Numbered from the stretch's first letter, positions 1-64,000 are shown. The stretch: DNA of 64,000 bases from an uncultured delta proteobacterium (GCA_963804165.1 CAWDPO010000034.1:99689-163688); one strand, 5' to 3'. The notes: a model not told the origin generated them from the sequence alone. Numbers and translations are program-made.

Positions 1-313
1 CGGCCGCAGATTCCAACAGATCCGGCACATGACGATTGGGCACAGCTAACACGACACAATCGACGGGTTCGGGTATCGCCGCGATATCGGGATAACATGG
101 GCAATCCATGACCTCGGTGTATTTCGGATTAACCGTAACGATTTTACCGGGATAGCCGAAATTCTTTAAGTTTCGGATAACTCTGTTGCCGCGCGGCTCG
201 CGATTGGGCAAGGCGTCAGCGCGCTGCGATGCTCCGACGATCGCCACGGATTTGGGGTTCATCAGCGGGGTGAGATCGCGCCAACTGCTTTGATCGACTA
301 CTTGTGTGCTCAT
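1..313 (-). CDS. acetate--CoA ligase family / CoA-binding protein, N-terminal part (runs off window)
   Basis: Manual translation from ATG at 313: MSTQVVDQSSWRDLTPLMNPKSVAIVGAS...VNPKY...CYPDIAAIPEPVDCVVLAVP, the CoA-binding N-terminus; not in the ORF track. Confidence 0.85.
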   Translation of the reverse strand, partial: MSTQVVDQSSWRDLTPLMNPKSVAIVGASQRADALPNREPRGNRVIRNLKNFGYPGKIVTVNPKYTEVMDCPCYPDIAAIPEPVDCVVLAVPNRHVPDLLESAA

Positions 314-324
314 CGTGTGCCAAG

Positions 325-407
325 TTGGAGTGATGGAGTGGTGGAGTACTGGAGTGGTGGTCCGGAAAAACCCAATACTCCTTTACTCCAGCACTCCATT
401 ACTCCAA
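325..407. repeat. short tandem GGAGTRRT / ACTCCA inverted repeat cluster
   Basis: tggagtgatggagtggtggagtactggagtgg ... atactcctttactccagcactccattactcca; similar clusters at 1305-1384 and 30438-30512. Confidence 0.8.
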
Positions 408-410
408 TTT

Positions 411-1286
411 TCATTTCTTTTTCGCTCTCGGTCCAAACGGCTCCGGCTGGAACGGGCCGTCGCGCATTTGCAGATACGCTTTGGTTCCTTGCGTCGCGCG
501 CGTTTCGTCGAGCGGGCGGCGAAATTCCTCGTTGAGCATCATATGCGCAGGGATCGACAGCGTCTCGTCCATGCGCAGGGCGTCGCGCAGTCCCATCATC
601 TGCAAGCCCATCGTCGAAATCTGCAGATTGATCTTCACAGTTTCAGGAGGCACGTGGGCGATGCGCTCGACAATCTTGAAACACTCGTCGAGCAGTTGAT
701 CGACGGGAACGACTTTGTTGACCAAACCGATGCGCAGCGCTTCCTGCGCGTCGATGTGATCGCCGACAAGGCCGTAGCGCAGCGCATTCTTGAATCCTGC
801 GAGCAATGTCCACATGAAAGTCGTATTAGATCCGTGGCGCACTTCGGGTTGGGCGAAGACGGCGTCTTCGGCGGCGATCGTCATGTGAGTATAGAGGGCG
901 AGCCAGCAACCGCCGCCCATCGCCCATCCCCTAACGGCGCCGATGACCGGTTTGGTCATTTCAAATATTCGAATCAGCTTGACGTCGTCGGCGCTCCAAT
1001 AATTCATCAGATCCGCCGCGCTCATGCCGGTTTGGATACCCTGCGGCCATTGGATGTCGCGGCGCCGGCCGCTTGTCGTCGCTTGGTCGAAACCGGAACT
1101 GAACGCGCGCCCGGCGCCGGTAATCACGATTGCGCGAATCTCCGGATCCGCCTCGGCTTGATCGAGCGCGTCATGGATCTCTTTCAACATCGGCCGGGTG
1201 ATCGCGTTCAAGGCTTCAGGGCGATTCAGCGTGATCAGCACGCCGCCGCGCTGTTTCTCGAAAAGAATTTCTTTGTAGTCGGACAT
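411..1286 (-). CDS. enoyl-CoA hydratase/isomerase family protein
   Basis: ITLNRPEALNAI, AFSSGFD, AVRGWAMGGG, FAQPEVRHG motifs; likely start MSDYKE at 1286. Confidence 0.92.
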   Translation of the reverse strand: MSDYKEILFEKQRGGVLITLNRPEALNAITRPMLKEIHDALDQAEADPEIRAIVITGAGRAFSSGFDQATTSGRRRDIQWPQGIQTGMSAADLMNYWSADDVKLIRIFEMTKPVIGAVRGWAMGGGCWLALYTHMTIAAEDAVFAQPEVRHGSNTTFMWTLLAGFKNALRYGLVGDHIDAQEALRIGLVNKVVPVDQLLDECFKIVERIAHVPPETVKINLQISTMGLQMMGLRDALRMDETLSIPAHMMLNEEFRRPLDETRATQGTKAYLQMRDGPFQPEPFGPRAKKK

Positions 1287-1304
1287 TAGGGCTCCCTTCG
1301 GGAA

Positions 1305-1384
1305 TTGGAGTAATGCAGTGGTGGAGTGATGGAGTATTGAGTTTTCGCCCCAACACTCCAATATTCCATTACTCCAGCACTCCA
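1305..1384. repeat. short tandem GGAGTRRT / ACTCCA inverted repeat cluster
   Basis: Second copy, on the other side of the enoyl-CoA hydratase gene. Confidence 0.8.
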
Positions 1385-1391
1385 GTTTTTT

Positions 1392-2427
1392 TCATCGATA
1401 CTCCGTCTCGTAGAGCTGTTTGATAAAGCCGCTGGCTTCGACTTCTCTCAGGATGCTTTCGTCAACGAACTGTTTGACATCAGCGCCGCGCGCCTTCGGT
1501 TCGGTTGCGGCGATGAATTCGAGCGAAGTTTCTACCGCTTTGGGCGTAGCGTAAAGCGTGGGGTTGTAATATTTCGTCGCCAAAAGATTGTAGGACGCTT
1601 CAAGATATTTAATGTCTTTTTCCTGGGCCGACTGAATGCGCAGCTTTTTTTGCAACACTTCGAGACTCTCTTTTTTGTATTTTTTGAAATAAGCGACGCC
1701 TTCGATTAAACCTTTGGCGAAACGGATGGCCTGGGCCCGATTGGCTTTCAAGTAGCTGCGCGTGGTGTCGACGGAGTTTTGCAAGTAATAAATATCCATC
1801 TCAGCGGGATCGGCAAGGGTGCGAAAACCTTTCTCCTCTGCGACGAAAGAACGACGGCATCGTCAAAACCGCGGCTTCACAGCCGCCTTTTTCCAAGTTG
1901 GCGAACATCGCCGGTGAAGCCTCGAGCTGAATGAGTTGAAAATCTTCCTGGCGCATACCCCACTTTCTGACGAATAGCTGGAAGGCCAAATGGCCGGCAG
2001 AACCGAAGCGCGTGATCGCGACACGCTTACCCTTGAGCTCGGCCGGCGTCCGTATCTCGGGTCGCGACATCAAGCGCTGTAGTCCCCGGTTCATCGGCGA
2101 GAACACGAGCACAGGGTCGGCACCACGTAGAGCGGCGCGGATCACGGCATCGCCGCCGCCGACGGAAAACTGAATTTCGCCCGAAAGCAAAGCGCTCACG
2201 ACCCGCGCGGCGCCGCCGCCGATAAAAATCACTTCGACATTGACGCCGTGTTTTTTGAAAAGTCCCTTTTCCTCGGCAACCCAGATGCTGCCGGAAGTCG
2301 CGCTGATGGAGCTCAAGCCGAGGCGGACTCGCTCTTGCGCTCCGGCGGATCGAACCCCCGTGAGGGCACTGATCATCGTCGCCAAGGACAGAATTAATAT
2401 CGAATGCACCACGAACCTCCAACGCAA
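1392..2427 (-). pseudogene. NitT/TauT-type ABC substrate-binding protein split by a 1-nt frameshift
   Basis: ORFs 1801..2427 and 1392..1799 join into MPSFFVAEEKGFRTLADPAEMDIYY if one base near 1846-1849 is removed; could be a sequencing error. Confidence 0.8.
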
Positions 2428-2515
2428 GAAAGTTTCGTTCTTCTTACCTATTAGAAAGCGAGGTTAGGCGTCAAGCGCATGGCGTAAAAAGAAACGGGGC
2501 AATGAGTCCGACACG

Positions 2516-3532
2516 CTACTTCCAAATATTGTCGAGGAAGCCGCTCTGTTTCAGTTCCGCGACGTAACGATTGTCGAAGTAGGCGCTGGTCGGAGTCGAC
2601 TGAGCCGATTTCGCATCGATCATGTTGACCTGTACCATGCGCTGCACCATCGACTGCATCGTACTCTCGGGCACAAAAGGTTCGCGCACGAAAGTTTCCG
2701 AGACGTAGAGATAACTCTGGCGCAGCAGATCGGCATCGGTAAGTCCGAGATATTTCGAAATCAAGCGCTTGCTCAGCTCTTCATTGGTGACTACCTGTTT
2801 GGTTGCTTCGATGGTGGTTTTGATCAAGCGCACCACGGTGTCACGATGGCCGGCGGCAAATGATTTCCGCGCGACGATCCCTTGAGTCAAAAAACCGCTG
2901 CCCGGCGACCGCAGGTCTTTCGGCGAGACCAGCTCACGAAACCCCTCTTTGACCATCCGGAAGCCATGCGGCGGGGAGAGCACCGCCCCGTCGATGACGC
3001 CTCGTGACAATCCAGCGACGGCTTCCGGGAAGCCGCCCATCTGGAGCACGTTCACGTCCTTGGTACTGTGGCGCTCGATGATGGTTCTGAGCGCGAAATC
3101 GGTAACCGAACCCAAGCGCGTGATGCCGATTTTCCTTCCTTGCAAACTACGAAGATCGCGAATCTCCGGGTGCACGAGCAGGGACTGGGTGAAGTAGGGC
3201 GCCATGGCGGCGACCTGGATGATGTCGCCGCCGCGCAATACATTGGTGACGACCGCCGGGCCGCCGAAACCGGCGACATTGGCGGCGCCGGAAAGCATCG
3301 ATTGAACGATCACCGCGGATGCGCCGACGTATACCATATCGACGTTGAGACCATTTTTTTCGAAGAGGCGCAGCTCCTTGGCCGCAACCCAAGGCAGACT
3401 ATTGAGTCCCAGCGGGCCGTAGGGAAACGTCACCTTGATCAATTCCTGAGACAAAGCGACTCGGGGTGTTAACAACACGAGAAAACAAAGTGCTCGCGTA
3501 ATCCAATAAGGAAGAGAACTAAAGTTTTCCAT
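2516..3532 (-). CDS. NitT/TauT-type ABC transporter substrate-binding protein
   Basis: Signal peptide; LFEKNGLNV, LQGRKIGITRLGSVTD; paralog of the neighbouring gene. Confidence 0.88.
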   Translation of the reverse strand: MENFSSLPYWITRALCFLVLLTPRVALSQELIKVTFPYGPLGLNSLPWVAAKELRLFEKNGLNVDMVYVGASAVIVQSMLSGAANVAGFGGPAVVTNVLRGGDIIQVAAMAPYFTQSLLVHPEIRDLRSLQGRKIGITRLGSVTDFALRTIIERHSTKDVNVLQMGGFPEAVAGLSRGVIDGAVLSPPHGFRMVKEGFRELVSPKDLRSPGSGFLTQGIVARKSFAAGHRDTVVRLIKTTIEATKQVVTNEELSKRLISKYLGLTDADLLRQSYLYVSETFVREPFVPESTMQSMVQRMVQVNMIDAKSAQSTPTSAYFDNRYVAELKQSGFLDNIWK

Positions 3533-3560
3533 GCAGCCTCCGAATTGTCGAAGATCTCAA

Positions 3561-3695
3561 GCCAGCGAGCCGCTGAAAAAACCTTTTCGGAGTCCTTCGA
3601 TGGGGCTCAGGACGAACGGAGTGGGTTTGATATCAGTGACGAGTTTCCGTTCAGGCTGAGGTTCTCGAAGCATTCTTAAATTCTTCTCAGTAACC
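3561..3695. repeat. REP-like/MITE-like palindromic element
   Basis: gctgaaaaaa...cttcgatggggctcaggacgaacgg...ccgttcaggctgaggttctcgaag; same cttcga..ctcagg/ctgag..tcgaag family as the IS110 target repeats. Confidence 0.6.
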
Positions 3696-3822
3696 CGCGA
3701 CACTTGTTGCAATATCGCCGCCGCGCATGCGGAGTCAAGAATTTTCGCGCGTCTGCTTGCCAAGAGAAATTGCTTCAACTATGCATCAAGGCAGTTGCCG
3801 CGTGACGACGAGGAGGCGCAAC

Positions 3823-4629
3823 ATGCCGACAGTCAAATTGAACGACGTTGAAATTTACTACGAAGAGCACGGCAAAGGCCGGCCGATGGTGTTTCTGAGC
3901 GAGACGGCCTGCGACGGCGAGGTCTGGAAAATCAATCAAGTCGAAGAGTTTTCACGAGATCACCGCGTGATCATTCACGACTACCGGGGGACGGGTCAGT
4001 CGGGCAAGCCGTCCATCGATTACACCACGACGATGTTCGCCGAGGACGTCGTGGCTTTGATGGATCATCTCAAGGCTGAAGACGCCATCGTCGTCGGCCA
4101 TTCCATGGGCGGCAGAGTCGCGCAACTGCTCGCCCTCGACCATCCCGAGAAGGTGCATAAATTGGTTTTGGCTTCCACCGGCGCGCACTATCCCCTGACT
4201 AAAGGGTTGCCGCTGAAGATCTGCAAGGAGATGATCGAATGGGGGTACGAGAAGTACGAACGGGAGCATACGATTTTGGTCGGTTGGACAGAAGAATATG
4301 TCAAGAACCATCCGGAGAAGATCGAGAACTACTTGAAAGTCAGAATGCACAATCTCTGCCCGGTGGAATTTTACCTGCGTCATCTGCTCGCGCGGCAGAG
4401 CCATGACACGAGCCAGCGCCTGAAAGACATCAAGCAGGCCACACTGATTCTGGTCGGGGACGGCGACTGGAACATGACCAGCGAAATCAATCACAGGATG
4501 TCGTCGGAGATCCTGGCCAAGGGTATTCCGAATGCCAAGCTCGTGGTGTTGCCGAACGAACGCCATAGTTACTTCTTTTCGAATCCCGGCGAGGCACATC
4601 GGATAATTCGTGAGTTCATCAAAGACTAG
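3823..4629 (+). CDS. alpha/beta fold hydrolase
   Basis: GHSMGG nucleophile elbow, DYRGTGQS; RBS aggagg before ATG 3823. Confidence 0.92.
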   Translation: MPTVKLNDVEIYYEEHGKGRPMVFLSETACDGEVWKINQVEEFSRDHRVIIHDYRGTGQSGKPSIDYTTTMFAEDVVALMDHLKAEDAIVVGHSMGGRVAQLLALDHPEKVHKLVLASTGAHYPLTKGLPLKICKEMIEWGYEKYEREHTILVGWTEEYVKNHPEKIENYLKVRMHNLCPVEFYLRHLLARQSHDTSQRLKDIKQATLILVGDGDWNMTSEINHRMSSEILAKGIPNAKLVVLPNERHSYFFSNPGEAHRIIREFIKD

Positions 4630-4632
4630 CGA

Positions 4633-4834
4633 GCGTGGTGTCCCAGAAGTTCGCATAAAAAAGGCCAAACGATGACCGTTGTGACATAAACTCAAATCCC
4701 CTCGGTCCCTCTTTTTACAAAGGGGGAATTTTCTGCGCGCGATTCTCACCCCTCTTTGTTAAAGAGGGGCAGGGGAGATTTTCTAACAAAGCGCCCCGAA
4801 ATTGTTTCAACAAACTTCTGGGTCAGGACCCTAG
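4633..4834. mobile_element. MITE (~200 bp, family B), diverged copy
   Basis: Ends gtgtcccagaagttcg / caaacttctgggtcaggaccctag; internal cccctcttt..aaagagggg hairpins; homologous to 28695-28900 and 43911-44114. Confidence 0.7.
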
Positions 4835-4849
4835 AACCTGGAGAGAGAC

Positions 4850-5656
4850 ATGCCAACAGTACAAGTCGCAGACGCTGAAATCTATTACGAAGTCCACGGC
4901 CAAGGACAGGCGCTGCTCTTTTTCAGTGAGACGGCCTGCGACGGCGAGATTTGGAAACTCTTCCAGGTCCCCGAATTTTCCAGGGACCATAGGGTGATCA
5001 CCCACGACTATCGCGGCACCGGACGGTCGAGCAAACCGTCGATCGATTACACGACAAGGATGTTTTTCGACGATGCGGTTGCGATCCTCGATCATTTAAA
5101 AGTGAAAGATGCGATTGTTCTCGGTCATTCGATGGGCGGACGGGTCGCGCAACTGCTGGCGTTGGAATATCCGGAACGGGTCAGCAAATTGATTCTCGCC
5201 TCAACCGGCGCGTCGTTCCCCGGCCCCGTGGGTTTGCCGCTCGCGATGTGCAAGGAAATGATCGAGTGGGGCTATGAAAAATATGTCAGGGAACACACGC
5301 TGCAGGTGGGATTCACGGATGAGTTTGTCAAGAATCATCCGGAAAGCATCGAAGCGTTCTTCCGCGTCCGGTTGGCCAATCTTTGTCCGGTGGAATTTTA
5401 CCTGCGTCATGTGCTGGCGCGGCAAGGCCATGACACGAGCGGACGGCTAAAAGATATCCGAGTGCCGACTTTGGTGATGGTCGGCGAACAGGAAGGCGAT
5501 CCCAACGTCGTGATGACTCATCGCATGTCGTCGAGTATATTGGCCAAAGGTATACCGAATGCCCGGTTCGTTCTGCTCGCCAATCAAAAACACAATTACT
5601 TTGCCAGCGCTCCGGAAGCGGTGCATCGAGTCATGCGCGAATTTCTCGGCGCATAA
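4850..5656 (+). CDS. alpha/beta fold hydrolase (tandem paralog)
   Basis: GHSMGG; extensive identity to 3823..4629. Confidence 0.92.
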   Translation: MPTVQVADAEIYYEVHGQGQALLFFSETACDGEIWKLFQVPEFSRDHRVITHDYRGTGRSSKPSIDYTTRMFFDDAVAILDHLKVKDAIVLGHSMGGRVAQLLALEYPERVSKLILASTGASFPGPVGLPLAMCKEMIEWGYEKYVREHTLQVGFTDEFVKNHPESIEAFFRVRLANLCPVEFYLRHVLARQGHDTSGRLKDIRVPTLVMVGEQEGDPNVVMTHRMSSSILAKGIPNARFVLLANQKHNYFASAPEAVHRVMREFLGA

Positions 5657-5659
5657 GCA

Positions 5660-5989
5660 CTAAAGGTGAACGAAAGCCCGGACCCAATTTTTTGGCACGG
5701 CTGTGTGCCCGTGACCGGTCTCGTCCTCCGCAAGGAACACATCGCCCGGTTCAAAGGTCCGCTTTGTGCCGTCGCCGATGCCGATCTCGACTGAGCCGGA
5801 AAGTGTGATGCACCACTGGCGTCGCGGTGCGGGATGCCAGCCGTGCAGATCGCCACGATTCCTATCGTTTTTAAAAACTAAACTCTTGACGTCCAGACCG
5901 GTCAGGAAATATTTCGATCCTTCATTCTGATCTAAGTCCTCAAAATGAGATTGGCCATCGTCGCCAGTGTAGAGTCTGCAAAATTGCAT
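5660..5989 (-). CDS. cupin domain protein
   Basis: WHPAPRRQ...PGDVFLAEDETGHGH cupin motif. Confidence 0.85.
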   Translation of the reverse strand: MQFCRLYTGDDGQSHFEDLDQNEGSKYFLTGLDVKSLVFKNDRNRGDLHGWHPAPRRQWCITLSGSVEIGIGDGTKRTFEPGDVFLAEDETGHGHTAVPKNWVRAFVHL

Positions 5990-6137
5990 GAGACCTCCAA
6001 GGTTAGTATCGCTATTCGCTTAGCAGCAACCGCGGGATTGTTTCAAGTCATCGCGCATGCCGATGGGAAACATCGCGTTGACAGGCTCGCTAGCGTGAGC
6101 TAGCTATGAGAAAATCTTCGCTCGGTTCGGAGGCAAC

Positions 6138-6899
6138 ATGGCGGATTCCATTTCTGCATCTTCCACAACAGACGCTTCATGGCAGCAAACTTGGGGGAAC
6201 CAGGAATTCATCGAGCGCTGGGCCAGCAAAGGCGGCTGGCAGGCGCCGATTCGCGAAGTGCAGACCGCGATGGTACTGCGCATGATTCCGCAACCGATCG
6301 ACGCGCCCATTCGTATCCTCGACATCGGCGCGGGCTACGGCGCGCTGGCCATCGCGGTCTTAAACGAGCGGCCCAACGCGACCGCCGTTTGTTTGGATGC
6401 TTCCGAAGCGATGTTGAAACTTGGCCAAGAGCGGAACGCCCACCTAATGGATCGCATGAATTTTATTCAAGCATCGCTTGAAGTTCCCGATTGGGTTTCC
6501 TCCGTGGATGGAAAATTCGACGCGGTGATTTCGGCCCGTGCGCTGCATCATTTCACTGAACACCAACGCCGCCGGTTTATTTTTAAGGAAGTGTTCGGGT
6601 TGATGCGCGAGGGCGGCTGTTTCATCAATGCGGACAACGTTCGAGCGCCGAGCAAATCATTAACCGAACGATATCGCGGCGCCAGAGACGAATACCTCGA
6701 CCGTTTTGTGCGCCAGTCCACCGGCGGCGCGAGCAATTTGGCTGAAGTGCGCGCCGCGGCACCGAGCACCTATCACGGGCCCCACAACAACGGTTATCTC
6801 GAAGAGGAACTTGCGTGGCTCAGGGAAGCGGGTTTTGACGACGTCGATTGCTTCTGGAAGTTCACCACGGCGGTGGTGTATGGCGGATATAAACTCTAA
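6138..6899 (+). CDS. class I SAM-dependent methyltransferase
   Basis: ILDIGAGYG motif I, FDAVISARALHH. Confidence 0.9.
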   Translation: MADSISASSTTDASWQQTWGNQEFIERWASKGGWQAPIREVQTAMVLRMIPQPIDAPIRILDIGAGYGALAIAVLNERPNATAVCLDASEAMLKLGQERNAHLMDRMNFIQASLEVPDWVSSVDGKFDAVISARALHHFTEHQRRRFIFKEVFGLMREGGCFINADNVRAPSKSLTERYRGARDEYLDRFVRQSTGGASNLAEVRAAAPSTYHGPHNNGYLEEELAWLREAGFDDVDCFWKFTTAVVYGGYKL

Positions 6900-6903
6900 A
6901 GGG

Positions 6904-6975
6904 CGTTCAAAACGTTCAAGCCGTTAGGCTTACGCCGGTTCAATGTTCAAGGTTCAAAGGGTTCAAGGACAGACT
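6904..6975 (+). repeat. GTTCAA tandem-repeat element (no hairpin)
   Basis: gttcaaaacgttcaag...ggttcaatgttcaaggttcaaagggttcaaggacagactcg between convergent genes. Confidence 0.8.
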
Positions 6976-7002
6976 CGCAGACGCTCCGGCCGTTCAACTC
7001 GG

Positions 7003-7767
7003 TCAAAACGTTTCGGCCCGCCGGGTCGCTTTGAAACGGAGCCTCATATAGTCCGCGATCCAGGTGCCGTCGGACTGCCGTATCGCCGGCGCCAATGTAT
7101 TTCGAACGTCGTCGAGATACCTGCCGCGGTCGACTTCGATTAACACGTTTGAAAATGGCTGAGCGAAAACTTCCAGCCAGTCGCGAATATCTCCCGGCAG
7201 TTTCGTTGGACGCGGGATCAGCTCGATGTAGTCGACGGCGAAGCCGCAGTCGTTTAACAATTCCGTATATTCTTCGGGCGACGGATAGAACCAGGGATCG
7301 ACGCTCCACGGGTCCACGCCGCGGTGGCGCAAACAGCCGTGAAGCGCGGTGCGGATGGTTTCGACGTTGCCTTTGCCGCCGAATTCACCGATGAAGCGTG
7401 CCCCGGGTTTTAAACAACGCGCCACGCCTTCCACGACGGATCGAGGTTGCTTCATCCAATGCAGCGCGGCGTTGGAAAACACCGCATGGAATTGTTTCTT
7501 GAACGCGAGTCGCTGCCCGTCCATGGCTAGGACGCTCAGGCCTCGTCGTTGGGCGGCGTGGAGCTGCGCCACGCTGGCGTCGACGCCGATGACCGCGCCG
7601 CCTGCGGCTTTGATCTGTGCCGTAAGCGCGCCGTCGCCGCAGCCGAGGTCCAAGATCAGCTCGCCCGGCTTGGAATCGAGAAGCTGGAGCAAGGGTGCGC
7701 CGAGATCGGCAACGAAACGCGCGTTCTTGGAGTAGCTCTCGGGGTTCCACGACGTCGATGCAGGCAT
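7003..7767 (-). CDS. class I SAM-dependent methyltransferase
   Basis: ILDLGCGDG, VFSNAALHWM, ADYMRLRF. Confidence 0.9.
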   Translation of the reverse strand: MPASTSWNPESYSKNARFVADLGAPLLQLLDSKPGELILDLGCGDGALTAQIKAAGGAVIGVDASVAQLHAAQRRGLSVLAMDGQRLAFKKQFHAVFSNAALHWMKQPRSVVEGVARCLKPGARFIGEFGGKGNVETIRTALHGCLRHRGVDPWSVDPWFYPSPEEYTELLNDCGFAVDYIELIPRPTKLPGDIRDWLEVFAQPFSNVLIEVDRGRYLDDVRNTLAPAIRQSDGTWIADYMRLRFKATRRAETF

Positions 7768-7836
7768 ATTCGGTTAGCGTAGCACTTTCGCCATCGGCTT
7801 GAAAAAGCCAGAAATCCCCGTACCCTTGTATATTTT

Positions 7837-9033
7837 ATGGCAACTACGGACGCGGATTTATCTTCGCTGCGCATCGACCGGACGTCTCACGGAGCCAGCT
7901 CGCCGAGAAAGTCGGGGACGACAAAAAAAATCGTTGTATGGATGGTCGTGATCGTGTTCGTCGCGGCGGGTTTTCTCGTCGTGAAGCAATGGCTGAGTCC
8001 GGCCGCGGAAGTTCAGCTTGCGACGGTCTCACTGACTTCGCCTGCCCAGGCCAATGCCGTGCTCACGGCCAGCGGTTATGTGGTGGCGCGGCGTAAGGCC
8101 GCGGTTGCGTCGAAAGGGACGGGGCGATTGGTCTTTCTTGGCGTGGAGGAAGGCGACAAAGTCAAGAAAGGACAAATCATCGCACGTCTGGAGGACGACG
8201 ACGTGATCGCGTCGCGCGATCGCGCGCGGGAAAATCTTCGACTTGCCGAGGCCGATCTCTATGAAGCCAAGAAGCATATGGAACGGATGCAGAGCTTGGT
8301 GCAACGGGAGATGATCGCCCAGGCGGAGTACGATATCGCCGAAGCGCGCTACAAGCGAGTGGTGGCGACGATCGACGCCGCCAAGTTCGCCGTCAGAGAA
8401 TCCCAAGTCGCGGTTGGCAACACGCGCATCATCGCTCCGTTCGACGGCACGGTGCTGAAGAAGAATGCCGACGTCGGTGAAATCGTCGCGCCTTTGGCCG
8501 GAGCGGCGAGCTCGAAGGCGGCGGTCGTGACCATTGCCGACATGTCCTCCCTGGAAGTCGACGCCGATGTTTCCGAAGCGAACATCACGCGCGTCACACC
8601 AGAGCAAAGCTGCGAGATTGCTTTGGACGCCTATCCGCAGCACCGCTATCCCGGTTATGTGACGAATATCGTACCGACGGCGGATCGCGCCAAGGCGACG
8701 GTCATGGTGAAAATCAAATTCAGACAATATGATCAGCGCGTCCTGCCGGAAATGGGCGCGAAGATCACGTTCCTCGCGCCGGGCTCGAGTGTCGATACCA
8801 GCAATACTAAACCGGTTCTTACGGTTCCCGCCGCGGCGGTAGCCACGCGCGACGGTCGTCAAGCGGTGTTTCAAATCAAGGACGAGCGCGCCGTTGAAGT
8901 CCCGGTGACCACGGGCAAGAAGCTCGCGAACCTGATCGAGATCACAGGCGGACTGAAAGAAGGCGATAAGGTGATCAATAAAGCGGATGAGCAGATCAAG
9001 GACGGCGCGAGGGTCACCGTCAAAGCCAAGTAA
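7837..9033 (+). CDS. efflux RND transporter periplasmic adaptor (HlyD/MacA-like)
   Basis: N-terminal [27 protein letters not shown] lipoyl-like halves. Confidence 0.92.
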
Positions 9034-9049
9034 GCCATCCGTCGGGCCG

Positions 9050-9724
9050 ATGTCATCGCCGCTTATCCAAGTTCAGGAGTTATTCAAGTCCTATCACCGC
9101 GATAGTCTCGAAATTCCGGTTTTGCGCAACATCAACCTCGAAATCTCGCAAGGCGAATTCGTCGCGTTCATGGGGCCATCGGGGTCGGGCAAAACCACGT
9201 TGCTCAATCTCATCGCCGGCATCGACAAGCCGACATCCGGAAGGATTTTGATCGGCGGCGTCGACGTCGCGGAATTGAACGAAACCGAGCTCGCGGTATG
9301 GCGCTCGCGCAACGTCGGGTTCATTTTCCAGTTTTACAATCTGATCCCGGTGCTGACCGCGCTCGAAAACGTCGAGCTGCCGCTGATTCTCACGCCGCTG
9401 TCGAAACGGGAACGGCGCGCCCATGCCGAGATGGCTCTGAGTGTGGTCGGACTCGCCGACCGCATGCATCATTACCCGCGCCAGCTTTCCGGCGGGCAGG
9501 AACAGCGCGTGGCGATTGCCCGGGCGGTGGCCACCGATCCGGCGATATTGGTCGCCGACGAACCGACGGGCGATCTCGACAAAACATCGGCGGACGAAGT
9601 GCTCGGTCTGATGGACCGGCTGAATCGGGAGCTTAACAAGACGATTCTGATGGTCACCCACGACCCGCGCGCCGCCGAGAGGGCGCGCTCGGTGCGCCAT
9701 CTGGAAAAAGGAGAACTTGCCTAA
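9050..9724 (+). CDS. ABC transporter ATP-binding protein (LolD/MacB type)
   Basis: [29 protein letters not shown]. Confidence 0.95.
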
Positions 9725-9728
9725 ATTA

Positions 9729-9812
9729 GTTCAAAGTTCAAGGTTCAATGTTCAAGGTTCAAAGTCGGGGACGGGCCGGATACATTGAACGTTGAACCTG
9801 GAACTTTGAACG
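9729..9812. repeat. GTTCAA / TTGAAC inverted tandem-repeat element inside an operon
   Basis: gttcaaagttcaaggttcaatgttcaaggttcaaag...ttgaacgttgaacctggaactttgaac. Confidence 0.8.
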
Positions 9813-9843
9813 GGATTCGGCGCAATGCGCCGAATAATAAACC

Positions 9844-11004
9844 ATGGAACTTTTAAAGTTACTGCTGCGGAATACGCTGCGTCACAAGCTTCGAAGCATC
9901 TTGACGATCGTCGGCGTCGGCGTGGCGGTCATGGCCTTTGCGCTGCTGCAGACCGTGGTGACGGCTTGGTATGCGGGCGTCGAGGCGTCCGCGGCAAACC
10001 GGCTGATCACGCGCCATGCCGTCTCGTTTGTCTTTCCGTTGCCGCTTGCGTACCGCGATCGCATCGCCCAGGTTCCGGGCGTCAATAAAGTTACCTATGC
10101 TATTTGGTTTTCCGGCGTGTATATCGACAAGAACCAGTTCTTCGCGCGCCTGGCGGTGGATTCCGACAGTTTTTTCGACGTCTACCCGGAGTTCTTGATC
10201 GATCGCGACCAGTTCGAGGCATTTAAGCGCGAGCGCAACGCCTGCATTATCGGCATCGACATCGCGGAACGTTATAATCTCAAGCCCGGCGACATTATGC
10301 CCATCGAGGGCGACGTCTATCCCGGGCAATGGGAGTTTGTCGTGCGCGGCATCTATTATCCCCGCGATCAGACAACGGACCCGACGTCGATGATGTTTCA
10401 CTACAAATATGTCAATGAACGGGTGCGCCAGGAGATGCCGCACCGCGCGGGCGATATCGGCTGGTACATCGTGCGCATCGACGATCCCGACAACTCCGCG
10501 CGCATTTCCCAGGATATCGATAGTCTTTTCGCCAATTCGCGGGCCGAGACCAAGACCGAAACCGAGCGCGCCTTTCAGCAGAGTTTCTTGTCGGCGGCGA
10601 GCGCCGTGATCACGGCGATGAATATCATGTCTTTTGTCATCATCGGGATCATCTTGCTGGTGGTCGGCAATACGATGATCATGTCGGCGCGCGAGCGCAC
10701 CCACGAGTTTGCCGTGCTCAAGGCATTGGGATTTTCCGGAAAACAATTGTTCCTTCTGCTTACCGGGGAGTCGCTGCTGCTTTCGCTTCTCGGCAGCGCG
10801 GTTGGCCTGCTGGTCACCGTTCCCGCGGTCGCAGGTTTTCAGTCTGCGCTGCCCAAGGGTTGGTTTCCGGTTTTCTACATCAAGCCGGAGACCATCGTTA
10901 TCGGCTGTGCCGCCGGCTTCATCGTGGGGCTGATTGCATCGTTGATTCCGCTCCGCCGTGTACTGACGACACGAATCGTCGAAGGGTTACGCTATGTCGG
11001 ATAA
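9844..11004 (+). CDS. ABC transporter permease (FtsX/MacB family)
   Basis: RERTHEFAVLKALGF motif, 4 TM. Confidence 0.92.
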   Translation: MELLKLLLRNTLRHKLRSILTIVGVGVAVMAFALLQTVVTAWYAGVEASAANRLITRHAVSFVFPLPLAYRDRIAQVPGVNKVTYAIWFSGVYIDKNQFFARLAVDSDSFFDVYPEFLIDRDQFEAFKRERNACIIGIDIAERYNLKPGDIMPIEGDVYPGQWEFVVRGIYYPRDQTTDPTSMMFHYKYVNERVRQEMPHRAGDIGWYIVRIDDPDNSARISQDIDSLFANSRAETKTETERAFQQSFLSAASAVITAMNIMSFVIIGIILLVVGNTMIMSARERTHEFAVLKALGFSGKQLFLLLTGESLLLSLLGSAVGLLVTVPAVAGFQSALPKGWFPVFYIKPETIVIGCAAGFIVGLIASLIPLRRVLTTRIVEGLRYVG

Positions 11005-11010
11005 AGAACT

Positions 11011-11190
11011 ACCCCGCAGCAAGCTCCGGGGTATCAGAAGAGATGAGGATTTATCCCAAAGGCGTCACCCCCGAATGTTTTAATCGGGGGTCCAGTCCGG
11101 TCTCGCCTGGGGTTCCCGATAGAAGCATTCGGGAATGACGGACATTAAGAGGCCTGAAATAGTTTTCGACGCAGCAAGCTGTGGGGAACG
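11011..11190. repeat. composite REP/MITE-like element (family C)
   Basis: Ends ccccgcagcaagctccgggg / gcagcaagctgtgggg with inner gtcacccccgaatg..cggggg and ttcccga..tcgggaatgac hairpins; reverse-complement copy at 44140-44285. Confidence 0.7.
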
Positions 11191-11217
11191 AAACCCGCAG
11201 TGATTCAATATTTCGTG

Positions 11218-12387
11218 ATGCAAATACCGCTGAAATATATCGTTCGCAGCTCCATCTCCCGGCGGTTAACGACCGCAATTACCGTGTTCGGCATCGCCCT
11301 GGTCGTTTTCGTTTTTTCCGCCGTCTTGATGATGGCCAACGGCGTGCAAAAAACCCTTCGTTCCACCGGATCGGATGACAACATGATCGTGGCGCGCAAA
11401 GCCGCCATGAGCGAGATCATGAGTATCCTCGATCGCGAAGCGGCCGGCATCATCGTCAATCTGCCGCAGGTGGCGCGTTTGGCGGACGGCAGGCCGATGA
11501 GCTCTAAAGAAGTGGTCGCGATTATCAATCTCAACAAGCTTGACGCCGACGGCATCAGCAACGTCACGGTGCGCGGAGTCGAGGAGCCGGCGTTCCTGTT
11601 GCGGCCGCAGGTGCGCATCGTCGACGGCCGCATGTTTCGCTGGGGCGCGCGCGAAGTGATCGCGGGTGCCGGCATCACCAAACGTTTCGCGGGCGCTCAG
11701 ATCGGCGAACACGTAAAATTCGGCGGCGACGTTTGGACCGTGGTCGGTATCTTCGACTCCGAGGGAAGCGGCTTCGACTCGGAATTATGGGGCGATCTCA
11801 ACCAGATCGCGGACGCCTTCAAACGATCGTCCGTATCGACGGTCACCGCGCGCCTCAAAGACCCCGACGCCTTTGCCGATGTCGCCGCCGCATTCGACGC
11901 CGACAACCGGTTGCAATATTTCGCCCCGAAGCGCGAGAAGAAATTCTTCGAAGAGCAGTCGGAAATGATGGCGACGTTTATCCGCATTCTGGGCATCTTC
12001 ATTACGGTGATCTTCAGCACCGGTGCCATGATCGGCGCGATGATCACCATGTACGGCGCGGTGGCCAACCGCACCGTGGAGATCGGCACGCTGCGCGCCC
12101 TCGGCTTTTATCGGCGCAGCATCCTGCTGGCGTTTTTACTGGAGTCTTTGTTCCTCTCGCTCGGCGGCGGCTTGCTCGGGCTCGGGATCGCGTCGCTGCT
12201 GCAGTTTTTCACGATCTCGACGCTCAACTTCGGCTCGTTTTCCGAACTGGCATTTTCCTTCGCGCTATCGCCGTCGATCATCGTGATGTCCCTGAGCTTC
12301 TCGCTGCTCATGGGCTTCGTCGGCGGATTTTTGCCGGCGGTGAGTGCCGCAAGGCTAAACATTATTCAGGCGCTGCGGGCGTTGTAG
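11218..12387 (+). CDS. ABC transporter permease (FtsX/MacB family)
   Basis: RTVEIGTLRALGF motif; start MQIPLKY assumed. Confidence 0.92.
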   Translation: MQIPLKYIVRSSISRRLTTAITVFGIALVVFVFSAVLMMANGVQKTLRSTGSDDNMIVARKAAMSEIMSILDREAAGIIVNLPQVARLADGRPMSSKEVVAIINLNKLDADGISNVTVRGVEEPAFLLRPQVRIVDGRMFRWGAREVIAGAGITKRFAGAQIGEHVKFGGDVWTVVGIFDSEGSGFDSELWGDLNQIADAFKRSSVSTVTARLKDPDAFADVAAAFDADNRLQYFAPKREKKFFEEQSEMMATFIRILGIFITVIFSTGAMIGAMITMYGAVANRTVEIGTLRALGFYRRSILLAFLLESLFLSLGGGLLGLGIASLLQFFTISTLNFGSFSELAFSFALSPSIIVMSLSFSLLMGFVGGFLPAVSAARLNIIQALRAL

Positions 12388-12677
12388 AAAATCAAGGGTA
12401 TGGCGCGAAGTAAAACTTGTAAGGAGCGGCGGGTGACCGTCCGCCGAACGACTTGAACCGAGTAAAGCAGTTAAAGGCTGAATTCGAGTTTCCCTTGCTA
12501 CAGCGCTATCGTACCTATATATAGAGTCATCGTTAATTCTTCGTTCGTCATATTGGCACGTAAGAGGAGATAGAAAGCCGGGCCACACAACGGCAATGGC
12601 AGTATGGAGTTCACCGCCGATATCACTTCCTCTTCCAAAATCCAACGGCTATCAAAAGCCCGATCAAGGAGAAAGTT

Positions 12678-13238
12678 ATGAATCCTATGTTTATCGTTGC
12701 CATCCCTTTGGTATTGGTGATCGTCGGCATGGTGTTGAACAGCATTGGCCTTTCCTTCGATCAACCCCCAAGTTCATCGGAGCAAGATCCAGCGAAAAGA
12801 GCGGCGGCAGAAGTGGACGCTCATCGGCGTTTCTTCGATTTACAGAGAAAGCGGGCTGTGACAAGGCAGACAAGGATCGGCCAGTATGCCTGGTTGCTTA
12901 TCGTCGCCATTATCGGTTCCTTCATCTGGCTGTATAAGTACACCGTGACCAAAACCACCAGCACGACTCAAATTGCCGCGCTTCAGACACTGGCGATGGA
13001 AGATGGGAAGGATATGGTTCTCTCCGTCACCCTCAAGGACGGGAGCACTGTCAAATACCGGATCAACACGCCCACAGGCGATACCTTGGCTGCGGCCACG
13101 AAAGATGGAGTATCGAAACAGAAGGTCTCAACCTACGACATGGAACAATCAGGTACGGTCTTGAGTATCGGCGAGAGTCCATTGCCTGTCGGCGTCGCGC
13201 TGAAAGTGTCCATCGACCCGACAGCAAAAAAAGACTGA
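12678..13238 (+). CDS. hypothetical membrane protein (2 TM)
   Basis: RBS aggag; paralog at 43194..43751. Confidence 0.75.
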   Translation: MNPMFIVAIPLVLVIVGMVLNSIGLSFDQPPSSSEQDPAKRAAAEVDAHRRFFDLQRKRAVTRQTRIGQYAWLLIVAIIGSFIWLYKYTVTKTTSTTQIAALQTLAMEDGKDMVLSVTLKDGSTVKYRINTPTGDTLAAATKDGVSKQKVSTYDMEQSGTVLSIGESPLPVGVALKVSIDPTAKKD

Positions 13239-13302
13239 AAGTTGTTGGTGAGAGCCAGGAGCCGCGTAGCATGGCAGCAGCACGAGACTTTAAGGAAACA
13301 TC

Positions 13303-14142
13303 ATGACCTTGACAGCCTATAACCAGGTTCCTATTCCTACGTTTATGTATGGCACGGCGTGGAAAAAAGAGTCCACTAAGGAACTGGTGCAACTAGCCGT
13401 GGCGTCGGGTTTCACGGCCATCGACACGGCCAATCAACTGATCCATTACGAGGAAGCTCTGGTGGGTGAAGCCTTGCAGGCGCTGGAGAAGAAAGGGATC
13501 AAGCGAGACATCCTGTTTCTCCAAACCAAATTTACTTCGGTCGATGGCCAAGACCATCGAACCCCCTACGATGCCTCGGCCGATCTAACGACCCAGGTAA
13601 GACAGTCCTTTGACAGTTCTTTGACTCACCTCTGCACCGAGTATGTTGACTCCTATGTGTTACACGCGCCGTTTCAGAGGCGGGGCTTGGGGGAAGCGGA
13701 CTGGGAGGTGTGGGCGGCGATGGAAGGACTTTATCAATCAGGGAAAACCAAAATGATTGGCATCAGCAACGTCACAGCGGGTCAACTTACACAGCTCTGT
13801 GCACAGGCGAATCATAAACCCATGGTGGTACAAAACCGCTGTTTTGCAGCGCGCGGATGGGACAAAGAGGTTAGGGAGATTTGCCAAGCCCACGACATCA
13901 TTTATCAAGGTTTTTCGCTGTTAACCGCTAATAGAGAAGTCTTTGTCGATCCAGAAATTCACGTCATCGCCCAACGGTTAGGTGTTGGTTGCGCACAGAT
14001 CATCTTTCGGTTTGCGATGCAAATCGGGATGCTTCCGTTGACCGGGACCACGAGCTCACAACATATGAAAGAGGACCTACAAGCCGAGCAGTTTGCACTC
14101 TCCACCGAAGAAATCCAGCGGATTGAAACAATCGCGCTGTAG
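13303..14142 (+). CDS. aldo/keto reductase
   Basis: GFTAIDTA, FLQTKF, YVDSYVLH, IGISN. Confidence 0.9.
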   Translation: MTLTAYNQVPIPTFMYGTAWKKESTKELVQLAVASGFTAIDTANQLIHYEEALVGEALQALEKKGIKRDILFLQTKFTSVDGQDHRTPYDASADLTTQVRQSFDSSLTHLCTEYVDSYVLHAPFQRRGLGEADWEVWAAMEGLYQSGKTKMIGISNVTAGQLTQLCAQANHKPMVVQNRCFAARGWDKEVREICQAHDIIYQGFSLLTANREVFVDPEIHVIAQRLGVGCAQIIFRFAMQIGMLPLTGTTSSQHMKEDLQAEQFALSTEEIQRIETIAL

Positions 14143-14384
14143 AAGGGGACGTGATTGACTAACTGAAATAATTCGAGTTAGAGGCAAAGTGAGAAACCAA
14201 GACAGAAGATATTTTCTCAGCGATAGCGACTGCGGAGTGTATTTGGATATGCTCACAAAGGAGTATTTTGTTGACAGTCGGTCCAAGTGCACTGGGTGGA
14301 CTGGCGCGGTAGCTCCTAGCGCGTCTGCATAACGGCAATCCTTGGCGAACGCGAGGCGTGCGCAAACTCGTTGGTCATGCACAA

Positions 14385-14621
14385 TCACACGAGTTGGTTG
14401 GCGTGCCTGCGTCCGATCACGAATGCACTTTTGATCATTTGGCGAAGTACATCACAGGTTTCTTCTTCGCTTTCCGAAGTTTTTAGTAGCTGAATACCAT
14501 TCCCCAAGAGGCTTCCAAGCAAGTTCAATTCGTACAACGCTGCTTGATCTTCTATGGGTGTATCTAACATTTGTTGAAGCTCCAGGACCGCTTCGTCAGT
14601 TGGCTCTTGAAGAACTTCCAT
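14385..14621 (-). CDS. hypothetical protein
   Basis: 78 aa ORF with upstream ggagg RBS. Confidence 0.55.
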   Translation of the reverse strand: MEVLQEPTDEAVLELQQMLDTPIEDQAALYELNLLGSLLGNGIQLLKTSESEEETCDVLRQMIKSAFVIGRRHANQLV

Positions 14622-14855
14622 TGTTCACCTCCATTGCCATACGAGGAGCAAGGCGTGTGCCTAGGTTTGATGTATTTCCCCCAGAGATTTGAATCCGTCG
14701 AATTTTGTTAGGATTATGAACCTGCACGCTAACCATGTCTGAGTTTTAGGACGGTCGAACACGTCGAATTAATTCCAGGTGCTGTTAGTTTTTTTCAATG
14801 AGCTGTAGGAATTTCCCTTGCGCCGGAGTTGCAGGATACGTTGCAGAATGAAGTC

Positions 14856-14940
14856 CGTTCAAAGGTTCAAGCGTTCAAAAGTTCAAGGAAAGATAAATGC
14901 GGGGAACTTCGATGTTTCGGAAATTCTCGAAACGTCGAAA
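14856..14940 (+). repeat. GTTCAA repeats + 32-bp palindrome
   Basis: Palindrome ttcgatgtttcg-gaaattct-cgaaacgtcgaa at 14908-14939. Confidence 0.85.
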
Positions 14941-15018
14941 GGAATACTAGCATTTCGGGGCCAGGAAACGCTTCGGTCCCTGAGTGCTCGATTACGTGGT
15001 GACATCCAACCACCAGAG

Positions 15019-15175
15019 AGTTCAAATCGTTCAAGCCGGTCAATTGGTTCGACCGTTCGAGAAGCCTCACGGCAGGCTTCCTCGACGGCCTTCAGTTCCG
15101 AGCCCGTCGAGGAATCATCATGACCGGCCCGATCTTCCGCTCATTCCTTCGATAAAGCTCAGGACGGGCTCTGAG
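15019..15175 (+). repeat. nested REP-like element, left part of the IS110 target
   Basis: Near-identical to 34810-34974 and to the reverse complement of 42085-42220; continues at 16606-16623. Confidence 0.85.
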
Positions 15176-16605
15176 ACTTGTATGAGGGATGTCGAGCTAT
15201 ACCGCGAGTGCTCCGTGATAGTACAGTGGCCGAAACTTATCGACCGTTGGACCAGGGAGGCACTACGATGGGAATCGAAACTTTCATCGCTCGCGATTAC
15301 GATGTGTTTGGCGGACTCGATGTGGACAAGAAAAGCATTTCGGTGACCTTTACCGATCATCAGGGATCTGTGAAGTCGATGCGCATGCCGTACAATGTCG
15401 AGTATCTTGTAAACCATGTTCGTAAGCACTATGGCGATAAGAAAGTAGCCTTTGCCTATGAGGCGGGACCGACGGGCTATGGACTGTATGACGGGTTGGT
15501 CGCTCAACGGTACCCTTGCTTGATCGCCTCTCCATCGATGATCCCCAAAGCGCCAGGACAGCGAGTGAAGACCAATCGGCTCGACAGCGTGGGATTGGCA
15601 GAGAATCTGCGCGCCGGACAGCTCAAGAGCATTCATGTGCCCACAACCTTGTATCGAGAGCTGCGTCACTTGACTCAACTGCGCGACGCTCTGGTCAGCG
15701 AGGTGGTGGCGATGAAGCAACGCATCAAATCGCTGTTGCTGATGGAAGGGCTGGAGTTTCCCCCGGCTCCGGCCGGCAGCCAGTGGTCGTTTTTGGTCAA
15801 AGCCAAGCTGAGAAAGCTTCCCTGCTCTTCGGTGGTGCGCTTTAAGCTCGATCAGTTGCTGGACAATCTGGAGTTTGGGGAGAAGCAAGTCCTTAAGGTC
15901 ACCCGTGAGATTCGCCGCTTTTGCCACAACGACCCGGAACTGTCTCGGTGTATCGAGTATCTGAAAACGCTTCCTGGGATCGGCTGGATCGTGGCCAGCC
16001 AGATGATGGCCCGTATCGGGGACTGGCGCCAGATCAATAACATTCGTGAGCTGCCGGCCTTTGTGGGGTTGGTACCCACCGAGAGCTCCACCGGAGAGAG
16101 AACCACTCGCGGCTCGATTACTCACAGCGGAGATCCAAGACTGCGCAGCAAACTCATTCAAGCCTCTTGGTCGGCGATCCGCCAGGACGGCGAGTTGAGA
16201 GAGTTCTTCCGCACCGTGGCGAAAAAACATCCGCGTCATCTCGGTCCTCGAGTGGCCATTGTGGCGGTGGCCCATAAACTGTGTGTGCGGGCCGCGGTGG
16301 TGTTGATGCAACAAAGACCTTACGAAGTGAGAGAAAAAGTTCAATCGGCTCCTTTGACCCAAGAGGAGACTGTGCCCCAGGGAACGACTCGACGACGGCC
16401 AGTACCAGGAGAACAAGACTCCTGAAGGTTCGACCCTTGAGACAGAGATCCCGGGGCTTAGTGCCAAAGAGGGCGCATCGCAAGTCAGTGTGACGGCCCA
16501 GTGCCGTGCCACGTATAGCAGCGAGTCTCTCTTGGGTGGGTAGGGAGAAAAAGTCATAGGAGAATTTAAGAGCCTTTGCGAGTTATTGACTTGACATCCA
16601 CATAG
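15176..16605 (+). mobile_element. IS110 family (IS1111-like) insertion sequence, copy 1
   Basis: Ends set by comparison with the empty site (ctctgag|cagc at 34974/34975); subterminal IR ggatgtcgag (15187-15196) / cttgacatcc (16590-16599); long 3' non-coding end. Confidence 0.9.
15268..16425 (+). CDS. IS110 family transposase (DEDD recombinase)
   Basis: GLDVDK, YEAGPTG, RVKTNRLD, LPGIG, GLVPTESSTG, VAVAHKL; RBS ggagg before MGIET. Confidence 0.95.
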   Translation: MGIETFIARDYDVFGGLDVDKKSISVTFTDHQGSVKSMRMPYNVEYLVNHVRKHYGDKKVAFAYEAGPTGYGLYDGLVAQRYPCLIASPSMIPKAPGQRVKTNRLDSVGLAENLRAGQLKSIHVPTTLYRELRHLTQLRDALVSEVVAMKQRIKSLLLMEGLEFPPAPAGSQWSFLVKAKLRKLPCSSVVRFKLDQLLDNLEFGEKQVLKVTREIRRFCHNDPELSRCIEYLKTLPGIGWIVASQMMARIGDWRQINNIRELPAFVGLVPTESSTGERTTRGSITHSGDPRLRSKLIQASWSAIRQDGELREFFRTVAKKHPRHLGPRVAIVAVAHKLCVRAAVVLMQQRPYEVREKVQSAPLTQEETVPQGTTRRRPVPGEQDS

Positions 16606-16742
16606 CAGCAGCGTCGTCGAAGGATGCGCTCCGTTCAAGACGTTGCAGAAGGAAGTCCGTATCTTCGTCTGAAGCGCTTGACATGAGCCTGGCGGACAAC
16701 TTAGGTTCCAGCGACGACGGCCCGATTACATGGAGGTGGCTC

Positions 16743-17780
16743 ATGACGAAAGCACGCGGTGTATTCTTGCTCCCTATCTTTGTCATATCGATATCGCTGG
16801 TCACGTCGGCGCTGGCTGCTTCGGTCGAGGACTTCTACAAGGGCAAAACCATCCAGTTCGTCGTCGGTGGCACCGCAGGTGGAGGCTACGATACGTACAC
16901 TCGGCTTATCGCGCGCCACTTCGCTCAATACGTTCCCGGCAAACCCTCCACTATCGTTCAGAATATGCCCGGAGCGGCCATGCTGATCGCGGCGAATTAC
17001 ACATTCAACAGCGCCCCGCGCGATGGAACGGTCATCGGGCATTGGTCCGGCCCGCTTATTCTTCAGCACCTGATGGGGAACCCTGCGGTGCAATTTGAGG
17101 GGCGCAAGTTTGGCTGGCTCGGTATGCCGACGGCGGATGCGCTTGTGTGCATACTGACCGATCGCAGCGGGATAAAAACGGCAGAGGAGTGGCGCAAGGC
17201 TAAAACACGGGTGAAGCTGGGGGCGATTGGCCCCGGCACCAGCGGAACTGACGATACCAAACTCCTTGCCGCCGCCACGGATTTTCCCCTGCAACTCATC
17301 GAGGGCTACAAGGGTACCGCGGACATCAGGGTTGCAGCGGAAACAGGGGAAGTCGACGGTACCTGCGCCTTTGGCTGGCAATCGGCGAAAGTGACTTGGG
17401 CCAACGCGGTGCGGGTCAAACAGGTTCATGTTGTGCTCCAGACAATGCTCGAGCCTCATCCCGAACTGAAGGGCGTCCCTCTCGCTGTCGATTACGCCAA
17501 GACGGAGGAAGGGAAGAAACTCCTCCGGATCGCCAGCGAGCTTTACGGCAAACAAAGACTCTATTCTCTTCCGCCACAAGTCCCCGAACAGCGCGTGCGA
17601 ACACTGCAGAAAGCTTTCATCAGTACCCTGAAAGATGCTCAGCTTCTGGCGGAGGCAGAAAAGGCGAAGCTCGAGATCGACCCGATCGATGGACCGGGCG
17701 TAGAAAAGATGGTGAACGGCTTGTATGAAATCGAGCCCGCCATCGTGAATCGAGTGAAACAGATACTCGAGTCAAAATAA
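16743..17780 (+). CDS. tripartite tricarboxylate transporter (Bug/TctC-like) substrate-binding protein
   Basis: FYKGKTI, GGGYDTYTRLIAR, VQNMPGA, GYKGTADIRVA. Confidence 0.9.
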   Translation: MTKARGVFLLPIFVISISLVTSALAASVEDFYKGKTIQFVVGGTAGGGYDTYTRLIARHFAQYVPGKPSTIVQNMPGAAMLIAANYTFNSAPRDGTVIGHWSGPLILQHLMGNPAVQFEGRKFGWLGMPTADALVCILTDRSGIKTAEEWRKAKTRVKLGAIGPGTSGTDDTKLLAAATDFPLQLIEGYKGTADIRVAAETGEVDGTCAFGWQSAKVTWANAVRVKQVHVVLQTMLEPHPELKGVPLAVDYAKTEEGKKLLRIASELYGKQRLYSLPPQVPEQRVRTLQKAFISTLKDAQLLAEAEKAKLEIDPIDGPGVEKMVNGLYEIEPAIVNRVKQILESK

Positions 17781-17787
17781 GTTAGTA

Positions 17788-17934
17788 CGTTCAAATAGTT
17801 CAAAACGTTCAACCGCGTATGCTCCGTTCAAGTCGTTGCGGCTAACGCAGGATTTAAAGTTCAAGGTTCAAAGTTCAAGGACAAGGATTCGGAAGGGAAA
17901 CTTCCATGTTTTTGGAATTCCGAAAAACGTCGAA
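17788..17934 (+). repeat. GTTCAA repeats + palindrome
   Basis: ttccatgtttttggaattccgaaaaacgtcgaa at 17902-17934. Confidence 0.85.
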
Positions 17935-18913
17935 GGGAATCCTAGTGAGTCTGCCGCTTAAGCAAATCAAAAAAGCGATCTCAAGGGTACTTTTCCGTTG
18001 AACGCGTGTCTGCGCATATGTTAATCCGCTTCGGGGGAAAGGGATGATCAGACTTTCTAATCTAGCCAATCTTGACAGTTTCTTATCACTCCCGTCAGAG
18101 GGCATACATCGCGAGGCGACCACGGCTGGAGAGTTAACCGGCAGATATTGCTCGAGACCGAATCCCCGGGCGGATAATGCTCCGCCCAAAGTTTTCTTAT
18201 CTCTAGAAGTTTTTCCCTATTAATGTCGGACAGCACCATCATTCGCCGAGTCCATTTAAAACTTTCGCCGCTTCACGCCAGCCCCCCTCGCGCTCTCCGC
18301 CTTCACCTGCTCGAACTCCTCTTTTCGAATTCCCGTGGCTATCAACGCTCTAGGGTGGCAATAACAATTGTTAGACGTGCTGGTTCAATCGTAGGTATCA
18401 GAGTCGAGAAATTACGATATACCTAGCGATCTCGATTGCTGTCTAATATTGGACCAAATTCAAAAGAAACTAACGGGCGCAGCAGTCGACGTATCCTGAG
18501 TCGTAACATGGAATCACTCGGCTCGTTAAAGTAGTGCCGTTTCATTTCAGTCTGCGAGGGCCGCAAGATACAAGATTTGTCCACAATATCTGTTGATAAG
18601 TTCTTGAAAACTCCCTTCTGTGGCGTGGCAAAGTGGGAATAGGCGCGTGTCTCAGCGAATTGCCTAAATTGTCCCCATAGAAAAGCGAGCGTAATTACCC
18701 TAAACGTCCTTTCTCGAGATTCCGCATCAAACGGTACTCCAAGCGAGGTTTGATCTTACGCCGCCTGCGAAAGCTGAATTGAGATCCTCGTCTCGCTCGG
18801 TGTTTTAGCTCATTCCCACACGGCCAGTCATTTCCCCTCACGCAACAGAAACGGGGTAATCTATGAAGCTCGGTTCAATATTAAATAGCAAATCGTGACT
18901 GGCGGATTTAGCA

Positions 18914-19260
18914 TTGAGCCGCACATCCGGGCGCGGTGCGTACCGCATATCGCCGGTTACCGGCAGCTATACGACTGCCGAACTAGAGGACGACGGAGCC
19001 GGTTACGATATTGGCTCTTTCATGTTCGATGGGAAAAAACATTCATCGACGTCAAAACCAGCACGGGTGATAAGGACAGCGAGTTCTTTATTACGGCGAA
19101 TGAACTCGAATTCGCGAAGCACAATTCGAGGAACTTTTATCTTTACCGTGTTTATGAGTACGATGATAATACCGATCGCGGAAAGTTTTTTGTCTTACAC
19201 GGGTCGCTTGTAACTCACTGCGCTTTGCTTCCGGTAGGTTATAGAGTCAAGGTTATTCGC
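18914..19260 (+). pseudogene. DUF3883 (NO VEIN C-terminal, PD-(D/E)XK-like) nuclease remnant, frameshifted
   Basis: DDGAGYDIGSF in one frame, FIDVKTSTG...FFITANELEFA...FYLYRVY in another. Confidence 0.7.
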
Positions 19261-19382
19261 CAAGCCTTTGCTAACTTTGCACAAGCCCTCGAGTTTCTTG
19301 AACAGGCACTTGATCAAAATTGGCCCGGTCACTGTCGCGATCTCAAACAATTGCCTCGCGCTGCCACTGTCCGCGATAAAGG

Positions 19383-19694
19383 CTAGAGCGTGTGCGCTAA
19401 ATCTAGATCGCCTATTTGTTCTAGAGAGTATCCTGTGTGGGATTTTAGAATGCTATAAATCTCGTCGCAAAATTTGGGATCGTCAAAATGCATTGCACCC
19501 ATGTATCGATGGCCCTGATAATCAATGAACAAAAATATCCTGGTCATGAGGAGATAGTTCGTTAATACTTGCTGAAGGATTCCAATTTCCCCAGTGGGTT
19601 TATCGGTAGGATCTAAGCGCGTCGTTGTCCATTCTGGCGGCCAACTGCAATAACCGCTCTTTCGCTTCATCAGTGGATGGTCGCGAAGCGTCAC
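19383..19694 (-). CDS. hypothetical protein
   Basis: 103 aa ORF, LRDHPLM..WPPEW, protein-like composition. Confidence 0.6.
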   Translation of the reverse strand: MTLRDHPLMKRKSGYCSWPPEWTTTRLDPTDKPTGEIGILQQVLTNYLLMTRIFLFIDYQGHRYMGAMHFDDPKFCDEIYSILKSHTGYSLEQIGDLDLAHTL

Positions 19695-19970
19695 GATCCA
19701 TTAGACGTAGGTTACCTATTGGGTGTCAATAAATTTAAATTCTATTTCATGTTCCGTTTTGTGTCGGAAATCTGACCAATGAGTTTTGCCCACCATCTTT
19801 TCTCTCTCGGATCTGGAAATACGTTGACCGTATCCAGCAGTAGGCTCCTCGAAGCAGCAAACGGTCATACCCACGCACAAACTTGGGGGTCAAAGCCGGG
19901 GCAGCTCAGATTGACCCTCATCGAGTATGACTCTTATCGACTGCGCGAAGGCGGCATCCCATTTCCGGAC

Positions 19971-21083
19971 CTATCGTACCTGGCCAAAGCAGAACTGGTC
20001 GCCGGCACGGACCGGGCGGCTGCCGGCGAAGTCGATTTGCAGCAGCTTTTCGGTTTCGATGTGGCGCCCCTTTTCATCCTCCAGCGTGGCGACGACTTTC
20101 CGGCTTGCGATGTCGATCACCTCGCCGCTCGACGGATAGATCAGCCGCCCGTCGATGCTGCAGGTGAACCAGCCGGGTTCGGCGCGGAGTCGAACGCTTT
20201 CCTTGTATTTAGGCGGCACGGACGTCGCATCGAAGATATGTGCATGGTTGTTGGGCCCGTCGGCAACCCAGATTTCCTTCTCGTCGTAGGTCAGCGCAAT
20301 TCCGTGGCTGACAGTACCATGCGCTCTGGGCTTCCCCTTGGCGAAGCCGGGCGCGGAAACCTCGTGCAGAACCTTGCCGGTTTGAAGATCGCCGACCGCG
20401 ACGCCGAGGAGGTTGTTGACGTTGACGTAGACCAGAGTCTCCTTGCCGTTGATCGCGAAGGGCCGCGTCTGATTGCTGAACGGGCCGACGCGCTTGACGA
20501 CCTGGTTGGTCCGGCTATCGACGATCGCCATGGTCGAAGTGCGCAGCGACGCGAGATAGACGCGCCCGGTGTGCGGCGAATAGATCGTGTTGTGGGCTTC
20601 GCCTTCGGTGGTAATAGTTGTGATCACATTGCCGGTACCGGCATCGACCACATACCATTTCGGCAGATTGAAGGCCGGCACGTAAAGCGTCTTGCCGTCG
20701 GCGGAAACCGCCATGCGATCGCAGCAGTCGGCGTCGTACCCTTTCTGCCAGACGATCTTGTCGGTCGCGAGATCGAAGGCCGCGAGACGGCGCGTGGTGC
20801 TGACGAAGAGCCGGCCGGTGGCGGCGTGTGCGGCGATGCCCTTGATGGGTTCGATCGCCTCGCGTCGATAGGTTTCCCAGGTCCCAATCCGCCGAACGAA
20901 CTTGTGGCCGTTATCGGCGTCGAACACGAGGATGCCGACGCCGCCGAATTGGTCGTAGTTCGACACACCCGGCACTGCCGCATAGATGTATCGCCGGACA
21001 TCCTGGGCAGCGGCCGAAACCGCGGAGAGGGCGGCCGCCAGTAGCGGCAGCATCAGGGACAAACACCGCGCAAGTCGACCCAT
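19971..21083 (-). CDS. YncE-like secreted beta-propeller protein
   Basis: Signal peptide from MGRLARC; repeated strand motifs (SADGKTLYV, HGIALTYDEKEIWV). Confidence 0.8.
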   Translation of the reverse strand: MGRLARCLSLMLPLLAAALSAVSAAAQDVRRYIYAAVPGVSNYDQFGGVGILVFDADNGHKFVRRIGTWETYRREAIEPIKGIAAHAATGRLFVSTTRRLAAFDLATDKIVWQKGYDADCCDRMAVSADGKTLYVPAFNLPKWYVVDAGTGNVITTITTEGEAHNTIYSPHTGRVYLASLRTSTMAIVDSRTNQVVKRVGPFSNQTRPFAINGKETLVYVNVNNLLGVAVGDLQTGKVLHEVSAPGFAKGKPRAHGTVSHGIALTYDEKEIWVADGPNNHAHIFDATSVPPKYKESVRLRAEPGWFTCSIDGRLIYPSSGEVIDIASRKVVATLEDEKGRHIETEKLLQIDFAGSRPVRAGDQFCFGQVR

Positions 21084-21229
21084 TGGATCTTCCTCCTCTG
21101 TGGGGCTCGGCTGAAGACTGACAGTGAAGTTGCTTCGCGCAGAAATTAATCGATAACCTGGATCGGTGTCAATCACGAATGCGCTGTTTGCGTTGAATCT
21201 CTCGGTCGGACCAGGGTTAAAATGGCTGC

Positions 21230-21411
21230 GGTTCAAAAGGCAAAGTTCAAAGGTTCGAGCTTTCTAGGCGAAGCCAGTTCCAAACGTTCTAGTCGTTTCA
21301 CCGCTTCGCTTCGTTCCGATCGTTTCAGACACAGGGTGGTTCAAGGTTCAAGAGTTCAAGGTCAGGTTGGAACGGGAACTCCCATGTTTCGGAAATTTCC
21401 GAAACGTCCAA
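21230..21411 (+). repeat. GTTCAA repeats + palindrome
   Basis: tcccatgtttcg-gaaatttc-cgaaacgtccaa at 21380-21411. Confidence 0.85.
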
Positions 21412-21752
21412 GCGTTCGAGGATGATGCTCGTCGGTGAAACGTTTAGTCTAAGAGACCAAGCGATGCCGTGAGCTAGGCGAAAATAGTTCATCGACGGGA
21501 TATGCCCGCGCATCAGTCTCACCCCAATCCCATCGACAGCGCCGCACCGGTTGAATAACGGCTTGTTAAGCCGAGATTGTTGCCGGGAGTGCGTAACAGG
21601 ACAGGCGGCTTTCTCGTTGAAAGGGCGCGCGGTCGCGTGTTAGAAGCATGCCTAAAGTATAACGGCCGTGGTCGTGAGTCGTCGCCTCGTAAGTCATGTG
21701 GGTCCCGCGCAGCGAAAAGAAAAGTAGCCTGTCGCCTTCGCGGAAGAAAACA

Positions 21753-22478
21753 ATGCATCGAATCCATTTTTTATTAGCCTGCTTGTGTGGAGCCATCCTG
21801 TTGCCGGGTTGCGCAACGATGTCGGCTCGGTACGAACCCAAGCGCATCGACTTGAGTGTGCCTCAATTGAACACTGTCAACGTGGCCCAGATCGGCGACA
21901 GCCTGCTACTTCAAGGAAATTTCTCGGAGCATGACGCGATCTATGTGCGATCGGATATTGGTGTAGGAACTTTCTCCGGCTACACCCTACGTCCCGGTTT
22001 TTATACGAAGGAAGGAGAGAACGCCGGCTCTGAATTTTTCCGGCCCAGCACCTACGGGAACGGCGGTGCAGTGATCAAAAATCCGCTGGTCGATCCGTGG
22101 AAGTGGGTGCTGGCCTACAAAGACCGAAACACGATCTGTATCGTGACCCTATTGAACCTGTCCGTGTGCACGCATGACGCGCCGTTTGTCAGGATGAAAC
22201 AGCCGGTTACGACGCCGAACTCATTTCAGCAAACCCTGATCTACTGTGGCAAATTGGGTAACAAGTTAAGAATCGGATATCGAGAATTTTCCGGCAATTT
22301 CGCCAGACCGGCGTTCAACAACGACGTCGAATACGACCTCAACGAGTCGAGTCTCATCGGCTATAAAGGGGCGAGAATTCAAGTCATCGAAGCGACTAAC
22401 GAACATATTAGATACAGGGTCATCAAGACCTTTAACCCGGCGGCGCAGGACTACCATTCGTTCGACGCGCGCAGATGA
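21753..22478 (+). CDS. putative lipoprotein
   Basis: Lipobox LLPGC; C-terminal FQQTLIY.GK..YREFS..ARPAF..VEYDL. Confidence 0.75.
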   Translation: MHRIHFLLACLCGAILLPGCATMSARYEPKRIDLSVPQLNTVNVAQIGDSLLLQGNFSEHDAIYVRSDIGVGTFSGYTLRPGFYTKEGENAGSEFFRPSTYGNGGAVIKNPLVDPWKWVLAYKDRNTICIVTLLNLSVCTHDAPFVRMKQPVTTPNSFQQTLIYCGKLGNKLRIGYREFSGNFARPAFNNDVEYDLNESSLIGYKGARIQVIEATNEHIRYRVIKTFNPAAQDYHSFDARR

Positions 22479-22526
22479 TTCGGCCAAATTAACATCGTTC
22501 CGCGAAGGTAAATCCGTTTATTCATC

Positions 22527-22592
22527 CGTTCAAGGTTCAAAGGCTCAAGACTTTCTAACCGAAGCCAGTTCCAAACGTTCCAGTCGTTCCAT
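22527..22592 (+). repeat. GTTCAA repeat element
   Basis: Shares ctttcta..cgaagccagttccaaacgttc with 21260-21290. Confidence 0.75.
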
Positions 22593-22850
22593 TTGCTCAG
22601 GCTGCTGCAACGCGCAGGAGTTTGTTGTTCTATGGCGGTATTGATAGAACCTTGGAATCAGTTCGGAAACGTATCGCATGGAGGCACTAAAATGAATGAG
22701 AATGCTAAACGTAACTTGCAACGCCGCAAGCGGCAAGCGACTCGGCTTGCTAAACGCGAGTATTTCAGGAAAAAAAAGGAAGCCCTCAATGTGTCGCCTG
22801 CTGGAAAGGATAAAGTGAGTTAAACCGAGTAGCTTCGCTACGGCTACGCC

Positions 22851-23061
22851 GGTTCAATGTTCAATGTTCAAGGTTCAACGTTCAAAGTTTCGAAAACGAA
22901 GCGCGTTCAAAGCGTTCAAAACCAAGCCGGTTCCCGTCGTTTCACCGCTCGCCCCGTTCAAAACGTTCGAGTCCGCGGGCCGTTCAAACGTTCAAGGTTC
23001 AACGTTCAAGGGTAGATTCGGAAGGGGAGTTGCAAATTTTGAGAGCTCTCAAAACATTGAA
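22851..23061 (+). repeat. long GTTCAA repeat tract + variant palindrome
   Basis: About 12 GTTCAA units; ttgcaaattttgagagctctcaaaacattgaa at 23030-23061. Confidence 0.85.
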
Positions 23062-23102
23062 ATAGACGTTTGACGGCACGGCCGTTCAAAGCGGTAGACG
23101 TT

Positions 23103-23348
23103 TTACTTTCTCCGTCCGGCCTCGTAATCCGATCTCGACACTTCGTTCACCTCTGACGACTGCAACGTCACTTTGGAGCGGGTCTTTGAATCTTCAAAGA
23201 CGACCGCACCGCTATCTGTGCGGTCAAAATCGGTCGTGTAATAGACTCTTCCGGTCGCCTGATCGCTGACCCGGTAGTAGGTTGTGCACCCGACTACGAA
23301 CAGAAACAGGAAACAAATACCCACTCGTGTAATCGTTCCAAATCTCAT
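23103..23348 (-). CDS. small lipoprotein
   Basis: Lipobox VVGC; RBS upstream. Confidence 0.7.
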   Translation of the reverse strand: MRFGTITRVGICFLFLFVVGCTTYYRVSDQATGRVYYTTDFDRTDSGAVVFEDSKTRSKVTLQSSEVNEVSRSDYEAGRRK

Positions 23349-23633
23349 TGCAGCACCCTCCTTTCACTTTAAGTCCGCCACTTTTATTCCGCCTTGTCAA
23401 CATAGCTACCCTTGTTCAATTGATTCGTTATGCAGGGCGTGGAAAATCTTGGAGCGCAAACATTAAGAAGGCTCGAATTCGGACGGAGCCTATCTTTGCT
23501 CTCGTCTGATCATTCTCGGCACGGTCGTTATCTTTTTTTGGATCGCCGGTGATCGAGAGATGTCATCGAGATTTAACGCAGACGACTTGTCGCCGAAGGC
23601 GCCGATGATAAAGTTGCAGTATCGATCGAGGAG

Positions 23634-24029
23634 GTGAGTATGGACGAGCAATACAAAACCCACGGTGCTTTCAGCTGGTTCGAATTGATGACCACGGATC
23701 CCAAGGCAGCCAAGGACTTCTACGCGAAACTGTTCGGTTGGACCACCGAAGAGATGAACAACATGCCCGGCATCACTTACACGGTGGTAAAAGCGGCGGG
23801 GAAACCCGTCGGCGGCATCATGTCCATGCCGCCGGGAGCCGAAGGGCTGGCGCCGAACTGGGGCGCATTCGTTACGGTTAACGACGTGGACGCGGTGGCT
23901 GCGAACGCGCAACAACTCGGCGGAAAACTTTTGCTGGAACCAAAGGACATCCCGAACGTCGGACGTTTTTGCGTCATCCAGGACCGGCAGGGCGCGGTGA
24001 TTTCAGCGATCACATACGCGAGCGCATAG
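23634..24029 (+). CDS. VOC family (glyoxalase/bleomycin resistance) protein
   Basis: FSWFELMTTDPKAAKDFYAKLFGW, GRFCVIQDRQGA. Confidence 0.92.
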   Translation: MSMDEQYKTHGAFSWFELMTTDPKAAKDFYAKLFGWTTEEMNNMPGITYTVVKAAGKPVGGIMSMPPGAEGLAPNWGAFVTVNDVDAVAANAQQLGGKLLLEPKDIPNVGRFCVIQDRQGAVISAITYASA

Positions 24030-24134
24030 ATTTTCCAGCAGCCAGCGGTGCGCCCGAGCGCTGCAGCATGTTAGCGTTGGCGGGAAGCGCCGAGTGCAGC
24101 CGTTTAACCGGGAGAGGGCGATATAGCCATCGGC

Positions 24135-25241
24135 CTACAACACAACTTTCTGCCGTTGCCCCGTTTGTGAAGCGCGCACGATGGCATCCAACGATCGGTG
24201 GCGGCGCACCGCGTGATCGAAGTCGGGATCTATATTCGACCCGGTGCGTATCGCTTCGGCAAACTTGACCCACATCTGGCCCACCTCGTACGCGGGACCG
24301 CCGTCGCGCACGGCTTGCGGCACCCACGTGAATCGCTCCGGCACGGTCAACTCTTGGAGCGCCTTGTCGTCTTTGTGTCCCCCCATGATCTTGCGCCGGC
24401 GCTCCTCGCCACCCTCGCCGCCGCCGATCATCGACAGTGTGCCCTCCCTGCCGTAAATCTCCAAACGATGGCCGCTGCCGTGATAAGGATGTACGCCGCA
24501 GTAGCCGTTGACGATCGCACCGTTTTCGAGCCGGCCCTGAACCGCGATGTTATCGGGCGAGGTGACATCCACGTATTTTTTCGTGTCGGTCTCGAACCAC
24601 TGCGGCACCTGCGTGCTTACGGTCGCGGACACTTCGGTCAGCTCGCCGACCACCATGCACATGGCGTCAAACACGTGTGCGAACGTGATCGTCAGCGTGT
24701 TCGCGCCCAAGGTCACATCGCGCTGCCAGGTGCGATCCGCGGTGCGGGTCAACACGCCGCTGCCCATCAGCGTCATGTTCACCGCTAGCACCTGTCCGAC
24801 GTAACCTTGCTGGATGAGCTCGCGCATATACAGATAAGCGGGCGACGCGCGCCGCTGCAAGCCGACCATGGTGCGCACGTTTTTCTGGCGCGCCAGCGCC
24901 GCCAGTTCTTCGGCTTCTTTTGTATTTGCGCCGAGGGGCCACTCGCAGAAGACGTGCTTGCCCGCTTCAATGGCGTTTTTGCTAAGCTCATAGTGTGCCG
25001 GCACGCGCACGGCGACCGCCACGGCTTCGACCTCCCTATCGGCGCCCAACGCTTTGTCGCTGCCGTACGCGCCCGTCACGCCGAACTTATCCGCCGCCGC
25101 CTGCGCGGTATCCGCATGCGCGGTGCATACGGCATAGAGCTCGGCTTCCGACACGCCCTTCAGCGCCGGCACATGCGCCCGCGGCCCCCATCTGCCGCCT
25201 GCTCCGATGAGACCTACGCGTAATGGATTGGATTGCGTCAT
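24135..25241 (-). CDS. Gfo/Idh/MocA family oxidoreductase
   Basis: RVGLIGAG, AGKHVFCEWPL. Confidence 0.92.
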   Translation of the reverse strand: MTQSNPLRVGLIGAGGRWGPRAHVPALKGVSEAELYAVCTAHADTAQAAADKFGVTGAYGSDKALGADREVEAVAVAVRVPAHYELSKNAIEAGKHVFCEWPLGANTKEAEELAALARQKNVRTMVGLQRRASPAYLYMRELIQQGYVGQVLAVNMTLMGSGVLTRTADRTWQRDVTLGANTLTITFAHVFDAMCMVVGELTEVSATVSTQVPQWFETDTKKYVDVTSPDNIAVQGRLENGAIVNGYCGVHPYHGSGHRLEIYGREGTLSMIGGGEGGEERRRKIMGGHKDDKALQELTVPERFTWVPQAVRDGGPAYEVGQMWVKFAEAIRTGSNIDPDFDHAVRRHRSLDAIVRASQTGQRQKVVL

Positions 25242-25275
25242 TGTTTTCCTCTTCCGGTCAAGTTGGTTTTTAGCC

Positions 25276-25338
25276 CTACGCCTTCATCTCGATAAACTCA
25301 AGCGGCACCTCATTCGGTCCCTCCACGCCAACGGCGAT
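25276..25338 (-). pseudogene. 3' fragment of a gene (VOC-like C-terminus)
   Basis: Reads IAVGVEGPNEVPLEFIEMKA* and is cut directly by the GTTCAA repeat. Confidence 0.5.
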
Positions 25339-25417
25339 TCAAGGTTCAATAGTTCAAAAGTTCAACGGAAGATAATCCTGAGCAGTTCCACGTTTCGGGA
25401 ATTCTCGAAACGTCGAA
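25337..25417 (+). repeat. GTTCAA repeats + consensus palindrome
   Basis: ttccacgtttcg-ggaattct-cgaaacgtcgaa at 25386-25417. Confidence 0.9.
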
Positions 25418-25643
25418 CAGCCGCGATGATTTGCGGCCGAGGCCCATCGTCCACCTCGGATCGCGAGCTTGTGACTGGGCGAGGCGTTGCCACTTAAGCA
25501 AAGGATTCGTATTTGCGATATTTGGTTGTCGTTTCCCCGCCCGAACGCAAAAAACTCTATCGACAGAACCACCGTTCGATCGCTGGCGATTGACGACTCG
25601 CCGGCTTAGCGATAGGAGGAAGTAGATTAGCGAGAAAGGAGAA

Positions 25644-27113
25644 ATGACCATGGAGCATCGAGCGGCAGAGATACACGATGGGCTGAAGCACCCGGTGATC
25701 GACGGCGACGGTCATTGGTTGGAGCCGATCCCGGTCTTCCTTGAGTACTTGAGCGAAGTGGGCGGCGCGAAATCTGTCGATCAAATCAGAGCACTGTGGC
25801 GCGGCAGGGACGCGTGGTACCGGGCCACACCACAGGAGCGTCAGCACAGCCGACTGCGTCGAGCCATCTGGTGGGGTGTGACCGCCAATACGCTCGACAA
25901 GGCAACGGCGTTGCTGCCGGCGTTGCTGAACGAACGCCTGCCCGAATTGGGCATCGATTTCGCGCTGATCTATCCGAGCTTTGGGCTTAGCATCAACGGT
26001 ATGGGCGAAGGCGACCTGCACCGGGCTTTGGTGCGGGCGTACAACATGATGACGGCTGACATGTTCGCGCCGTACGCTGAGCGGTTTGCGCCGGTAGCGA
26101 TCGTGCCCACGTGCACTCCCGACGAAGCTCTTGAGGAACTCGAATACGCGGTCAAGCAGCGTGGCTTCAAGGCGATCATGCTGCGGGGAAATCAGGAACG
26201 AGCGGTTCCGAACGCGGCGGAAGAAACCAAAGACCGGCAAAAGGCCGCCTGGTACTGTGACACCATTGCGCTTGACAGCCCCTATGACTACGAGCCGCTT
26301 TGGAAGCGGTGCGTCGAGCTCGGTGTGGCCGTGACCCAACACTCGGGCAGCGGGCGCTGGCAGGACCGCGCCTCGATCACCAACTTTACCTACAACCACG
26401 TCGGCCACTTCGCCGAATCGAACCATGCGTTTGCGCGCGGCGTTTTCCTCGGCGGTCTCGTGCGCCGCTATCCCAGCCTTAACTTTGGCTTCATGGAAGG
26501 CGGCGTGAGCTGGGCCTGTCAGATGTGCCTCGATATGATCGAGCACTGGGAGAAGCGCCGCCGTGCCGGCTTGCAATATCCGAGCACAACCAGCGTCGCC
26601 GAAATGCATCAGTTGATCGATCGCTATGGCGATCAAAAACTGAAAGCCAGCGCCGACGCGATCATGAACAACCTGGATGCTTTCCGCCCGGAGTGCAGCA
26701 TCGAAGAACTGAGCCGGCCTGAGTTTGTCTCGGACGATTTTGAGGCGGCGGGAGTCAACTCAAAAGAGGATGTCCGGGCAGTCTTCTCCGGCAACTTTTA
26801 TTTCGGCTGCGAGGCGGACGACCGGGCGACGATGTGGGCGTTCGATCCGCGCATGGGCGTGCGGCTCCGCCCGATCTTCAGCTCCGACTTCACGCATTTC
26901 GACGTGCCCGATTTCAGGGAGGTGATTCCTGAAGCGTTCGAGTTGGTGGAGAAGGGTTTCGTGACGGAGCAGGATTTCCGGGAGTTCACGTTCACTAACG
27001 CCGCGCGTCTGCACACGCGCAACAACCCGGCCTTCTTCGAGGGCACCGTCGTCGAGCACGCGGTGGCCGATGAGCTTGGACTGAAGACGCCGCTGTCAGC
27101 AGCGAAAGCCTGA
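25644..27113 (+). CDS. amidohydrolase family protein
   Basis: VIDGDGH, FGFMEGG, FSSDFTHFD. Confidence 0.9.
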   Translation: MTMEHRAAEIHDGLKHPVIDGDGHWLEPIPVFLEYLSEVGGAKSVDQIRALWRGRDAWYRATPQERQHSRLRRAIWWGVTANTLDKATALLPALLNERLPELGIDFALIYPSFGLSINGMGEGDLHRALVRAYNMMTADMFAPYAERFAPVAIVPTCTPDEALEELEYAVKQRGFKAIMLRGNQERAVPNAAEETKDRQKAAWYCDTIALDSPYDYEPLWKRCVELGVAVTQHSGSGRWQDRASITNFTYNHVGHFAESNHAFARGVFLGGLVRRYPSLNFGFMEGGVSWACQMCLDMIEHWEKRRRAGLQYPSTTSVAEMHQLIDRYGDQKLKASADAIMNNLDAFRPECSIEELSRPEFVSDDFEAAGVNSKEDVRAVFSGNFYFGCEADDRATMWAFDPRMGVRLRPIFSSDFTHFDVPDFREVIPEAFELVEKGFVTEQDFREFTFTNAARLHTRNNPAFFEGTVVEHAVADELGLKTPLSAAKA

Positions 27114-27135
27114 GGGGATTATAACATCGAAGCGT

Positions 27136-27262
27136 GTTCAAAACGTTCAAGTCGTTCAACCGCTGCGCTCCGTTCAATGCCTTGCGGCGGTTCAAGGTTC
27201 AATCGTTCAAGAGTTCAAAGGAAGATAAGCCGGTCGGGAGGAACAGGGTCAGGTCTTGCAAC
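27136..27262 (+). repeat. GTTCAA repeats followed by an orphan RAYT-type end GGGTCAGGTCTTGCAA
   Basis: The same 16-mer precedes the RAYT gene at 30568. Confidence 0.75.
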
Positions 27263-27537
27263 GACACATCTCGTCGGATAGAGAAGGCGGTGACAGACAA
27301 GAATACCTCGATCTGATATCTCAATGGGCCCCGCCACCCGCGCGTGATTTCCGCCTGCTGTCAGATGAGTAATCAGGACTGCTTAGTGGTGGTGCGCCGA
27401 CAGAATCACCTGTCCCCGGAAGTTTTCGGTTCTGTCACCTGCAAATTCTGACGGTAAGCATCCCATGCTCACGAGCGCCGATGGTCGTGTTATGAATGGC
27501 CTGACAGTTGTTGCTGCGCGGCAAGGAGGAAGTACGA

Positions 27538-28698
27538 ATGCGCGACGGTTTTAAGATTTTTGATTCGGACACCCACCTCAATCCTTCGGCCGAAACCTTG
27601 GAGCCTTACTTCGACGGCGCCATGCGCAAGCGGCTGCCGGAGTGGGAGAGCTGCAAGGTTCCGTTTCGCGTCGGCTGGGCCGGCGAGATTTTAGAGCCGC
27701 CTTATCGCCACCGCTACCGGTTTAAGCAAAGAGCCGGCTGGCGTGAGGAGCTGCGGATTTTAGGAGAGGCGGGGCCTAGAGAACATATCGCACCGCATTT
27801 CCCGAAGTTCATGGGCAGCCGCTTTCCGACGCCCGGCGGGTCTGATGACGACAACGAAGCGCGGGTTCGGGATATGGACGAGGAGGGAGTGGACGTGCAG
27901 CTCATGCTTCCCGGACTGCCGCCGGCCACGGACGACGCCGAAATCGAGATCGGCTTTATCCGCGCCAACCATCGCTTTACCGATGACTTCTGCCGCAAGC
28001 ATCCGCATCGTCTGAAGTCTCTCATTGTGGTGAGCAGCAGAGCGATCGAACAATCGGTGCAAGAAATCAAAGCGTGGGCGCGTGCGCCATGGGTCGCCGG
28101 CGTCTATCCCAATTTGGCCGAAGGCGTTCCCATCGACCATCCGGACCTGGAGCCGATCTGGGCTGCGGCCAACGATGCAGGGCTCTGCGTCGCGCATCAC
28201 AGTTTCACTTCCGGCTATCCCGGCTACCGCGATCTCTGGGACAACCCATTCATCGGCCGCACTGCATCGCACCCGTGGGGCGCAATGAGGGCGGTGAGCG
28301 CATTTTTCGGCGCCGGGATCATGGATCGCTATCCTGACATTCGCTACTGCATCCTCGAGTCCGGCTTCGGTTGGCTGCCGTTTTGGGGAGCGCGCATGGA
28401 CGATCAATCCGTCTATATGTCTTACGCCCTGCCGGAAAATCTTGCTCGTAAACCCAGCGAATACATGACCAGCGGGCGCTTCTTCGCCAGCGTCGTGATC
28501 CACGAAGGCGAGAAGATGGCCCGCATGGTCACCGACTTCCTCGGCGACAGCGTCTTAATGTATTCGTCCGATTATCCCCACGCAGAATCCCGCTTTCCCG
28601 AGTCCACAAACAAGGTGCTGGAGTGGAAATCCCTGGGAGACGAGGTCATGCGAAAAATGCTGTGGGACAACGCCACGAGATGCTTCGGAGAGCCCTAG
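27538..28698 (+). CDS. amidohydrolase family protein
   Basis: IFDSDTH, ILESGFGWLP, YSSDYPHAE. Confidence 0.9.
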   Translation: MRDGFKIFDSDTHLNPSAETLEPYFDGAMRKRLPEWESCKVPFRVGWAGEILEPPYRHRYRFKQRAGWREELRILGEAGPREHIAPHFPKFMGSRFPTPGGSDDDNEARVRDMDEEGVDVQLMLPGLPPATDDAEIEIGFIRANHRFTDDFCRKHPHRLKSLIVVSSRAIEQSVQEIKAWARAPWVAGVYPNLAEGVPIDHPDLEPIWAAANDAGLCVAHHSFTSGYPGYRDLWDNPFIGRTASHPWGAMRAVSAFFGAGIMDRYPDIRYCILESGFGWLPFWGARMDDQSVYMSYALPENLARKPSEYMTSGRFFASVVIHEGEKMARMVTDFLGDSVLMYSSDYPHAESRFPESTNKVLEWKSLGDEVMRKMLWDNATRCFGEP

Positions 28699-28900
28699 TG
28701 TGGCGTCTCAGAAGTTCGTTTAAAAAGTCCAAACGATGGCAGCCTCTGAAGTTGAACTCAAATCCCCCTTTGTCCCCCTTTTTCAAAGGGGGAATTTTCT
28801 CCGTGCGATTCTCACCCCTCTTTGGCAAAGAGGGGAAGGGGAGATTTTCCGACGGAATGACGCGAGAATTATGTCGCGAACTTCTGAGACAGGACACTAG
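28695..28900. mobile_element. MITE family B
   Basis: ctagtgt..gtctcagaagttcg / cgaacttctgagacaggacactag terminal IRs with CTAG at both ends; nearly identical to 43911-44114. Confidence 0.85.
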
Positions 28901-30359
28901 TACTACTGTGTCAATAAATTCATGGTATTATACATGGAAATTCGCGCAGGAGGTGAATAACCATGGCAAAGCTTGGTGAATTTGAACGGTACATCAATCA
29001 TCTGTGCGAAGCCCTGGGTCACCGCGACCGCCACGGCGGTTTTGCCGATTACAGCCGAGGATTGATGCTGCCCCTGGAACGTAAGAGCGTGGAACCCCTG
29101 GCGGCGCATACCAATGCGTTGCACGTGAGCGCGAAACATCAATCGCTGCATCACTTGGTGGCGCAGTCGGAGTGGTCGGACAGAGCGGTTTTGGCGTGTG
29201 TGCGCGATTGGGTGATGCCCATGCTTAGGCGCAAGAGCAAGTTTTATTGGATCGTGGATGATACCGGATTTCCGAAGAAAGGCGAGCACTCGGTAGGAGT
29301 AGCGCGGCAATACTGCGGGCAACTGGGCAAACAGGACAATGGTCAGGTGGCGGTGAGTCTGTCGTTGGCAAGCGAGCGTGGCAGCGTGCCAATTGACTGG
29401 CGGCTGTACTTGCCGGAGAAATGGGCTAAGGATCGGCGGCGTCGCAAAAAGTCGGGAGTTCCTCTGGCAGTGAAGTTTCTGACCAAGCCCCAAATTGCGC
29501 TCGAGCAGATCCGAGCGGCCAAAGCCGCGGGCGTTGCCATCGGCATTGTGCTGGCGGATGCGGGCTATGGCAATGAAACAGCGTGGCGTGAAGCGCTGGG
29601 TGAGATGGAGTTGGAGTATTGTGTGGGGGTGCAATCGGTCACCACGGTATGGGCAGCAGGCACGGGGCCGCTGCCCCCCAAGCGCAAGAACAAAATCGGG
29701 CGTCCCCGGACACGCTGGCAGCGTATGGCCGGCGCCACACCGCTCAGTGTGAAGGGGGTGAGCGAAACGTTGACCGCACGCCGATGGCACACGGTGGTCT
29801 GGCGCGAGGGAACTAACGAGAAATTGTCGTCGCGCTTTGCCGCGGTGCGAGTGCGGGCTGCGCATCGGGATGAGGAGGGGCTTCGCGCCCCCCGCGCACA
29901 ACAATGGTTGTTGATCGAATGGCCTGTAGATCAAGCACAACCGACCAAGTATTGGCTGTCGACGTTGCCCGCTGATACCGCGCTGGTAGATTTGGTCAAT
30001 ACCGCCAAGATGCGCTGGCGCATTGAACGGGACTATCAGGAGCTTAAACAGGAATTGGGCCTGAGCCACTACGAGGGACGGGGCTGGCGTGGCTTTCATC
30101 ATCACGCCACCTTGTGCATTGCAGCCTACGGTTTCTTGTTGGCGGAACGTCTTAAACATGACGGCTCTAAAAAAAATTCTACTCGATCAAAAATACCTTC
30201 CCTACCCCAAGATTACATCCCGCGCGGCAGCCCAGCGCGCGCAACGCCACGTGCCCGATTCCATCGCCACCCTGCGCTTCGTGCTCGCTTGCAACATCGT
30301 CAGAAAACTGGATCGATGTCCGTGCTGCATAGTGAATCAACGTTAATGACACAGTAGTA
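28901..30359 (+). mobile_element. IS701 family insertion sequence
   Basis: TIR tactactgtgtca / tgacacagtagta flanked by CTAG (28897-28900, 30360-30363). Confidence 0.9.
28963..30357 (+). CDS. IS701 family transposase
   Basis: DDTGFPKKG.HSVGVARQYCG, LADAGYG, RWRIERDYQELKQELGL. Confidence 0.95.
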   Translation: MAKLGEFERYINHLCEALGHRDRHGGFADYSRGLMLPLERKSVEPLAAHTNALHVSAKHQSLHHLVAQSEWSDRAVLACVRDWVMPMLRRKSKFYWIVDDTGFPKKGEHSVGVARQYCGQLGKQDNGQVAVSLSLASERGSVPIDWRLYLPEKWAKDRRRRKKSGVPLAVKFLTKPQIALEQIRAAKAAGVAIGIVLADAGYGNETAWREALGEMELEYCVGVQSVTTVWAAGTGPLPPKRKNKIGRPRTRWQRMAGATPLSVKGVSETLTARRWHTVVWREGTNEKLSSRFAAVRVRAAHRDEEGLRAPRAQQWLLIEWPVDQAQPTKYWLSTLPADTALVDLVNTAKMRWRIERDYQELKQELGLSHYEGRGWRGFHHHATLCIAAYGFLLAERLKHDGSKKNSTRSKIPSLPQDYIPRGSPARATPRARFHRHPALRARLQHRQKTGSMSVLHSESTLMTQ

Positions 30360-30362
30360 CTA

Positions 30363-30555
30363 GCAGGCTGCTGAAAAAGCCCCGTATGCCGACTGCCCTG
30401 AGCATCGTCGAAGGGTGCGCTCAATTGCCTCATCGGAATTGGAGTAATGGAGTGACGGAGTGGTGGGTTTAAAATCGATACTCTAAAATTCGAATACCCC
30501 CAACACCCTACTTTGTTCGCGCGCCTCGCCTCTGGATCTTTTTGAGCAGCCTGCA
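30363..30555. mobile_element. MITE-like element (family D) with nested repeats
   Basis: IRs gcaggctgctgaaaaag / ctttttgagcagcctgc; contains ctgagcatcgtcgaagg and GGAGT repeats. Confidence 0.7.
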
Positions 30556-30611
30556 CGAGGAGGGATAGGGTCAGGTCTTGCAATGCCACCGTTTCGTGAT
30601 AAGGGAGCGAC

Positions 30612-31436
30612 ATGGCGCGCCCCCTACGATTGGAATTTGCCGGTGCGATTTATCACGCGACGAGTCGCGGCAACGCGCGCCAGAAAGTGTTTTTTACGTA
30701 CGCCGACCGCGAATTGTTTCTGAACATGCTGTCCGGGGTTATTACTCGCTACCACTGGATTTGCCACGCCTACTGTCTGATGGCCAATCATTATCATTTG
30801 CTGATCGAGACGCCCAAGACGAATCTTTCGATCGGCATGCGCCAACTCAACGGCATTTACACTCAAAGTTTTAACCGCCGGCACAACCGCGTTGGCCATC
30901 TGTTTCAGGGCCGGTTCAAGGCGATCCTGGTAGAAAGGAAAACCCATCTGTTGGAGCTTTGCCGCTACATCGTGCTCAATCCCGCGCGGGTCAAAGGCGG
31001 CGCTAGGGCTTCGACTTGGAAATGGAGCAGTTACCGGCCCACGGCCGGACTGGCTTCTGTGCCGGAGTTTTTGAGCACCGACTGGATTCTGCAGCAATTT
31101 GGCAAGGGCCGGTTACGAGCGCAGCTGCAGTACCGGGAATTTGTCAGGGATGGGATGGCGAGTCGGCCGTGGGACGATCTCAAGGGTCAGATCTACTTGG
31201 GAAGTGAAACATTCATCGAGAAACACGCTTCTCGTAAAAAGAATATTGAGAAGATTCCGCGAGCGCGATTAAGAGCTGCGAAGCCGTCGCTGGAGCAAAT
31301 CTTTGGGAGCAGGGGAGAGAAGGCGATTGCCGTGGCCTATGAACAGGGCTATCGGCTGAGTGAGATCGCGGAACATCTGGGCGTCCACTATTCAACCGTG
31401 AGCCGCCGACTCAAGCGGATCGAGCAAGCGAATTAG
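30612..31436 (+). CDS. REP-associated tyrosine transposase (RAYT/TnpA-REP, Y1 HUH) with C-terminal HTH
   Basis: MARPLR, YHATSRGN, AYCLMANHYHLL, HLFQGRFKA, RYIVLNP. Confidence 0.92.
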   Translation: MARPLRLEFAGAIYHATSRGNARQKVFFTYADRELFLNMLSGVITRYHWICHAYCLMANHYHLLIETPKTNLSIGMRQLNGIYTQSFNRRHNRVGHLFQGRFKAILVERKTHLLELCRYIVLNPARVKGGARASTWKWSSYRPTAGLASVPEFLSTDWILQQFGKGRLRAQLQYREFVRDGMASRPWDDLKGQIYLGSETFIEKHASRKKNIEKIPRARLRAAKPSLEQIFGSRGEKAIAVAYEQGYRLSEIAEHLGVHYSTVSRRLKRIEQAN

Positions 31437-31479
31437 GCATTGCCGCCCTCGTCGTCAGCGCGGGTCACTTCGATTAACC

Positions 31480-31596
31480 CTCGAACGTTTTGAACGGAAC
31501 GCAGTGATTGAACGGCTTCAACGGTTTGAACGAGCTTTGTTGGGTGAACGTATTGAACGGAGCGAAGCGGTTGAACGTTTTGAACGACTTGAACGG
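31480..31596 (-). repeat. TTGAAC (reverse GTTCAA) tandem tract downstream of RAYT
   Basis: Multiple ttgaacg units. Confidence 0.8.
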
Positions 31597-31721
31597 GTTG
31601 CAGCGTCGTACAGGAGGCTGCTGACATTGCAACCGGTATGGTTCTGGGCTACGCCGGAAGAAGACGGAAAAGGCACGCAGCATTTCTGGCATTCGTCGCC
31701 GATTTGAAAGGGAGGTTCGTG

Positions 31722-32579
31722 ATGGAACGGTTGAAGACGCTCATCGAAGGTAGCGATCTCATCGTCGCTCCGGTCGCGCTCAACGCGATCATGGCGCGGC
31801 TCGCCGAGGAAGCCGGTTTTAAAGCGCTCTATCTGAGCGGGGGATCGCTAGGGTGGCAGAAATGCGTAACGGAAGCCAATCTGACGCTTCCGGAAATGGC
31901 ACAGGTGGCGGTGGAGATGCGAACCGTCTGCAAATTGCCGATCGTTCTCGATGCGGGCGGCGGTTGGGGCGATCCGGCGCACATGCACCGAACGATCGCC
32001 CTGTCCGAAGCCGCGGGATTCGACGCGATCGAGATCGAAGATCAGCTACTTCCCCGAAGATTCCACCATCACGTTGGCGTTGAACACCTGGTTCCACCGG
32101 AATTCATGGTCTCTAAGATCAGGGAAGCGGTCGCCGCCCGAAGCGATCCGGATTTTTTGATTATCGGGCGGACCAACGCCAGACGGCTCCATGATATGGA
32201 CGAGACCTTGCGGCGCGGCGAGGCCTATCGTAAGGCCGGCGCCGATATGCTCTTCGTGCATACGCGCAACCCGGATGAGATGCGCGTCATCGGCGAGCGT
32301 CTTCCACCCCCGCTCATGATCTTTGCGCCCGAGGACGGATTCGCTGAATTTCCGCTATCACCGGCCGATCTGGCAGGGCTTGGGTTCCGCCTGGCGGCAT
32401 CCTCTGGGTCTGCTTTTGCCGCGATGTACAAGGCCGCGCGCCAATCCTACCAGTCGCTCGCGCAAGGAACGATCGATCCGCTGCTCGGCCGGGGCGGAGC
32501 CGCGAGCGAAATGAAGGCCGCGCAAAAGACCGCGCGACTCGAGCGCTTTCTGGAGATCGAGAAAAGGACGGTTGGATAA
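31722..32579 (+). CDS. isocitrate lyase/PEP mutase family protein
   Basis: GFKALYLSG, LPIVLDAGGGWG, IEIEDQ, IIGRTNA. Confidence 0.9.
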   Translation: MERLKTLIEGSDLIVAPVALNAIMARLAEEAGFKALYLSGGSLGWQKCVTEANLTLPEMAQVAVEMRTVCKLPIVLDAGGGWGDPAHMHRTIALSEAAGFDAIEIEDQLLPRRFHHHVGVEHLVPPEFMVSKIREAVAARSDPDFLIIGRTNARRLHDMDETLRRGEAYRKAGADMLFVHTRNPDEMRVIGERLPPPLMIFAPEDGFAEFPLSPADLAGLGFRLAASSGSAFAAMYKAARQSYQSLAQGTIDPLLGRGGAASEMKAAQKTARLERFLEIEKRTVG

Positions 32580-32589
32580 CGGCGGAACG

Positions 32590-32700
32590 CGTTCAAAACG
32601 TTCAAGCCGTTCAAAGGCTAGCGCGGGTTCAAAGTTCAAGGTTCAAAAGTTCAAGGACAGATTCGGAGGGGGACTTTCATGTTTCTGAATTCTCGTCGAA
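32590..32700 (+). repeat. GTTCAA repeats + internally deleted palindrome
   Basis: ggacagattcggagggggactttcatgtttctgaattctcgtcgaa. Confidence 0.8.
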
Positions 32701-32855
32701 GGGCATACTAGTGACCTTGCTCGCTTAGGCAAATCAAAAAGCAAATTAGTGAATCGCCAGTGCGGATATAACAATTGACAACCAGCTTGAGGCCGAGGCA
32801 AACTCCGGGTGCGGATGACAGCCGTTGGGTCGCGCGCTTGGCAGAGGGGGAAGCA

Positions 32856-34214
32856 ATGACCGATCACGCTGATGCATTCATCGCCACCATGGACCTACGA
32901 GTGCGCGACATTCTTGACCGCTGCACGCGCTGCGCGAAATGCGTCGAGGTTTGCCCCACCGCGGCGCCGGCGGGAATCGATACCAGCGAGCCCGCCGCGA
33001 TCGTCGGCGATGTGCTGGATATCCTGCGCGGCGGGGGTGATCCGTCAAGCCGCGGCGCGCGTTGGGCAAACGCGTGCACCGGCTCCGGCCGGTGTATTTC
33101 CGCCTGCGACGACGGTATTAACCCGCGTTTCATGTTGGCGGCGACCCGCCTCAGGCTCAACGAGCGGCGGCAAGCGAGCGAACGGCGCGCCACCGGTCGA
33201 GCCGGCTTCAAGAAAATGTCTAACGCCGTCAAGGTGCTCTCGCGTCTTCAGCTTCCTGCCGAACTGCTTGCCGGTTACACGCGAGCGGCCGCAGCCGATT
33301 CAGAGCCGGCACCGGACATCGTCATGTATCTCGGTTGCAACGTTCTCAAGACGCCCCACATCGCGCTGTTGTGCCTCGAAGTCTTGGCTCGTCTCGGCAC
33401 ACGCTACAAAGTTTTTGCCGGGCCCGCCTATTGTTGCGGCGTGATTCAGTACCGCGCCGGCGACACCAGGACATCCGGGCAAATGGGCGGCAATACGGTG
33501 GCCGGATTCGCCGGCACGGGCGCTCCACGCGTGCTCACGTGGTGTCCGACCTGCAACATCCAGCTGAGCGAGATTGTCATGCCGAGCACCGACGCAAACT
33601 TCGGTCTTGAGCACGTCGTGCCGTACATCGCCGCGCGCATCGAACTGCTCCGCCCCCACTTTGTTCATTCGATCCACAAGCGGGTGGCGTTGCATGAACA
33701 TCCGGGCGTGGCCGGCGTGACCGAAGGCGCCATCAAAATTCTCACGGCGATCCCGGGGTTGGAGCTGGTCGATCTTGAACAACCGCGGGTCGGCTACATG
33801 TGCAACTCGCTGGCGCCCGTGCCGACGTACAAACGCGAACTGCACGCCCGCGAGCTCGACGCGGCGGCGGCCGCCGGAGTGGACTATCTCGTCGGAATCT
33901 ACCATGCCTGCCATCGCGAACTATGCGCCCACGAAACTACTTCACCGTTCAAGATCGTCAATTTTCTGGAGCTGGTCGGCGAGGCCATGGGTGTGGAGAA
34001 AACGGATCTCTTCAAGCAGTGGAAAATGATGCAAGACGTCGACCGCGTTTTGGCAGAAGTCGCTAAACAAGCGACTGCGACGGGGCTGGACTTGGAAAGC
34101 GTGCGCGAAGTACTGGTGGCCCATATGCTGGGCGAACAGCCCCTGCCGGTGGGTTTTCGCGGCACGCCGGCGATTGAATCCGAAGATGCGCCGGTGCGGG
34201 TTATCTCGGAGTAA
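32856..34214 (+). CDS. (Fe-S)-binding protein, GlpC/HdrD-like with CCG domains
   Basis: CxxCxxCxxxCP, CTGSGRCISAC, CCG, CPTC. Confidence 0.85.
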   Translation: MTDHADAFIATMDLRVRDILDRCTRCAKCVEVCPTAAPAGIDTSEPAAIVGDVLDILRGGGDPSSRGARWANACTGSGRCISACDDGINPRFMLAATRLRLNERRQASERRATGRAGFKKMSNAVKVLSRLQLPAELLAGYTRAAAADSEPAPDIVMYLGCNVLKTPHIALLCLEVLARLGTRYKVFAGPAYCCGVIQYRAGDTRTSGQMGGNTVAGFAGTGAPRVLTWCPTCNIQLSEIVMPSTDANFGLEHVVPYIAARIELLRPHFVHSIHKRVALHEHPGVAGVTEGAIKILTAIPGLELVDLEQPRVGYMCNSLAPVPTYKRELHARELDAAAAAGVDYLVGIYHACHRELCAHETTSPFKIVNFLELVGEAMGVEKTDLFKQWKMMQDVDRVLAEVAKQATATGLDLESVREVLVAHMLGEQPLPVGFRGTPAIESEDAPVRVISE

Positions 34215-34236
34215 GCTTTACCGAGTGGGTTTTATC

Positions 34237-34722
34237 TCATTGTTGCTCATATGCTTGCTTTAGACCTTTGATGTCAATTTTCTTCATTTGAAGCATTGCC
34301 TTCATCACTCGTTCCGCCTTCTTTGGATCAGGGTCATTTAGCATTTCGCTTAAAATAGTCGGCACGATTTGCCACGATAAACCGTATTTGTCTTTGAGCC
34401 AGCCGCATTGCACTTCCCGGCCCCCGTCCGAAAGCTTTTTCCAGAATTCATCGACCTCTTCCTGCGTCTGGCAATTCACCACCAACGATATCGCCTCAGT
34501 GAACTTGAATTGCGGCCCGCCGTTTAACGCGACGAATTCTTGCCCGTCGAGCTGGAAGGCCACGGTCATGACGGTTCCCTTGGATTTTCCGGTGACCTGT
34601 GCGCCGGCATCTCCATAACGAGCAACGTTCACGATCTTCGAATTCTTGAAAATGGCAGTATAAAAAGCCGCTGCCTCTTCGGCTTTGTCGTCGAACCACA
34701 AAAATGGCGTAATTTTTTGCAT
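34237..34722 (-). CDS. VOC family protein (PhnB-like / 3-dmu-9 3-methyltransferase family)
   Basis: [37 protein letters not shown]. Confidence 0.92.
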
Positions 34723-34809
34723 AGTTTTATTCCTTTCTGCGTCCATTCAAGTGTAACTCTTATAAAGACACGAGCAACGCCGTTTGGTTTTTCGGCGCGC
34801 TACAAAACT

Positions 34810-35063
34810 CGTTCAAGCCGTTCAAGCCGTTCAAAACGTTCAATGGTTCGACCGTTCGAGAAGCCTCACGGCAGGCTTCCTCGACGGGCTCGGAACTGAA
34901 GGCCGTCGAGGAATCGCCATGACCGGCCCGATCCTCCGCTCATTCCTTCGATAAAACTCAGGACGGGCTCTGAGCAGCACCGTCGAAGAATTCGCAAATG
35001 CTAACGCGGTTCAACGTTCAAGGTTCAAATGTTCAAGGATGGATTCGGAGGGGAGATTTCCAC
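34810..35063 (+). repeat. GTTCAA repeats with an uninterrupted (empty) IS110 target REP-like element
   Basis: ...ggacgggctctgag|cagcaccgtcgaag; followed by GTTCAA units and a truncated palindrome (ttccac). Confidence 0.88.
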
Positions 35064-35111
35064 ACTCCGTCTTTCCTGATGCCGATTCATGTGATGCTTG
35101 CAGTCTATTTC

Positions 35112-36272
35112 TTAGAAAAGTGGATGAGTCGGTTTGAGTCCAAGCCTTACCCGTCCGGCCTGCTCCAGCCACATATGCTGGAAGACGATGTGTTGCATGA
35201 CGGCGTGGATGTCGCGGTGAGCTCGCTCGATGGGACAGTCGATATACAAGGCGGATGCGCCGGCCGCTTCGTACATGGACGTCACCGCGGTCTTTGCGGA
35301 CTGCGCCGTGTGTACGATGCTGCCCCACATGCGGGCGCGTTGGATATCCGTCACCGGCGTCCCGCGACTGCAAGCGGCCCAGAGGTCCCCGAGCGCGTCA
35401 CAGAGGAGCAGACGTGCAGCCTCCAAGGCCGCTGCTGAGGACGCCACCATCGCTTGAACCGCCGGCCGATCCCGCAGCCCCGGCCCCGGATCCACGGGCA
35501 CTTTTGCCGAGCCTAGATCCAGCAAGGTCTCGGTTGCTGCCCGGGCAATTCCTAAACAGATCGCCGCGCACCACGCGCCCATCGTCGGCGCAAATGGCAT
35601 CCGATACAGAGGCCGATCGATGTGATCGGGGTCCTCGAGCGCGAAGGTCCGCTCGGCAGGAACGAAGAGGTCGTCCACCACGACATCATGGCTTCCAGTG
35701 CCGCGCAATCCACCCACGTGCCACGTGTCGACAATCTTGTACGACCCTGTTGGCACATATGCCATTCTCATTTCAGGGATACCCGGCGCCAGCATTCTTG
35801 GCTTGCCTCCATCCGTGGCGATGACACAGAGCAGCGCAATCCAGTCCACCAGTTCACAACCGGATACCAGCGACCATCTGCCCGACACGCGATAGCCGCC
35901 TGCTTGCATCACCGCTCGGCCCGACGGACGTGTCGAGCTGGCGAAGAGCCGACGAGTATCGGCGAACAGCTCCGTCCGAACAGCATTCGAGAGATGGCGG
36001 CTCAGGAGACCAGGCAGCGCATTGTTCCAGGCAATCCAGGCCACGGACGCTTCGGCCGAAGCGAGCTCCTCGTAGACATCGAGGCCGACTAACGGCTCGG
36101 CCTCGCGCCCACCGAGGCTCGCCGGCACGGTCAAGCGACACAGGCCGGATTCGACGAGTCTATGGACTACGGTTCTTGGCAAACATCGGGCGTCTTCAGT
36201 CTCGTGGCGGACGCCTTTAATGGTTGCCCGAAGAGACCGCGCAGCGCTCAAAGGATCAGTCATGGTCGCCAT
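35112..36272 (-). CDS. acyl-CoA dehydrogenase-like flavin-dependent hydroxylase
   Basis: GRWSLVSGC, WHVGGLRGTGSHD, IERAHRDIH. Confidence 0.88.
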   Translation of the reverse strand: MATMTDPLSAARSLRATIKGVRHETEDARCLPRTVVHRLVESGLCRLTVPASLGGREAEPLVGLDVYEELASAEASVAWIAWNNALPGLLSRHLSNAVRTELFADTRRLFASSTRPSGRAVMQAGGYRVSGRWSLVSGCELVDWIALLCVIATDGGKPRMLAPGIPEMRMAYVPTGSYKIVDTWHVGGLRGTGSHDVVVDDLFVPAERTFALEDPDHIDRPLYRMPFAPTMGAWCAAICLGIARAATETLLDLGSAKVPVDPGPGLRDRPAVQAMVASSAAALEAARLLLCDALGDLWAACSRGTPVTDIQRARMWGSIVHTAQSAKTAVTSMYEAAGASALYIDCPIERAHRDIHAVMQHIVFQHMWLEQAGRVRLGLKPTHPLF

Positions 36273-36368
36273 GGTTTACCTCCATGCCGGGTTCATTTTT
36301 GCCTCACGCAGAATCGTCAATGTTTGAATCGGCAATGACCATTCGGAAAAAAAACTGGTAAGTAGGAC

Positions 36369-36412
36369 GGTTCAAGATTCAATGTTCAAAGTTCAAGGTC
36401 CGCGCAAGGGGA
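36369..36412 (+). repeat. GTTCAA repeat element
   Basis: ggttcaagattcaatgttcaaagttcaagg. Confidence 0.75.
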
Positions 36413-36469
36413 ACTCTTTCAAATCTTCAGCCTGCATAACGAGCAACGGTCCCGATCTTGGAATTCTAG

Positions 36470-36613
36470 AAAATGAAGCCGCTGCCTCTTCGGTCTTGTC
36501 GTCGAACCACAAAAACGAAGTAATTTTTTGCATATAGTTTTATTTCTTTCTGCTTCCGTTTAAGTTTAAGTGTAACGCTTATAAAGACACGAGCAACGCC
36601 GTTTGGTTTTCGG
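36470..36613 (-). pseudogene. duplicated 5' fragment and upstream region of the VOC gene at 34237..34722
   Basis: Matches ~34652-34797 (gccgctgcctcttcgg..tgtcgtcgaaccacaaaa...ataaagacacgagcaacgccgtttgg). Confidence 0.8.
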
Positions 36614-36857
36614 CTGCAAAGTTTTTTGCAAGGAAATGTGTCGAGGCGACTAAGACGGGCTCCCGGTGTTCTGTTGCGGCCTACGGCTGAGGCTTGTGAC
36701 GTGAACGAACGGAGTGCGTCCAACCCGTGGCCGCTCTCGTCATACGATTTCTGACTCTCGAACCGGGATAACGTCTTAGTAGACGGTAACCCCAAAATTT
36801 GTTTCCGCTGGAGAAGCAAGTCGGCACCAAGCGCATCCGTATAGGAGTCAATAAACC

Positions 36858-37412
36858 ATGGAGCAGACAGACTTAAACAGGCCGCGCAGCAGCGCGCTCG
36901 CGCTGTTTCTCACCTTTTCTCGGATCACTCTATCCGGCTTCGGCGGTTTGACGTTCTGGACGCGACACGTGCTGGTCGAGCGCGAGCGCTGGCTCACCCA
37001 GCGGGAATTTTTGGATCTGTTGGTGCTCGCACAGCTCCTGCCCGGACCGAACGCGCTCAATCTAACGGTGATGGTCGGCTATCGTTTCGGTCGCTGGAGG
37101 GGCGCCGCGGCGGCCGTCGCCGGATTCTTGGCTTGCCCGTGCCTGGTCGTCATTGGCTTGGGCGTACTCTACCAACACTACGGCGCGCTGCCGCAGTTTC
37201 AACGAGCGCTTGCCGGCATGTCGATCGTGGCCGCAGGGCTGCTGCTCGCCGTCGTTATCAAGTTGGCGACGGTCTTGCCGCGGCGCTTGCTGCCGTGGTT
37301 GTTCGGCGCGCTGGCCTTTGTCGGCGTTAGCGTTCTGCACTGGCCGTTGCCGTGGGTCGTGGCCGCGCTCGCGCCTTGGGCGGTTGCCACCACGTGGAAA
37401 GAGAAAGCCTAA
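36858..37412 (+). CDS. chromate transporter, short-chain subunit
   Basis: GFGG, AQLLPGPN. Confidence 0.9.
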   Translation: MEQTDLNRPRSSALALFLTFSRITLSGFGGLTFWTRHVLVERERWLTQREFLDLLVLAQLLPGPNALNLTVMVGYRFGRWRGAAAAVAGFLACPCLVVIGLGVLYQHYGALPQFQRALAGMSIVAAGLLLAVVIKLATVLPRRLLPWLFGALAFVGVSVLHWPLPWVVAALAPWAVATTWKEKA

Positions 37413-37939
37413 TGGACCGTGTCGACCTCGGTGGGTGGTTTCTGCATTTGTTAGTCCTCTGGTTCGTGGCGATCGGCGGTCCGGCGACGATCTTGCCGGA
37501 CGTCCACCATTATGTGGTGGAGGTGCACCGTTTGGTGACGAACAAAGAGTTTGCCGAGCTGTACACGTTGGCGCAGGTGGCCCCTGGCCCCAACGCTATG
37601 TACGTCACCCTGATCGGCTGGCACGTGGCAGGGTTGCCGGGTGTAGCCGCGACGACGCTCCCACTGCTGGTTCCGGCTAGCACCCTCACCTTGCTGGTCG
37701 GGCACCTTAACGAGCGCTATCCCAACGCCCCGCTCGGCCGCGCCATCCGCCGCGGTCTCGCGCCGATCACGATCGGGCTGATGTTCGCAAGCGCGACGAT
37801 ACTGATGCGCGCGGTGAACCACGACTGGCGCGGCTACTTGATGACGCTCCTCACCGTCGCCGTGGTGCTGCGCACGTCATGGAACCCGCTGTGGCTGCTC
37901 GCCGCCGGCGCGCTCGCAGGCATATTCGGGCTCGTCTGA
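37412..37939 (+). CDS. chromate transporter, short-chain subunit
   Basis: AIGG, AQVAPGPN; overlapping stop/start taatg. Confidence 0.9.
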   Translation: MDRVDLGGWFLHLLVLWFVAIGGPATILPDVHHYVVEVHRLVTNKEFAELYTLAQVAPGPNAMYVTLIGWHVAGLPGVAATTLPLLVPASTLTLLVGHLNERYPNAPLGRAIRRGLAPITIGLMFASATILMRAVNHDWRGYLMTLLTVAVVLRTSWNPLWLLAAGALAGIFGLV

Positions 37940-37958
37940 GCAGACTAGCTGGATCGCT

Positions 37959-38027
37959 ACGTTCAAAATGTTTGAGGAAACAAAACCCCAGGGAGTTCCA
38001 TGTTTCGAGAATCCTCGAAACATGAAA
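37959..38027 (+). repeat. GTTCAA unit + palindrome
   Basis: ttccatgtttcgagaatcctcgaaacatgaaa at 37996-38027. Confidence 0.8.
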
Positions 38028-38261
38028 TGAACACGGATAGCAAGCCCGGTCGCTGAGCGAATGAAAAGGCAAAGTCCGAAACCGGGCGCGTGGTGGTGGT
38101 TCGTGGTCGGTACGTTGGCCGTCAGCCTTTCGACAAAAGTCGTTGAACAAACACGCCTGACCTATAATCCTGTAAAACCAAATGACGATTGTCGATTTGG
38201 ACCGTCGCCGAACGACTACCTAGTGGAAGCTCTGAATAGACTTAACCCGAAGGAGAAAAGG

Positions 38262-38567
38262 ATGATGGCCACTACCGACAAACCGACCACGACCGCGGAT
38301 CGCGAGCTGGTGTTGAACCGCATCATCGATGCGCCGCGCGAGAAGGTGTTTAAGGCATGGACGGATCCCGCGCTGATCAACAGTGGTTCGCGCCTTTGCC
38401 CTGGACGACCCCCGTCGCGGAAACCGATGTTCGGCGGCAAGACCAACTACACTGCCCGTGTGCGCCACTGGAGCGTCGCCGATCGCGAAGCGCGTGAAAA
38501 GATGGGATTCCATCAGGGTTGGGGCCAGTGCGCCGATCAACTCGCGGCGCTGGTCGCGAAACTCTGA
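38262..38567 (+). pseudogene. SRPBCC/AHSA1 family protein, internally deleted and frameshifted
   Basis: RELVLNRIIDAPREKVFKAWTDP ... MGFHQGWGQCADQL with the middle missing. Confidence 0.75.
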
Positions 38568-38639
38568 AGCGGGCGTCCTGGTCGCTTGCGGCGGTATCGG
38601 GAAACATTGTCATTCAAACCATGAAGAAGGAGAAAGGTC

Positions 38640-39131
38640 ATGCAAAAAATTAACCCGTGTTTATGGTTCGACCACAACGCCGAGGAGGCGGTGAACCGCT
38701 ATATCGGCATCTTCAAGAACTCGAAGATTCTCGGCGTCGCCCGTTACGGCAAAGCTGGACATGAGATCCACGGCAGACCGGCGGGATCGGTCATGACCGT
38801 GGCATTTGAACTTGACGGCGAGCGGTTTACCGCGCTCAACGGCGGCCCGTATTTCAAATTCAACGAGGCGGTCTCGTTCCAAGTCAATTGTGAAACCCAG
38901 GAGGAAGTGGACTATTACTGGGAGCAGCTATCGCAGGGCGGCGATGAAAAGGCGCAGCAGTGCGGCTGGGTCAAGGACAAGTTCGGGCTATCCTGGCAGA
39001 TCGTCCCGACCGCGTTGCAAGAGATGCTGCAAGATCCGGATGGCGAGAAGACGAACCGGGTCATGGACGTTTTGCTGAGAATGAAAAAGCTCGACATCGC
39101 CGAATTACGGCGCGCCTACGAAAAGGGTTGA
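38640..39131 (+). CDS. VOC family protein (PhnB-like)
   Basis: [28 protein letters not shown]. Confidence 0.92.
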   Translation: MQKINPCLWFDHNAEEAVNRYIGIFKNSKILGVARYGKAGHEIHGRPAGSVMTVAFELDGERFTALNGGPYFKFNEAVSFQVNCETQEEVDYYWEQLSQGGDEKAQQCGWVKDKFGLSWQIVPTALQEMLQDPDGEKTNRVMDVLLRMKKLDIAELRRAYEKG

Positions 39132-39134
39132 GAC

Positions 39135-39600
39135 GTTTGAATCGCTGCGCTCACATAATTCTCAAGCTCGTTCAAATCGTTCAAGTCGTTAATACCCGTT
39201 CAAACGTTCAAGGTTCAATCGTTCAAGGACTGATTCGGAGAGGAAGTTAGCGGGATGAGCGAAAACTAAGCGCCGACTCCGGCTTGACACATTGACACGT
39301 TTTCCCCACGACGCCCACGATCCGGTATTGCATCGAGTAGGGCTCGTCTTATGATAGATCGTGCTAGTCGCAATTGACCGCTGACGCTTCATTTCGACGT
39401 TTCGAGATTCCCTAAACGTGGAAGTTTTCCTCGCCGTGTTTTGAAATCCGGTTAACGATTTGAACGGAGCGAAGCGATTGAACGGCCTGAACGTTTTGAA
39501 CGAGCTTCGGTCGTATTGAACCTTGAACTTTGAACCGTCCCTGCCGGTTAACAACTCGAACGAAGCCAAGCGGTGGAACGTTTGGAACTATTGGAACCGC
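39135..39600. repeat. two head-to-head GTTCAA elements (polarity switch point)
   Basis: + element ~39168-39245; - element 39391-39600 with palindrome ttcgacgtttcgagattccctaaacgtggaa. Confidence 0.8.
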
Positions 39601-39656
39601 TCTTCGGCGCTTTCCATCTTGCGAAGAGTCCAGGGTTGGGTCGGTCCTGAAACAGT

Positions 39657-40073
39657 CTAAGGGATGACGATGAGCCCGAGGGCGCGAAAATCGGCGTCGA
39701 AAGCGAGAGTCGGGATATCATTGAGGAGCGTGGTTACAACTACGAATGAGACCGCGTCACAGAAAGAAAGTTTGTGGTCCTGCCCGTAGCGGCGGAAAAT
39801 TTGCTCTGCTTCGGCACGGACGCGGTCGCCGTAATTTATGATATGGAGATCAGGCTTGATTTCAGAGAGGAACGTCAGTGCTTCGCGGTAGCTTCGCCGA
39901 TAACGGAGCAACGTCAGGGTTTCACTGATAATATCCCAGGTGACATAAAGAGTGGAATCTGCCTCAACGGCCTCTGTCGAGAGATCTTCGGCCTGTTGGT
40001 GATTAACATCTCGCGGATCGAAACAGGCATAGAAAAAAGATGTGTCGCAGAACAGGCGAGGCGGAAGCGCCAT
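39657..40073 (-). CDS. PIN domain (VapC-like) toxin
   Basis: FCDTSFFYA, LSFCDAVSF, AFDADF. Confidence 0.9.
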   Translation of the reverse strand: MALPPRLFCDTSFFYACFDPRDVNHQQAEDLSTEAVEADSTLYVTWDIISETLTLLRYRRSYREALTFLSEIKPDLHIINYGDRVRAEAEQIFRRYGQDHKLSFCDAVSFVVVTTLLNDIPTLAFDADFRALGLIVIP

Positions 40074-40339
40074 TAACGGCCCTTTGCGGCGGAACCGTCG
40101 AGGTATTCATTAACATGCGCGGACAAGTTCGTTTTTCTCCCGCGGTGCTTTGGCAGGCGACGCATCAATGCAACGAGCTTTTTGGCGGCGGCTCCCGGCT
40201 CGGGCTCGGGCAACGCGGCGCGCAGCTCGGCTACGACCTCGTCGCGCACCGTGATCTCGATCTTCGCGCCGGCATCCTTCCTAACCTGACGCACCAACTC
40301 CGGGAGCCGTTTGCGCGCTTCACTGATCGACAATTTCAT
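40073..40339 (-). CDS. Phd/YefM-like antitoxin
   Basis: MKLSISEARKRLPELV; coupled to the PIN gene. Confidence 0.8.
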   Translation of the reverse strand: MKLSISEARKRLPELVRQVRKDAGAKIEITVRDEVVAELRAALPEPEPGAAAKKLVALMRRLPKHRGRKTNLSAHVNEYLDGSAAKGR

Positions 40340-40536
40340 GAAGCGAAGTGTACAAGGGCGTACAACATCAGTCAACAGAAGTTGCATTTCAGGCAGTCGC
40401 CGGCTGGCGGTAGTAGCCGTGACACGCGTGGTCGTGTTTTGTGATCGTTGTCACTCAAGACTTACTCGGCGACGAAAACATTTCCGAGAGAAGAATTGTT
40501 CCAGCTTGGGAGATCAAATATTACGGGCTGTCGCTC

Positions 40537-40653
40537 ATTTCGACGTTTCGAGAATTCCCGAAAGGTGGAAGTTCCCCTCCGACTCTGTCCTTGGACCTTT
40601 GAACCTTGAACCAGCGCAAGTATTTGAACGAACCGAATCCTTCGACGACGCTG
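40537..40653 (-). repeat. palindrome + GTTCAA repeats + right part of the IS110 target
   Basis: ttcgacgtttcgagaattcccgaaaggtggaa at 40539-40570. Confidence 0.85.
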
Positions 40654-42084
40654 CTATGTGGATGTCAAGTCAATAACTCGCAAAGGCTCTTAAATTCTCC
40701 TATGACTTTTTCTCCCTACCCACCCAAGAGAGACTCGCTGCTATACGTGGCACGGCACTGGGCCGTCACACTGACTTGCGATGCGCCCTCTTTGGCACTA
40801 CGCCCCGGGATCTCTGTCTCATGGGTCGAACCTTCAGGAGGTCTTGTTCTCCTGGTACTGGCCGTCGTCGAGTCGTTCCCTGGGGCACAGTCTCCTCTTG
40901 GGTCAAAGGAGCCGATTGAACTTTTTCTCTCACTTCGTAAGGTCTTTGTTGCATCAACACCACCGCGGCCCGCACACACAGTTTATGGGCCACCGCCACA
41001 ATGGCCACTCGAGGACCGAGATGACGCGGATGTTTTTTCGCCACGGTGCGGAAGAACTCTCTCAACTCGCCGTCCTGGCGGATCGCCGACCAAGAGGCTT
41101 GAATGAGTTTGCTGCGCAGTCTTGGATCTCCGCTGTGAGTAATCGAGCCGCGAGTGGTTCTCTCTCCGGTGGAGCTCTCGGTGGGTACCAACCCCAGAAA
41201 GGCCGGCAGCTCACGAATGTTATTGATCTGGCGCCAGTCCCCAATACGGGCCATCATCTGGCTGGCCACGATCCAGCCGATCCCAGGAAGCGTTTTCAGA
41301 TACTCGATACACCGAGACAGTTCCGGGTCGTTGTGGCAAAAGCGGCGAATCTCACGGGTGACCTTAAGGACTTGCTTCTCCCCAAACTCCAGATTGTCCA
41401 GCAACTGATCGAGCTTAAAGCGCACCACCGAAGAGCAGGGAAGCTTTCTCAGCTTGGCTTTGACCAAAAACGACCACTGGCTGCCGGCCGGAGCCGGGGG
41501 AAACTCCAGCCCTTCCATCAGCAACAGCGATTTGATGCGTTGCTTCATCGCCACCACCTCGCTGACCAGAGCGTCGCGCAGTTGAGTCAAGTGACGCAGC
41601 TCTCGATACAAGGTTGTGGGCACATGAATGCTCTTGAGCTGTCCGGCGCGCAGATTCTCTGCCAATCCCACGCTGTCGAGCCGATTGGTCTTCACTCGCT
41701 GTCCTGGCGCTTTGGGGATCATCGATGGAGAGGCGATCAAGCAAGGGTACCGTTGAGCGACCAACCCGTCATACAGTCCATAGCCCGTCGGTCCCGCCTC
41801 ATAGGCAAAGGCTACTTTCTTATCGCCATAGTGCTTACGAACATGGTTTACAAGATACTCGACATTGTACGGCATGCGCATCGACTTCACAGATCCCTGA
41901 TGATCGGTAAAGGTCACCGAAATGCTTTTCTTGTCCACATCGAGTCCGCCAAACACATCGTAATCGCGAGCGATGAAAGTTTGGATTCCCATCGTAGTGC
42001 CTCCTTGGTCCAACGGTCGATAAGTTTCGGCCACTGTACTATCACGGAGCACTCGCGGTACAGCTCGACATCCCTCATACAAGT
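40654..42084 (-). mobile_element. IS110 family (IS1111-like) insertion sequence, copy 2
   Basis: Near-identical reverse complement of 15176-16605 with the same ctctgag|cagc junction. Confidence 0.9.
40766..41992 (-). CDS. IS110 family transposase
   Basis: Same as copy 1; a 1-nt indel near the 3' end extends the C-terminus. Confidence 0.95.
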   Translation of the reverse strand: MGIQTFIARDYDVFGGLDVDKKSISVTFTDHQGSVKSMRMPYNVEYLVNHVRKHYGDKKVAFAYEAGPTGYGLYDGLVAQRYPCLIASPSMIPKAPGQRVKTNRLDSVGLAENLRAGQLKSIHVPTTLYRELRHLTQLRDALVSEVVAMKQRIKSLLLMEGLEFPPAPAGSQWSFLVKAKLRKLPCSSVVRFKLDQLLDNLEFGEKQVLKVTREIRRFCHNDPELSRCIEYLKTLPGIGWIVASQMMARIGDWRQINNIRELPAFLGLVPTESSTGERTTRGSITHSGDPRLRSKLIQASWSAIRQDGELREFFRTVAKKHPRHLGPRVAIVAVAHKLCVRAAVVLMQQRPYEVREKVQSAPLTQEETVPQGTTRRRPVPGEQDLLKVRPMRQRSRGVVPKRAHRKSV

Positions 42085-42232
42085 CTCAGAGCCCGTCCTG
42101 AGTTTTATCGAAGGAATGAGCGGAAGATCGGGCCGGTCATGGTGATTCCTCGACAGGGCTCAGAACTGAAGGCCGTCGAGGAAGCCTGCCGTGAGGCTTC
42201 TCGAACGGTCGAACCATTGAACAGCTTGAACA
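42085..42232 (-). repeat. nested REP-like element, left part of the IS110 target
   Basis: Reverse complement of 15019-15175. Confidence 0.85.
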
Positions 42233-42297
42233 GGCTTCAGTATTAAAGTTGAACCGGTGTGGACCGGGGTGTATGCCAATTATTATTGGAGGAGAAT

Positions 42298-42720
42298 ATG
42301 GAAATCGCTGAAGCCCGAGAGTTTTTAAAGCACAATCATCATGGCATGCTGGTGGCGCGCAAGCGCGACGGGGCGCTGCAAATGACCCTGGTCTCGCCGG
42401 TCGTCGGCGCCGACGGCAGCGTGACGATCACGGCGCGCGACAACACCTACAAGGTCAAGAACATCCGGCGCGATCCGCGCGTCTCCCTGCTGGTCTACGG
42501 CGAGCAATTCCGCGGCTCCAACTACATTCAGATCGACGGCAAGGCCGAAGTCATCGCCCATCCGCAGGCCATGGATATCGTGCTCGACTGGCATCGCCAG
42601 ATCCGTGGCGAGCCCGCGAGCTGGGACGAGATCCGTAAAAAGACCCTCGCCGAAGGGCGCATCGCGATCCGCGTCACCATCGAAAAGGTCGGTCCTCAAA
42701 ACCGCACGCACGGAAGCTAA
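42298..42720 (+). CDS. PPOX class F420-dependent oxidoreductase-like protein
   Basis: KVKNIRRDPRVSL, IQIDGKAEV. Confidence 0.85.
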   Translation: MEIAEAREFLKHNHHGMLVARKRDGALQMTLVSPVVGADGSVTITARDNTYKVKNIRRDPRVSLLVYGEQFRGSNYIQIDGKAEVIAHPQAMDIVLDWHRQIRGEPASWDEIRKKTLAEGRIAIRVTIEKVGPQNRTHGS

Positions 42721-42786
42721 GCGCCGCGTTTCGCGCTGGCCAAAGATTTGTGTTTCTAAGGATGCCCATGGCGAAGTAGCTCCACA

Positions 42787-42872
42787 TTTTGACGTTTTGA
42801 GAATTGTCAAAACGTGCAAGTTCCCTCCTCGGAGTCTGTTCCTTGAACTTTTGAACCTTGAACTTTGAACCG
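42787..42872 (-). repeat. palindrome + GTTCAA repeats
   Basis: tttgacgttttgagaattgtcaaaacgtgcaa at 42788-42819. Confidence 0.85.
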
Positions 42873-43193
42873 GCGCTATCTCCAATTTGAATGTAGGCGT
42901 GAACGTGGTTTGACAAAACCGGGCGGGACGGGCCGATCCGTTGAGTGAGCTTCCAGACCTTACCCATGATAATTATTTTCAATATTGTCCACTATTAGAC
43001 ACTAATCTCCGCCGCGAATGGTTACTTTAACCGGTAAAGGCGAGAGCTGTAATGGCGCGCAAGAGGTAGAAGGTCCGTCAGCCTAACCAACATTGGGATG
43101 ACTTCCGCTCCAGTTCGGCAACGAACGTATTCCCGGTTCAGACCCCCTCTTCCAATATCCAAAGGCCCATGACGAGCCTGAAAAAGGAGAGTT

Positions 43194-43751
43194 ATGAATC
43201 CTCTATTTATAATCGCCGTTCCCCTGGGGTTGGTGATCCTGGGTATGATACTGAACAGCTTCGATCTCGGGTTCAATCAACCGCCGAGTTCGCCGGAGCA
43301 AGATGCGGTCAAGAAACTGACGGCGGAAAAGGAGTCTTACCGCAAGTTCTTCGATCTCCAGAGAAGCCGGTCGATAAAGCGCCAGCAACGGGCTGGTCAG
43401 TATGCCTGGTTGGTGATGGCGTCCTTCATCGGCGCCTTCATCTGGCTGTATGCGGATACGGTGAGCAAGACGAGCCTTTCGAGTCGAATTGCCGGGCTTC
43501 AGACATTGGCAACCGAAGAAGGCAAACAGATGGTTCTCTCGGTGACTCTAAGCGACGGGAACAATGTCAAGTACCTGATCAAACTGCCTCAGGCCGATAA
43601 GTTGCAGGTCGCCGTAACAGAACCCGCTGCCCCTGAAAAGGTCTCATCGTGGGAGATCGAAAGATTGGGCACGGCTCTCAGCACCGGCGACAATGCATTG
43701 CCGCTTGGCATCGCGCTGAAGATGTCCCAACTCGCCATCAATCCCAGTTAG
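43194..43751 (+). CDS. hypothetical membrane protein (paralog of 12678..13238)
   Basis: MNPLFIIAVPL, FFDLQR, GQYAWL, MVLSVTL shared. Confidence 0.75.
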   Translation: MNPLFIIAVPLGLVILGMILNSFDLGFNQPPSSPEQDAVKKLTAEKESYRKFFDLQRSRSIKRQQRAGQYAWLVMASFIGAFIWLYADTVSKTSLSSRIAGLQTLATEEGKQMVLSVTLSDGNNVKYLIKLPQADKLQVAVTEPAAPEKVSSWEIERLGTALSTGDNALPLGIALKMSQLAINPS

Positions 43752-43820
43752 ACGCGAGATTTAAAAGACCCAAATCAGACCTGAGGTGCCGGATCGGCGC
43801 CCCAGGCTGATTGGCGTCAT

Positions 43821-43885
43821 TTTGCCTTTTCGAGAATTGCCGAAACGTGGAAATTCCCCTCCGAATCAGTCTTTGAACGATTGAA
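43821..43885 (-). repeat. palindrome + GTTCAA repeats
   Basis: tttcgagaattgccgaaacgtggaaattcccctccgaatc. Confidence 0.8.
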
Positions 43886-43910
43886 TCACTGCGGGTCTCA
43901 TTCCCCGCAG

Positions 43911-44114
43911 CTAGTGTGGCGTCTCAGAAGTTCGTTTAAAAAGTCCAAACGATGGCAGCCACTGAAGTTGAACTCAAATCCCCCTTTGTCCCCTTTTTCA
44001 AAGGGGGAATTTTCTCCGTGCGATTCTCACCCCTCTTTGGCAAAGAGGGGAAGGGGAGATTTTCCGACGGAATGACGCGAGAATTATGTCGCGAACTTCT
44101 GAGACAGGACATAG
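43911..44114. mobile_element. MITE family B
   Basis: Nearly identical to 28695-28900. Confidence 0.85.
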
Positions 44115-44139
44115 CTAGCTGGGTAGAGAATAACTCCGA

Positions 44140-44285
44140 CTTCTTAATGTCTGTCATTCCCGAATGCTTCTATCGGGAATCCAGGCGAGACCGGAATTGG
44201 TCCCCCGATTAAAACATTCGGGGGGTGACGCCGTTGGGATAAATGCTCTTCACTTCTGATACCACGCAGCAAGCTGCGGGGGGAG
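44140..44285. repeat. composite REP/MITE-like element (family C)
   Basis: Reverse complement of 11011-11150. Confidence 0.75.
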
Positions 44286-44412
44286 TTCATCGATTGAACG
44301 TTTGAACTGACTTCCAGACCTTATTAAGGATAATTCTTTTCAATATTGTCCAATAGGAGACAGCAACCTCTGCCGGGCAAGATTACGTTGAGCGGACAAG
44401 GAGGACGAATCT

Positions 44413-44853
44413 ATGTTTACTGGAATTTGGAAAAACGTATTTGCAAGCGCGCTTTTCTTGACCCTGGCTGTGTCCGCTTGGGCGGCGGAGGAAAAGAAGG
44501 CGCCGCCGGCTAAAGCGGAGAAGATGGAGAAGATGGGGGAGATGGATAAGAAGCCGGAAATGGGAAAGATGACGACCGGCGGAAAAGACCACAAAGAGGT
44601 TCAAGAGGCTTTAAAGGCCAAGGGCAACGATCCCGGACCCATCGACGGCAAAATGGGTTCTAAAACCCGGGCCGCGCTCAAGGCATTTCAAGAGGCCAAC
44701 GGCTTGAAGGCGACCGGACAATTGGACAACCAGACAGCCGAGAAGCTCGGAATCGCCAAAACGGCCGCGCCCATGGGTAAGGAGATGAAGGACATGAAGA
44801 AAGAGAAGACGGAACCCATGAGCAAAGAACCGACGACCAAAGAAAAGAAGTAA
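44413..44853 (+). CDS. secreted peptidoglycan-binding domain protein
   Basis: Signal peptide; VQEALKAKG.DPGPIDGKMGSKTRAALKAFQ..NGLKATG. Confidence 0.88.
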   Translation: MFTGIWKNVFASALFLTLAVSAWAAEEKKAPPAKAEKMEKMGEMDKKPEMGKMTTGGKDHKEVQEALKAKGNDPGPIDGKMGSKTRAALKAFQEANGLKATGQLDNQTAEKLGIAKTAAPMGKEMKDMKKEKTEPMSKEPTTKEKK

Positions 44854-44875
44854 TCGCCCGTCCGTAAAAACAGCA

Positions 44876-44903
44876 GGAGGGGAGTCTTAAAGACTCCCCT
44901 TCT
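44876..44903 (+). terminator. possible terminator hairpin
   Basis: ggggagtctt-a-aagactcccc after the stop codon; weak U tract. Confidence 0.4.
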
Positions 44904-45019
44904 CACCCTTAAGACGGCATCTCCCAGCAGCAATCAAAAAGTCCTTCCGGCGTTCGACAATTCCACGCTGCTCGATAGTGAACGCGCCATCCGAGTAACA
45001 TTGAAAACATGCGCGCTTT

Positions 45020-45225
45020 CGTTCGAGAATTCCCGAAACGTGGAAGTTCTCCCTCCGCATCTCTGTCCTTGAACAATTGAACATTGAACTTTTGAACGAT
45101 CTCGGCTCTAAACGTTTTGAACGTAGCGCATCCTTCGACCAGCTGGACGAGCGGAAGATCGAGCCCGTCATGGTGAGCTTAGCCTGTCCTGAGGCAGCTC
45201 GAAGGATCGAACCATTGGAACGGGA
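45020..45225 (-). repeat. palindrome + GTTCAA repeats + simpler version of the IS110 target REP
   Basis: ttcgagaattcccgaaacgtggaa at 45022-45045; gagcggaagatcgagcccgtcatggtgagc. Confidence 0.8.
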
Positions 45226-45376
45226 CCGCTCCCCATGAAGTTCATCCCCAAGCGGCCAAGCCGAAACTTAAACCTTCTCTCTACTTGTCAATTCTGCTTT
45301 GTACTTCTTTGTGTCGGTCGTTGCTAGGCGGTAAAGTCGCTAAGTCGCGCGCGCGTTCATTTACCGAGGAGAACTC

Positions 45377-46663
45377 ATGAAAGCAACAACGGCAACGTCG
45401 CTGGGAAATATATCGCTCGCGGTCTCGATTGGGGGATTGATCGCCACCCAATTGGCATTACGTCATGGATGGGTTGCGGCTCCTGGCTGGAAGGTTCTTC
45501 TCCAAGCCTTTGAGGCGGCGACTGTCGGTGGGCTGGCGGACTGGTTCGCTGTGAGCGCGCTGTTTCGTGAGGTTCCCGTGCCGCTGATACGACGGCATAC
45601 GAATATTATCATCAAGAATCGCCAACGCATCGTCGATGGGATTGCCGACATGGTGCAGAACCGATGGCTCGCCCCCAACATCATTCGCGAGTACTTAGTG
45701 AATTTCTCGGCATCCCAATATGTTCTGGACTTACTGGGAAACGAGGATCATTTGGAAAAAGTTCTTGCTATGGTCCGAGACATCATCCAGCAATTTGCCC
45801 GCGGCATCGCCGCTCCGGAAGTCGCGGTGTTTCTTGAGCGCACGCTCAAAGACCAACTGCGGGATCTTAAGTTCGCCGAGCCCCTCGGACGCTGGTTGGG
45901 ACAGCGCATACGCAGCGGCGATCATCATCGCGCGTGGAATTCGCTTCTTCCGGTTATCGAAAAGGCGGTTCGGGGGCCTGAGGTGAAAGCGATCGTCCAA
46001 AGGACCATTGTGCGCTCGTTCGAAGCGTACAAGCACCGGGGACTTCTCAAGCGTCTTGCCGTCGACGTGGCGCGCGGGCTTAACATAGTGAATGAGGAAG
46101 CGATGGTTGCATCCTTCTTATCCAAAATGGCAGAGGTGCTCCGCGAGGCGCGATCTGATCCCGCCCATCCGCTCAGGGCTCGAATCGACGGCATCGTGCT
46201 TGAATTCGCAGATAAACTGGCGGTCGGCGACGCCGACGCGGTGTCGGTGATTGAGAAGCTGCAAGCGGCGCTCATCAACGGAACGGACGCACGCGAAATA
46301 CTCCAAAGCGCCCTGCGGCGGCTCAGTGATATCATCGAAAAGGAGTTTCAAAAGTCGTCCTCCGACTTTAATCATCTCATGCGCCGGACCTTTCACGATC
46401 GTCTCGATATTTTTCGCGCGGACACAGCGGCGCAAAAAAAAGTCGATCGCTGGGTGACAGGGGCGGCGCTCGAACTGATGGAGAAACGGCACGAGATGAT
46501 CGGTCAAATGGTTCGCGGCAGCCTTGAAAAACTGTCCGATCTCGATCTGGTGGGGCAGATTGAGGAGAAGGTCGGTCAGGATCTCCAGTACATTCGTCTC
46601 AACGGGGCCATCGTCGGCGGACTTGCCGGAGCGGTACTTGCGATCATGAAACTGTTCGCGTGA
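45377..46663 (+). CDS. DUF445 family membrane protein
   Basis: EAATVGGLADWFAVSALFR, HTNII, DLQYIRLNGAIVGG. Confidence 0.92.
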   Translation: MKATTATSLGNISLAVSIGGLIATQLALRHGWVAAPGWKVLLQAFEAATVGGLADWFAVSALFREVPVPLIRRHTNIIIKNRQRIVDGIADMVQNRWLAPNIIREYLVNFSASQYVLDLLGNEDHLEKVLAMVRDIIQQFARGIAAPEVAVFLERTLKDQLRDLKFAEPLGRWLGQRIRSGDHHRAWNSLLPVIEKAVRGPEVKAIVQRTIVRSFEAYKHRGLLKRLAVDVARGLNIVNEEAMVASFLSKMAEVLREARSDPAHPLRARIDGIVLEFADKLAVGDADAVSVIEKLQAALINGTDAREILQSALRRLSDIIEKEFQKSSSDFNHLMRRTFHDRLDIFRADTAAQKKVDRWVTGAALELMEKRHEMIGQMVRGSLEKLSDLDLVGQIEEKVGQDLQYIRLNGAIVGGLAGAVLAIMKLFA

Positions 46664-47148
46664 ATTAATTTTCTGTCCACGCGATCCTATGACATAGCGG
46701 AACCATGATTCCGAAATCCGTAAACCTTGCATCGGGCTTCGAAGGATGTCCTCTACGTCAGCCCGAAGCGATCCCAGAAGGCCGCCGAGACCGAATTTCT
46801 GAAGGACCAGGGCATCCTCCTCGGATACAAAGGAAAAGAATCGTTTTGGATGCTTCGAAGCCCCACCACCTTAATTTCCGGAAACTCACATTATGAACTC
46901 ACAGAAAAGTTATAAGTTTATGCGCAAGCATTATTTGAATCGTGAGCAATTTTGATACTCTGGTATTGTATTGGTACAAGGCTAGGTAAATTGATCTACA
47001 AAATTGTCGTCCACGGTGGAGTAAGCTGTAAAAAGCGGTGGAAATTGCAAAGGTAAAAGATTTGACTCTAGAAACTCTTTTCTTTCTGGTTCTGAACTGT
47101 CCTCACCAGTCCAGGCAATGCCGGCGGCTAGGGCAGCGGACTTGAACT

Positions 47149-47844
47149 ATGCGCCACAACTCCATGACATCGACTCGTGCGGGTCGCGCTGTTTTAGCCA
47201 TTGCCTGCGCCGTGGTTGCCAGCGCGTGGGCGGCCGATCGCGTCGTCGTCGAGGACTGGCGCTCCTATCCGCTCGGTACGCGGGGCATCCCGCGCGACTG
47301 GAAGGAGCAGACCTGGGGAAAGCCCGCCTACGATCTCGATATCGTTTCGGACAACGGGCAGCCGGTCCTGCACCTTAGGAGCAAGGGTGACAACTCTACG
47401 ATCAGTCGCGACCTCAAAGCTTTGGTCGATCTCAACGAGACGCCAATCCTCGAGTGGAGATGGAAGGTCATTACGCTTCCCACCGGCGGCAATGCCTGCC
47501 AGAAGGCGACCGACGACGAGGCCGCGCAGGTTTACGTCGCCTGGCTGCGCACGCCGGAGGCGGTGCGCTCGCGCATCATCGGCTACGTTTGGGATTCGAC
47601 GGCACCGGCTGGCACGATCTGCAAGAGCCAGAAGACCTCCACGGTGACTTATGTCGTCCTGCGCTCGGGCTCCGACGAACTCGGCAAATGGCTCACCGAG
47701 CGCCGCAATGTCGTCGAAGACTTCCGTAAGATCTATGGTGAGGCGCCGGACAAACCTACCGCCCTCTCGGTCGCGATCGATTCGGACGATACGCGCTCCA
47801 GCGCCGAGTCGTTCATCGGACCGACTGTCTTCACGCGGCCTTGA
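47149..47844 (+). CDS. DUF3047 domain protein
   Basis: TPILEWRWKV, DDEAAQVYV, IGYVWD, ERRNVVEDF, DSDDT. Confidence 0.85.
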   Translation: MRHNSMTSTRAGRAVLAIACAVVASAWAADRVVVEDWRSYPLGTRGIPRDWKEQTWGKPAYDLDIVSDNGQPVLHLRSKGDNSTISRDLKALVDLNETPILEWRWKVITLPTGGNACQKATDDEAAQVYVAWLRTPEAVRSRIIGYVWDSTAPAGTICKSQKTSTVTYVVLRSGSDELGKWLTERRNVVEDFRKIYGEAPDKPTALSVAIDSDDTRSSAESFIGPTVFTRP

Positions 47845-47971
47845 CGAGCGCAATGAGGCGTTGCCAGCTGTCGCAAGTTGCGCCACGCCACACGGGCACG
47901 CAAAATCTGTCGTCAACTGGGAATCGCTAATCCAAAGTAGACCCGTCTAGAACCCAACACTCCCGGTTTTT

Positions 47972-48082
47972 ATTTCGACGTTTCGAGAATTCCCGAAACA
48001 AGGAATTTTCTCCTCTTTGGTTTTAATTCCTCGAACGTTTGGAACGATTGGAACCGGCTTTGGTGTTTAACGGCTTGAACGG
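47972..48082 (-). repeat. palindrome + GTTCAA repeats
   Basis: ttcgacgtttcgagaattcccgaaacaaggaa at 47974-48005. Confidence 0.85.
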
Positions 48083-48108
48083 GCCACAGTGTTGATGCAG
48101 AAACCCGC

Positions 48109-48654
48109 CTACCCCGAGCCTTTTGGGGGTGGCCTGCCTTGGGGACCGATGCGCTGGGGAACGCCACCGGGACCCATGGGGACCGGGGCCTGCTTGCCAA
48201 ACCCGGCCGGACCGATAGGAGTCCACCCGTCTTGTCCCGCACTCGGAATAGGCTTTGGGTTGGTGGTGGCCGGAGGCGGCGAGGCCTTGGCTGCGCCGGA
48301 GGTTCGGGTGCCCGAGACCTTAACGCCGGTGGAACTGGTGCCGCTGAGTTGCGCGCCATCGGCGGATAAGCGGACTGTATCGACAAACCCATTCTGCCAG
48401 GTCACGGTATAGGTTTCGCTGCGCGGATCGCAGGTCCAGGTTGCCGACGCGGGCGGAGTCCCCGCAGTGCCGGGTGTCCATTTAGCTAGAGCGTTTTGTG
48501 AGAAGCTAACTTTCCCACCGATGAACCAGCCCCATTCTCCCACTATCCTCTGGCAAGAATCCGCCGCCTCCGAATGAGAGGCCAGGATCTGGCAAAACAG
48601 GATGCTTGCGACGCCTAGAGCAATTGCTACACGGTAGACGGCCCGAGAGAACAT
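48109..48654 (-). CDS. hypothetical secreted protein with Pro-rich C-terminus
   Basis: Signal peptide from MFSRAVY; RBS ggagg. Confidence 0.6.
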   Translation of the reverse strand: MFSRAVYRVAIALGVASILFCQILASHSEAADSCQRIVGEWGWFIGGKVSFSQNALAKWTPGTAGTPPASATWTCDPRSETYTVTWQNGFVDTVRLSADGAQLSGTSSTGVKVSGTRTSGAAKASPPPATTNPKPIPSAGQDGWTPIGPAGFGKQAPVPMGPGGVPQRIGPQGRPPPKGSG

Positions 48655-48903
48655 GCGACCTCCTGCAATCATCAATCTTGTAACGAACCCCGTATAATAA
48701 AAGGTCCCAGTTTTGGCGAACAGTATCCAATAAGGTAGTCTCATGTCCAGCGCAATCGTTTCATTGACAAATAGGCGGCGTGATGTGCTGCAGCGTTTCA
48801 CTCGCAGCAGGAATAATTTTGAGAAGCATTAACGTCTTTTAGCCGATGCCTGGAGTGTGTATGATAACTCGGGCCGCACGCCAAAGTTATTGGAAAGATC
48901 GCA

Positions 48904-49062
48904 ATGAAACGAAAAGCCAAACTTCAAACCAGCAAAGAATTTTCCGCCGCGGTCGGCCGGGCCCTGCGCCGCGCCGCCAAGACCGCCCGTAAGACCGCGC
49001 GCATGCACGGCACGCCGATCTACGTCTGGAAAAACGGCAAAGTGGTCGCCGAAAAACCGTGA
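48904..49062 (+). CDS. small basic protein (52 aa)
   Basis: Manual translation MKRKAKLQTSKEFSAAVGRALRRAAKTARKTARMHGTPIYVWKNGKVVAEKP; below ORF-track cutoff. Confidence 0.6.
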   Translation: MKRKAKLQTSKEFSAAVGRALRRAAKTARKTARMHGTPIYVWKNGKVVAEKP

Positions 49063-49232
49063 CCCTCTTTTCTTGAACCTTGAACTCCCCGGCATAAGGT
49101 CTCGCAGCGCTGGAACAGCTGGAGTTAATTGAAGGAACTACACGAGAGTGATCGTCTGAGCGTGCCGTAAAGGTATAAACCAATGAAAGCAAGGCGAAAT
49201 CGAAAAGATCTTGGCCGGTAGCAAGGGGTCGG

Positions 49233-49664
49233 ATGCGCATCATTGGAGTTCTTGTCGTCATAGTGATGCTTGTCGTCGCCTACTTCTGGGTGGTACTCAG
49301 ATGGAACTACTCCACCGGTGAGCGCGCCGGCTGGGTGCAGAAGCTTTCGAAGAAGGGCTGGCTGTGCAAGACCTGGGAAGGTGAGTTGGCGATGGTCTCA
49401 ATGCCGGGCGCCGCGCCGGAGAAGTTCTACTTCACTGTCTGGGACGACGCGGTCGCCGACGAGTTGAACAAGGTTATGGGCAAGCGCGTCTCCCTTCACT
49501 ATGAAGAAAAGGTCGGCTTGCCGACCTCCTGCTTCGGTGAGACGCGACACTACGTGAGCCGCGTAACCGCGGTGGAAGAGCCTCCGCTCGCTCCCGGCGT
49601 CGTCGTGCCGACGCCCGGCACCGGCACGGCGCCGGCAGGGCCGCCCGCCGCACCGCAGAAATAG
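49233..49664 (+). CDS. conserved hypothetical membrane-anchored protein
   Basis: YSTGERAG.VQKLSKKG..CKTWEGEL. Confidence 0.8.
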   Translation: MRIIGVLVVIVMLVVAYFWVVLRWNYSTGERAGWVQKLSKKGWLCKTWEGELAMVSMPGAAPEKFYFTVWDDAVADELNKVMGKRVSLHYEEKVGLPTSCFGETRHYVSRVTAVEEPPLAPGVVVPTPGTGTAPAGPPAAPQK

Positions 49665-49933
49665 CCGATGGCGGATACCCGACCACCGCAGGCTGCAAGC
49701 GGTTTCGCTCCAGCGATCCGAACAATCGTCACACCCCGACCGTAGGCGCTTCCGGACCAACGCGGCGTTTTGTCTTTGAACTGGTTCTCGATCATAAATT
49801 GAATGGCTTTCATCGACGGACGCAGAACCTTTTGCAGCGCCGTGTGTTTTGATGATGTCGCTCGCACGGAATCAGTGGTCTATGTGCGAGCCGTTCGAAG
49901 AAAGCCGCGAGGAACCAAGACGGAGAATATTTT

Positions 49934-50185
49934 ATGAAGACAGTAAACGCTCGTGACCTTCAGAAAAAAATCAAGGAATGTGTGGATTTGTCCCAACAGG
50001 ACCAGCTTGTCATCACGGGCCGTGGCAAACCAGCCGCCGTGATGGTTGGAGTAGACGGGAAAGACTGGGAGGACGTAGTGCTTCAGACCTCTTCAACGTT
50101 TTGGAAGTTTATCGAGGAGAGGAGGAAGGAGCCGACGATGTCGATCAAGGAGCTACGAATCCGACTGAAGAAGCGTAAGAAATAG
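49934..50185 (+). CDS. Phd/YefM family antitoxin (no adjacent toxin)
   Basis: MKTVNARDLQ, VITGRGKPAAVMV. Confidence 0.85.
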   Translation: MKTVNARDLQKKIKECVDLSQQDQLVITGRGKPAAVMVGVDGKDWEDVVLQTSSTFWKFIEERRKEPTMSIKELRIRLKKRKK

Positions 50186-50406
50186 ATCTCATTTTAGACA
50201 TTCTAGGGATTCTCAAACGGTGGAAGTTTCGCCGGCTCGGGTCAGCCCCGGATTTCCGAGCACGATCAGGGTAGTTCAATTCGACGACCGATTGCCGCTT
50301 CAGACAAAATCAAAAATGTTCTCTGATGCCAATTCGTTCATTGTCCCGGTCCCCTTCGTAGAACGGGGGTTTTTGTTAGCAAGAGAGTGCGAGCGGCTCA
50401 GCTGAC

Positions 50407-50772
50407 TTACTCTTCCACCTGCGTGGTCGTGCTCCCTTTCGCTGTTAGAGCAATGTGGGAGAATGAGGAATCAGGTGTTGCCCCATGCCAATGTTTCTCT
50501 TCCGCCGAGATATGCACGACATCTCCTATGGTGATGATCTCCTGATATGTTTCCGTAGCGATGATACCCTTGCCCGCAGTGACAAACAGCACCTGATCGC
50601 TGCTGTGGATGTGCATTTTGTTCCGCGCACCGGTACTGAAGTTGACGACGGCAAGATTAAAGTTATTGCTCGTCTCAGGCGTCAGCAGAGTTTGTCGCGT
50701 CACGGGATCACCCGTGAACAAGGGACTATTCGCTGATTCTGCGGGGATCTCGTCGGGTTTTAGTACCTTCAT
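50407..50772 (-). CDS. cupin domain protein
   Basis: HIHSSDQVLFVTAGKG, KHWHGA. Confidence 0.9.
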   Translation of the reverse strand: MKVLKPDEIPAESANSPLFTGDPVTRQTLLTPETSNNFNLAVVNFSTGARNKMHIHSSDQVLFVTAGKGIIATETYQEIITIGDVVHISAEEKHWHGATPDSSFSHIALTAKGSTTTQVEE

Positions 50773-50946
50773 TGAAGCATCCTCCTTCCAGCAGGCTCTA
50801 TCATGGCGCCGCGCAAAATCGCAATGTGAAAAGTAGCCTGTCCCCTTTAATCCACTCGGTGAAAAAAGAAACCGGCGAACTGAAAGGTATATTCGTTAGC
50901 ATCGTTAGGAACACAAAAGCCAAATCAAGAATTTCGAAATCTTAAA

Positions 50947-51030
50947 CTTATCCTTTATCCCTTTGCCTTTATCCTTTTCGAGCCGCTTGGCGGTTCTACT
51001 TATCCCTCATCCTTTTGCCCTTATCCTTTT
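50947..51030. repeat. ATCCTTT-type heptamer tandem repeats
   Basis: ttatcctttatccctttgcctttatcctttt...ttatccctcatccttttgcccttatccttt. Confidence 0.7.
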
Positions 51031-51166
51031 AAAATCGCTCTTGTCAGAAACCCGCCGAATCCAAGTAGGCTACGAAAACATTTCGGCCAACGGCAGTTGC
51101 GTGTAGAAAGAATTGAAGGAACTACATGAGAGTGATAATCTGAGCGTGCCTTCGAGGTGTCATCGA

Positions 51167-51373
51167 ATGAAAACAAGGCGAAATCGAAAAGATCCTGAAA
51201 TAGTGATGCGGGGAGGAAAGCCGACCGCCGTTATCTTAAGCATCGAAGAGTATCGAAAGCTGCTCGAACGAGTCGAGAATGCCGAAGACCTTAAGACGCT
51301 CAGGGCGATGAGGAAGCGACCGCTAAGGTTCCGCAAACTTGAAGACTTCCTAAAGGACTTCGCAGGTGTATGA
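51167..51373 (+). CDS. Phd/YefM-like antitoxin
   Basis: GKPTAVILSIEEY; overlaps the toxin start. Confidence 0.8.
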   Translation: MKTRRNRKDPEIVMRGGKPTAVILSIEEYRKLLERVENAEDLKTLRAMRKRPLRFRKLEDFLKDFAGV

Positions 51374-51620
51374 GGTTCTGATCGAACGGACGGCCGAGCA
51401 TGATCTAAAATCTCTCCCCACCAATATCTTTGATCGTATCGTTCCTCGTATTAAAGCCCTCGCCGATAATCCACGGCTAGCCGGATGCCATAAACTAGCC
51501 GGTTCCAAGAATGACTGGCGAATTCGGATCGGAGATTATCGAGTGCTCTCTGAAATCGATGATGCACGTAAACGCGTAAGAATCTTTCGCATCAGGCACC
51601 GCAGAGAAGTGCATCGCTAA
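51366..51620 (+). CDS. RelE/ParE family toxin
   Basis: LADNPR..GCHKL, WRIRIGDYRV, IRHRREV. Confidence 0.9.
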   Translation: MYEVLIERTAEHDLKSLPTNIFDRIVPRIKALADNPRLAGCHKLAGSKNDWRIRIGDYRVLSEIDDARKRVRIFRIRHRREVHR

Positions 51621-51679
51621 GGTGAGCTAGACTGAGCAGACGGCTCGGTGCTGCTGCGGCCGCCATTAGCCAGCGCTCG

Positions 51680-51802
51680 TTTCGACGTTTCGAGAATTCC
51701 CGAAACGTGGAAGTTCCCCTCCGACTCTGTCCTTGAACCCTTTGAACCTTGAACCGGCGTTAGGCTTTGAACGCAGCGAACCGATTGAACCATTTGAACG
51801 GA
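51680..51802 (-). repeat. consensus palindrome + GTTCAA repeats
   Basis: ttcgacgtttcgagaattcccgaaacgtggaa at 51681-51712. Confidence 0.9.
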
Positions 51803-51824
51803 ACGATCCCCCGTGATGAATGGA

Positions 51825-51911
51825 GCTGAGCGATCGGATGCAAGCAAATGATACGGCCAGACGGGAGATCGAGCGACTGAGCAAGATATTTGAGTCGTAG
51901 AAGTCGGACCC
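51825..51911 (+). pseudogene. orphan 3' end of the RAYT element (last codons + right end)
   Basis: Matches 63921-64000, then aagtcggaccc (variant of aagtctgacccc). Confidence 0.88.
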
Positions 51912-52179
51912 GTAATTTCTCCCCTGGGACTCGGATTTCGCCATTTCTGACTCTCCTCTCCGCGATCATTAACAAAGATGCCTCGGACGTACACCGCCTC
52001 GAGAGCGCCTGTCAAGGAGACAAACAAGCCGGTGAGTAGCTTAGTGAAGGGCTCCGAGAGAATTTTTCAACAGCTTGGCAAGACTTGACCCTCATGACCC
52101 TCATGAAACGATTAAACGTCTGGAACGTTTGGAACAGCTTCGCTGATTCGAACCGCAGGCCTGGCTCGTACGTGGTCTG

Positions 52180-53448
52180 TTAGAGAATTTCGTTTAGCAT
52201 GTAGAAAGCGTTGTCTTTCAGTTTGTGCCACAGCCCGCGCTTGCGCCACGCCTCAAGCTCAATTTCCTCGCAATCGGGTGCGTACTTCTCGAAGACTGCA
52301 TCGAGTCTCTGTGCCGTTTCTGGGTCCCGGATGCCGAGCGTAATTTCATCGTTGGTCTCGAAAGACCGGTCGTCGAAGTTGCTTGAACCGACTGCACTCC
52401 ACACCCCGTCAATGGTCATCACTTTCTGGTGCAGCAGCGTGTGCGGATACTCGAACAGACGCACGCCGCAGCGCAGAAGCTTTTCGAAGTTGCGGTGCCC
52501 GGCGTGTTGCACCATGGGATTATCGGACCCCCCAGTCGAAGGCATCATCACGCGTACATCGACGCCTCGGGAAACCGCTTCCCCGAACGCGTCGATCGCT
52601 TCAGGTTCGGGAATAAAATAAGGATTCTGAATCCAGATTCGCTTGCGGGCGAGGCATATGGCCGTGTGGTGAAGAATCTTCACGGCAGGCGCCGAGCCTT
52701 CCGGCTTTGCGTATGCCGCATGGATCAACACGTCGCCCGCAGGTTCCAGAGTCGGAAACACATCGTCGCCGAGGAACAACTCCCCCGTTTCCCCAGCCCA
52801 GTTCTCGCTGAACGCGGACTGCACGCTGTTCACGATGGGGCCGCGCAACCTAAGGCTGATGTCACCGAAGTGTTCGCTGTCTTGGGCGTTGCCCAGCCAA
52901 CTGTCGACGATGCAATGACCACCCACGAATGCTTCGCGCCCGTCGATGACGACGAGCTTGCGATGGTCGCGGTCGTTTAGCACGCCGATGTTGCGGAAAG
53001 CCTTTTTATGGAAAAGCACGACCCAGCATCCGGCTTCTTCCATCTGTCGCTTAGCTGCCTTGCCGACTTCTTTGGAGCCGGATGCGTCAAGCAGGACACG
53101 CACCTGCTTGCCGGCGCGAGCCGTCTCCGACAGCGCGTCCGCCATGCGCTGACCGAGCACCCCTTCCTTCCAAAGAAAGGTTTCGAAATGCACTGACTTT
53201 TGAGCCGATCGAATTCGCTGCAACAGCACGTCAAAAAAAGCGCCGTTCTCCAAGACTTCGACTGAATTGCCGGCGACGGCTGTGCTGAGCGTCAGGCCGG
53301 CGAGCGAAGGAATCAGCTCATCGATCGGCGAACTACATTCAATGTGCAGTTTGGGATCACGGTGACGTTTAATCGACCAAATGACAATCGATAGCAGCAA
53401 AACCACGCAAACAAACGCCACCGCTATAAAAATGGACACCTGATTCAT
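52180..53448 (-). CDS. cardiolipin synthase-like phospholipase D
   Basis: Two HKD motifs, HRKLVVID and HQKVMTID..GSSNFD. Confidence 0.9.
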   Translation of the reverse strand: MNQVSIFIAVAFVCVVLLLSIVIWSIKRHRDPKLHIECSSPIDELIPSLAGLTLSTAVAGNSVEVLENGAFFDVLLQRIRSAQKSVHFETFLWKEGVLGQRMADALSETARAGKQVRVLLDASGSKEVGKAAKRQMEEAGCWVVLFHKKAFRNIGVLNDRDHRKLVVIDGREAFVGGHCIVDSWLGNAQDSEHFGDISLRLRGPIVNSVQSAFSENWAGETGELFLGDDVFPTLEPAGDVLIHAAYAKPEGSAPAVKILHHTAICLARKRIWIQNPYFIPEPEAIDAFGEAVSRGVDVRVMMPSTGGSDNPMVQHAGHRNFEKLLRCGVRLFEYPHTLLHQKVMTIDGVWSAVGSSNFDDRSFETNDEITLGIRDPETAQRLDAVFEKYAPDCEEIELEAWRKRGLWHKLKDNAFYMLNEIL

Positions 53449-53740
53449 CGTATCAGTACTCTATGAGGTCGAATACAACGGAGCAAACTCACCGGGCTGG
53501 TCGCGGACGGCACCTGGATGCCGATGGCGACGGTTCACTTTGCCGCGATGACCGGAGCACTGCTCGCCGGCTGGATGGCGGTGGGTCGAACTAGTCGCGA
53601 TCGCGAGCCCGCTGTGAGTGGCTCACGCTTCCGACCGATAAGCTTCTGTGGTTCTTCATGATCTCTGCCGGGTCTGGTAAAGATAACATCGAGCCTGCTT
53701 CGCCTATGCACCGTGTAAACCCAACGAAAAAGGAACCATC

Positions 53741-55390
53741 ATGCGAACATTAACAATTTTTTTCGTTCTCGCGCTGACCTTCTATGGCCATTGGGCGGCG
53801 GCGCAGCACCCGCATGGCGGTGCGACGACCCAGCCGGTCGAGCTTCACCCCGGGCTCGGCAACTATCAGCATCCGATCACGACGAAGAACGCCGATGCGC
53901 AGACTCATTTCAATCAGGGGCTGATCCTCCTTTATGGCTTCAACCACGACGAAGCCGCCCGCCATTTTCGGCGTGCCACGGAGCTCGATCCCGAAGCGGC
54001 AATGGCCTACTGGGGCCTCGCACTGGCAATCGGGCCGAACTACAACGATACCGCAGTGGATGAAAACCGGGCGAAAAACACATATGACGCCGTGCGCAAA
54101 GCGCTGGAGAGCGCGCCTAAGGCGAGCGCCCGCGAGCAGCACTATATTCATGCTCTGGCGAAACGTTACCCGACGTCGAACGCGAAGTCAGACTGGAAGC
54201 GATTTCACCTTGACTACAGCAAAGCCATGCGAAGTTTGGTACGAAAGTTCCCCGATGACCTCGACGCGGCTACGATGTTCGCCGAGAGTTTGATGATGCT
54301 GCGGCCGTGGCAGCTCTGGACACGCGACGGCAAGCCTGCGCCGGGCACGCTCGAGCTGGTCGCGGTGCTCGAGTCCGTTCTTAAGCGCAACCCCGATCAT
54401 CCGGGTGCAAACCATTTTTATATTCATGCGGTGGAAGCTTCGCATAATCTAGAGCGCGCTGTCCCGAGCGCCATGCGCCTGATGACGCTTGTCCCTGGCA
54501 CGGGCCATCTCGTTCACATGCCTGGACATATCTTTCTCCAAACTGGCGACTACGAGCTGGCCGCGAAAACGAACGTAAACGCCGCGGCGGCCGATAAGTC
54601 GTTTGTGCAGCGCACGGGGGCGACCGGTGTTTACCCGCTGATGTACTGGACGCACAACATTCATTTCATCGCGTATGCGCGCGCCCAGCAGGGGCGGTAC
54701 GACGAGGCGCGAGATGCGGCGCAGGAAATGGCGCAAAACGTGGGGGACGCGGATTTGAAGATGCAGATGCTGGAAGGATTCCATTTGTATCCGCTAATGG
54801 TCGATCTGCGCTTTCATCGTTGGGACGATATTCTCCGCTCTCCGGACCCCGGTGCCGAGCGCAAGCTACAGCGCGCCTTCCGAGCCTACGCGCGCGCGAT
54901 GGCACTGGCCGTACAGGGCAAGGTCATCGAGGCGACCGCGGAGCGACAACAATTCGAGTCTCTCCGCAAAGCGGTACCGGCTGATTCGCAGTTCCTGATC
55001 AACAATAAATCCTCGGATGTCTTGGCGCTGGCGGGAGCGACGCTCAACGCGCAGCTCGCGGCCGCGCGCAACGAAGCTCCCAAGGCCATTCAGGAATGGC
55101 GTCGCGCGGTCGAGCTCGAAGCGAAGATCCAGTATGACGAACCGCCGGCATGGTTCTATCCCGTGCGGCAATCCCTGGCCGCGGCGCTGCTGCGCAGCGG
55201 AAAACTTAAAGAAGCGGAAGCCGTTTTTAGAGAGGCGATTGCCAAGCAGCCGCGCGACGGCCGGCTGCTCTTCGGCGTGTGGCAGAGCTTGATCGCCCAG
55301 AAACGCGAGAGTGAAGCGGCACTTGTCGAACAACAGTTTAACGCCGCATGGAAAGACGCCACGATTAAGCTAACTATCGAAGACTTGTAA
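53741..55390 (+). CDS. secreted TPR-repeat protein
   Basis: FNQGL..YGFNHDEA, HPGANHFYIH, HLVHMPGHIF. Confidence 0.85.
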   Translation: MRTLTIFFVLALTFYGHWAAAQHPHGGATTQPVELHPGLGNYQHPITTKNADAQTHFNQGLILLYGFNHDEAARHFRRATELDPEAAMAYWGLALAIGPNYNDTAVDENRAKNTYDAVRKALESAPKASAREQHYIHALAKRYPTSNAKSDWKRFHLDYSKAMRSLVRKFPDDLDAATMFAESLMMLRPWQLWTRDGKPAPGTLELVAVLESVLKRNPDHPGANHFYIHAVEASHNLERAVPSAMRLMTLVPGTGHLVHMPGHIFLQTGDYELAAKTNVNAAAADKSFVQRTGATGVYPLMYWTHNIHFIAYARAQQGRYDEARDAAQEMAQNVGDADLKMQMLEGFHLYPLMVDLRFHRWDDILRSPDPGAERKLQRAFRAYARAMALAVQGKVIEATAERQQFESLRKAVPADSQFLINNKSSDVLALAGATLNAQLAAARNEAPKAIQEWRRAVELEAKIQYDEPPAWFYPVRQSLAAALLRSGKLKEAEAVFREAIAKQPRDGRLLFGVWQSLIAQKRESEAALVEQQFNAAWKDATIKLTIEDL

Positions 55391-55740
55391 ATGCAGAACT
55401 ACCATCTAGCAAACCAAACCCGGTCGGAGCTGCGCAACGTACCTATCTGATGCGTAACATATCGAGAGTTCAGAGGCTCGCCACAAGTCTCAAAGCCCGC
55501 CGTATCGATGCATTAGCTCCATCACTAGCGCTCGTTCTCGACGATGCCGTCCCGTTCCTGGTAAGGCAGCTTTACTTAGCCGAAAATAATGGTTGTTTGC
55601 TTGATATGAACCGCCGCCTGCCCGCGCCATGCGGCAGCGTTTCCAGCACCGCCAATTGCGGTCTTCCGGCATAGAAGCGAATTAGTGATCGAGTCAAACA
55701 GGTTTGACCTTAAGTTCTCAGACAACCACGACCGTGGAGG

Positions 55741-57033
55741 TCATGTTGATTTCGAGAACACCCGGTACACAGCCTGGGCCCCTTCCAAAAGACGGTGATC
55801 CTGGTTTCGGTGACCGATCAGCTGAATACCGACTGGCAGACCGGACGGTCCGCTAAATACAGGCAGCGTCACGCAGGGAGTATAAGTCCAGGTCGACAGG
55901 ATATTGAACGAGGTATCTCCGGTACTGCTCAGTCCTGCCGGAGCCTCTCCGAGAGCGCTTGGCGTGAGCAGCAGGTCTATATCGTTCATCGCGTCGGCGA
56001 GATTTCTGCGGCACTGGTCAAGCACGGCTTCGGCCTCTCGGTATTGTTCGTAGGAGACATTGAGCCATCCGGCAAGTTTTTCGCGCTGGAACTCGCTCAA
56101 GAGGTTCCAATGATGACTCCGTTCCCAGGTAAGGCCATGGGAGAACTCGTAATCATTGATGCGCCGGCCCATGGCCTCGAACTGTTCAAAGGGCTTTCCC
56201 AGATCGAAATCGGAGACCTTCGCTCCGGCCTTCGCCAGCGCGCTTGCCGCCTGTTCGAGGAAAGTTTTCGTGCACTCCTCCGCACGGTTCCAGAACATGG
56301 TGCGGCAAAAACCGATCCTGAGCTCGTTCACCGAAATGGCGGCCAGAGGTTTCGCGGCGAATCCTGTAACGGCGGCTCAAAACAGAGTGAGGTCCTCGAC
56401 AGCGCGAGTGAAAAGCCCCACGGTGTCGAAGGACGCGGTATTTTGCTTCACGCCCTGCGTGCTCACTTCGCCGAAGCTCGGTTTGTATCCGACGCAGCCG
56501 CAGAACGCTGCCGGACGAATCACCGATCCGACCGTTTGGGTTCCAAAGGCCAGCGGCACCATGAAATCTCCGACCGCGGCGGCGGAGCCGCTGGAGGAAC
56601 CACCGGGCGTATGCGCGGGGTTGTGCGGATTCGTCGTGTTTCCCAATGGAGATCGACTGGCAAACTCGGTCGTCACCGTCTTGCCCAAAAGCACGCCGCC
56701 GGCCGCGCGGCTGAGTGCCACGCACGCCGCGTCCGCCGTAGGACGGTTGCCTTTGTAGATGGGCGATCCGTATTCCGTGGGCAAATCGGCCGTATCCATA
56801 ATGTCCTTGGCAGCGAATGGCACTCCGTGAATCGGACCGCGGCTCGCGCTTTTGTCGCATTCCCGCGCCTGCGCCAGGGCAAAATCGCGGTCCAAATGGA
56901 CCCACGCTTTGACTTACGATTCCCGCGAATCGATCCGCTCGAAACAGGAGCGTACCAAAGCTTCGGACGTGAGTTTGCCTTCGCGAATGCGTGCTGCGGC
57001 TTCACTTGCCGATAACCGAAATAAATCTGGCCA
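55741..57033 (-). pseudogene. amidase, disrupted
   Basis: GKTVTTEF, PGGSSSGSAAAV, GTQTVGS in 56377..56895; in-frame stop and frameshifts split it into several ORFs. Confidence 0.85.
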
Positions 57034-57235
57034 TGTGATTCTCCTTCAAAAGATGTAGCGACGATTTCAACTCTACGGTTGAATCCGAAGAACGTTTGCG
57101 AACATAACCGAGGCGACGTGATGACTGCAACAAGAGCTGGGTTTGGTCAACCGCTGGTGCAAAAGCTCGAGCATCGATCAGGCCCGGCGACGCGTGACCC
57201 TCAAGGTCTCTCGCTTTTGTTGCAGTAAAATGTCG

Positions 57236-58324
57236 CTAGCGCTTTCGCTCGGTCGAGGCTTCTTCGATTTTCTCCCGCGCCTCAGCTTCATCAGAAGCGT
57301 GGGCTTGTGGCGCTCCTTGCTGGCGCTCGGCCTCGGGTTCGTAGCTCAAGCGAATAAACATAGGAAAATGGTCCGAGCCGAAATACGCCAGGCGCTTCAG
57401 CTCGATCAGCCTGAAGTGGGTCGAGTGAAAGAAATGATCGAGCGGAAAGCGCAGAAAGAAGTACTCGGCATGAAACGAGTTATAGAACCCGCGACCGATG
57501 CGCGGATCGAGCAGCCCGCTGATTTTTTGAAATAAGTCGTTCGTGCGCGACCATGCCACGTCGTTCAAGTCGCCCATGACGACGATCGGCAGCTGCTTGC
57601 CTTTGACTTCCTTGCCGACGATCATCAATTCGGCGTCCCGTTCGGTGGACTGCGCGGTTTCTTGAGGCACTGGCGGCTTGGGATGGAGGCAATGAATCTC
57701 TATCTCGGTTCCTGTGCGCAGCTTGACGACGGCCCGAATCGACGGCACATCGTCTTCGATCAAGAAGCGAATTTCGGGGTGAACCAACTCGAGCCTGGAA
57801 TAAAGCAGCATGCCGTAAAAGTTGTTCTGGGGCCGGCGCACTGTGAATGGATGGGATTGGGCAAAGCAAATAAGCTCGCTTTCCCACCAGGCGTCGGTCT
57901 CGACGGCGAGAATGACATCTGGATGGGCTTTGACGATGATCTCCCGAAGCCGCGACGACTGGCGGTTGTTCATTTTTACATTGGCGAGCACTAGGGTGAG
58001 AGTCGATTCCGGGCGAGGGGTTCGCGCCGGCTGCACCTGTTTTCTTGCGAGGACCGTGTACGGTCGAATCTTATAGGCTTGATAGAGAATACATAACGCC
58101 AGCGCAGCGCGGATAAACTGCGCGGTTAAACCGGCGTGCGTCTGAAAAGTCAGATCGGCGGCGAGAGCCACGGCGGCGATGAGGGCGATTTGTAGCCGCG
58201 GAAAATCAAAAAACCTGATCCACCAGATCGCACTTCGGCTGAGCGGCAGCAGTGTCGCCGCGATCGCGGCGAGTTCGACAGTTATCAAGAAAACGCGCAA
58301 TGTTTGTTCCTCCTCGTTCAGCAT
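57236..58324 (-). CDS. endonuclease/exonuclease/phosphatase family protein
   Basis: N-terminal TMs; GDLND, PLDHFF, GSDHFP. Confidence 0.9.
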   Translation of the reverse strand: MLNEEEQTLRVFLITVELAAIAATLLPLSRSAIWWIRFFDFPRLQIALIAAVALAADLTFQTHAGLTAQFIRAALALCILYQAYKIRPYTVLARKQVQPARTPRPESTLTLVLANVKMNNRQSSRLREIIVKAHPDVILAVETDAWWESELICFAQSHPFTVRRPQNNFYGMLLYSRLELVHPEIRFLIEDDVPSIRAVVKLRTGTEIEIHCLHPKPPVPQETAQSTERDAELMIVGKEVKGKQLPIVVMGDLNDVAWSRTNDLFQKISGLLDPRIGRGFYNSFHAEYFFLRFPLDHFFHSTHFRLIELKRLAYFGSDHFPMFIRLSYEPEAERQQGAPQAHASDEAEAREKIEEASTERKR

Positions 58325-58464
58325 AACATTCGACCGGCACGGCGAAAGATAGAGCGCTTGGCGCGAAAGATTTTCCTTGTTTGGATGGCACCTGAGTCGA
58401 ACGCCGATTTATGCGCTATATAAAAATTAGACTGACGGCGTGTTTTCCAATCGGAGAGCCGAAG

Positions 58465-58690
58465 ATGACTGAGCTGAATTTCGTCGAGCGCATCGGTCTG
58501 AAGGTTTTGCGGCGGCGGGTCGACAGGGCAGAGTCCCATATTCACGAGTGGTCAGATGCTGAGCTGGCGGAGATCCAGCACAGTGAACGTCGGACCATGA
58601 TTGTCGCCGCTCTCGCGGGAGCGACTTCCGGCGTCATCCTCGGGATCACCGAGATTTGGCTTGGCAACGCAGCGCTTGACATCACGAGGA
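58465..58690 (+). pseudogene. 5' fragment of a membrane-protein gene truncated at the RAYT end
   Basis: MTELNFVERIG...IVAALAGATSGVILG, then runs into the element end. Confidence 0.55.
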
Positions 58691-58712
58691 AAAATCTTGG
58701 GGGAAAAATCTT

Positions 58713-59710
58713 GGGGTCAGACTTCTATAAGTTGACTGTCTTGGGAGGTCTTGATAAGGAGTTGCATCATGGCGCGCCGTCCCCGACTATTTGCCGCGGG
58801 GGTTCTCTATCATGTGATTGTACACGGCAACCAGCGGCAGAAGACCTTCACTGCGGAAAGTGATTATCACGCCTATATTGAACGGCTGGCACGGTACCGC
58901 AAGAAATATGACTATGTGTTGCACGCCTACTGCCTGATGCCCAACCATGTCCATCTGCTCGTTGAAAGCTCCGAACAGCCACTGGCGAAATTCATGCAAG
59001 GGCTGCAACAATCCTACAGCCAATATTTCAATCGTAAACATCGCAAGACCGGACACGTGTTTGAAGGGCGCTACAAAGCAATCCTTTGCCAGAAAGACGA
59101 GTATCTCCTTCAGCTGATCCGTTATATTCATCTCAACCCGGTGCGCGCCTGCATGGTCAGAAGTCCGGAGCGCTATCGTTACTCGGGTGATCACGTTTAT
59201 CTGCAGGGGAAGGCTACGGAAACCATAGATCCGGCGACCGTTCTATCGATGTTGGGAGGGAAACAGGCCTATCGAAGGTTTGTTCAAGACGGTTTGAGCG
59301 AAGGGCATAAGGAGGAATACTACGCGGTGGAGGACCAGAGATTTCTAGGCGCCGAAGGGTTCGGAGAAAGGTTGCTGAAGAAGGAACCGGGTTTGTCGGG
59401 CAAAAAGCTGACCCGGCGGTCCATCGAGACGGTGGCGAGAGAGCTGGCGAAGCTATTGAAAATTGATGTCCAAGCGCTGCGTAGTCGGGATCGGGGTTGG
59501 GCGATATCGAAAGCGCGCACGATAGCGGCGTACGTATTGGTTCGGAGACTTGGCTATCGGTTAAGCGATGTGGCGGCCTATTTTGGCAGAGACATGGCGA
59601 CACTCGCGACCTTACTCGCACGGCTGAGCGATCGGATGCAAGCAAATGATACGGCCAGACGGGAGATCGAGCGGCTGAACGAGATAGTTGAGTCGTAGAA
59701 GTCTGACCCC
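58713..59710 (+). mobile_element. RAYT element with 15-bp terminal inverted repeats, copy A
   Basis: ggggtcagacttcta (58713) / tagaagtctgacccc (to 59710). Confidence 0.85.
58769..59698 (+). CDS. REP-associated tyrosine transposase (Y1 HUH) with C-terminal HTH
   Basis: MARRPR, YHVIVHGN, YCLMPNHVHLL, HVFEGRY, RYIHLNP. Confidence 0.92.
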   Translation: MARRPRLFAAGVLYHVIVHGNQRQKTFTAESDYHAYIERLARYRKKYDYVLHAYCLMPNHVHLLVESSEQPLAKFMQGLQQSYSQYFNRKHRKTGHVFEGRYKAILCQKDEYLLQLIRYIHLNPVRACMVRSPERYRYSGDHVYLQGKATETIDPATVLSMLGGKQAYRRFVQDGLSEGHKEEYYAVEDQRFLGAEGFGERLLKKEPGLSGKKLTRRSIETVARELAKLLKIDVQALRSRDRGWAISKARTIAAYVLVRRLGYRLSDVAAYFGRDMATLATLLARLSDRMQANDTARREIERLNEIVES

Positions 59711-59748
59711 GTTTCTCCTTCCGTTTCTCCCTCGCACTGGCCCTTCTT

Positions 59749-60135
59749 TTAGCCGGAACAGGACTTGCACTCGCCAAAGAATGCCAACCGATGGGAGGTC
59801 ACGGTGAAACCACCCTGGAGCAGGGAGGCGGGCAGGATCTCTTCGCCCTTATCGACTAAGATGTCATACACCCGTCCACAGGTCTGGCAAATGAAGTGCT
59901 GGTGCGAGTCCACCAGCGGATCGAAGTGCTGCGTCCGACCCAGGGTCAGCACCTGGAGTTTCCCTTCAGCCACCAGTTTCTGCAGATTATGATAGACCGT
60001 ACCGAGACTGATAAGGGGGATATGCCTGCGCACCCTTTGGTAGATCTGATCGGCCGTGGGATGCGAGTTGTCGCCGACAACCTCGTTCCACACAACTTCA
60101 AGCTGCCTGGTCTTTCTGCCGGTGCTTTTCTCCAT
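59749..60135 (-). CDS. Fur family transcriptional regulator (PerR/FurA-like)
   Basis: HPTADQIY, SLGTVYHNL, HQHFICQTCG, CKSC; adjacent to katG. Confidence 0.9.
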   Translation of the reverse strand: MEKSTGRKTRQLEVVWNEVVGDNSHPTADQIYQRVRRHIPLISLGTVYHNLQKLVAEGKLQVLTLGRTQHFDPLVDSHQHFICQTCGRVYDILVDKGEEILPASLLQGGFTVTSHRLAFFGECKSCSG

Positions 60136-60375
60136 CGGACGTCCTACGCCTCGAGATCTTCCGCAAGGCACCGCCTGGTTTCCGGTGCAAGCTTTGCCTC
60201 AGCCCGGGCCAGGCAGGCGCCTCTCCATCACAAGTGCTCGGGGCCTGGTGACTCGGCACACGCCCCGTCAACAGCAAAGCGCGGGCGAACCGCAGAGGTA
60301 GCCCGCGCTTACTGCAAACGGTATTGGTAACGAACCTAAGCGCCGGCCTTGGCTCTCGCGCTCCACGCCCACACC

Positions 60376-62631
<2,256 letters not shown>

Positions 62632-63010
62632 CTAATGACAGATAGCGAGGTCCTTATATCTTACCGCTGATTTTGCGCCGCCCGGGACCGCATCGAGGTC
62701 CAGCGGCACGGCAGTCGCGCATGTGCCATACTAGACGCTAACGTTCTATGAATATGAACTGACGCCTACAACCGACAGCAAATAAAGTCAATACTTATGG
62801 CGACGCATTCTCCACAAAGCGGTGTCGTGGCTAGCCGCGTGAATGAAATCGTGGGGCCCGTTGCGCGAGCGCGGGAAAGACTTGGGGTCACCCATTAGAA
62901 GGCAGTTACAAGAGGCAAAGACATTCCTGTGAAATAAATTTCTTTATTTCTTTTCCGCTCAACCCGCTTGGTCCGTGATCGTTAGTTACGCGTCCCTGGG
63001 TAAAAGCTAT

Positions 63011-64000
63011 GGGGTCAGACTTTTATAAGTTGACTGTCTTGGGAGGTCTTGATAAGGAGTTGCATGATGGCGCGCCGTCCACGACTATTTGCCGCGGGGG
63101 TTCTCTATCATGTGATTGTACACGGCAACCAGCGGCAGAAGACCTTCACTGCGGAAAGTGATTATCACGCCTATATTGAACGGCTGGCACGGTACCGCAA
63201 GAAATATGACTATGTGTTGCACGCCTACTGCCTGATGCCCAACCATGTCCATCTGCTCGTTGAAAGCTCCGAACAGCCACTGGCGAAATTCATGCAAGGG
63301 CTGCAACAATCCTACAGCCAATATTTCAATCGTAAACATCGCAAGACCGGACACGTGTTTGAAGGGCGCTACAAAGCAATCCTTTGCCAGAAAGACCAGT
63401 ATCTCCTTCAGCTGATCCGTTATATTCATCTCAACCCGGTGCGCGCCTGCATGGTCAGAAGTCCGGAGCGCTATCGTTACTCGGGTGATCACGTTTATCT
63501 GCAGGGGAAGGCTACGGAAATGATAGATCCGGCGACCGTTCTATCGATGTTGGGAGGGAAACAGGCCTATCGAAGGTTTGTACAAGACGGTTTGAGCGAA
63601 GGGCATAAGGAGGAATACTACGCGGTGGAGGACCAAAGATTTCTAGGCGCCGAAGGGTTCGGAGAAAGGTTGCTGAAGAAGGAACCGGGTTTGTCGGGCA
63701 AAAAGCTGACCCGGCGGTCCATCGAGACGGTGGCGAGAGAGCTGGCGAAGCTATTGAAAATTGATGTCCAAGCGCTGCGTAGTCGGGATCGGGGTTGGGC
63801 GATATCGAAAGCGCGCACGATAGCGGCGTACGTATTGGTTCGGAGACTTGGCTATCGGTTAAGCGATGTGGCGGCCTATTTTGGCAGAGACATGGCGACA
63901 CTCGCGACCTTGCTCGCACGGCTGAGCGATCGGATGCAAGCAAATGATACGGCCAGACGGGAGATCGAGCGACTGAGCAAGATAGTTGAGTCGTAGAAGT
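63011..64000 (+). mobile_element. RAYT element copy B (right end cut by window edge)
   Basis: Starts ggggtcagacttttataag; near-identical to copy A; ends tagaagt. Confidence 0.85.
63067..63996 (+). CDS. REP-associated tyrosine transposase (Y1 HUH)
   Basis: Differs from copy A at only a few residues. Confidence 0.92.
   Translation: MARRPRLFAAGVLYHVIVHGNQRQKTFTAESDYHAYIERLARYRKKYDYVLHAYCLMPNHVHLLVESSEQPLAKFMQGLQQSYSQYFNRKHRKTGHVFEGRYKAILCQKDQYLLQLIRYIHLNPVRACMVRSPERYRYSGDHVYLQGKATEMIDPATVLSMLGGKQAYRRFVQDGLSEGHKEEYYAVEDQRFLGAEGFGERLLKKEPGLSGKKLTRRSIETVARELAKLLKIDVQALRSRDRGWAISKARTIAAYVLVRRLGYRLSDVAAYFGRDMATLATLLARLSDRMQANDTARREIERLSKIVES

Follow-up and report, generated by a model that had tools for sequence, protein, structure and literature searches.

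Classic attC sites of integrons are marked by paired RYYYAAC (R'') and GTTRRRY (R') boxes, which end an imperfect palindrome of 55–140 nt. The pdif sites are 11-6-11 look-alikes of dif that alternate in orientation. REP and BIME sequences, known together with RAYT enzymes, are short imperfect palindromes that lie in intergenic DNA just after genes, and the IS1111-attC group of the IS110 family targets integron attC sites. Integron cassette arrays and their attC sites, sedentary chromosomal integrons and CALINs are dealt with in PMC4889954 and PMC5027507, and the pdif (Xer) modules of Acinetobacter plasmids in PMC7399989.

The locus compared here with these systems lies in a 64,000-nt stretch of DNA from an uncultured delta proteobacterium (GCA_963804165.1, CAWDPO010000034.1:99689-163688), referred to as a whole as the window. 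A first-pass annotation had proposed that a site made of GTTCAA repeats and a 32-nt palindrome (hereafter P) punctuates a cassette array other than an integron. With slightly less than even chances, P can be viewed as a boundary marker, or a site of recombination, in a cassette array not described before. Like integron arrays, this array consists of one- to three-gene modules with many toxin-antitoxin pairs, each module having one hairpin repeat, near-identical within a lineage and often tight at an ORF 3' end; the locus is fixed on the chromosome but hypervariable in content, and the modules are met again elsewhere in a different order. In contrast to integrons, P arrays have neither an integron integrase at or near the array nor RYYYAAC/GTTRRRY boxes, and P is a 32-nt near-perfect palindrome rather than a longer imperfect one. 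Furthermore, many P cassettes seem to bring their own leader, genes face both ways in part of the window, and where the same genomes have classic attC arrays, these stand apart and are devoid of P. The likeness to pdif modules lies in short recombinase-type sites that bound modules encoding no recombinase, a host enzyme being assumed to act in trans. However, P has a 12-8-12 geometry and a direct orientation within each sub-array, the arrays are chromosomal and span tens of kb, and P, compared by eye with dif consensus sequences, is unlike them.

The array and its repeat unit

The 32-nt palindrome (up to 3 mismatches) matches the window at five places (14908, 25386, 40539, 47974 and 51681), whereas none of 100 shuffles contains any match. 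Its core CGTTTCG-N8-CGAAACG (up to 2 mismatches) occurs nine times against 0.89 expected, and GTTCAANNGTTCAA (up to 1 mismatch) 23 times against 0.38 expected. A profile made from 13 units and then searched across the whole genome finds 14 full or near-full units between 14852 and 51770 of the window, in agreement, in number and in place, with the roughly 14 copies initially reported. The features of the window are the following:

3-12390, no strand: ABC transporter block that forms the core flank on the left, in collinear order in the relative G043
14852-14944, plus strand: unit 1, GTTCAA run, spacer and P at 14908-14939 (3 mismatches), found by profile and palindrome search
15029-16638, plus strand: IS110-family element (proper 15171-16623) inside structured repeat X, beside unit 1
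17846-17940, plus strand: unit 2, run, spacer and a P variant at 17902 with each arm 1 bp longer
21325-21415, plus strand: unit 3, run, spacer and P at 21380 (6 mismatches)
22977-23065, plus strand: unit 4, run, spacer and a P at 23030 that is divergent yet palindromic
25329-25420, plus strand: unit 5, run and P at 25386-25417, exactly the consensus
32618-32700, plus strand: unit 6, run, spacer and a truncated P at 32675
35004-35063, plus strand: degenerate unit, run and spacer that have lost P; just before it stands repeat X as a solo copy (34811-34990)
37943-38030, plus strand: unit 7, short run and P at 37996 (6 mismatches, one compensated pair)
39170-39226, plus strand: runs without P, immediately left of unit 8
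39387-39479, minus strand: unit 8, the first reversed unit, P at 39393 with a 1-nt deletion
40533-40626, minus strand: unit 9, P at 40539-40570 with 1 mismatch; IS110 copy B adjoins the unit
40624-42231, minus strand: second copy of IS110 plus X, 98.7% identical, inverted, beside unit 9
42783-42877, minus strand: unit 10, P2-type variant (GTTTTG/CAAAAC arms), 68 nt past the PNPOx gene
43815-43904, minus strand: unit 11, P at 43821, between cassettes a and b
45022-45099, minus strand: unit 12, P whose distal arm is degenerate, then spacer and run, kept along with cassette b in relative G018
47970-48064, minus strand: unit 13, P at 47974-48005 (2 mismatches), 130 nt past the DUF3047 gene
51676-51770, minus strand: unit 14, P at 51681-51712, exactly the consensus, 61 nt past the ParE gene, with a run reaching about 51800
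57236-58324, minus strand: right-flank Exo_endo_phos gene, common to the right flank of the G018 array

Units lie on the plus strand up to 38 kb and on the minus strand from 39.4 kb; this switch near 39.3 kb is a feature absent from the first-pass annotation. Some details of that annotation can be refined. The sites at 32675 and 45022, listed among the full or near-full copies, are real, but the former is broken and the latter lacks most of one arm. As for the two degenerate copies placed near 35058 and 50193, the first does exist, as a run and spacer only, whereas the second is missed by the profile and is weakly palindromic. The hairpin was also said to be missing from the 0-12 kb block; P is indeed missing from 1-14.8 kb, but GTTCAA runs are present there (6905-6966 and 9729-9797).

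These GTTCAA runs, which had been taken as part of the specific site, are an ordinary dispersed REP-like repeat of the genus: 233 of them occur genome-wide, on most contigs and mostly as long hairpins, and they are missing beside P in the Binatia genome G047. Their hairpins fit the REP kind well, and genome-wide dispersal, as in REP sequences, is a property of the runs alone and not of P. P, and not the run, is the conserved element, and it may border gene modules in hypervariable chromosomal arrays of the Binatia, which are uncultured soil bacteria, a reading put forward with somewhat less than even confidence.

According to Pfam searches on ORF translations, the cargo includes a glyoxalase, two PhnB-like genes, a split chromate transporter, PIN/Phd and ParE/RelB genes, a cupin, PNPOx, DUF445, DUF3047 and a PG-binding protein. 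Accessory genes do lie between the sites, as had been suggested, and small ones abound in the cargo, as do toxin-antitoxin pairs. Open reading frames stop 7-35 nt from P on its ATG side at 24 of 74 sites and on the opposite side at 5 of 74. In the right half of the window and in the dense G018 array, P directly follows a cargo ORF and the cassettes are co-oriented; more generally, P in dense arrays stands after genes, in the sense direction of most of them. In the left half of the window, many genes are opposite in direction relative to P. No promoter-like signal exceeds shuffles in 39000-52200.

Structure and distribution of P

The consensus of P is AC-TTCCACGTTTCG-RGAATTCY-CGAAACGTCGAA-ATG, i.e. 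32 nt arranged 12-8-12 between conserved AC and ATG flanks. Its arms are held complementary by paired changes: pair 11-22 is C-G in 167 copies, T-A in 34 and intermediate in 11, and pair 3-30 is C-G in 144 copies and T-A in 17. A C.C mismatch at 4-29 recurs in 153 of 218 copies. P is an imperfect hairpin with conserved short flanks. Judging from the paired changes together with this recurrent mismatch, P may function in folded, single-stranded form. The folding energy of the hairpin as DNA is -8 to -14 kcal/mol; the 150-nt unit does not surpass shuffled sequences in folding (z -0.39) and is not one long imperfect hairpin, and the sequences flanking P are not complementary. No T run follows the hairpin on either strand, so that P is not a standard intrinsic terminator. 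Across genera, the sequence of the stem is kept, beyond its structure. Two related hairpin types, P and P2, occur side by side, sometimes in tandem.

The site is clustered rather than evenly spread. The best 31 profile matches in the 7.5-Mb genome are all on three contigs, and 24 of the 28 P copies with up to 6 mismatches fall in three clusters; in G047, 13 of 21 distinct P sites are located inside 22.5 kb. Single copies are also found outside arrays. With up to 3 mismatches, P is present nearly letter for letter in 19 of the 31 genomes of the genus, a reversed-pattern control giving no match, and it is also found in Binatia beyond the genus. Genome contigs contain 105 stretches with P, with few exceptions in records that bear Binatia or Deltaproteobacteria MAG in their title, and metagenome contigs at least 132, while the viral contigs searched contain none.

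A variable locus and homology breaks at P

Related species carry other cargo at the same chromosomal locus. Positions 3-12390 are collinear with G043, in which an array with minus-oriented P units begins directly after the shared block, and positions 57246-58252 are collinear with the flank of the G018 array. The cargo between these shared flanks is different or reordered in relatives.

The idea that breakpoints fall at the site is upheld by a comparison of flanks and by a module of G047. Among 11,628 pairs made from 153 P sites, both flanks are alike in 2, the right only in 31 and the left only in 83, bearing in mind that the pairs are not independent and that left flanks are themselves repeats; the scarcity of pairs with both flanks alike argues against stable inherited insertions. 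Of 70 pairs that are alike immediately to the right of P, 27 remain so some 100 nt farther to the right, but only 5 show likeness on both sides of P. One stretch of 427 nt in G047 is duplicated with 99% identity (36241-36665 and 41326-41752); it begins 4 nt ahead of one P and extends 4 nt past the next, and the contexts differ on both sides. To place such a P-to-P copy 5 kb away would take either a circular intermediate or two exchanges within 32-40 bp of identity. In a soil contig of 1404 nt, the PNPOx cassette (42182-42733) is linked to the 49213-49694 cassette with 322 nt between them, and loose alignment ends cluster at the edge of P (42785 and 51680) in four of four runs. Among assembled contigs, which cannot show rare forms, there is no circular or excision junction.

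Other comparisons are less precise about the site of exchange. Cassettes that arrays have in common often lose homology near ORF ends and not at P, G018 has cassettes a and b next to each other without an intervening unit, and polymorphisms within P do not localise a crossover point. A MITE is a small non-coding insert with a target-site duplication and terminal inverted repeats; no such duplication is seen at the one filled-versus-empty comparison (43807-44333 versus G018), where the insert also holds other repeats. As originally proposed, the region behaves like a cassette array distinct from a classical integron.

By analogy with integrons, the following model can be drawn. In the direction of the cargo genes, a cassette would comprise P, a leader of lineage-specific repeats (a spacer and (TTGAAC)n in the genus, a module of about 300 nt in G047) and one to three genes, the next P being tight against the last stop codon. 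We infer that modules would be excised and re-inserted by recombination between P sites, as integron cassettes are via attC, the enzyme being encoded elsewhere in the genome. More tentatively, Binatia could possess an integrase-independent cassette system, in which P-bounded modules leave as circles and re-enter at another P, with an enzyme acting in trans (a housekeeping recombinase, for instance a Xer homologue, or a member of an unrecognised family). If this is true, toxin-antitoxin-rich arrays of 20 to 100 kb would be built at a fixed chromosomal locus by a system parallel to, and independent of, the classical integrons of the same genomes, and the C.C mismatch of P would be a strand mark.

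Integrons, candidate enzymes and other explanations

The IntI profile (TIGR02249), Pfam and a strict box-plus-fold scan agree with the initial remark that neither an integrase nor attC is visible in the window. The best IntI match in the genome, whose assembly is 81% complete, scores 105 bits, where the cut-off is 265, and the window itself contains no match. The scan, which recovers the classic sites of an IntI-linked array in G014, finds no classic attC in the window; GTTAGGC/GCCTAAC occurs there four times, never paired, and P has no paired R''/R' boxes. The only trace of IntI in this assembly, a 39-residue remnant (C34:24299-24415), is located 75 kb upstream of the window on the same contig, which carries five classic attC sites elsewhere. 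This decayed integron, the presence of IntI above the family cut-off in 9 of 41 related genomes, that of IntI in the P-rich G012, G015, G018 and G047, and a cargo spectrum and placement at ORF 3' ends that resemble integron cassettes would fit an unusual attC-type site served in trans by the integron integrases of the genus, the arrays being CALIN-like offshoots. This is very unlikely, as the arrays beside IntI in G014, G015 and G018 use classic attC (GCCTAAC...GTTAGGC) without any P unit, in G018, G015 and G047 a long distance separates the P array from the IntI genes, and P is never beside IntI in the five genomes where both are placed (nearest 19 kb, in G005). Moreover, G014 has two IntI and no P, IntI is absent from G045 (8 P matches) and split in G043, and P lacks both the boxes and the long fold. 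The proposed P system would not be homologous to integrons. Processing by an HUH (Y1, RAYT-like) enzyme, P being then a REP-type hairpin or the subterminal hairpin of IS200/IS605-like cargo elements (PATE), is likewise very unlikely. PATE have a different subterminal hairpin at each of their ends, with a Y1 transposase somewhere in the genome; here most modules have one hairpin per border. P resembles REP sequences as a short imperfect palindrome in intergenic DNA after genes, P and P2 are sometimes in tandem, and Y1_Tnp genes are located in or near the arrays of the window (30612-31436, 58751-59698 and 63049-63996) and of G018 (71015-71905). However, these genes are flanked by their own 29-nt inverted repeats, unrelated to P, and their presence does not track it (25 of the 31 genomes in the genus have homologues, among them G014, G004, G007 and G021, which lack P), so that the resident enzymes initially suggested as processors can be set aside. 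There is no Y1 match in 60 kb around the G047 array; the 82 metagenome loci with P show only three Y1, one IS110 and one serine recombinase matches. Unlike REP sequences, P is clustered, stands at the homology breakpoints of modules and has no flanking or co-occurring Y1 gene.

Neither a tyrosine recombinase on the 1.97-Mb array contig of G018, nor a serine recombinase in G000 and G043, nor a Y2 transposase in G018 was detected, and no recombinase travels with P in the genomes and loci searched. This favours the main rival of a cassette system, namely that P is a passive REP-like hairpin that ends or stabilises transcripts and is carried with acquired genes, the mosaic arising by RecA-type recombination or homology-facilitated replacement after DNA uptake, through the 35-100 bp of identity of the units, with no dedicated enzyme. 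The position of P just past stop codons, with the same sense as most cargo genes of dense arrays, the adjoining GTTCAA runs, which are an ordinary dispersed hairpin repeat, the crossover not being localised inside P and the a-b junction of G018 without a unit all agree with it. It is nevertheless rather unlikely, since P is clustered and not dispersed, is followed by no T run and keeps the very sequence of its stem across genera, and since the 427-nt copy demands two exchanges or a circle. The palindromic 12-8-12 geometry and the strong conservation would also suit an operator or RNA-level element, bound by a dimeric regulator or an RNA-binding protein, common to the island genes and without any role in rearrangement; this is improbable, as P lies past genes and not ahead of them in dense arrays, coexists with P2 side by side and coincides with homology breaks, and no promoter-like signal rises above shuffles in 39000-52200. 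With regard to the cassette system, the two IS110-family copies of the window recall the IS1111-attC group in that both are beside units, at the same point of a structured repeat. Their target is however repeat X and not P, and they are passengers rather than the recombinase of the array.

Palindromic units in the window and beyond

The source genome (G000) is a 7.5-Mb draft of 46 contigs (C), with 56% G+C and 81% completeness; genes of the window are ORFs named by Pfam. Each unit is made of a GTTCAA run, a spacer and a 32-nt palindrome (hereafter P). P has five matches with at most 3 mismatches in the window and none in 100 shuffles, its core occurs 9 times (0.89 expected) and GTTCAA words are found in pairs 23 times (0.38 expected). 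Between 14852 and 51770, a search profile made from 13 units retrieves 14 units that are full or nearly so, at the same places as in the first-pass annotation, whose list of the accessory genes carried between them is also correct according to Pfam searches on the ORFs. Two of the palindromes that it placed, at 32675 and 45022, are present but damaged. The degenerate copy that it reported near 35058 keeps its run and spacer with no palindrome left, and the one at 50193 finds no support. The units are on the + strand between 14.8 and 38 kb and on the − strand between 39.4 and 51.8 kb, a switch that had gone unremarked. An inversion between two inverted IS110 copies was rejected as its cause, as the units at 14908, 39393 and 40539 do not fit. 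No Rfam match and no tRNA were found in the window.

Mapped over the whole genome, P is clustered and not evenly spread, as expected if it is more than the ordinary repeat that the first-pass annotation would have seen in uniformly scattered sites. The best 31 profile matches are confined to three contigs, and 24 of the 28 copies of P with at most 6 mismatches lie within three clusters. Clusters are also found in related genomes (other G numbers).

Clusters of P in G000 and in related genomes
G000, C34:114596-151369: cluster 1 (window)
G000, C2:252911-262918: cluster 2
G000, C12:23415-74174: cluster 3
G018, C13:1.71-1.79 Mb: cluster
G015, C4:1.096-1.100 Mb: cluster
G043, C2:96-103 kb: cluster
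G045, C60:11-14.5 kb: cluster

P is present at 3 mismatches or fewer in 19 of the 31 genomes of the genus, the reversed-pattern control giving 0 matches. In G047, a Binatia genome outside the genus, 13 of the 21 distinct P sites fall in C2:1246529-1268997 and the other 8 are scattered singles. The core of P was found in 105 stretches of species-representative genomes, in at least 132 stretches of metagenomes and in none of the viral contigs; its exact matches in public genomes belong almost only to records titled Candidatus Binatia or Deltaproteobacteria bacterium MAG. No account of the P element was found in listings and abstracts of the literature. One unpublished genome, G005, is counted in the tallies of IntI, P and Y1 across genomes, and one of its loci enters the pooled site counts (P flanks, site pairs, arm pairing and the 215-site set); no claim depends on G005 alone.

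Anatomy of the site

The constant feature everywhere is P with its short flanks. AC lies 5' of P (last three bases AAC, CAC, TAC or GAC at 107 of 153 sites) and ATG lies 3' of it (111 of 153), these flanks having been given slight weight when the sites were oriented. When open frames of at least 70 codons are used as a proxy for genes, such a frame stops 7–35 nt away from P on the ATG side at 24 of 74 sites, and on the opposite side at 5 of 74. Read in gene direction, dense arrays follow the order gene, P, leader repeats, next gene.

P alone folds into a 12–15-bp stem, and paired changes preserve the complementarity of its arms. Arm pair 11-22 is C-G in 167 copies, T-A in 34 and intermediate in 11, pair 3-30 is C-G in 144 and T-A in 17, and pair 12-21 is G-C in 199 and C-G in 6, in a set gathered by likeness to the consensus and thus biased against double changes. 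A C.C mismatch occupies position 4-29 in 153 of 218 copies. In G047 the T-A variant of P (P2) is found next to P, 19–31 nt before it at four places; this adjacency is easier to reconcile with a folded strand than with a duplex operator bound by a single dimeric protein. A purely regulatory P is one of the less likely readings. The 150-nt unit does not form one long imperfect hairpin (z −0.39), and a T run after the hairpin is absent on both strands. P with its ATG was rejected as a translation start, since the frames that follow are short and unrelated and G047 lacks GGAGG. An ECF-sigma or sigma-70 promoter within the unit was rejected on spacing, which misfits by eye, and a promoter scan did not rise above shuffles (8 found, 6.3 expected).

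The GTTCAA run, which the first-pass annotation had made a component of the site, has to be set apart from P. Runs of at least 3 copies with a period of 7, 8 or 9 nt number 233 genome-wide and lie on most contigs, usually as (GTTCAAN)n-loop-(NTTGAAC)n inverted pairs between genes, with predicted stems of about 28 bp; two (6905-6966 and 9729-9797) lie in the core block of the window. No such run accompanies P in G047, where P is preceded by a non-coding module of about 300 nt that comprises (GATCGTG)n repeats together with a degenerate palindrome resembling P. In this genus the GTTCAA run is a REP-like repeat of the ordinary kind. Some runs stop a few bases 5' of GGAG and a start codon; in G014 and G015, comparable runs separate IntI from the first cassettes. 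Every cassette of the G047 array (loci L157/L158, G047:C2:1246001-1286000) has a ~300-nt module, which carries on the gene strand a TTGTAA-N17-TAGAAT stretch that we take to resemble a sigma-70 promoter. A protein-coding reading of module Y of G047 was rejected because the frames fail to align.

Homology breaks, candidate enzymes and the status of P

P coincides with homology breaks. The 153 distinct P sites in all sequence examined make 11,628 pairs, among which both flanks are shared in 2, the right flank only in 31 and the left flank only in 83; the left flanks are themselves repeats, so that the right-flank count is the informative one. In the 215-site set, 70 pairs are alike 5–83 nt right of P, of which 27 keep their likeness some 100 nt farther on that side and 5 are alike across P. 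Since site pairs are not independent and related genomes have a common history, these counts are descriptive and not tests. Polymorphisms at positions 13, 20 and 29 gave no signal of a crossover inside P and did not localise one.

Within the G047 array locus, a 427-nt stretch (relative positions 36241-36665) is repeated 5 kb away (41326-41752) with 99% identity. The likeness extends from 4 nt before one P to 4 nt after the next, the sequence outside the two copies is unrelated, and on its outer sides the second copy has flanks that match those of two other P sites of the same array. Soil and sediment assemblies were compared as assembled contigs only, from 21 listed runs that each hold at most 0.11 of the stretch; in all 4 runs compared, likeness to the window stops at the border of P (42785, 51675-51680). 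One contig of 1404 nt links cassettes 42182-42733 and 49213-49694, which are 6.5 kb apart in the window. Two kinds of apparent evidence for circles were rejected as cross-matches of the repeat: contigs that seem to skip between units, and a backward joint from 51808 to 42085 seen in one contig whose shorter side has 31 letters.

The left flank of the window (3-12390, an ABC transporter block) is collinear with G043, in which an array of P units begins directly after the same FtsX-type gene, and a right-flank gene (57236-58324) has its match in the flank of the G018 array. Between these flanks, the three species have in common only scattered cassettes, in changed order. The cargo of all arrays consists mostly of toxin-antitoxin pairs and small accessory or unknown genes. 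A comparison of window positions 30000-35500 with C24 was uninformative.

As the first-pass annotation had stated, neither an integrase nor an attC site was found in the window, and a classical integron was rejected on this ground. A strict attC scan finds none there; a looser scan (29 matches, 36 and 44 in shuffles) did no better than chance and was left unused. The strict scan does detect the sites of a decayed classical integron on C34 (24299-28368), about 75 kb upstream of the window.

Remains of the classical integron on C34
C34:24299-24415: IntI remnant, last 39 residues, 79% identical to the IntI of G014
C34:25835, 27219, 27610, 28309: classic attC sites
C34:38769: fifth classic attC site

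One of these attC sites is nearly the same as an attC beside the IntI of G018. No intact IntI was found in G000, at 81% completeness. IntI above the family cut-off occurs in 9 of 41 related genomes, and the arrays adjacent to it have classic GCCTAAC...GTTAGGC attC sites and no P unit. Two IntI are found in G014, a genome free of P; G045 bears P and lacks IntI, the IntI of G043 is split, and the P arrays of G015, G018 and G047 are far from integrase genes. The presence of P does not track IntI, and its use in trans by IntI is among the less likely explanations.

No enzyme linked to P was found among the IntI, Phage_integrase, Resolvase, Y1 and Y2 families. IS91-type rolling-circle elements target GTTC/CAAG; they were rejected because Y2 transposases, common in G000, are absent in the P-rich G018. 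The serine recombinases that adjoin the G047 array have no counterpart in G000 or G043 and were likewise rejected. Processing of P by an HUH enzyme is also less likely. The first-pass annotation had offered the resident RAYT enzymes as one possibility. A gene for a Y1 (IS200-like) domain fused to a DnaA C-terminal HTH is present in two copies that are 97–98% identical (58700-59710 and 62998-63996). Both sit between 29-nt inverted repeats of their own (GGGGTCAGACTTC...), a third copy lies on C1, and 25 of the 31 genomes of the genus have homologues, P-free genomes among them; a link of Y1/RAYT to P was rejected.

Taken as a whole, these data lead us to propose, with a confidence somewhat short of even, that P bounds cassette-like modules and is probably their recombination site, analogous in function to attC without belonging to the attC family, and that it would be acted upon by an enzyme in trans. 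Several observations call for caution: the likeness between shared cassettes often ends near ORF ends and not at P, genes have mixed orientations in the left half of the window, and two adjacent modules around unit 11, cassettes a (42985-43806) and b (44334-45089), directly adjoin each other in G018 although a unit and other repeats separate them in the window. The main rival reading, given a somewhat lower probability, is that P is only a passive structured repeat and that general recombination reshuffles the arrays; homologous recombination on 35–100 bp of identity, or replacement after DNA uptake, could account for much of the mosaic.

Among systems that store single-gene cassettes in bacterial chromosomes and reshuffle them, integrons alone are, to our knowledge, well understood; pdif modules are a second cassette case, borne by plasmids. 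If P is indeed a recombination site, its arrays would add a third architecture of cassettes, built on a site not homologous to the known ones, in a soil lineage that is uncultured and common worldwide. Cassette arrays would then have evolved more than once, an undescribed recombination activity would be at work, and P would provide a simple sequence tag for harvesting Binatia accessory genes from metagenomes. If P is passive, the arrays still show a short conserved hairpin structuring a hypervariable locus.

Other repeats and genes of the arrays

The two IS110-family copies of the window are 98.7% identical, and both interrupt a structured repeat of about 190 nt (X) at an identical point.

IS110 copies and repeats in the window
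15029-16638, + strand: IS110-family copy
40624-42231, − strand: IS110-family copy
34811-34990: solo X
28695-28900 and 43910-44115: MITE-like 206-nt repeat

The IS110 element proper measures about 1453 bp and has more copies on C15 and C6. Further solo copies are on C12 (three) and C2, and solo X often immediately precedes a P unit. The MITE-like repeat has about 30 genomic copies with 80–99% identity. Pairs of genes for a tyrosine recombinase and an IS91-type Y2 transposase, about 0.5–1 kb apart, occur on C5, C10, C18, C23 (twice), C30 and C41 and look like a multicopy composite element.

Two overlapping adjacent ORFs (36858-37412 and 37352-37939), with one Chromate_transp domain each, form a short chromate transporter gene pair, which has a homologue on C25 with 80% identity. 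A 406-residue ORF without Pfam match (55795-57015) has copies on C28 and C17 with 87–89% nucleotide identity, and the neighbouring PLD-like gene (52180-53448) occurs a second time on C28. Within the G018 array, locus L042 (C13:1770001-1790000) contains six 23S_rRNA_IVP (four-helix-bundle) ORFs, one per cassette, standing among ParE, MqsA/DUF4258 and ORF6N cassettes, together with a fragment of a group II intron maturase. Paralogous cassette genes without Pfam match lie at 12678-13238, 43194-43751 and G000:C42:3-756; likeness is 73% between the first two and 95% between the C42 copy and 43041-43791. Cassettes a and b have in common an upstream stretch, TTTTCAAYATTGTCCA...
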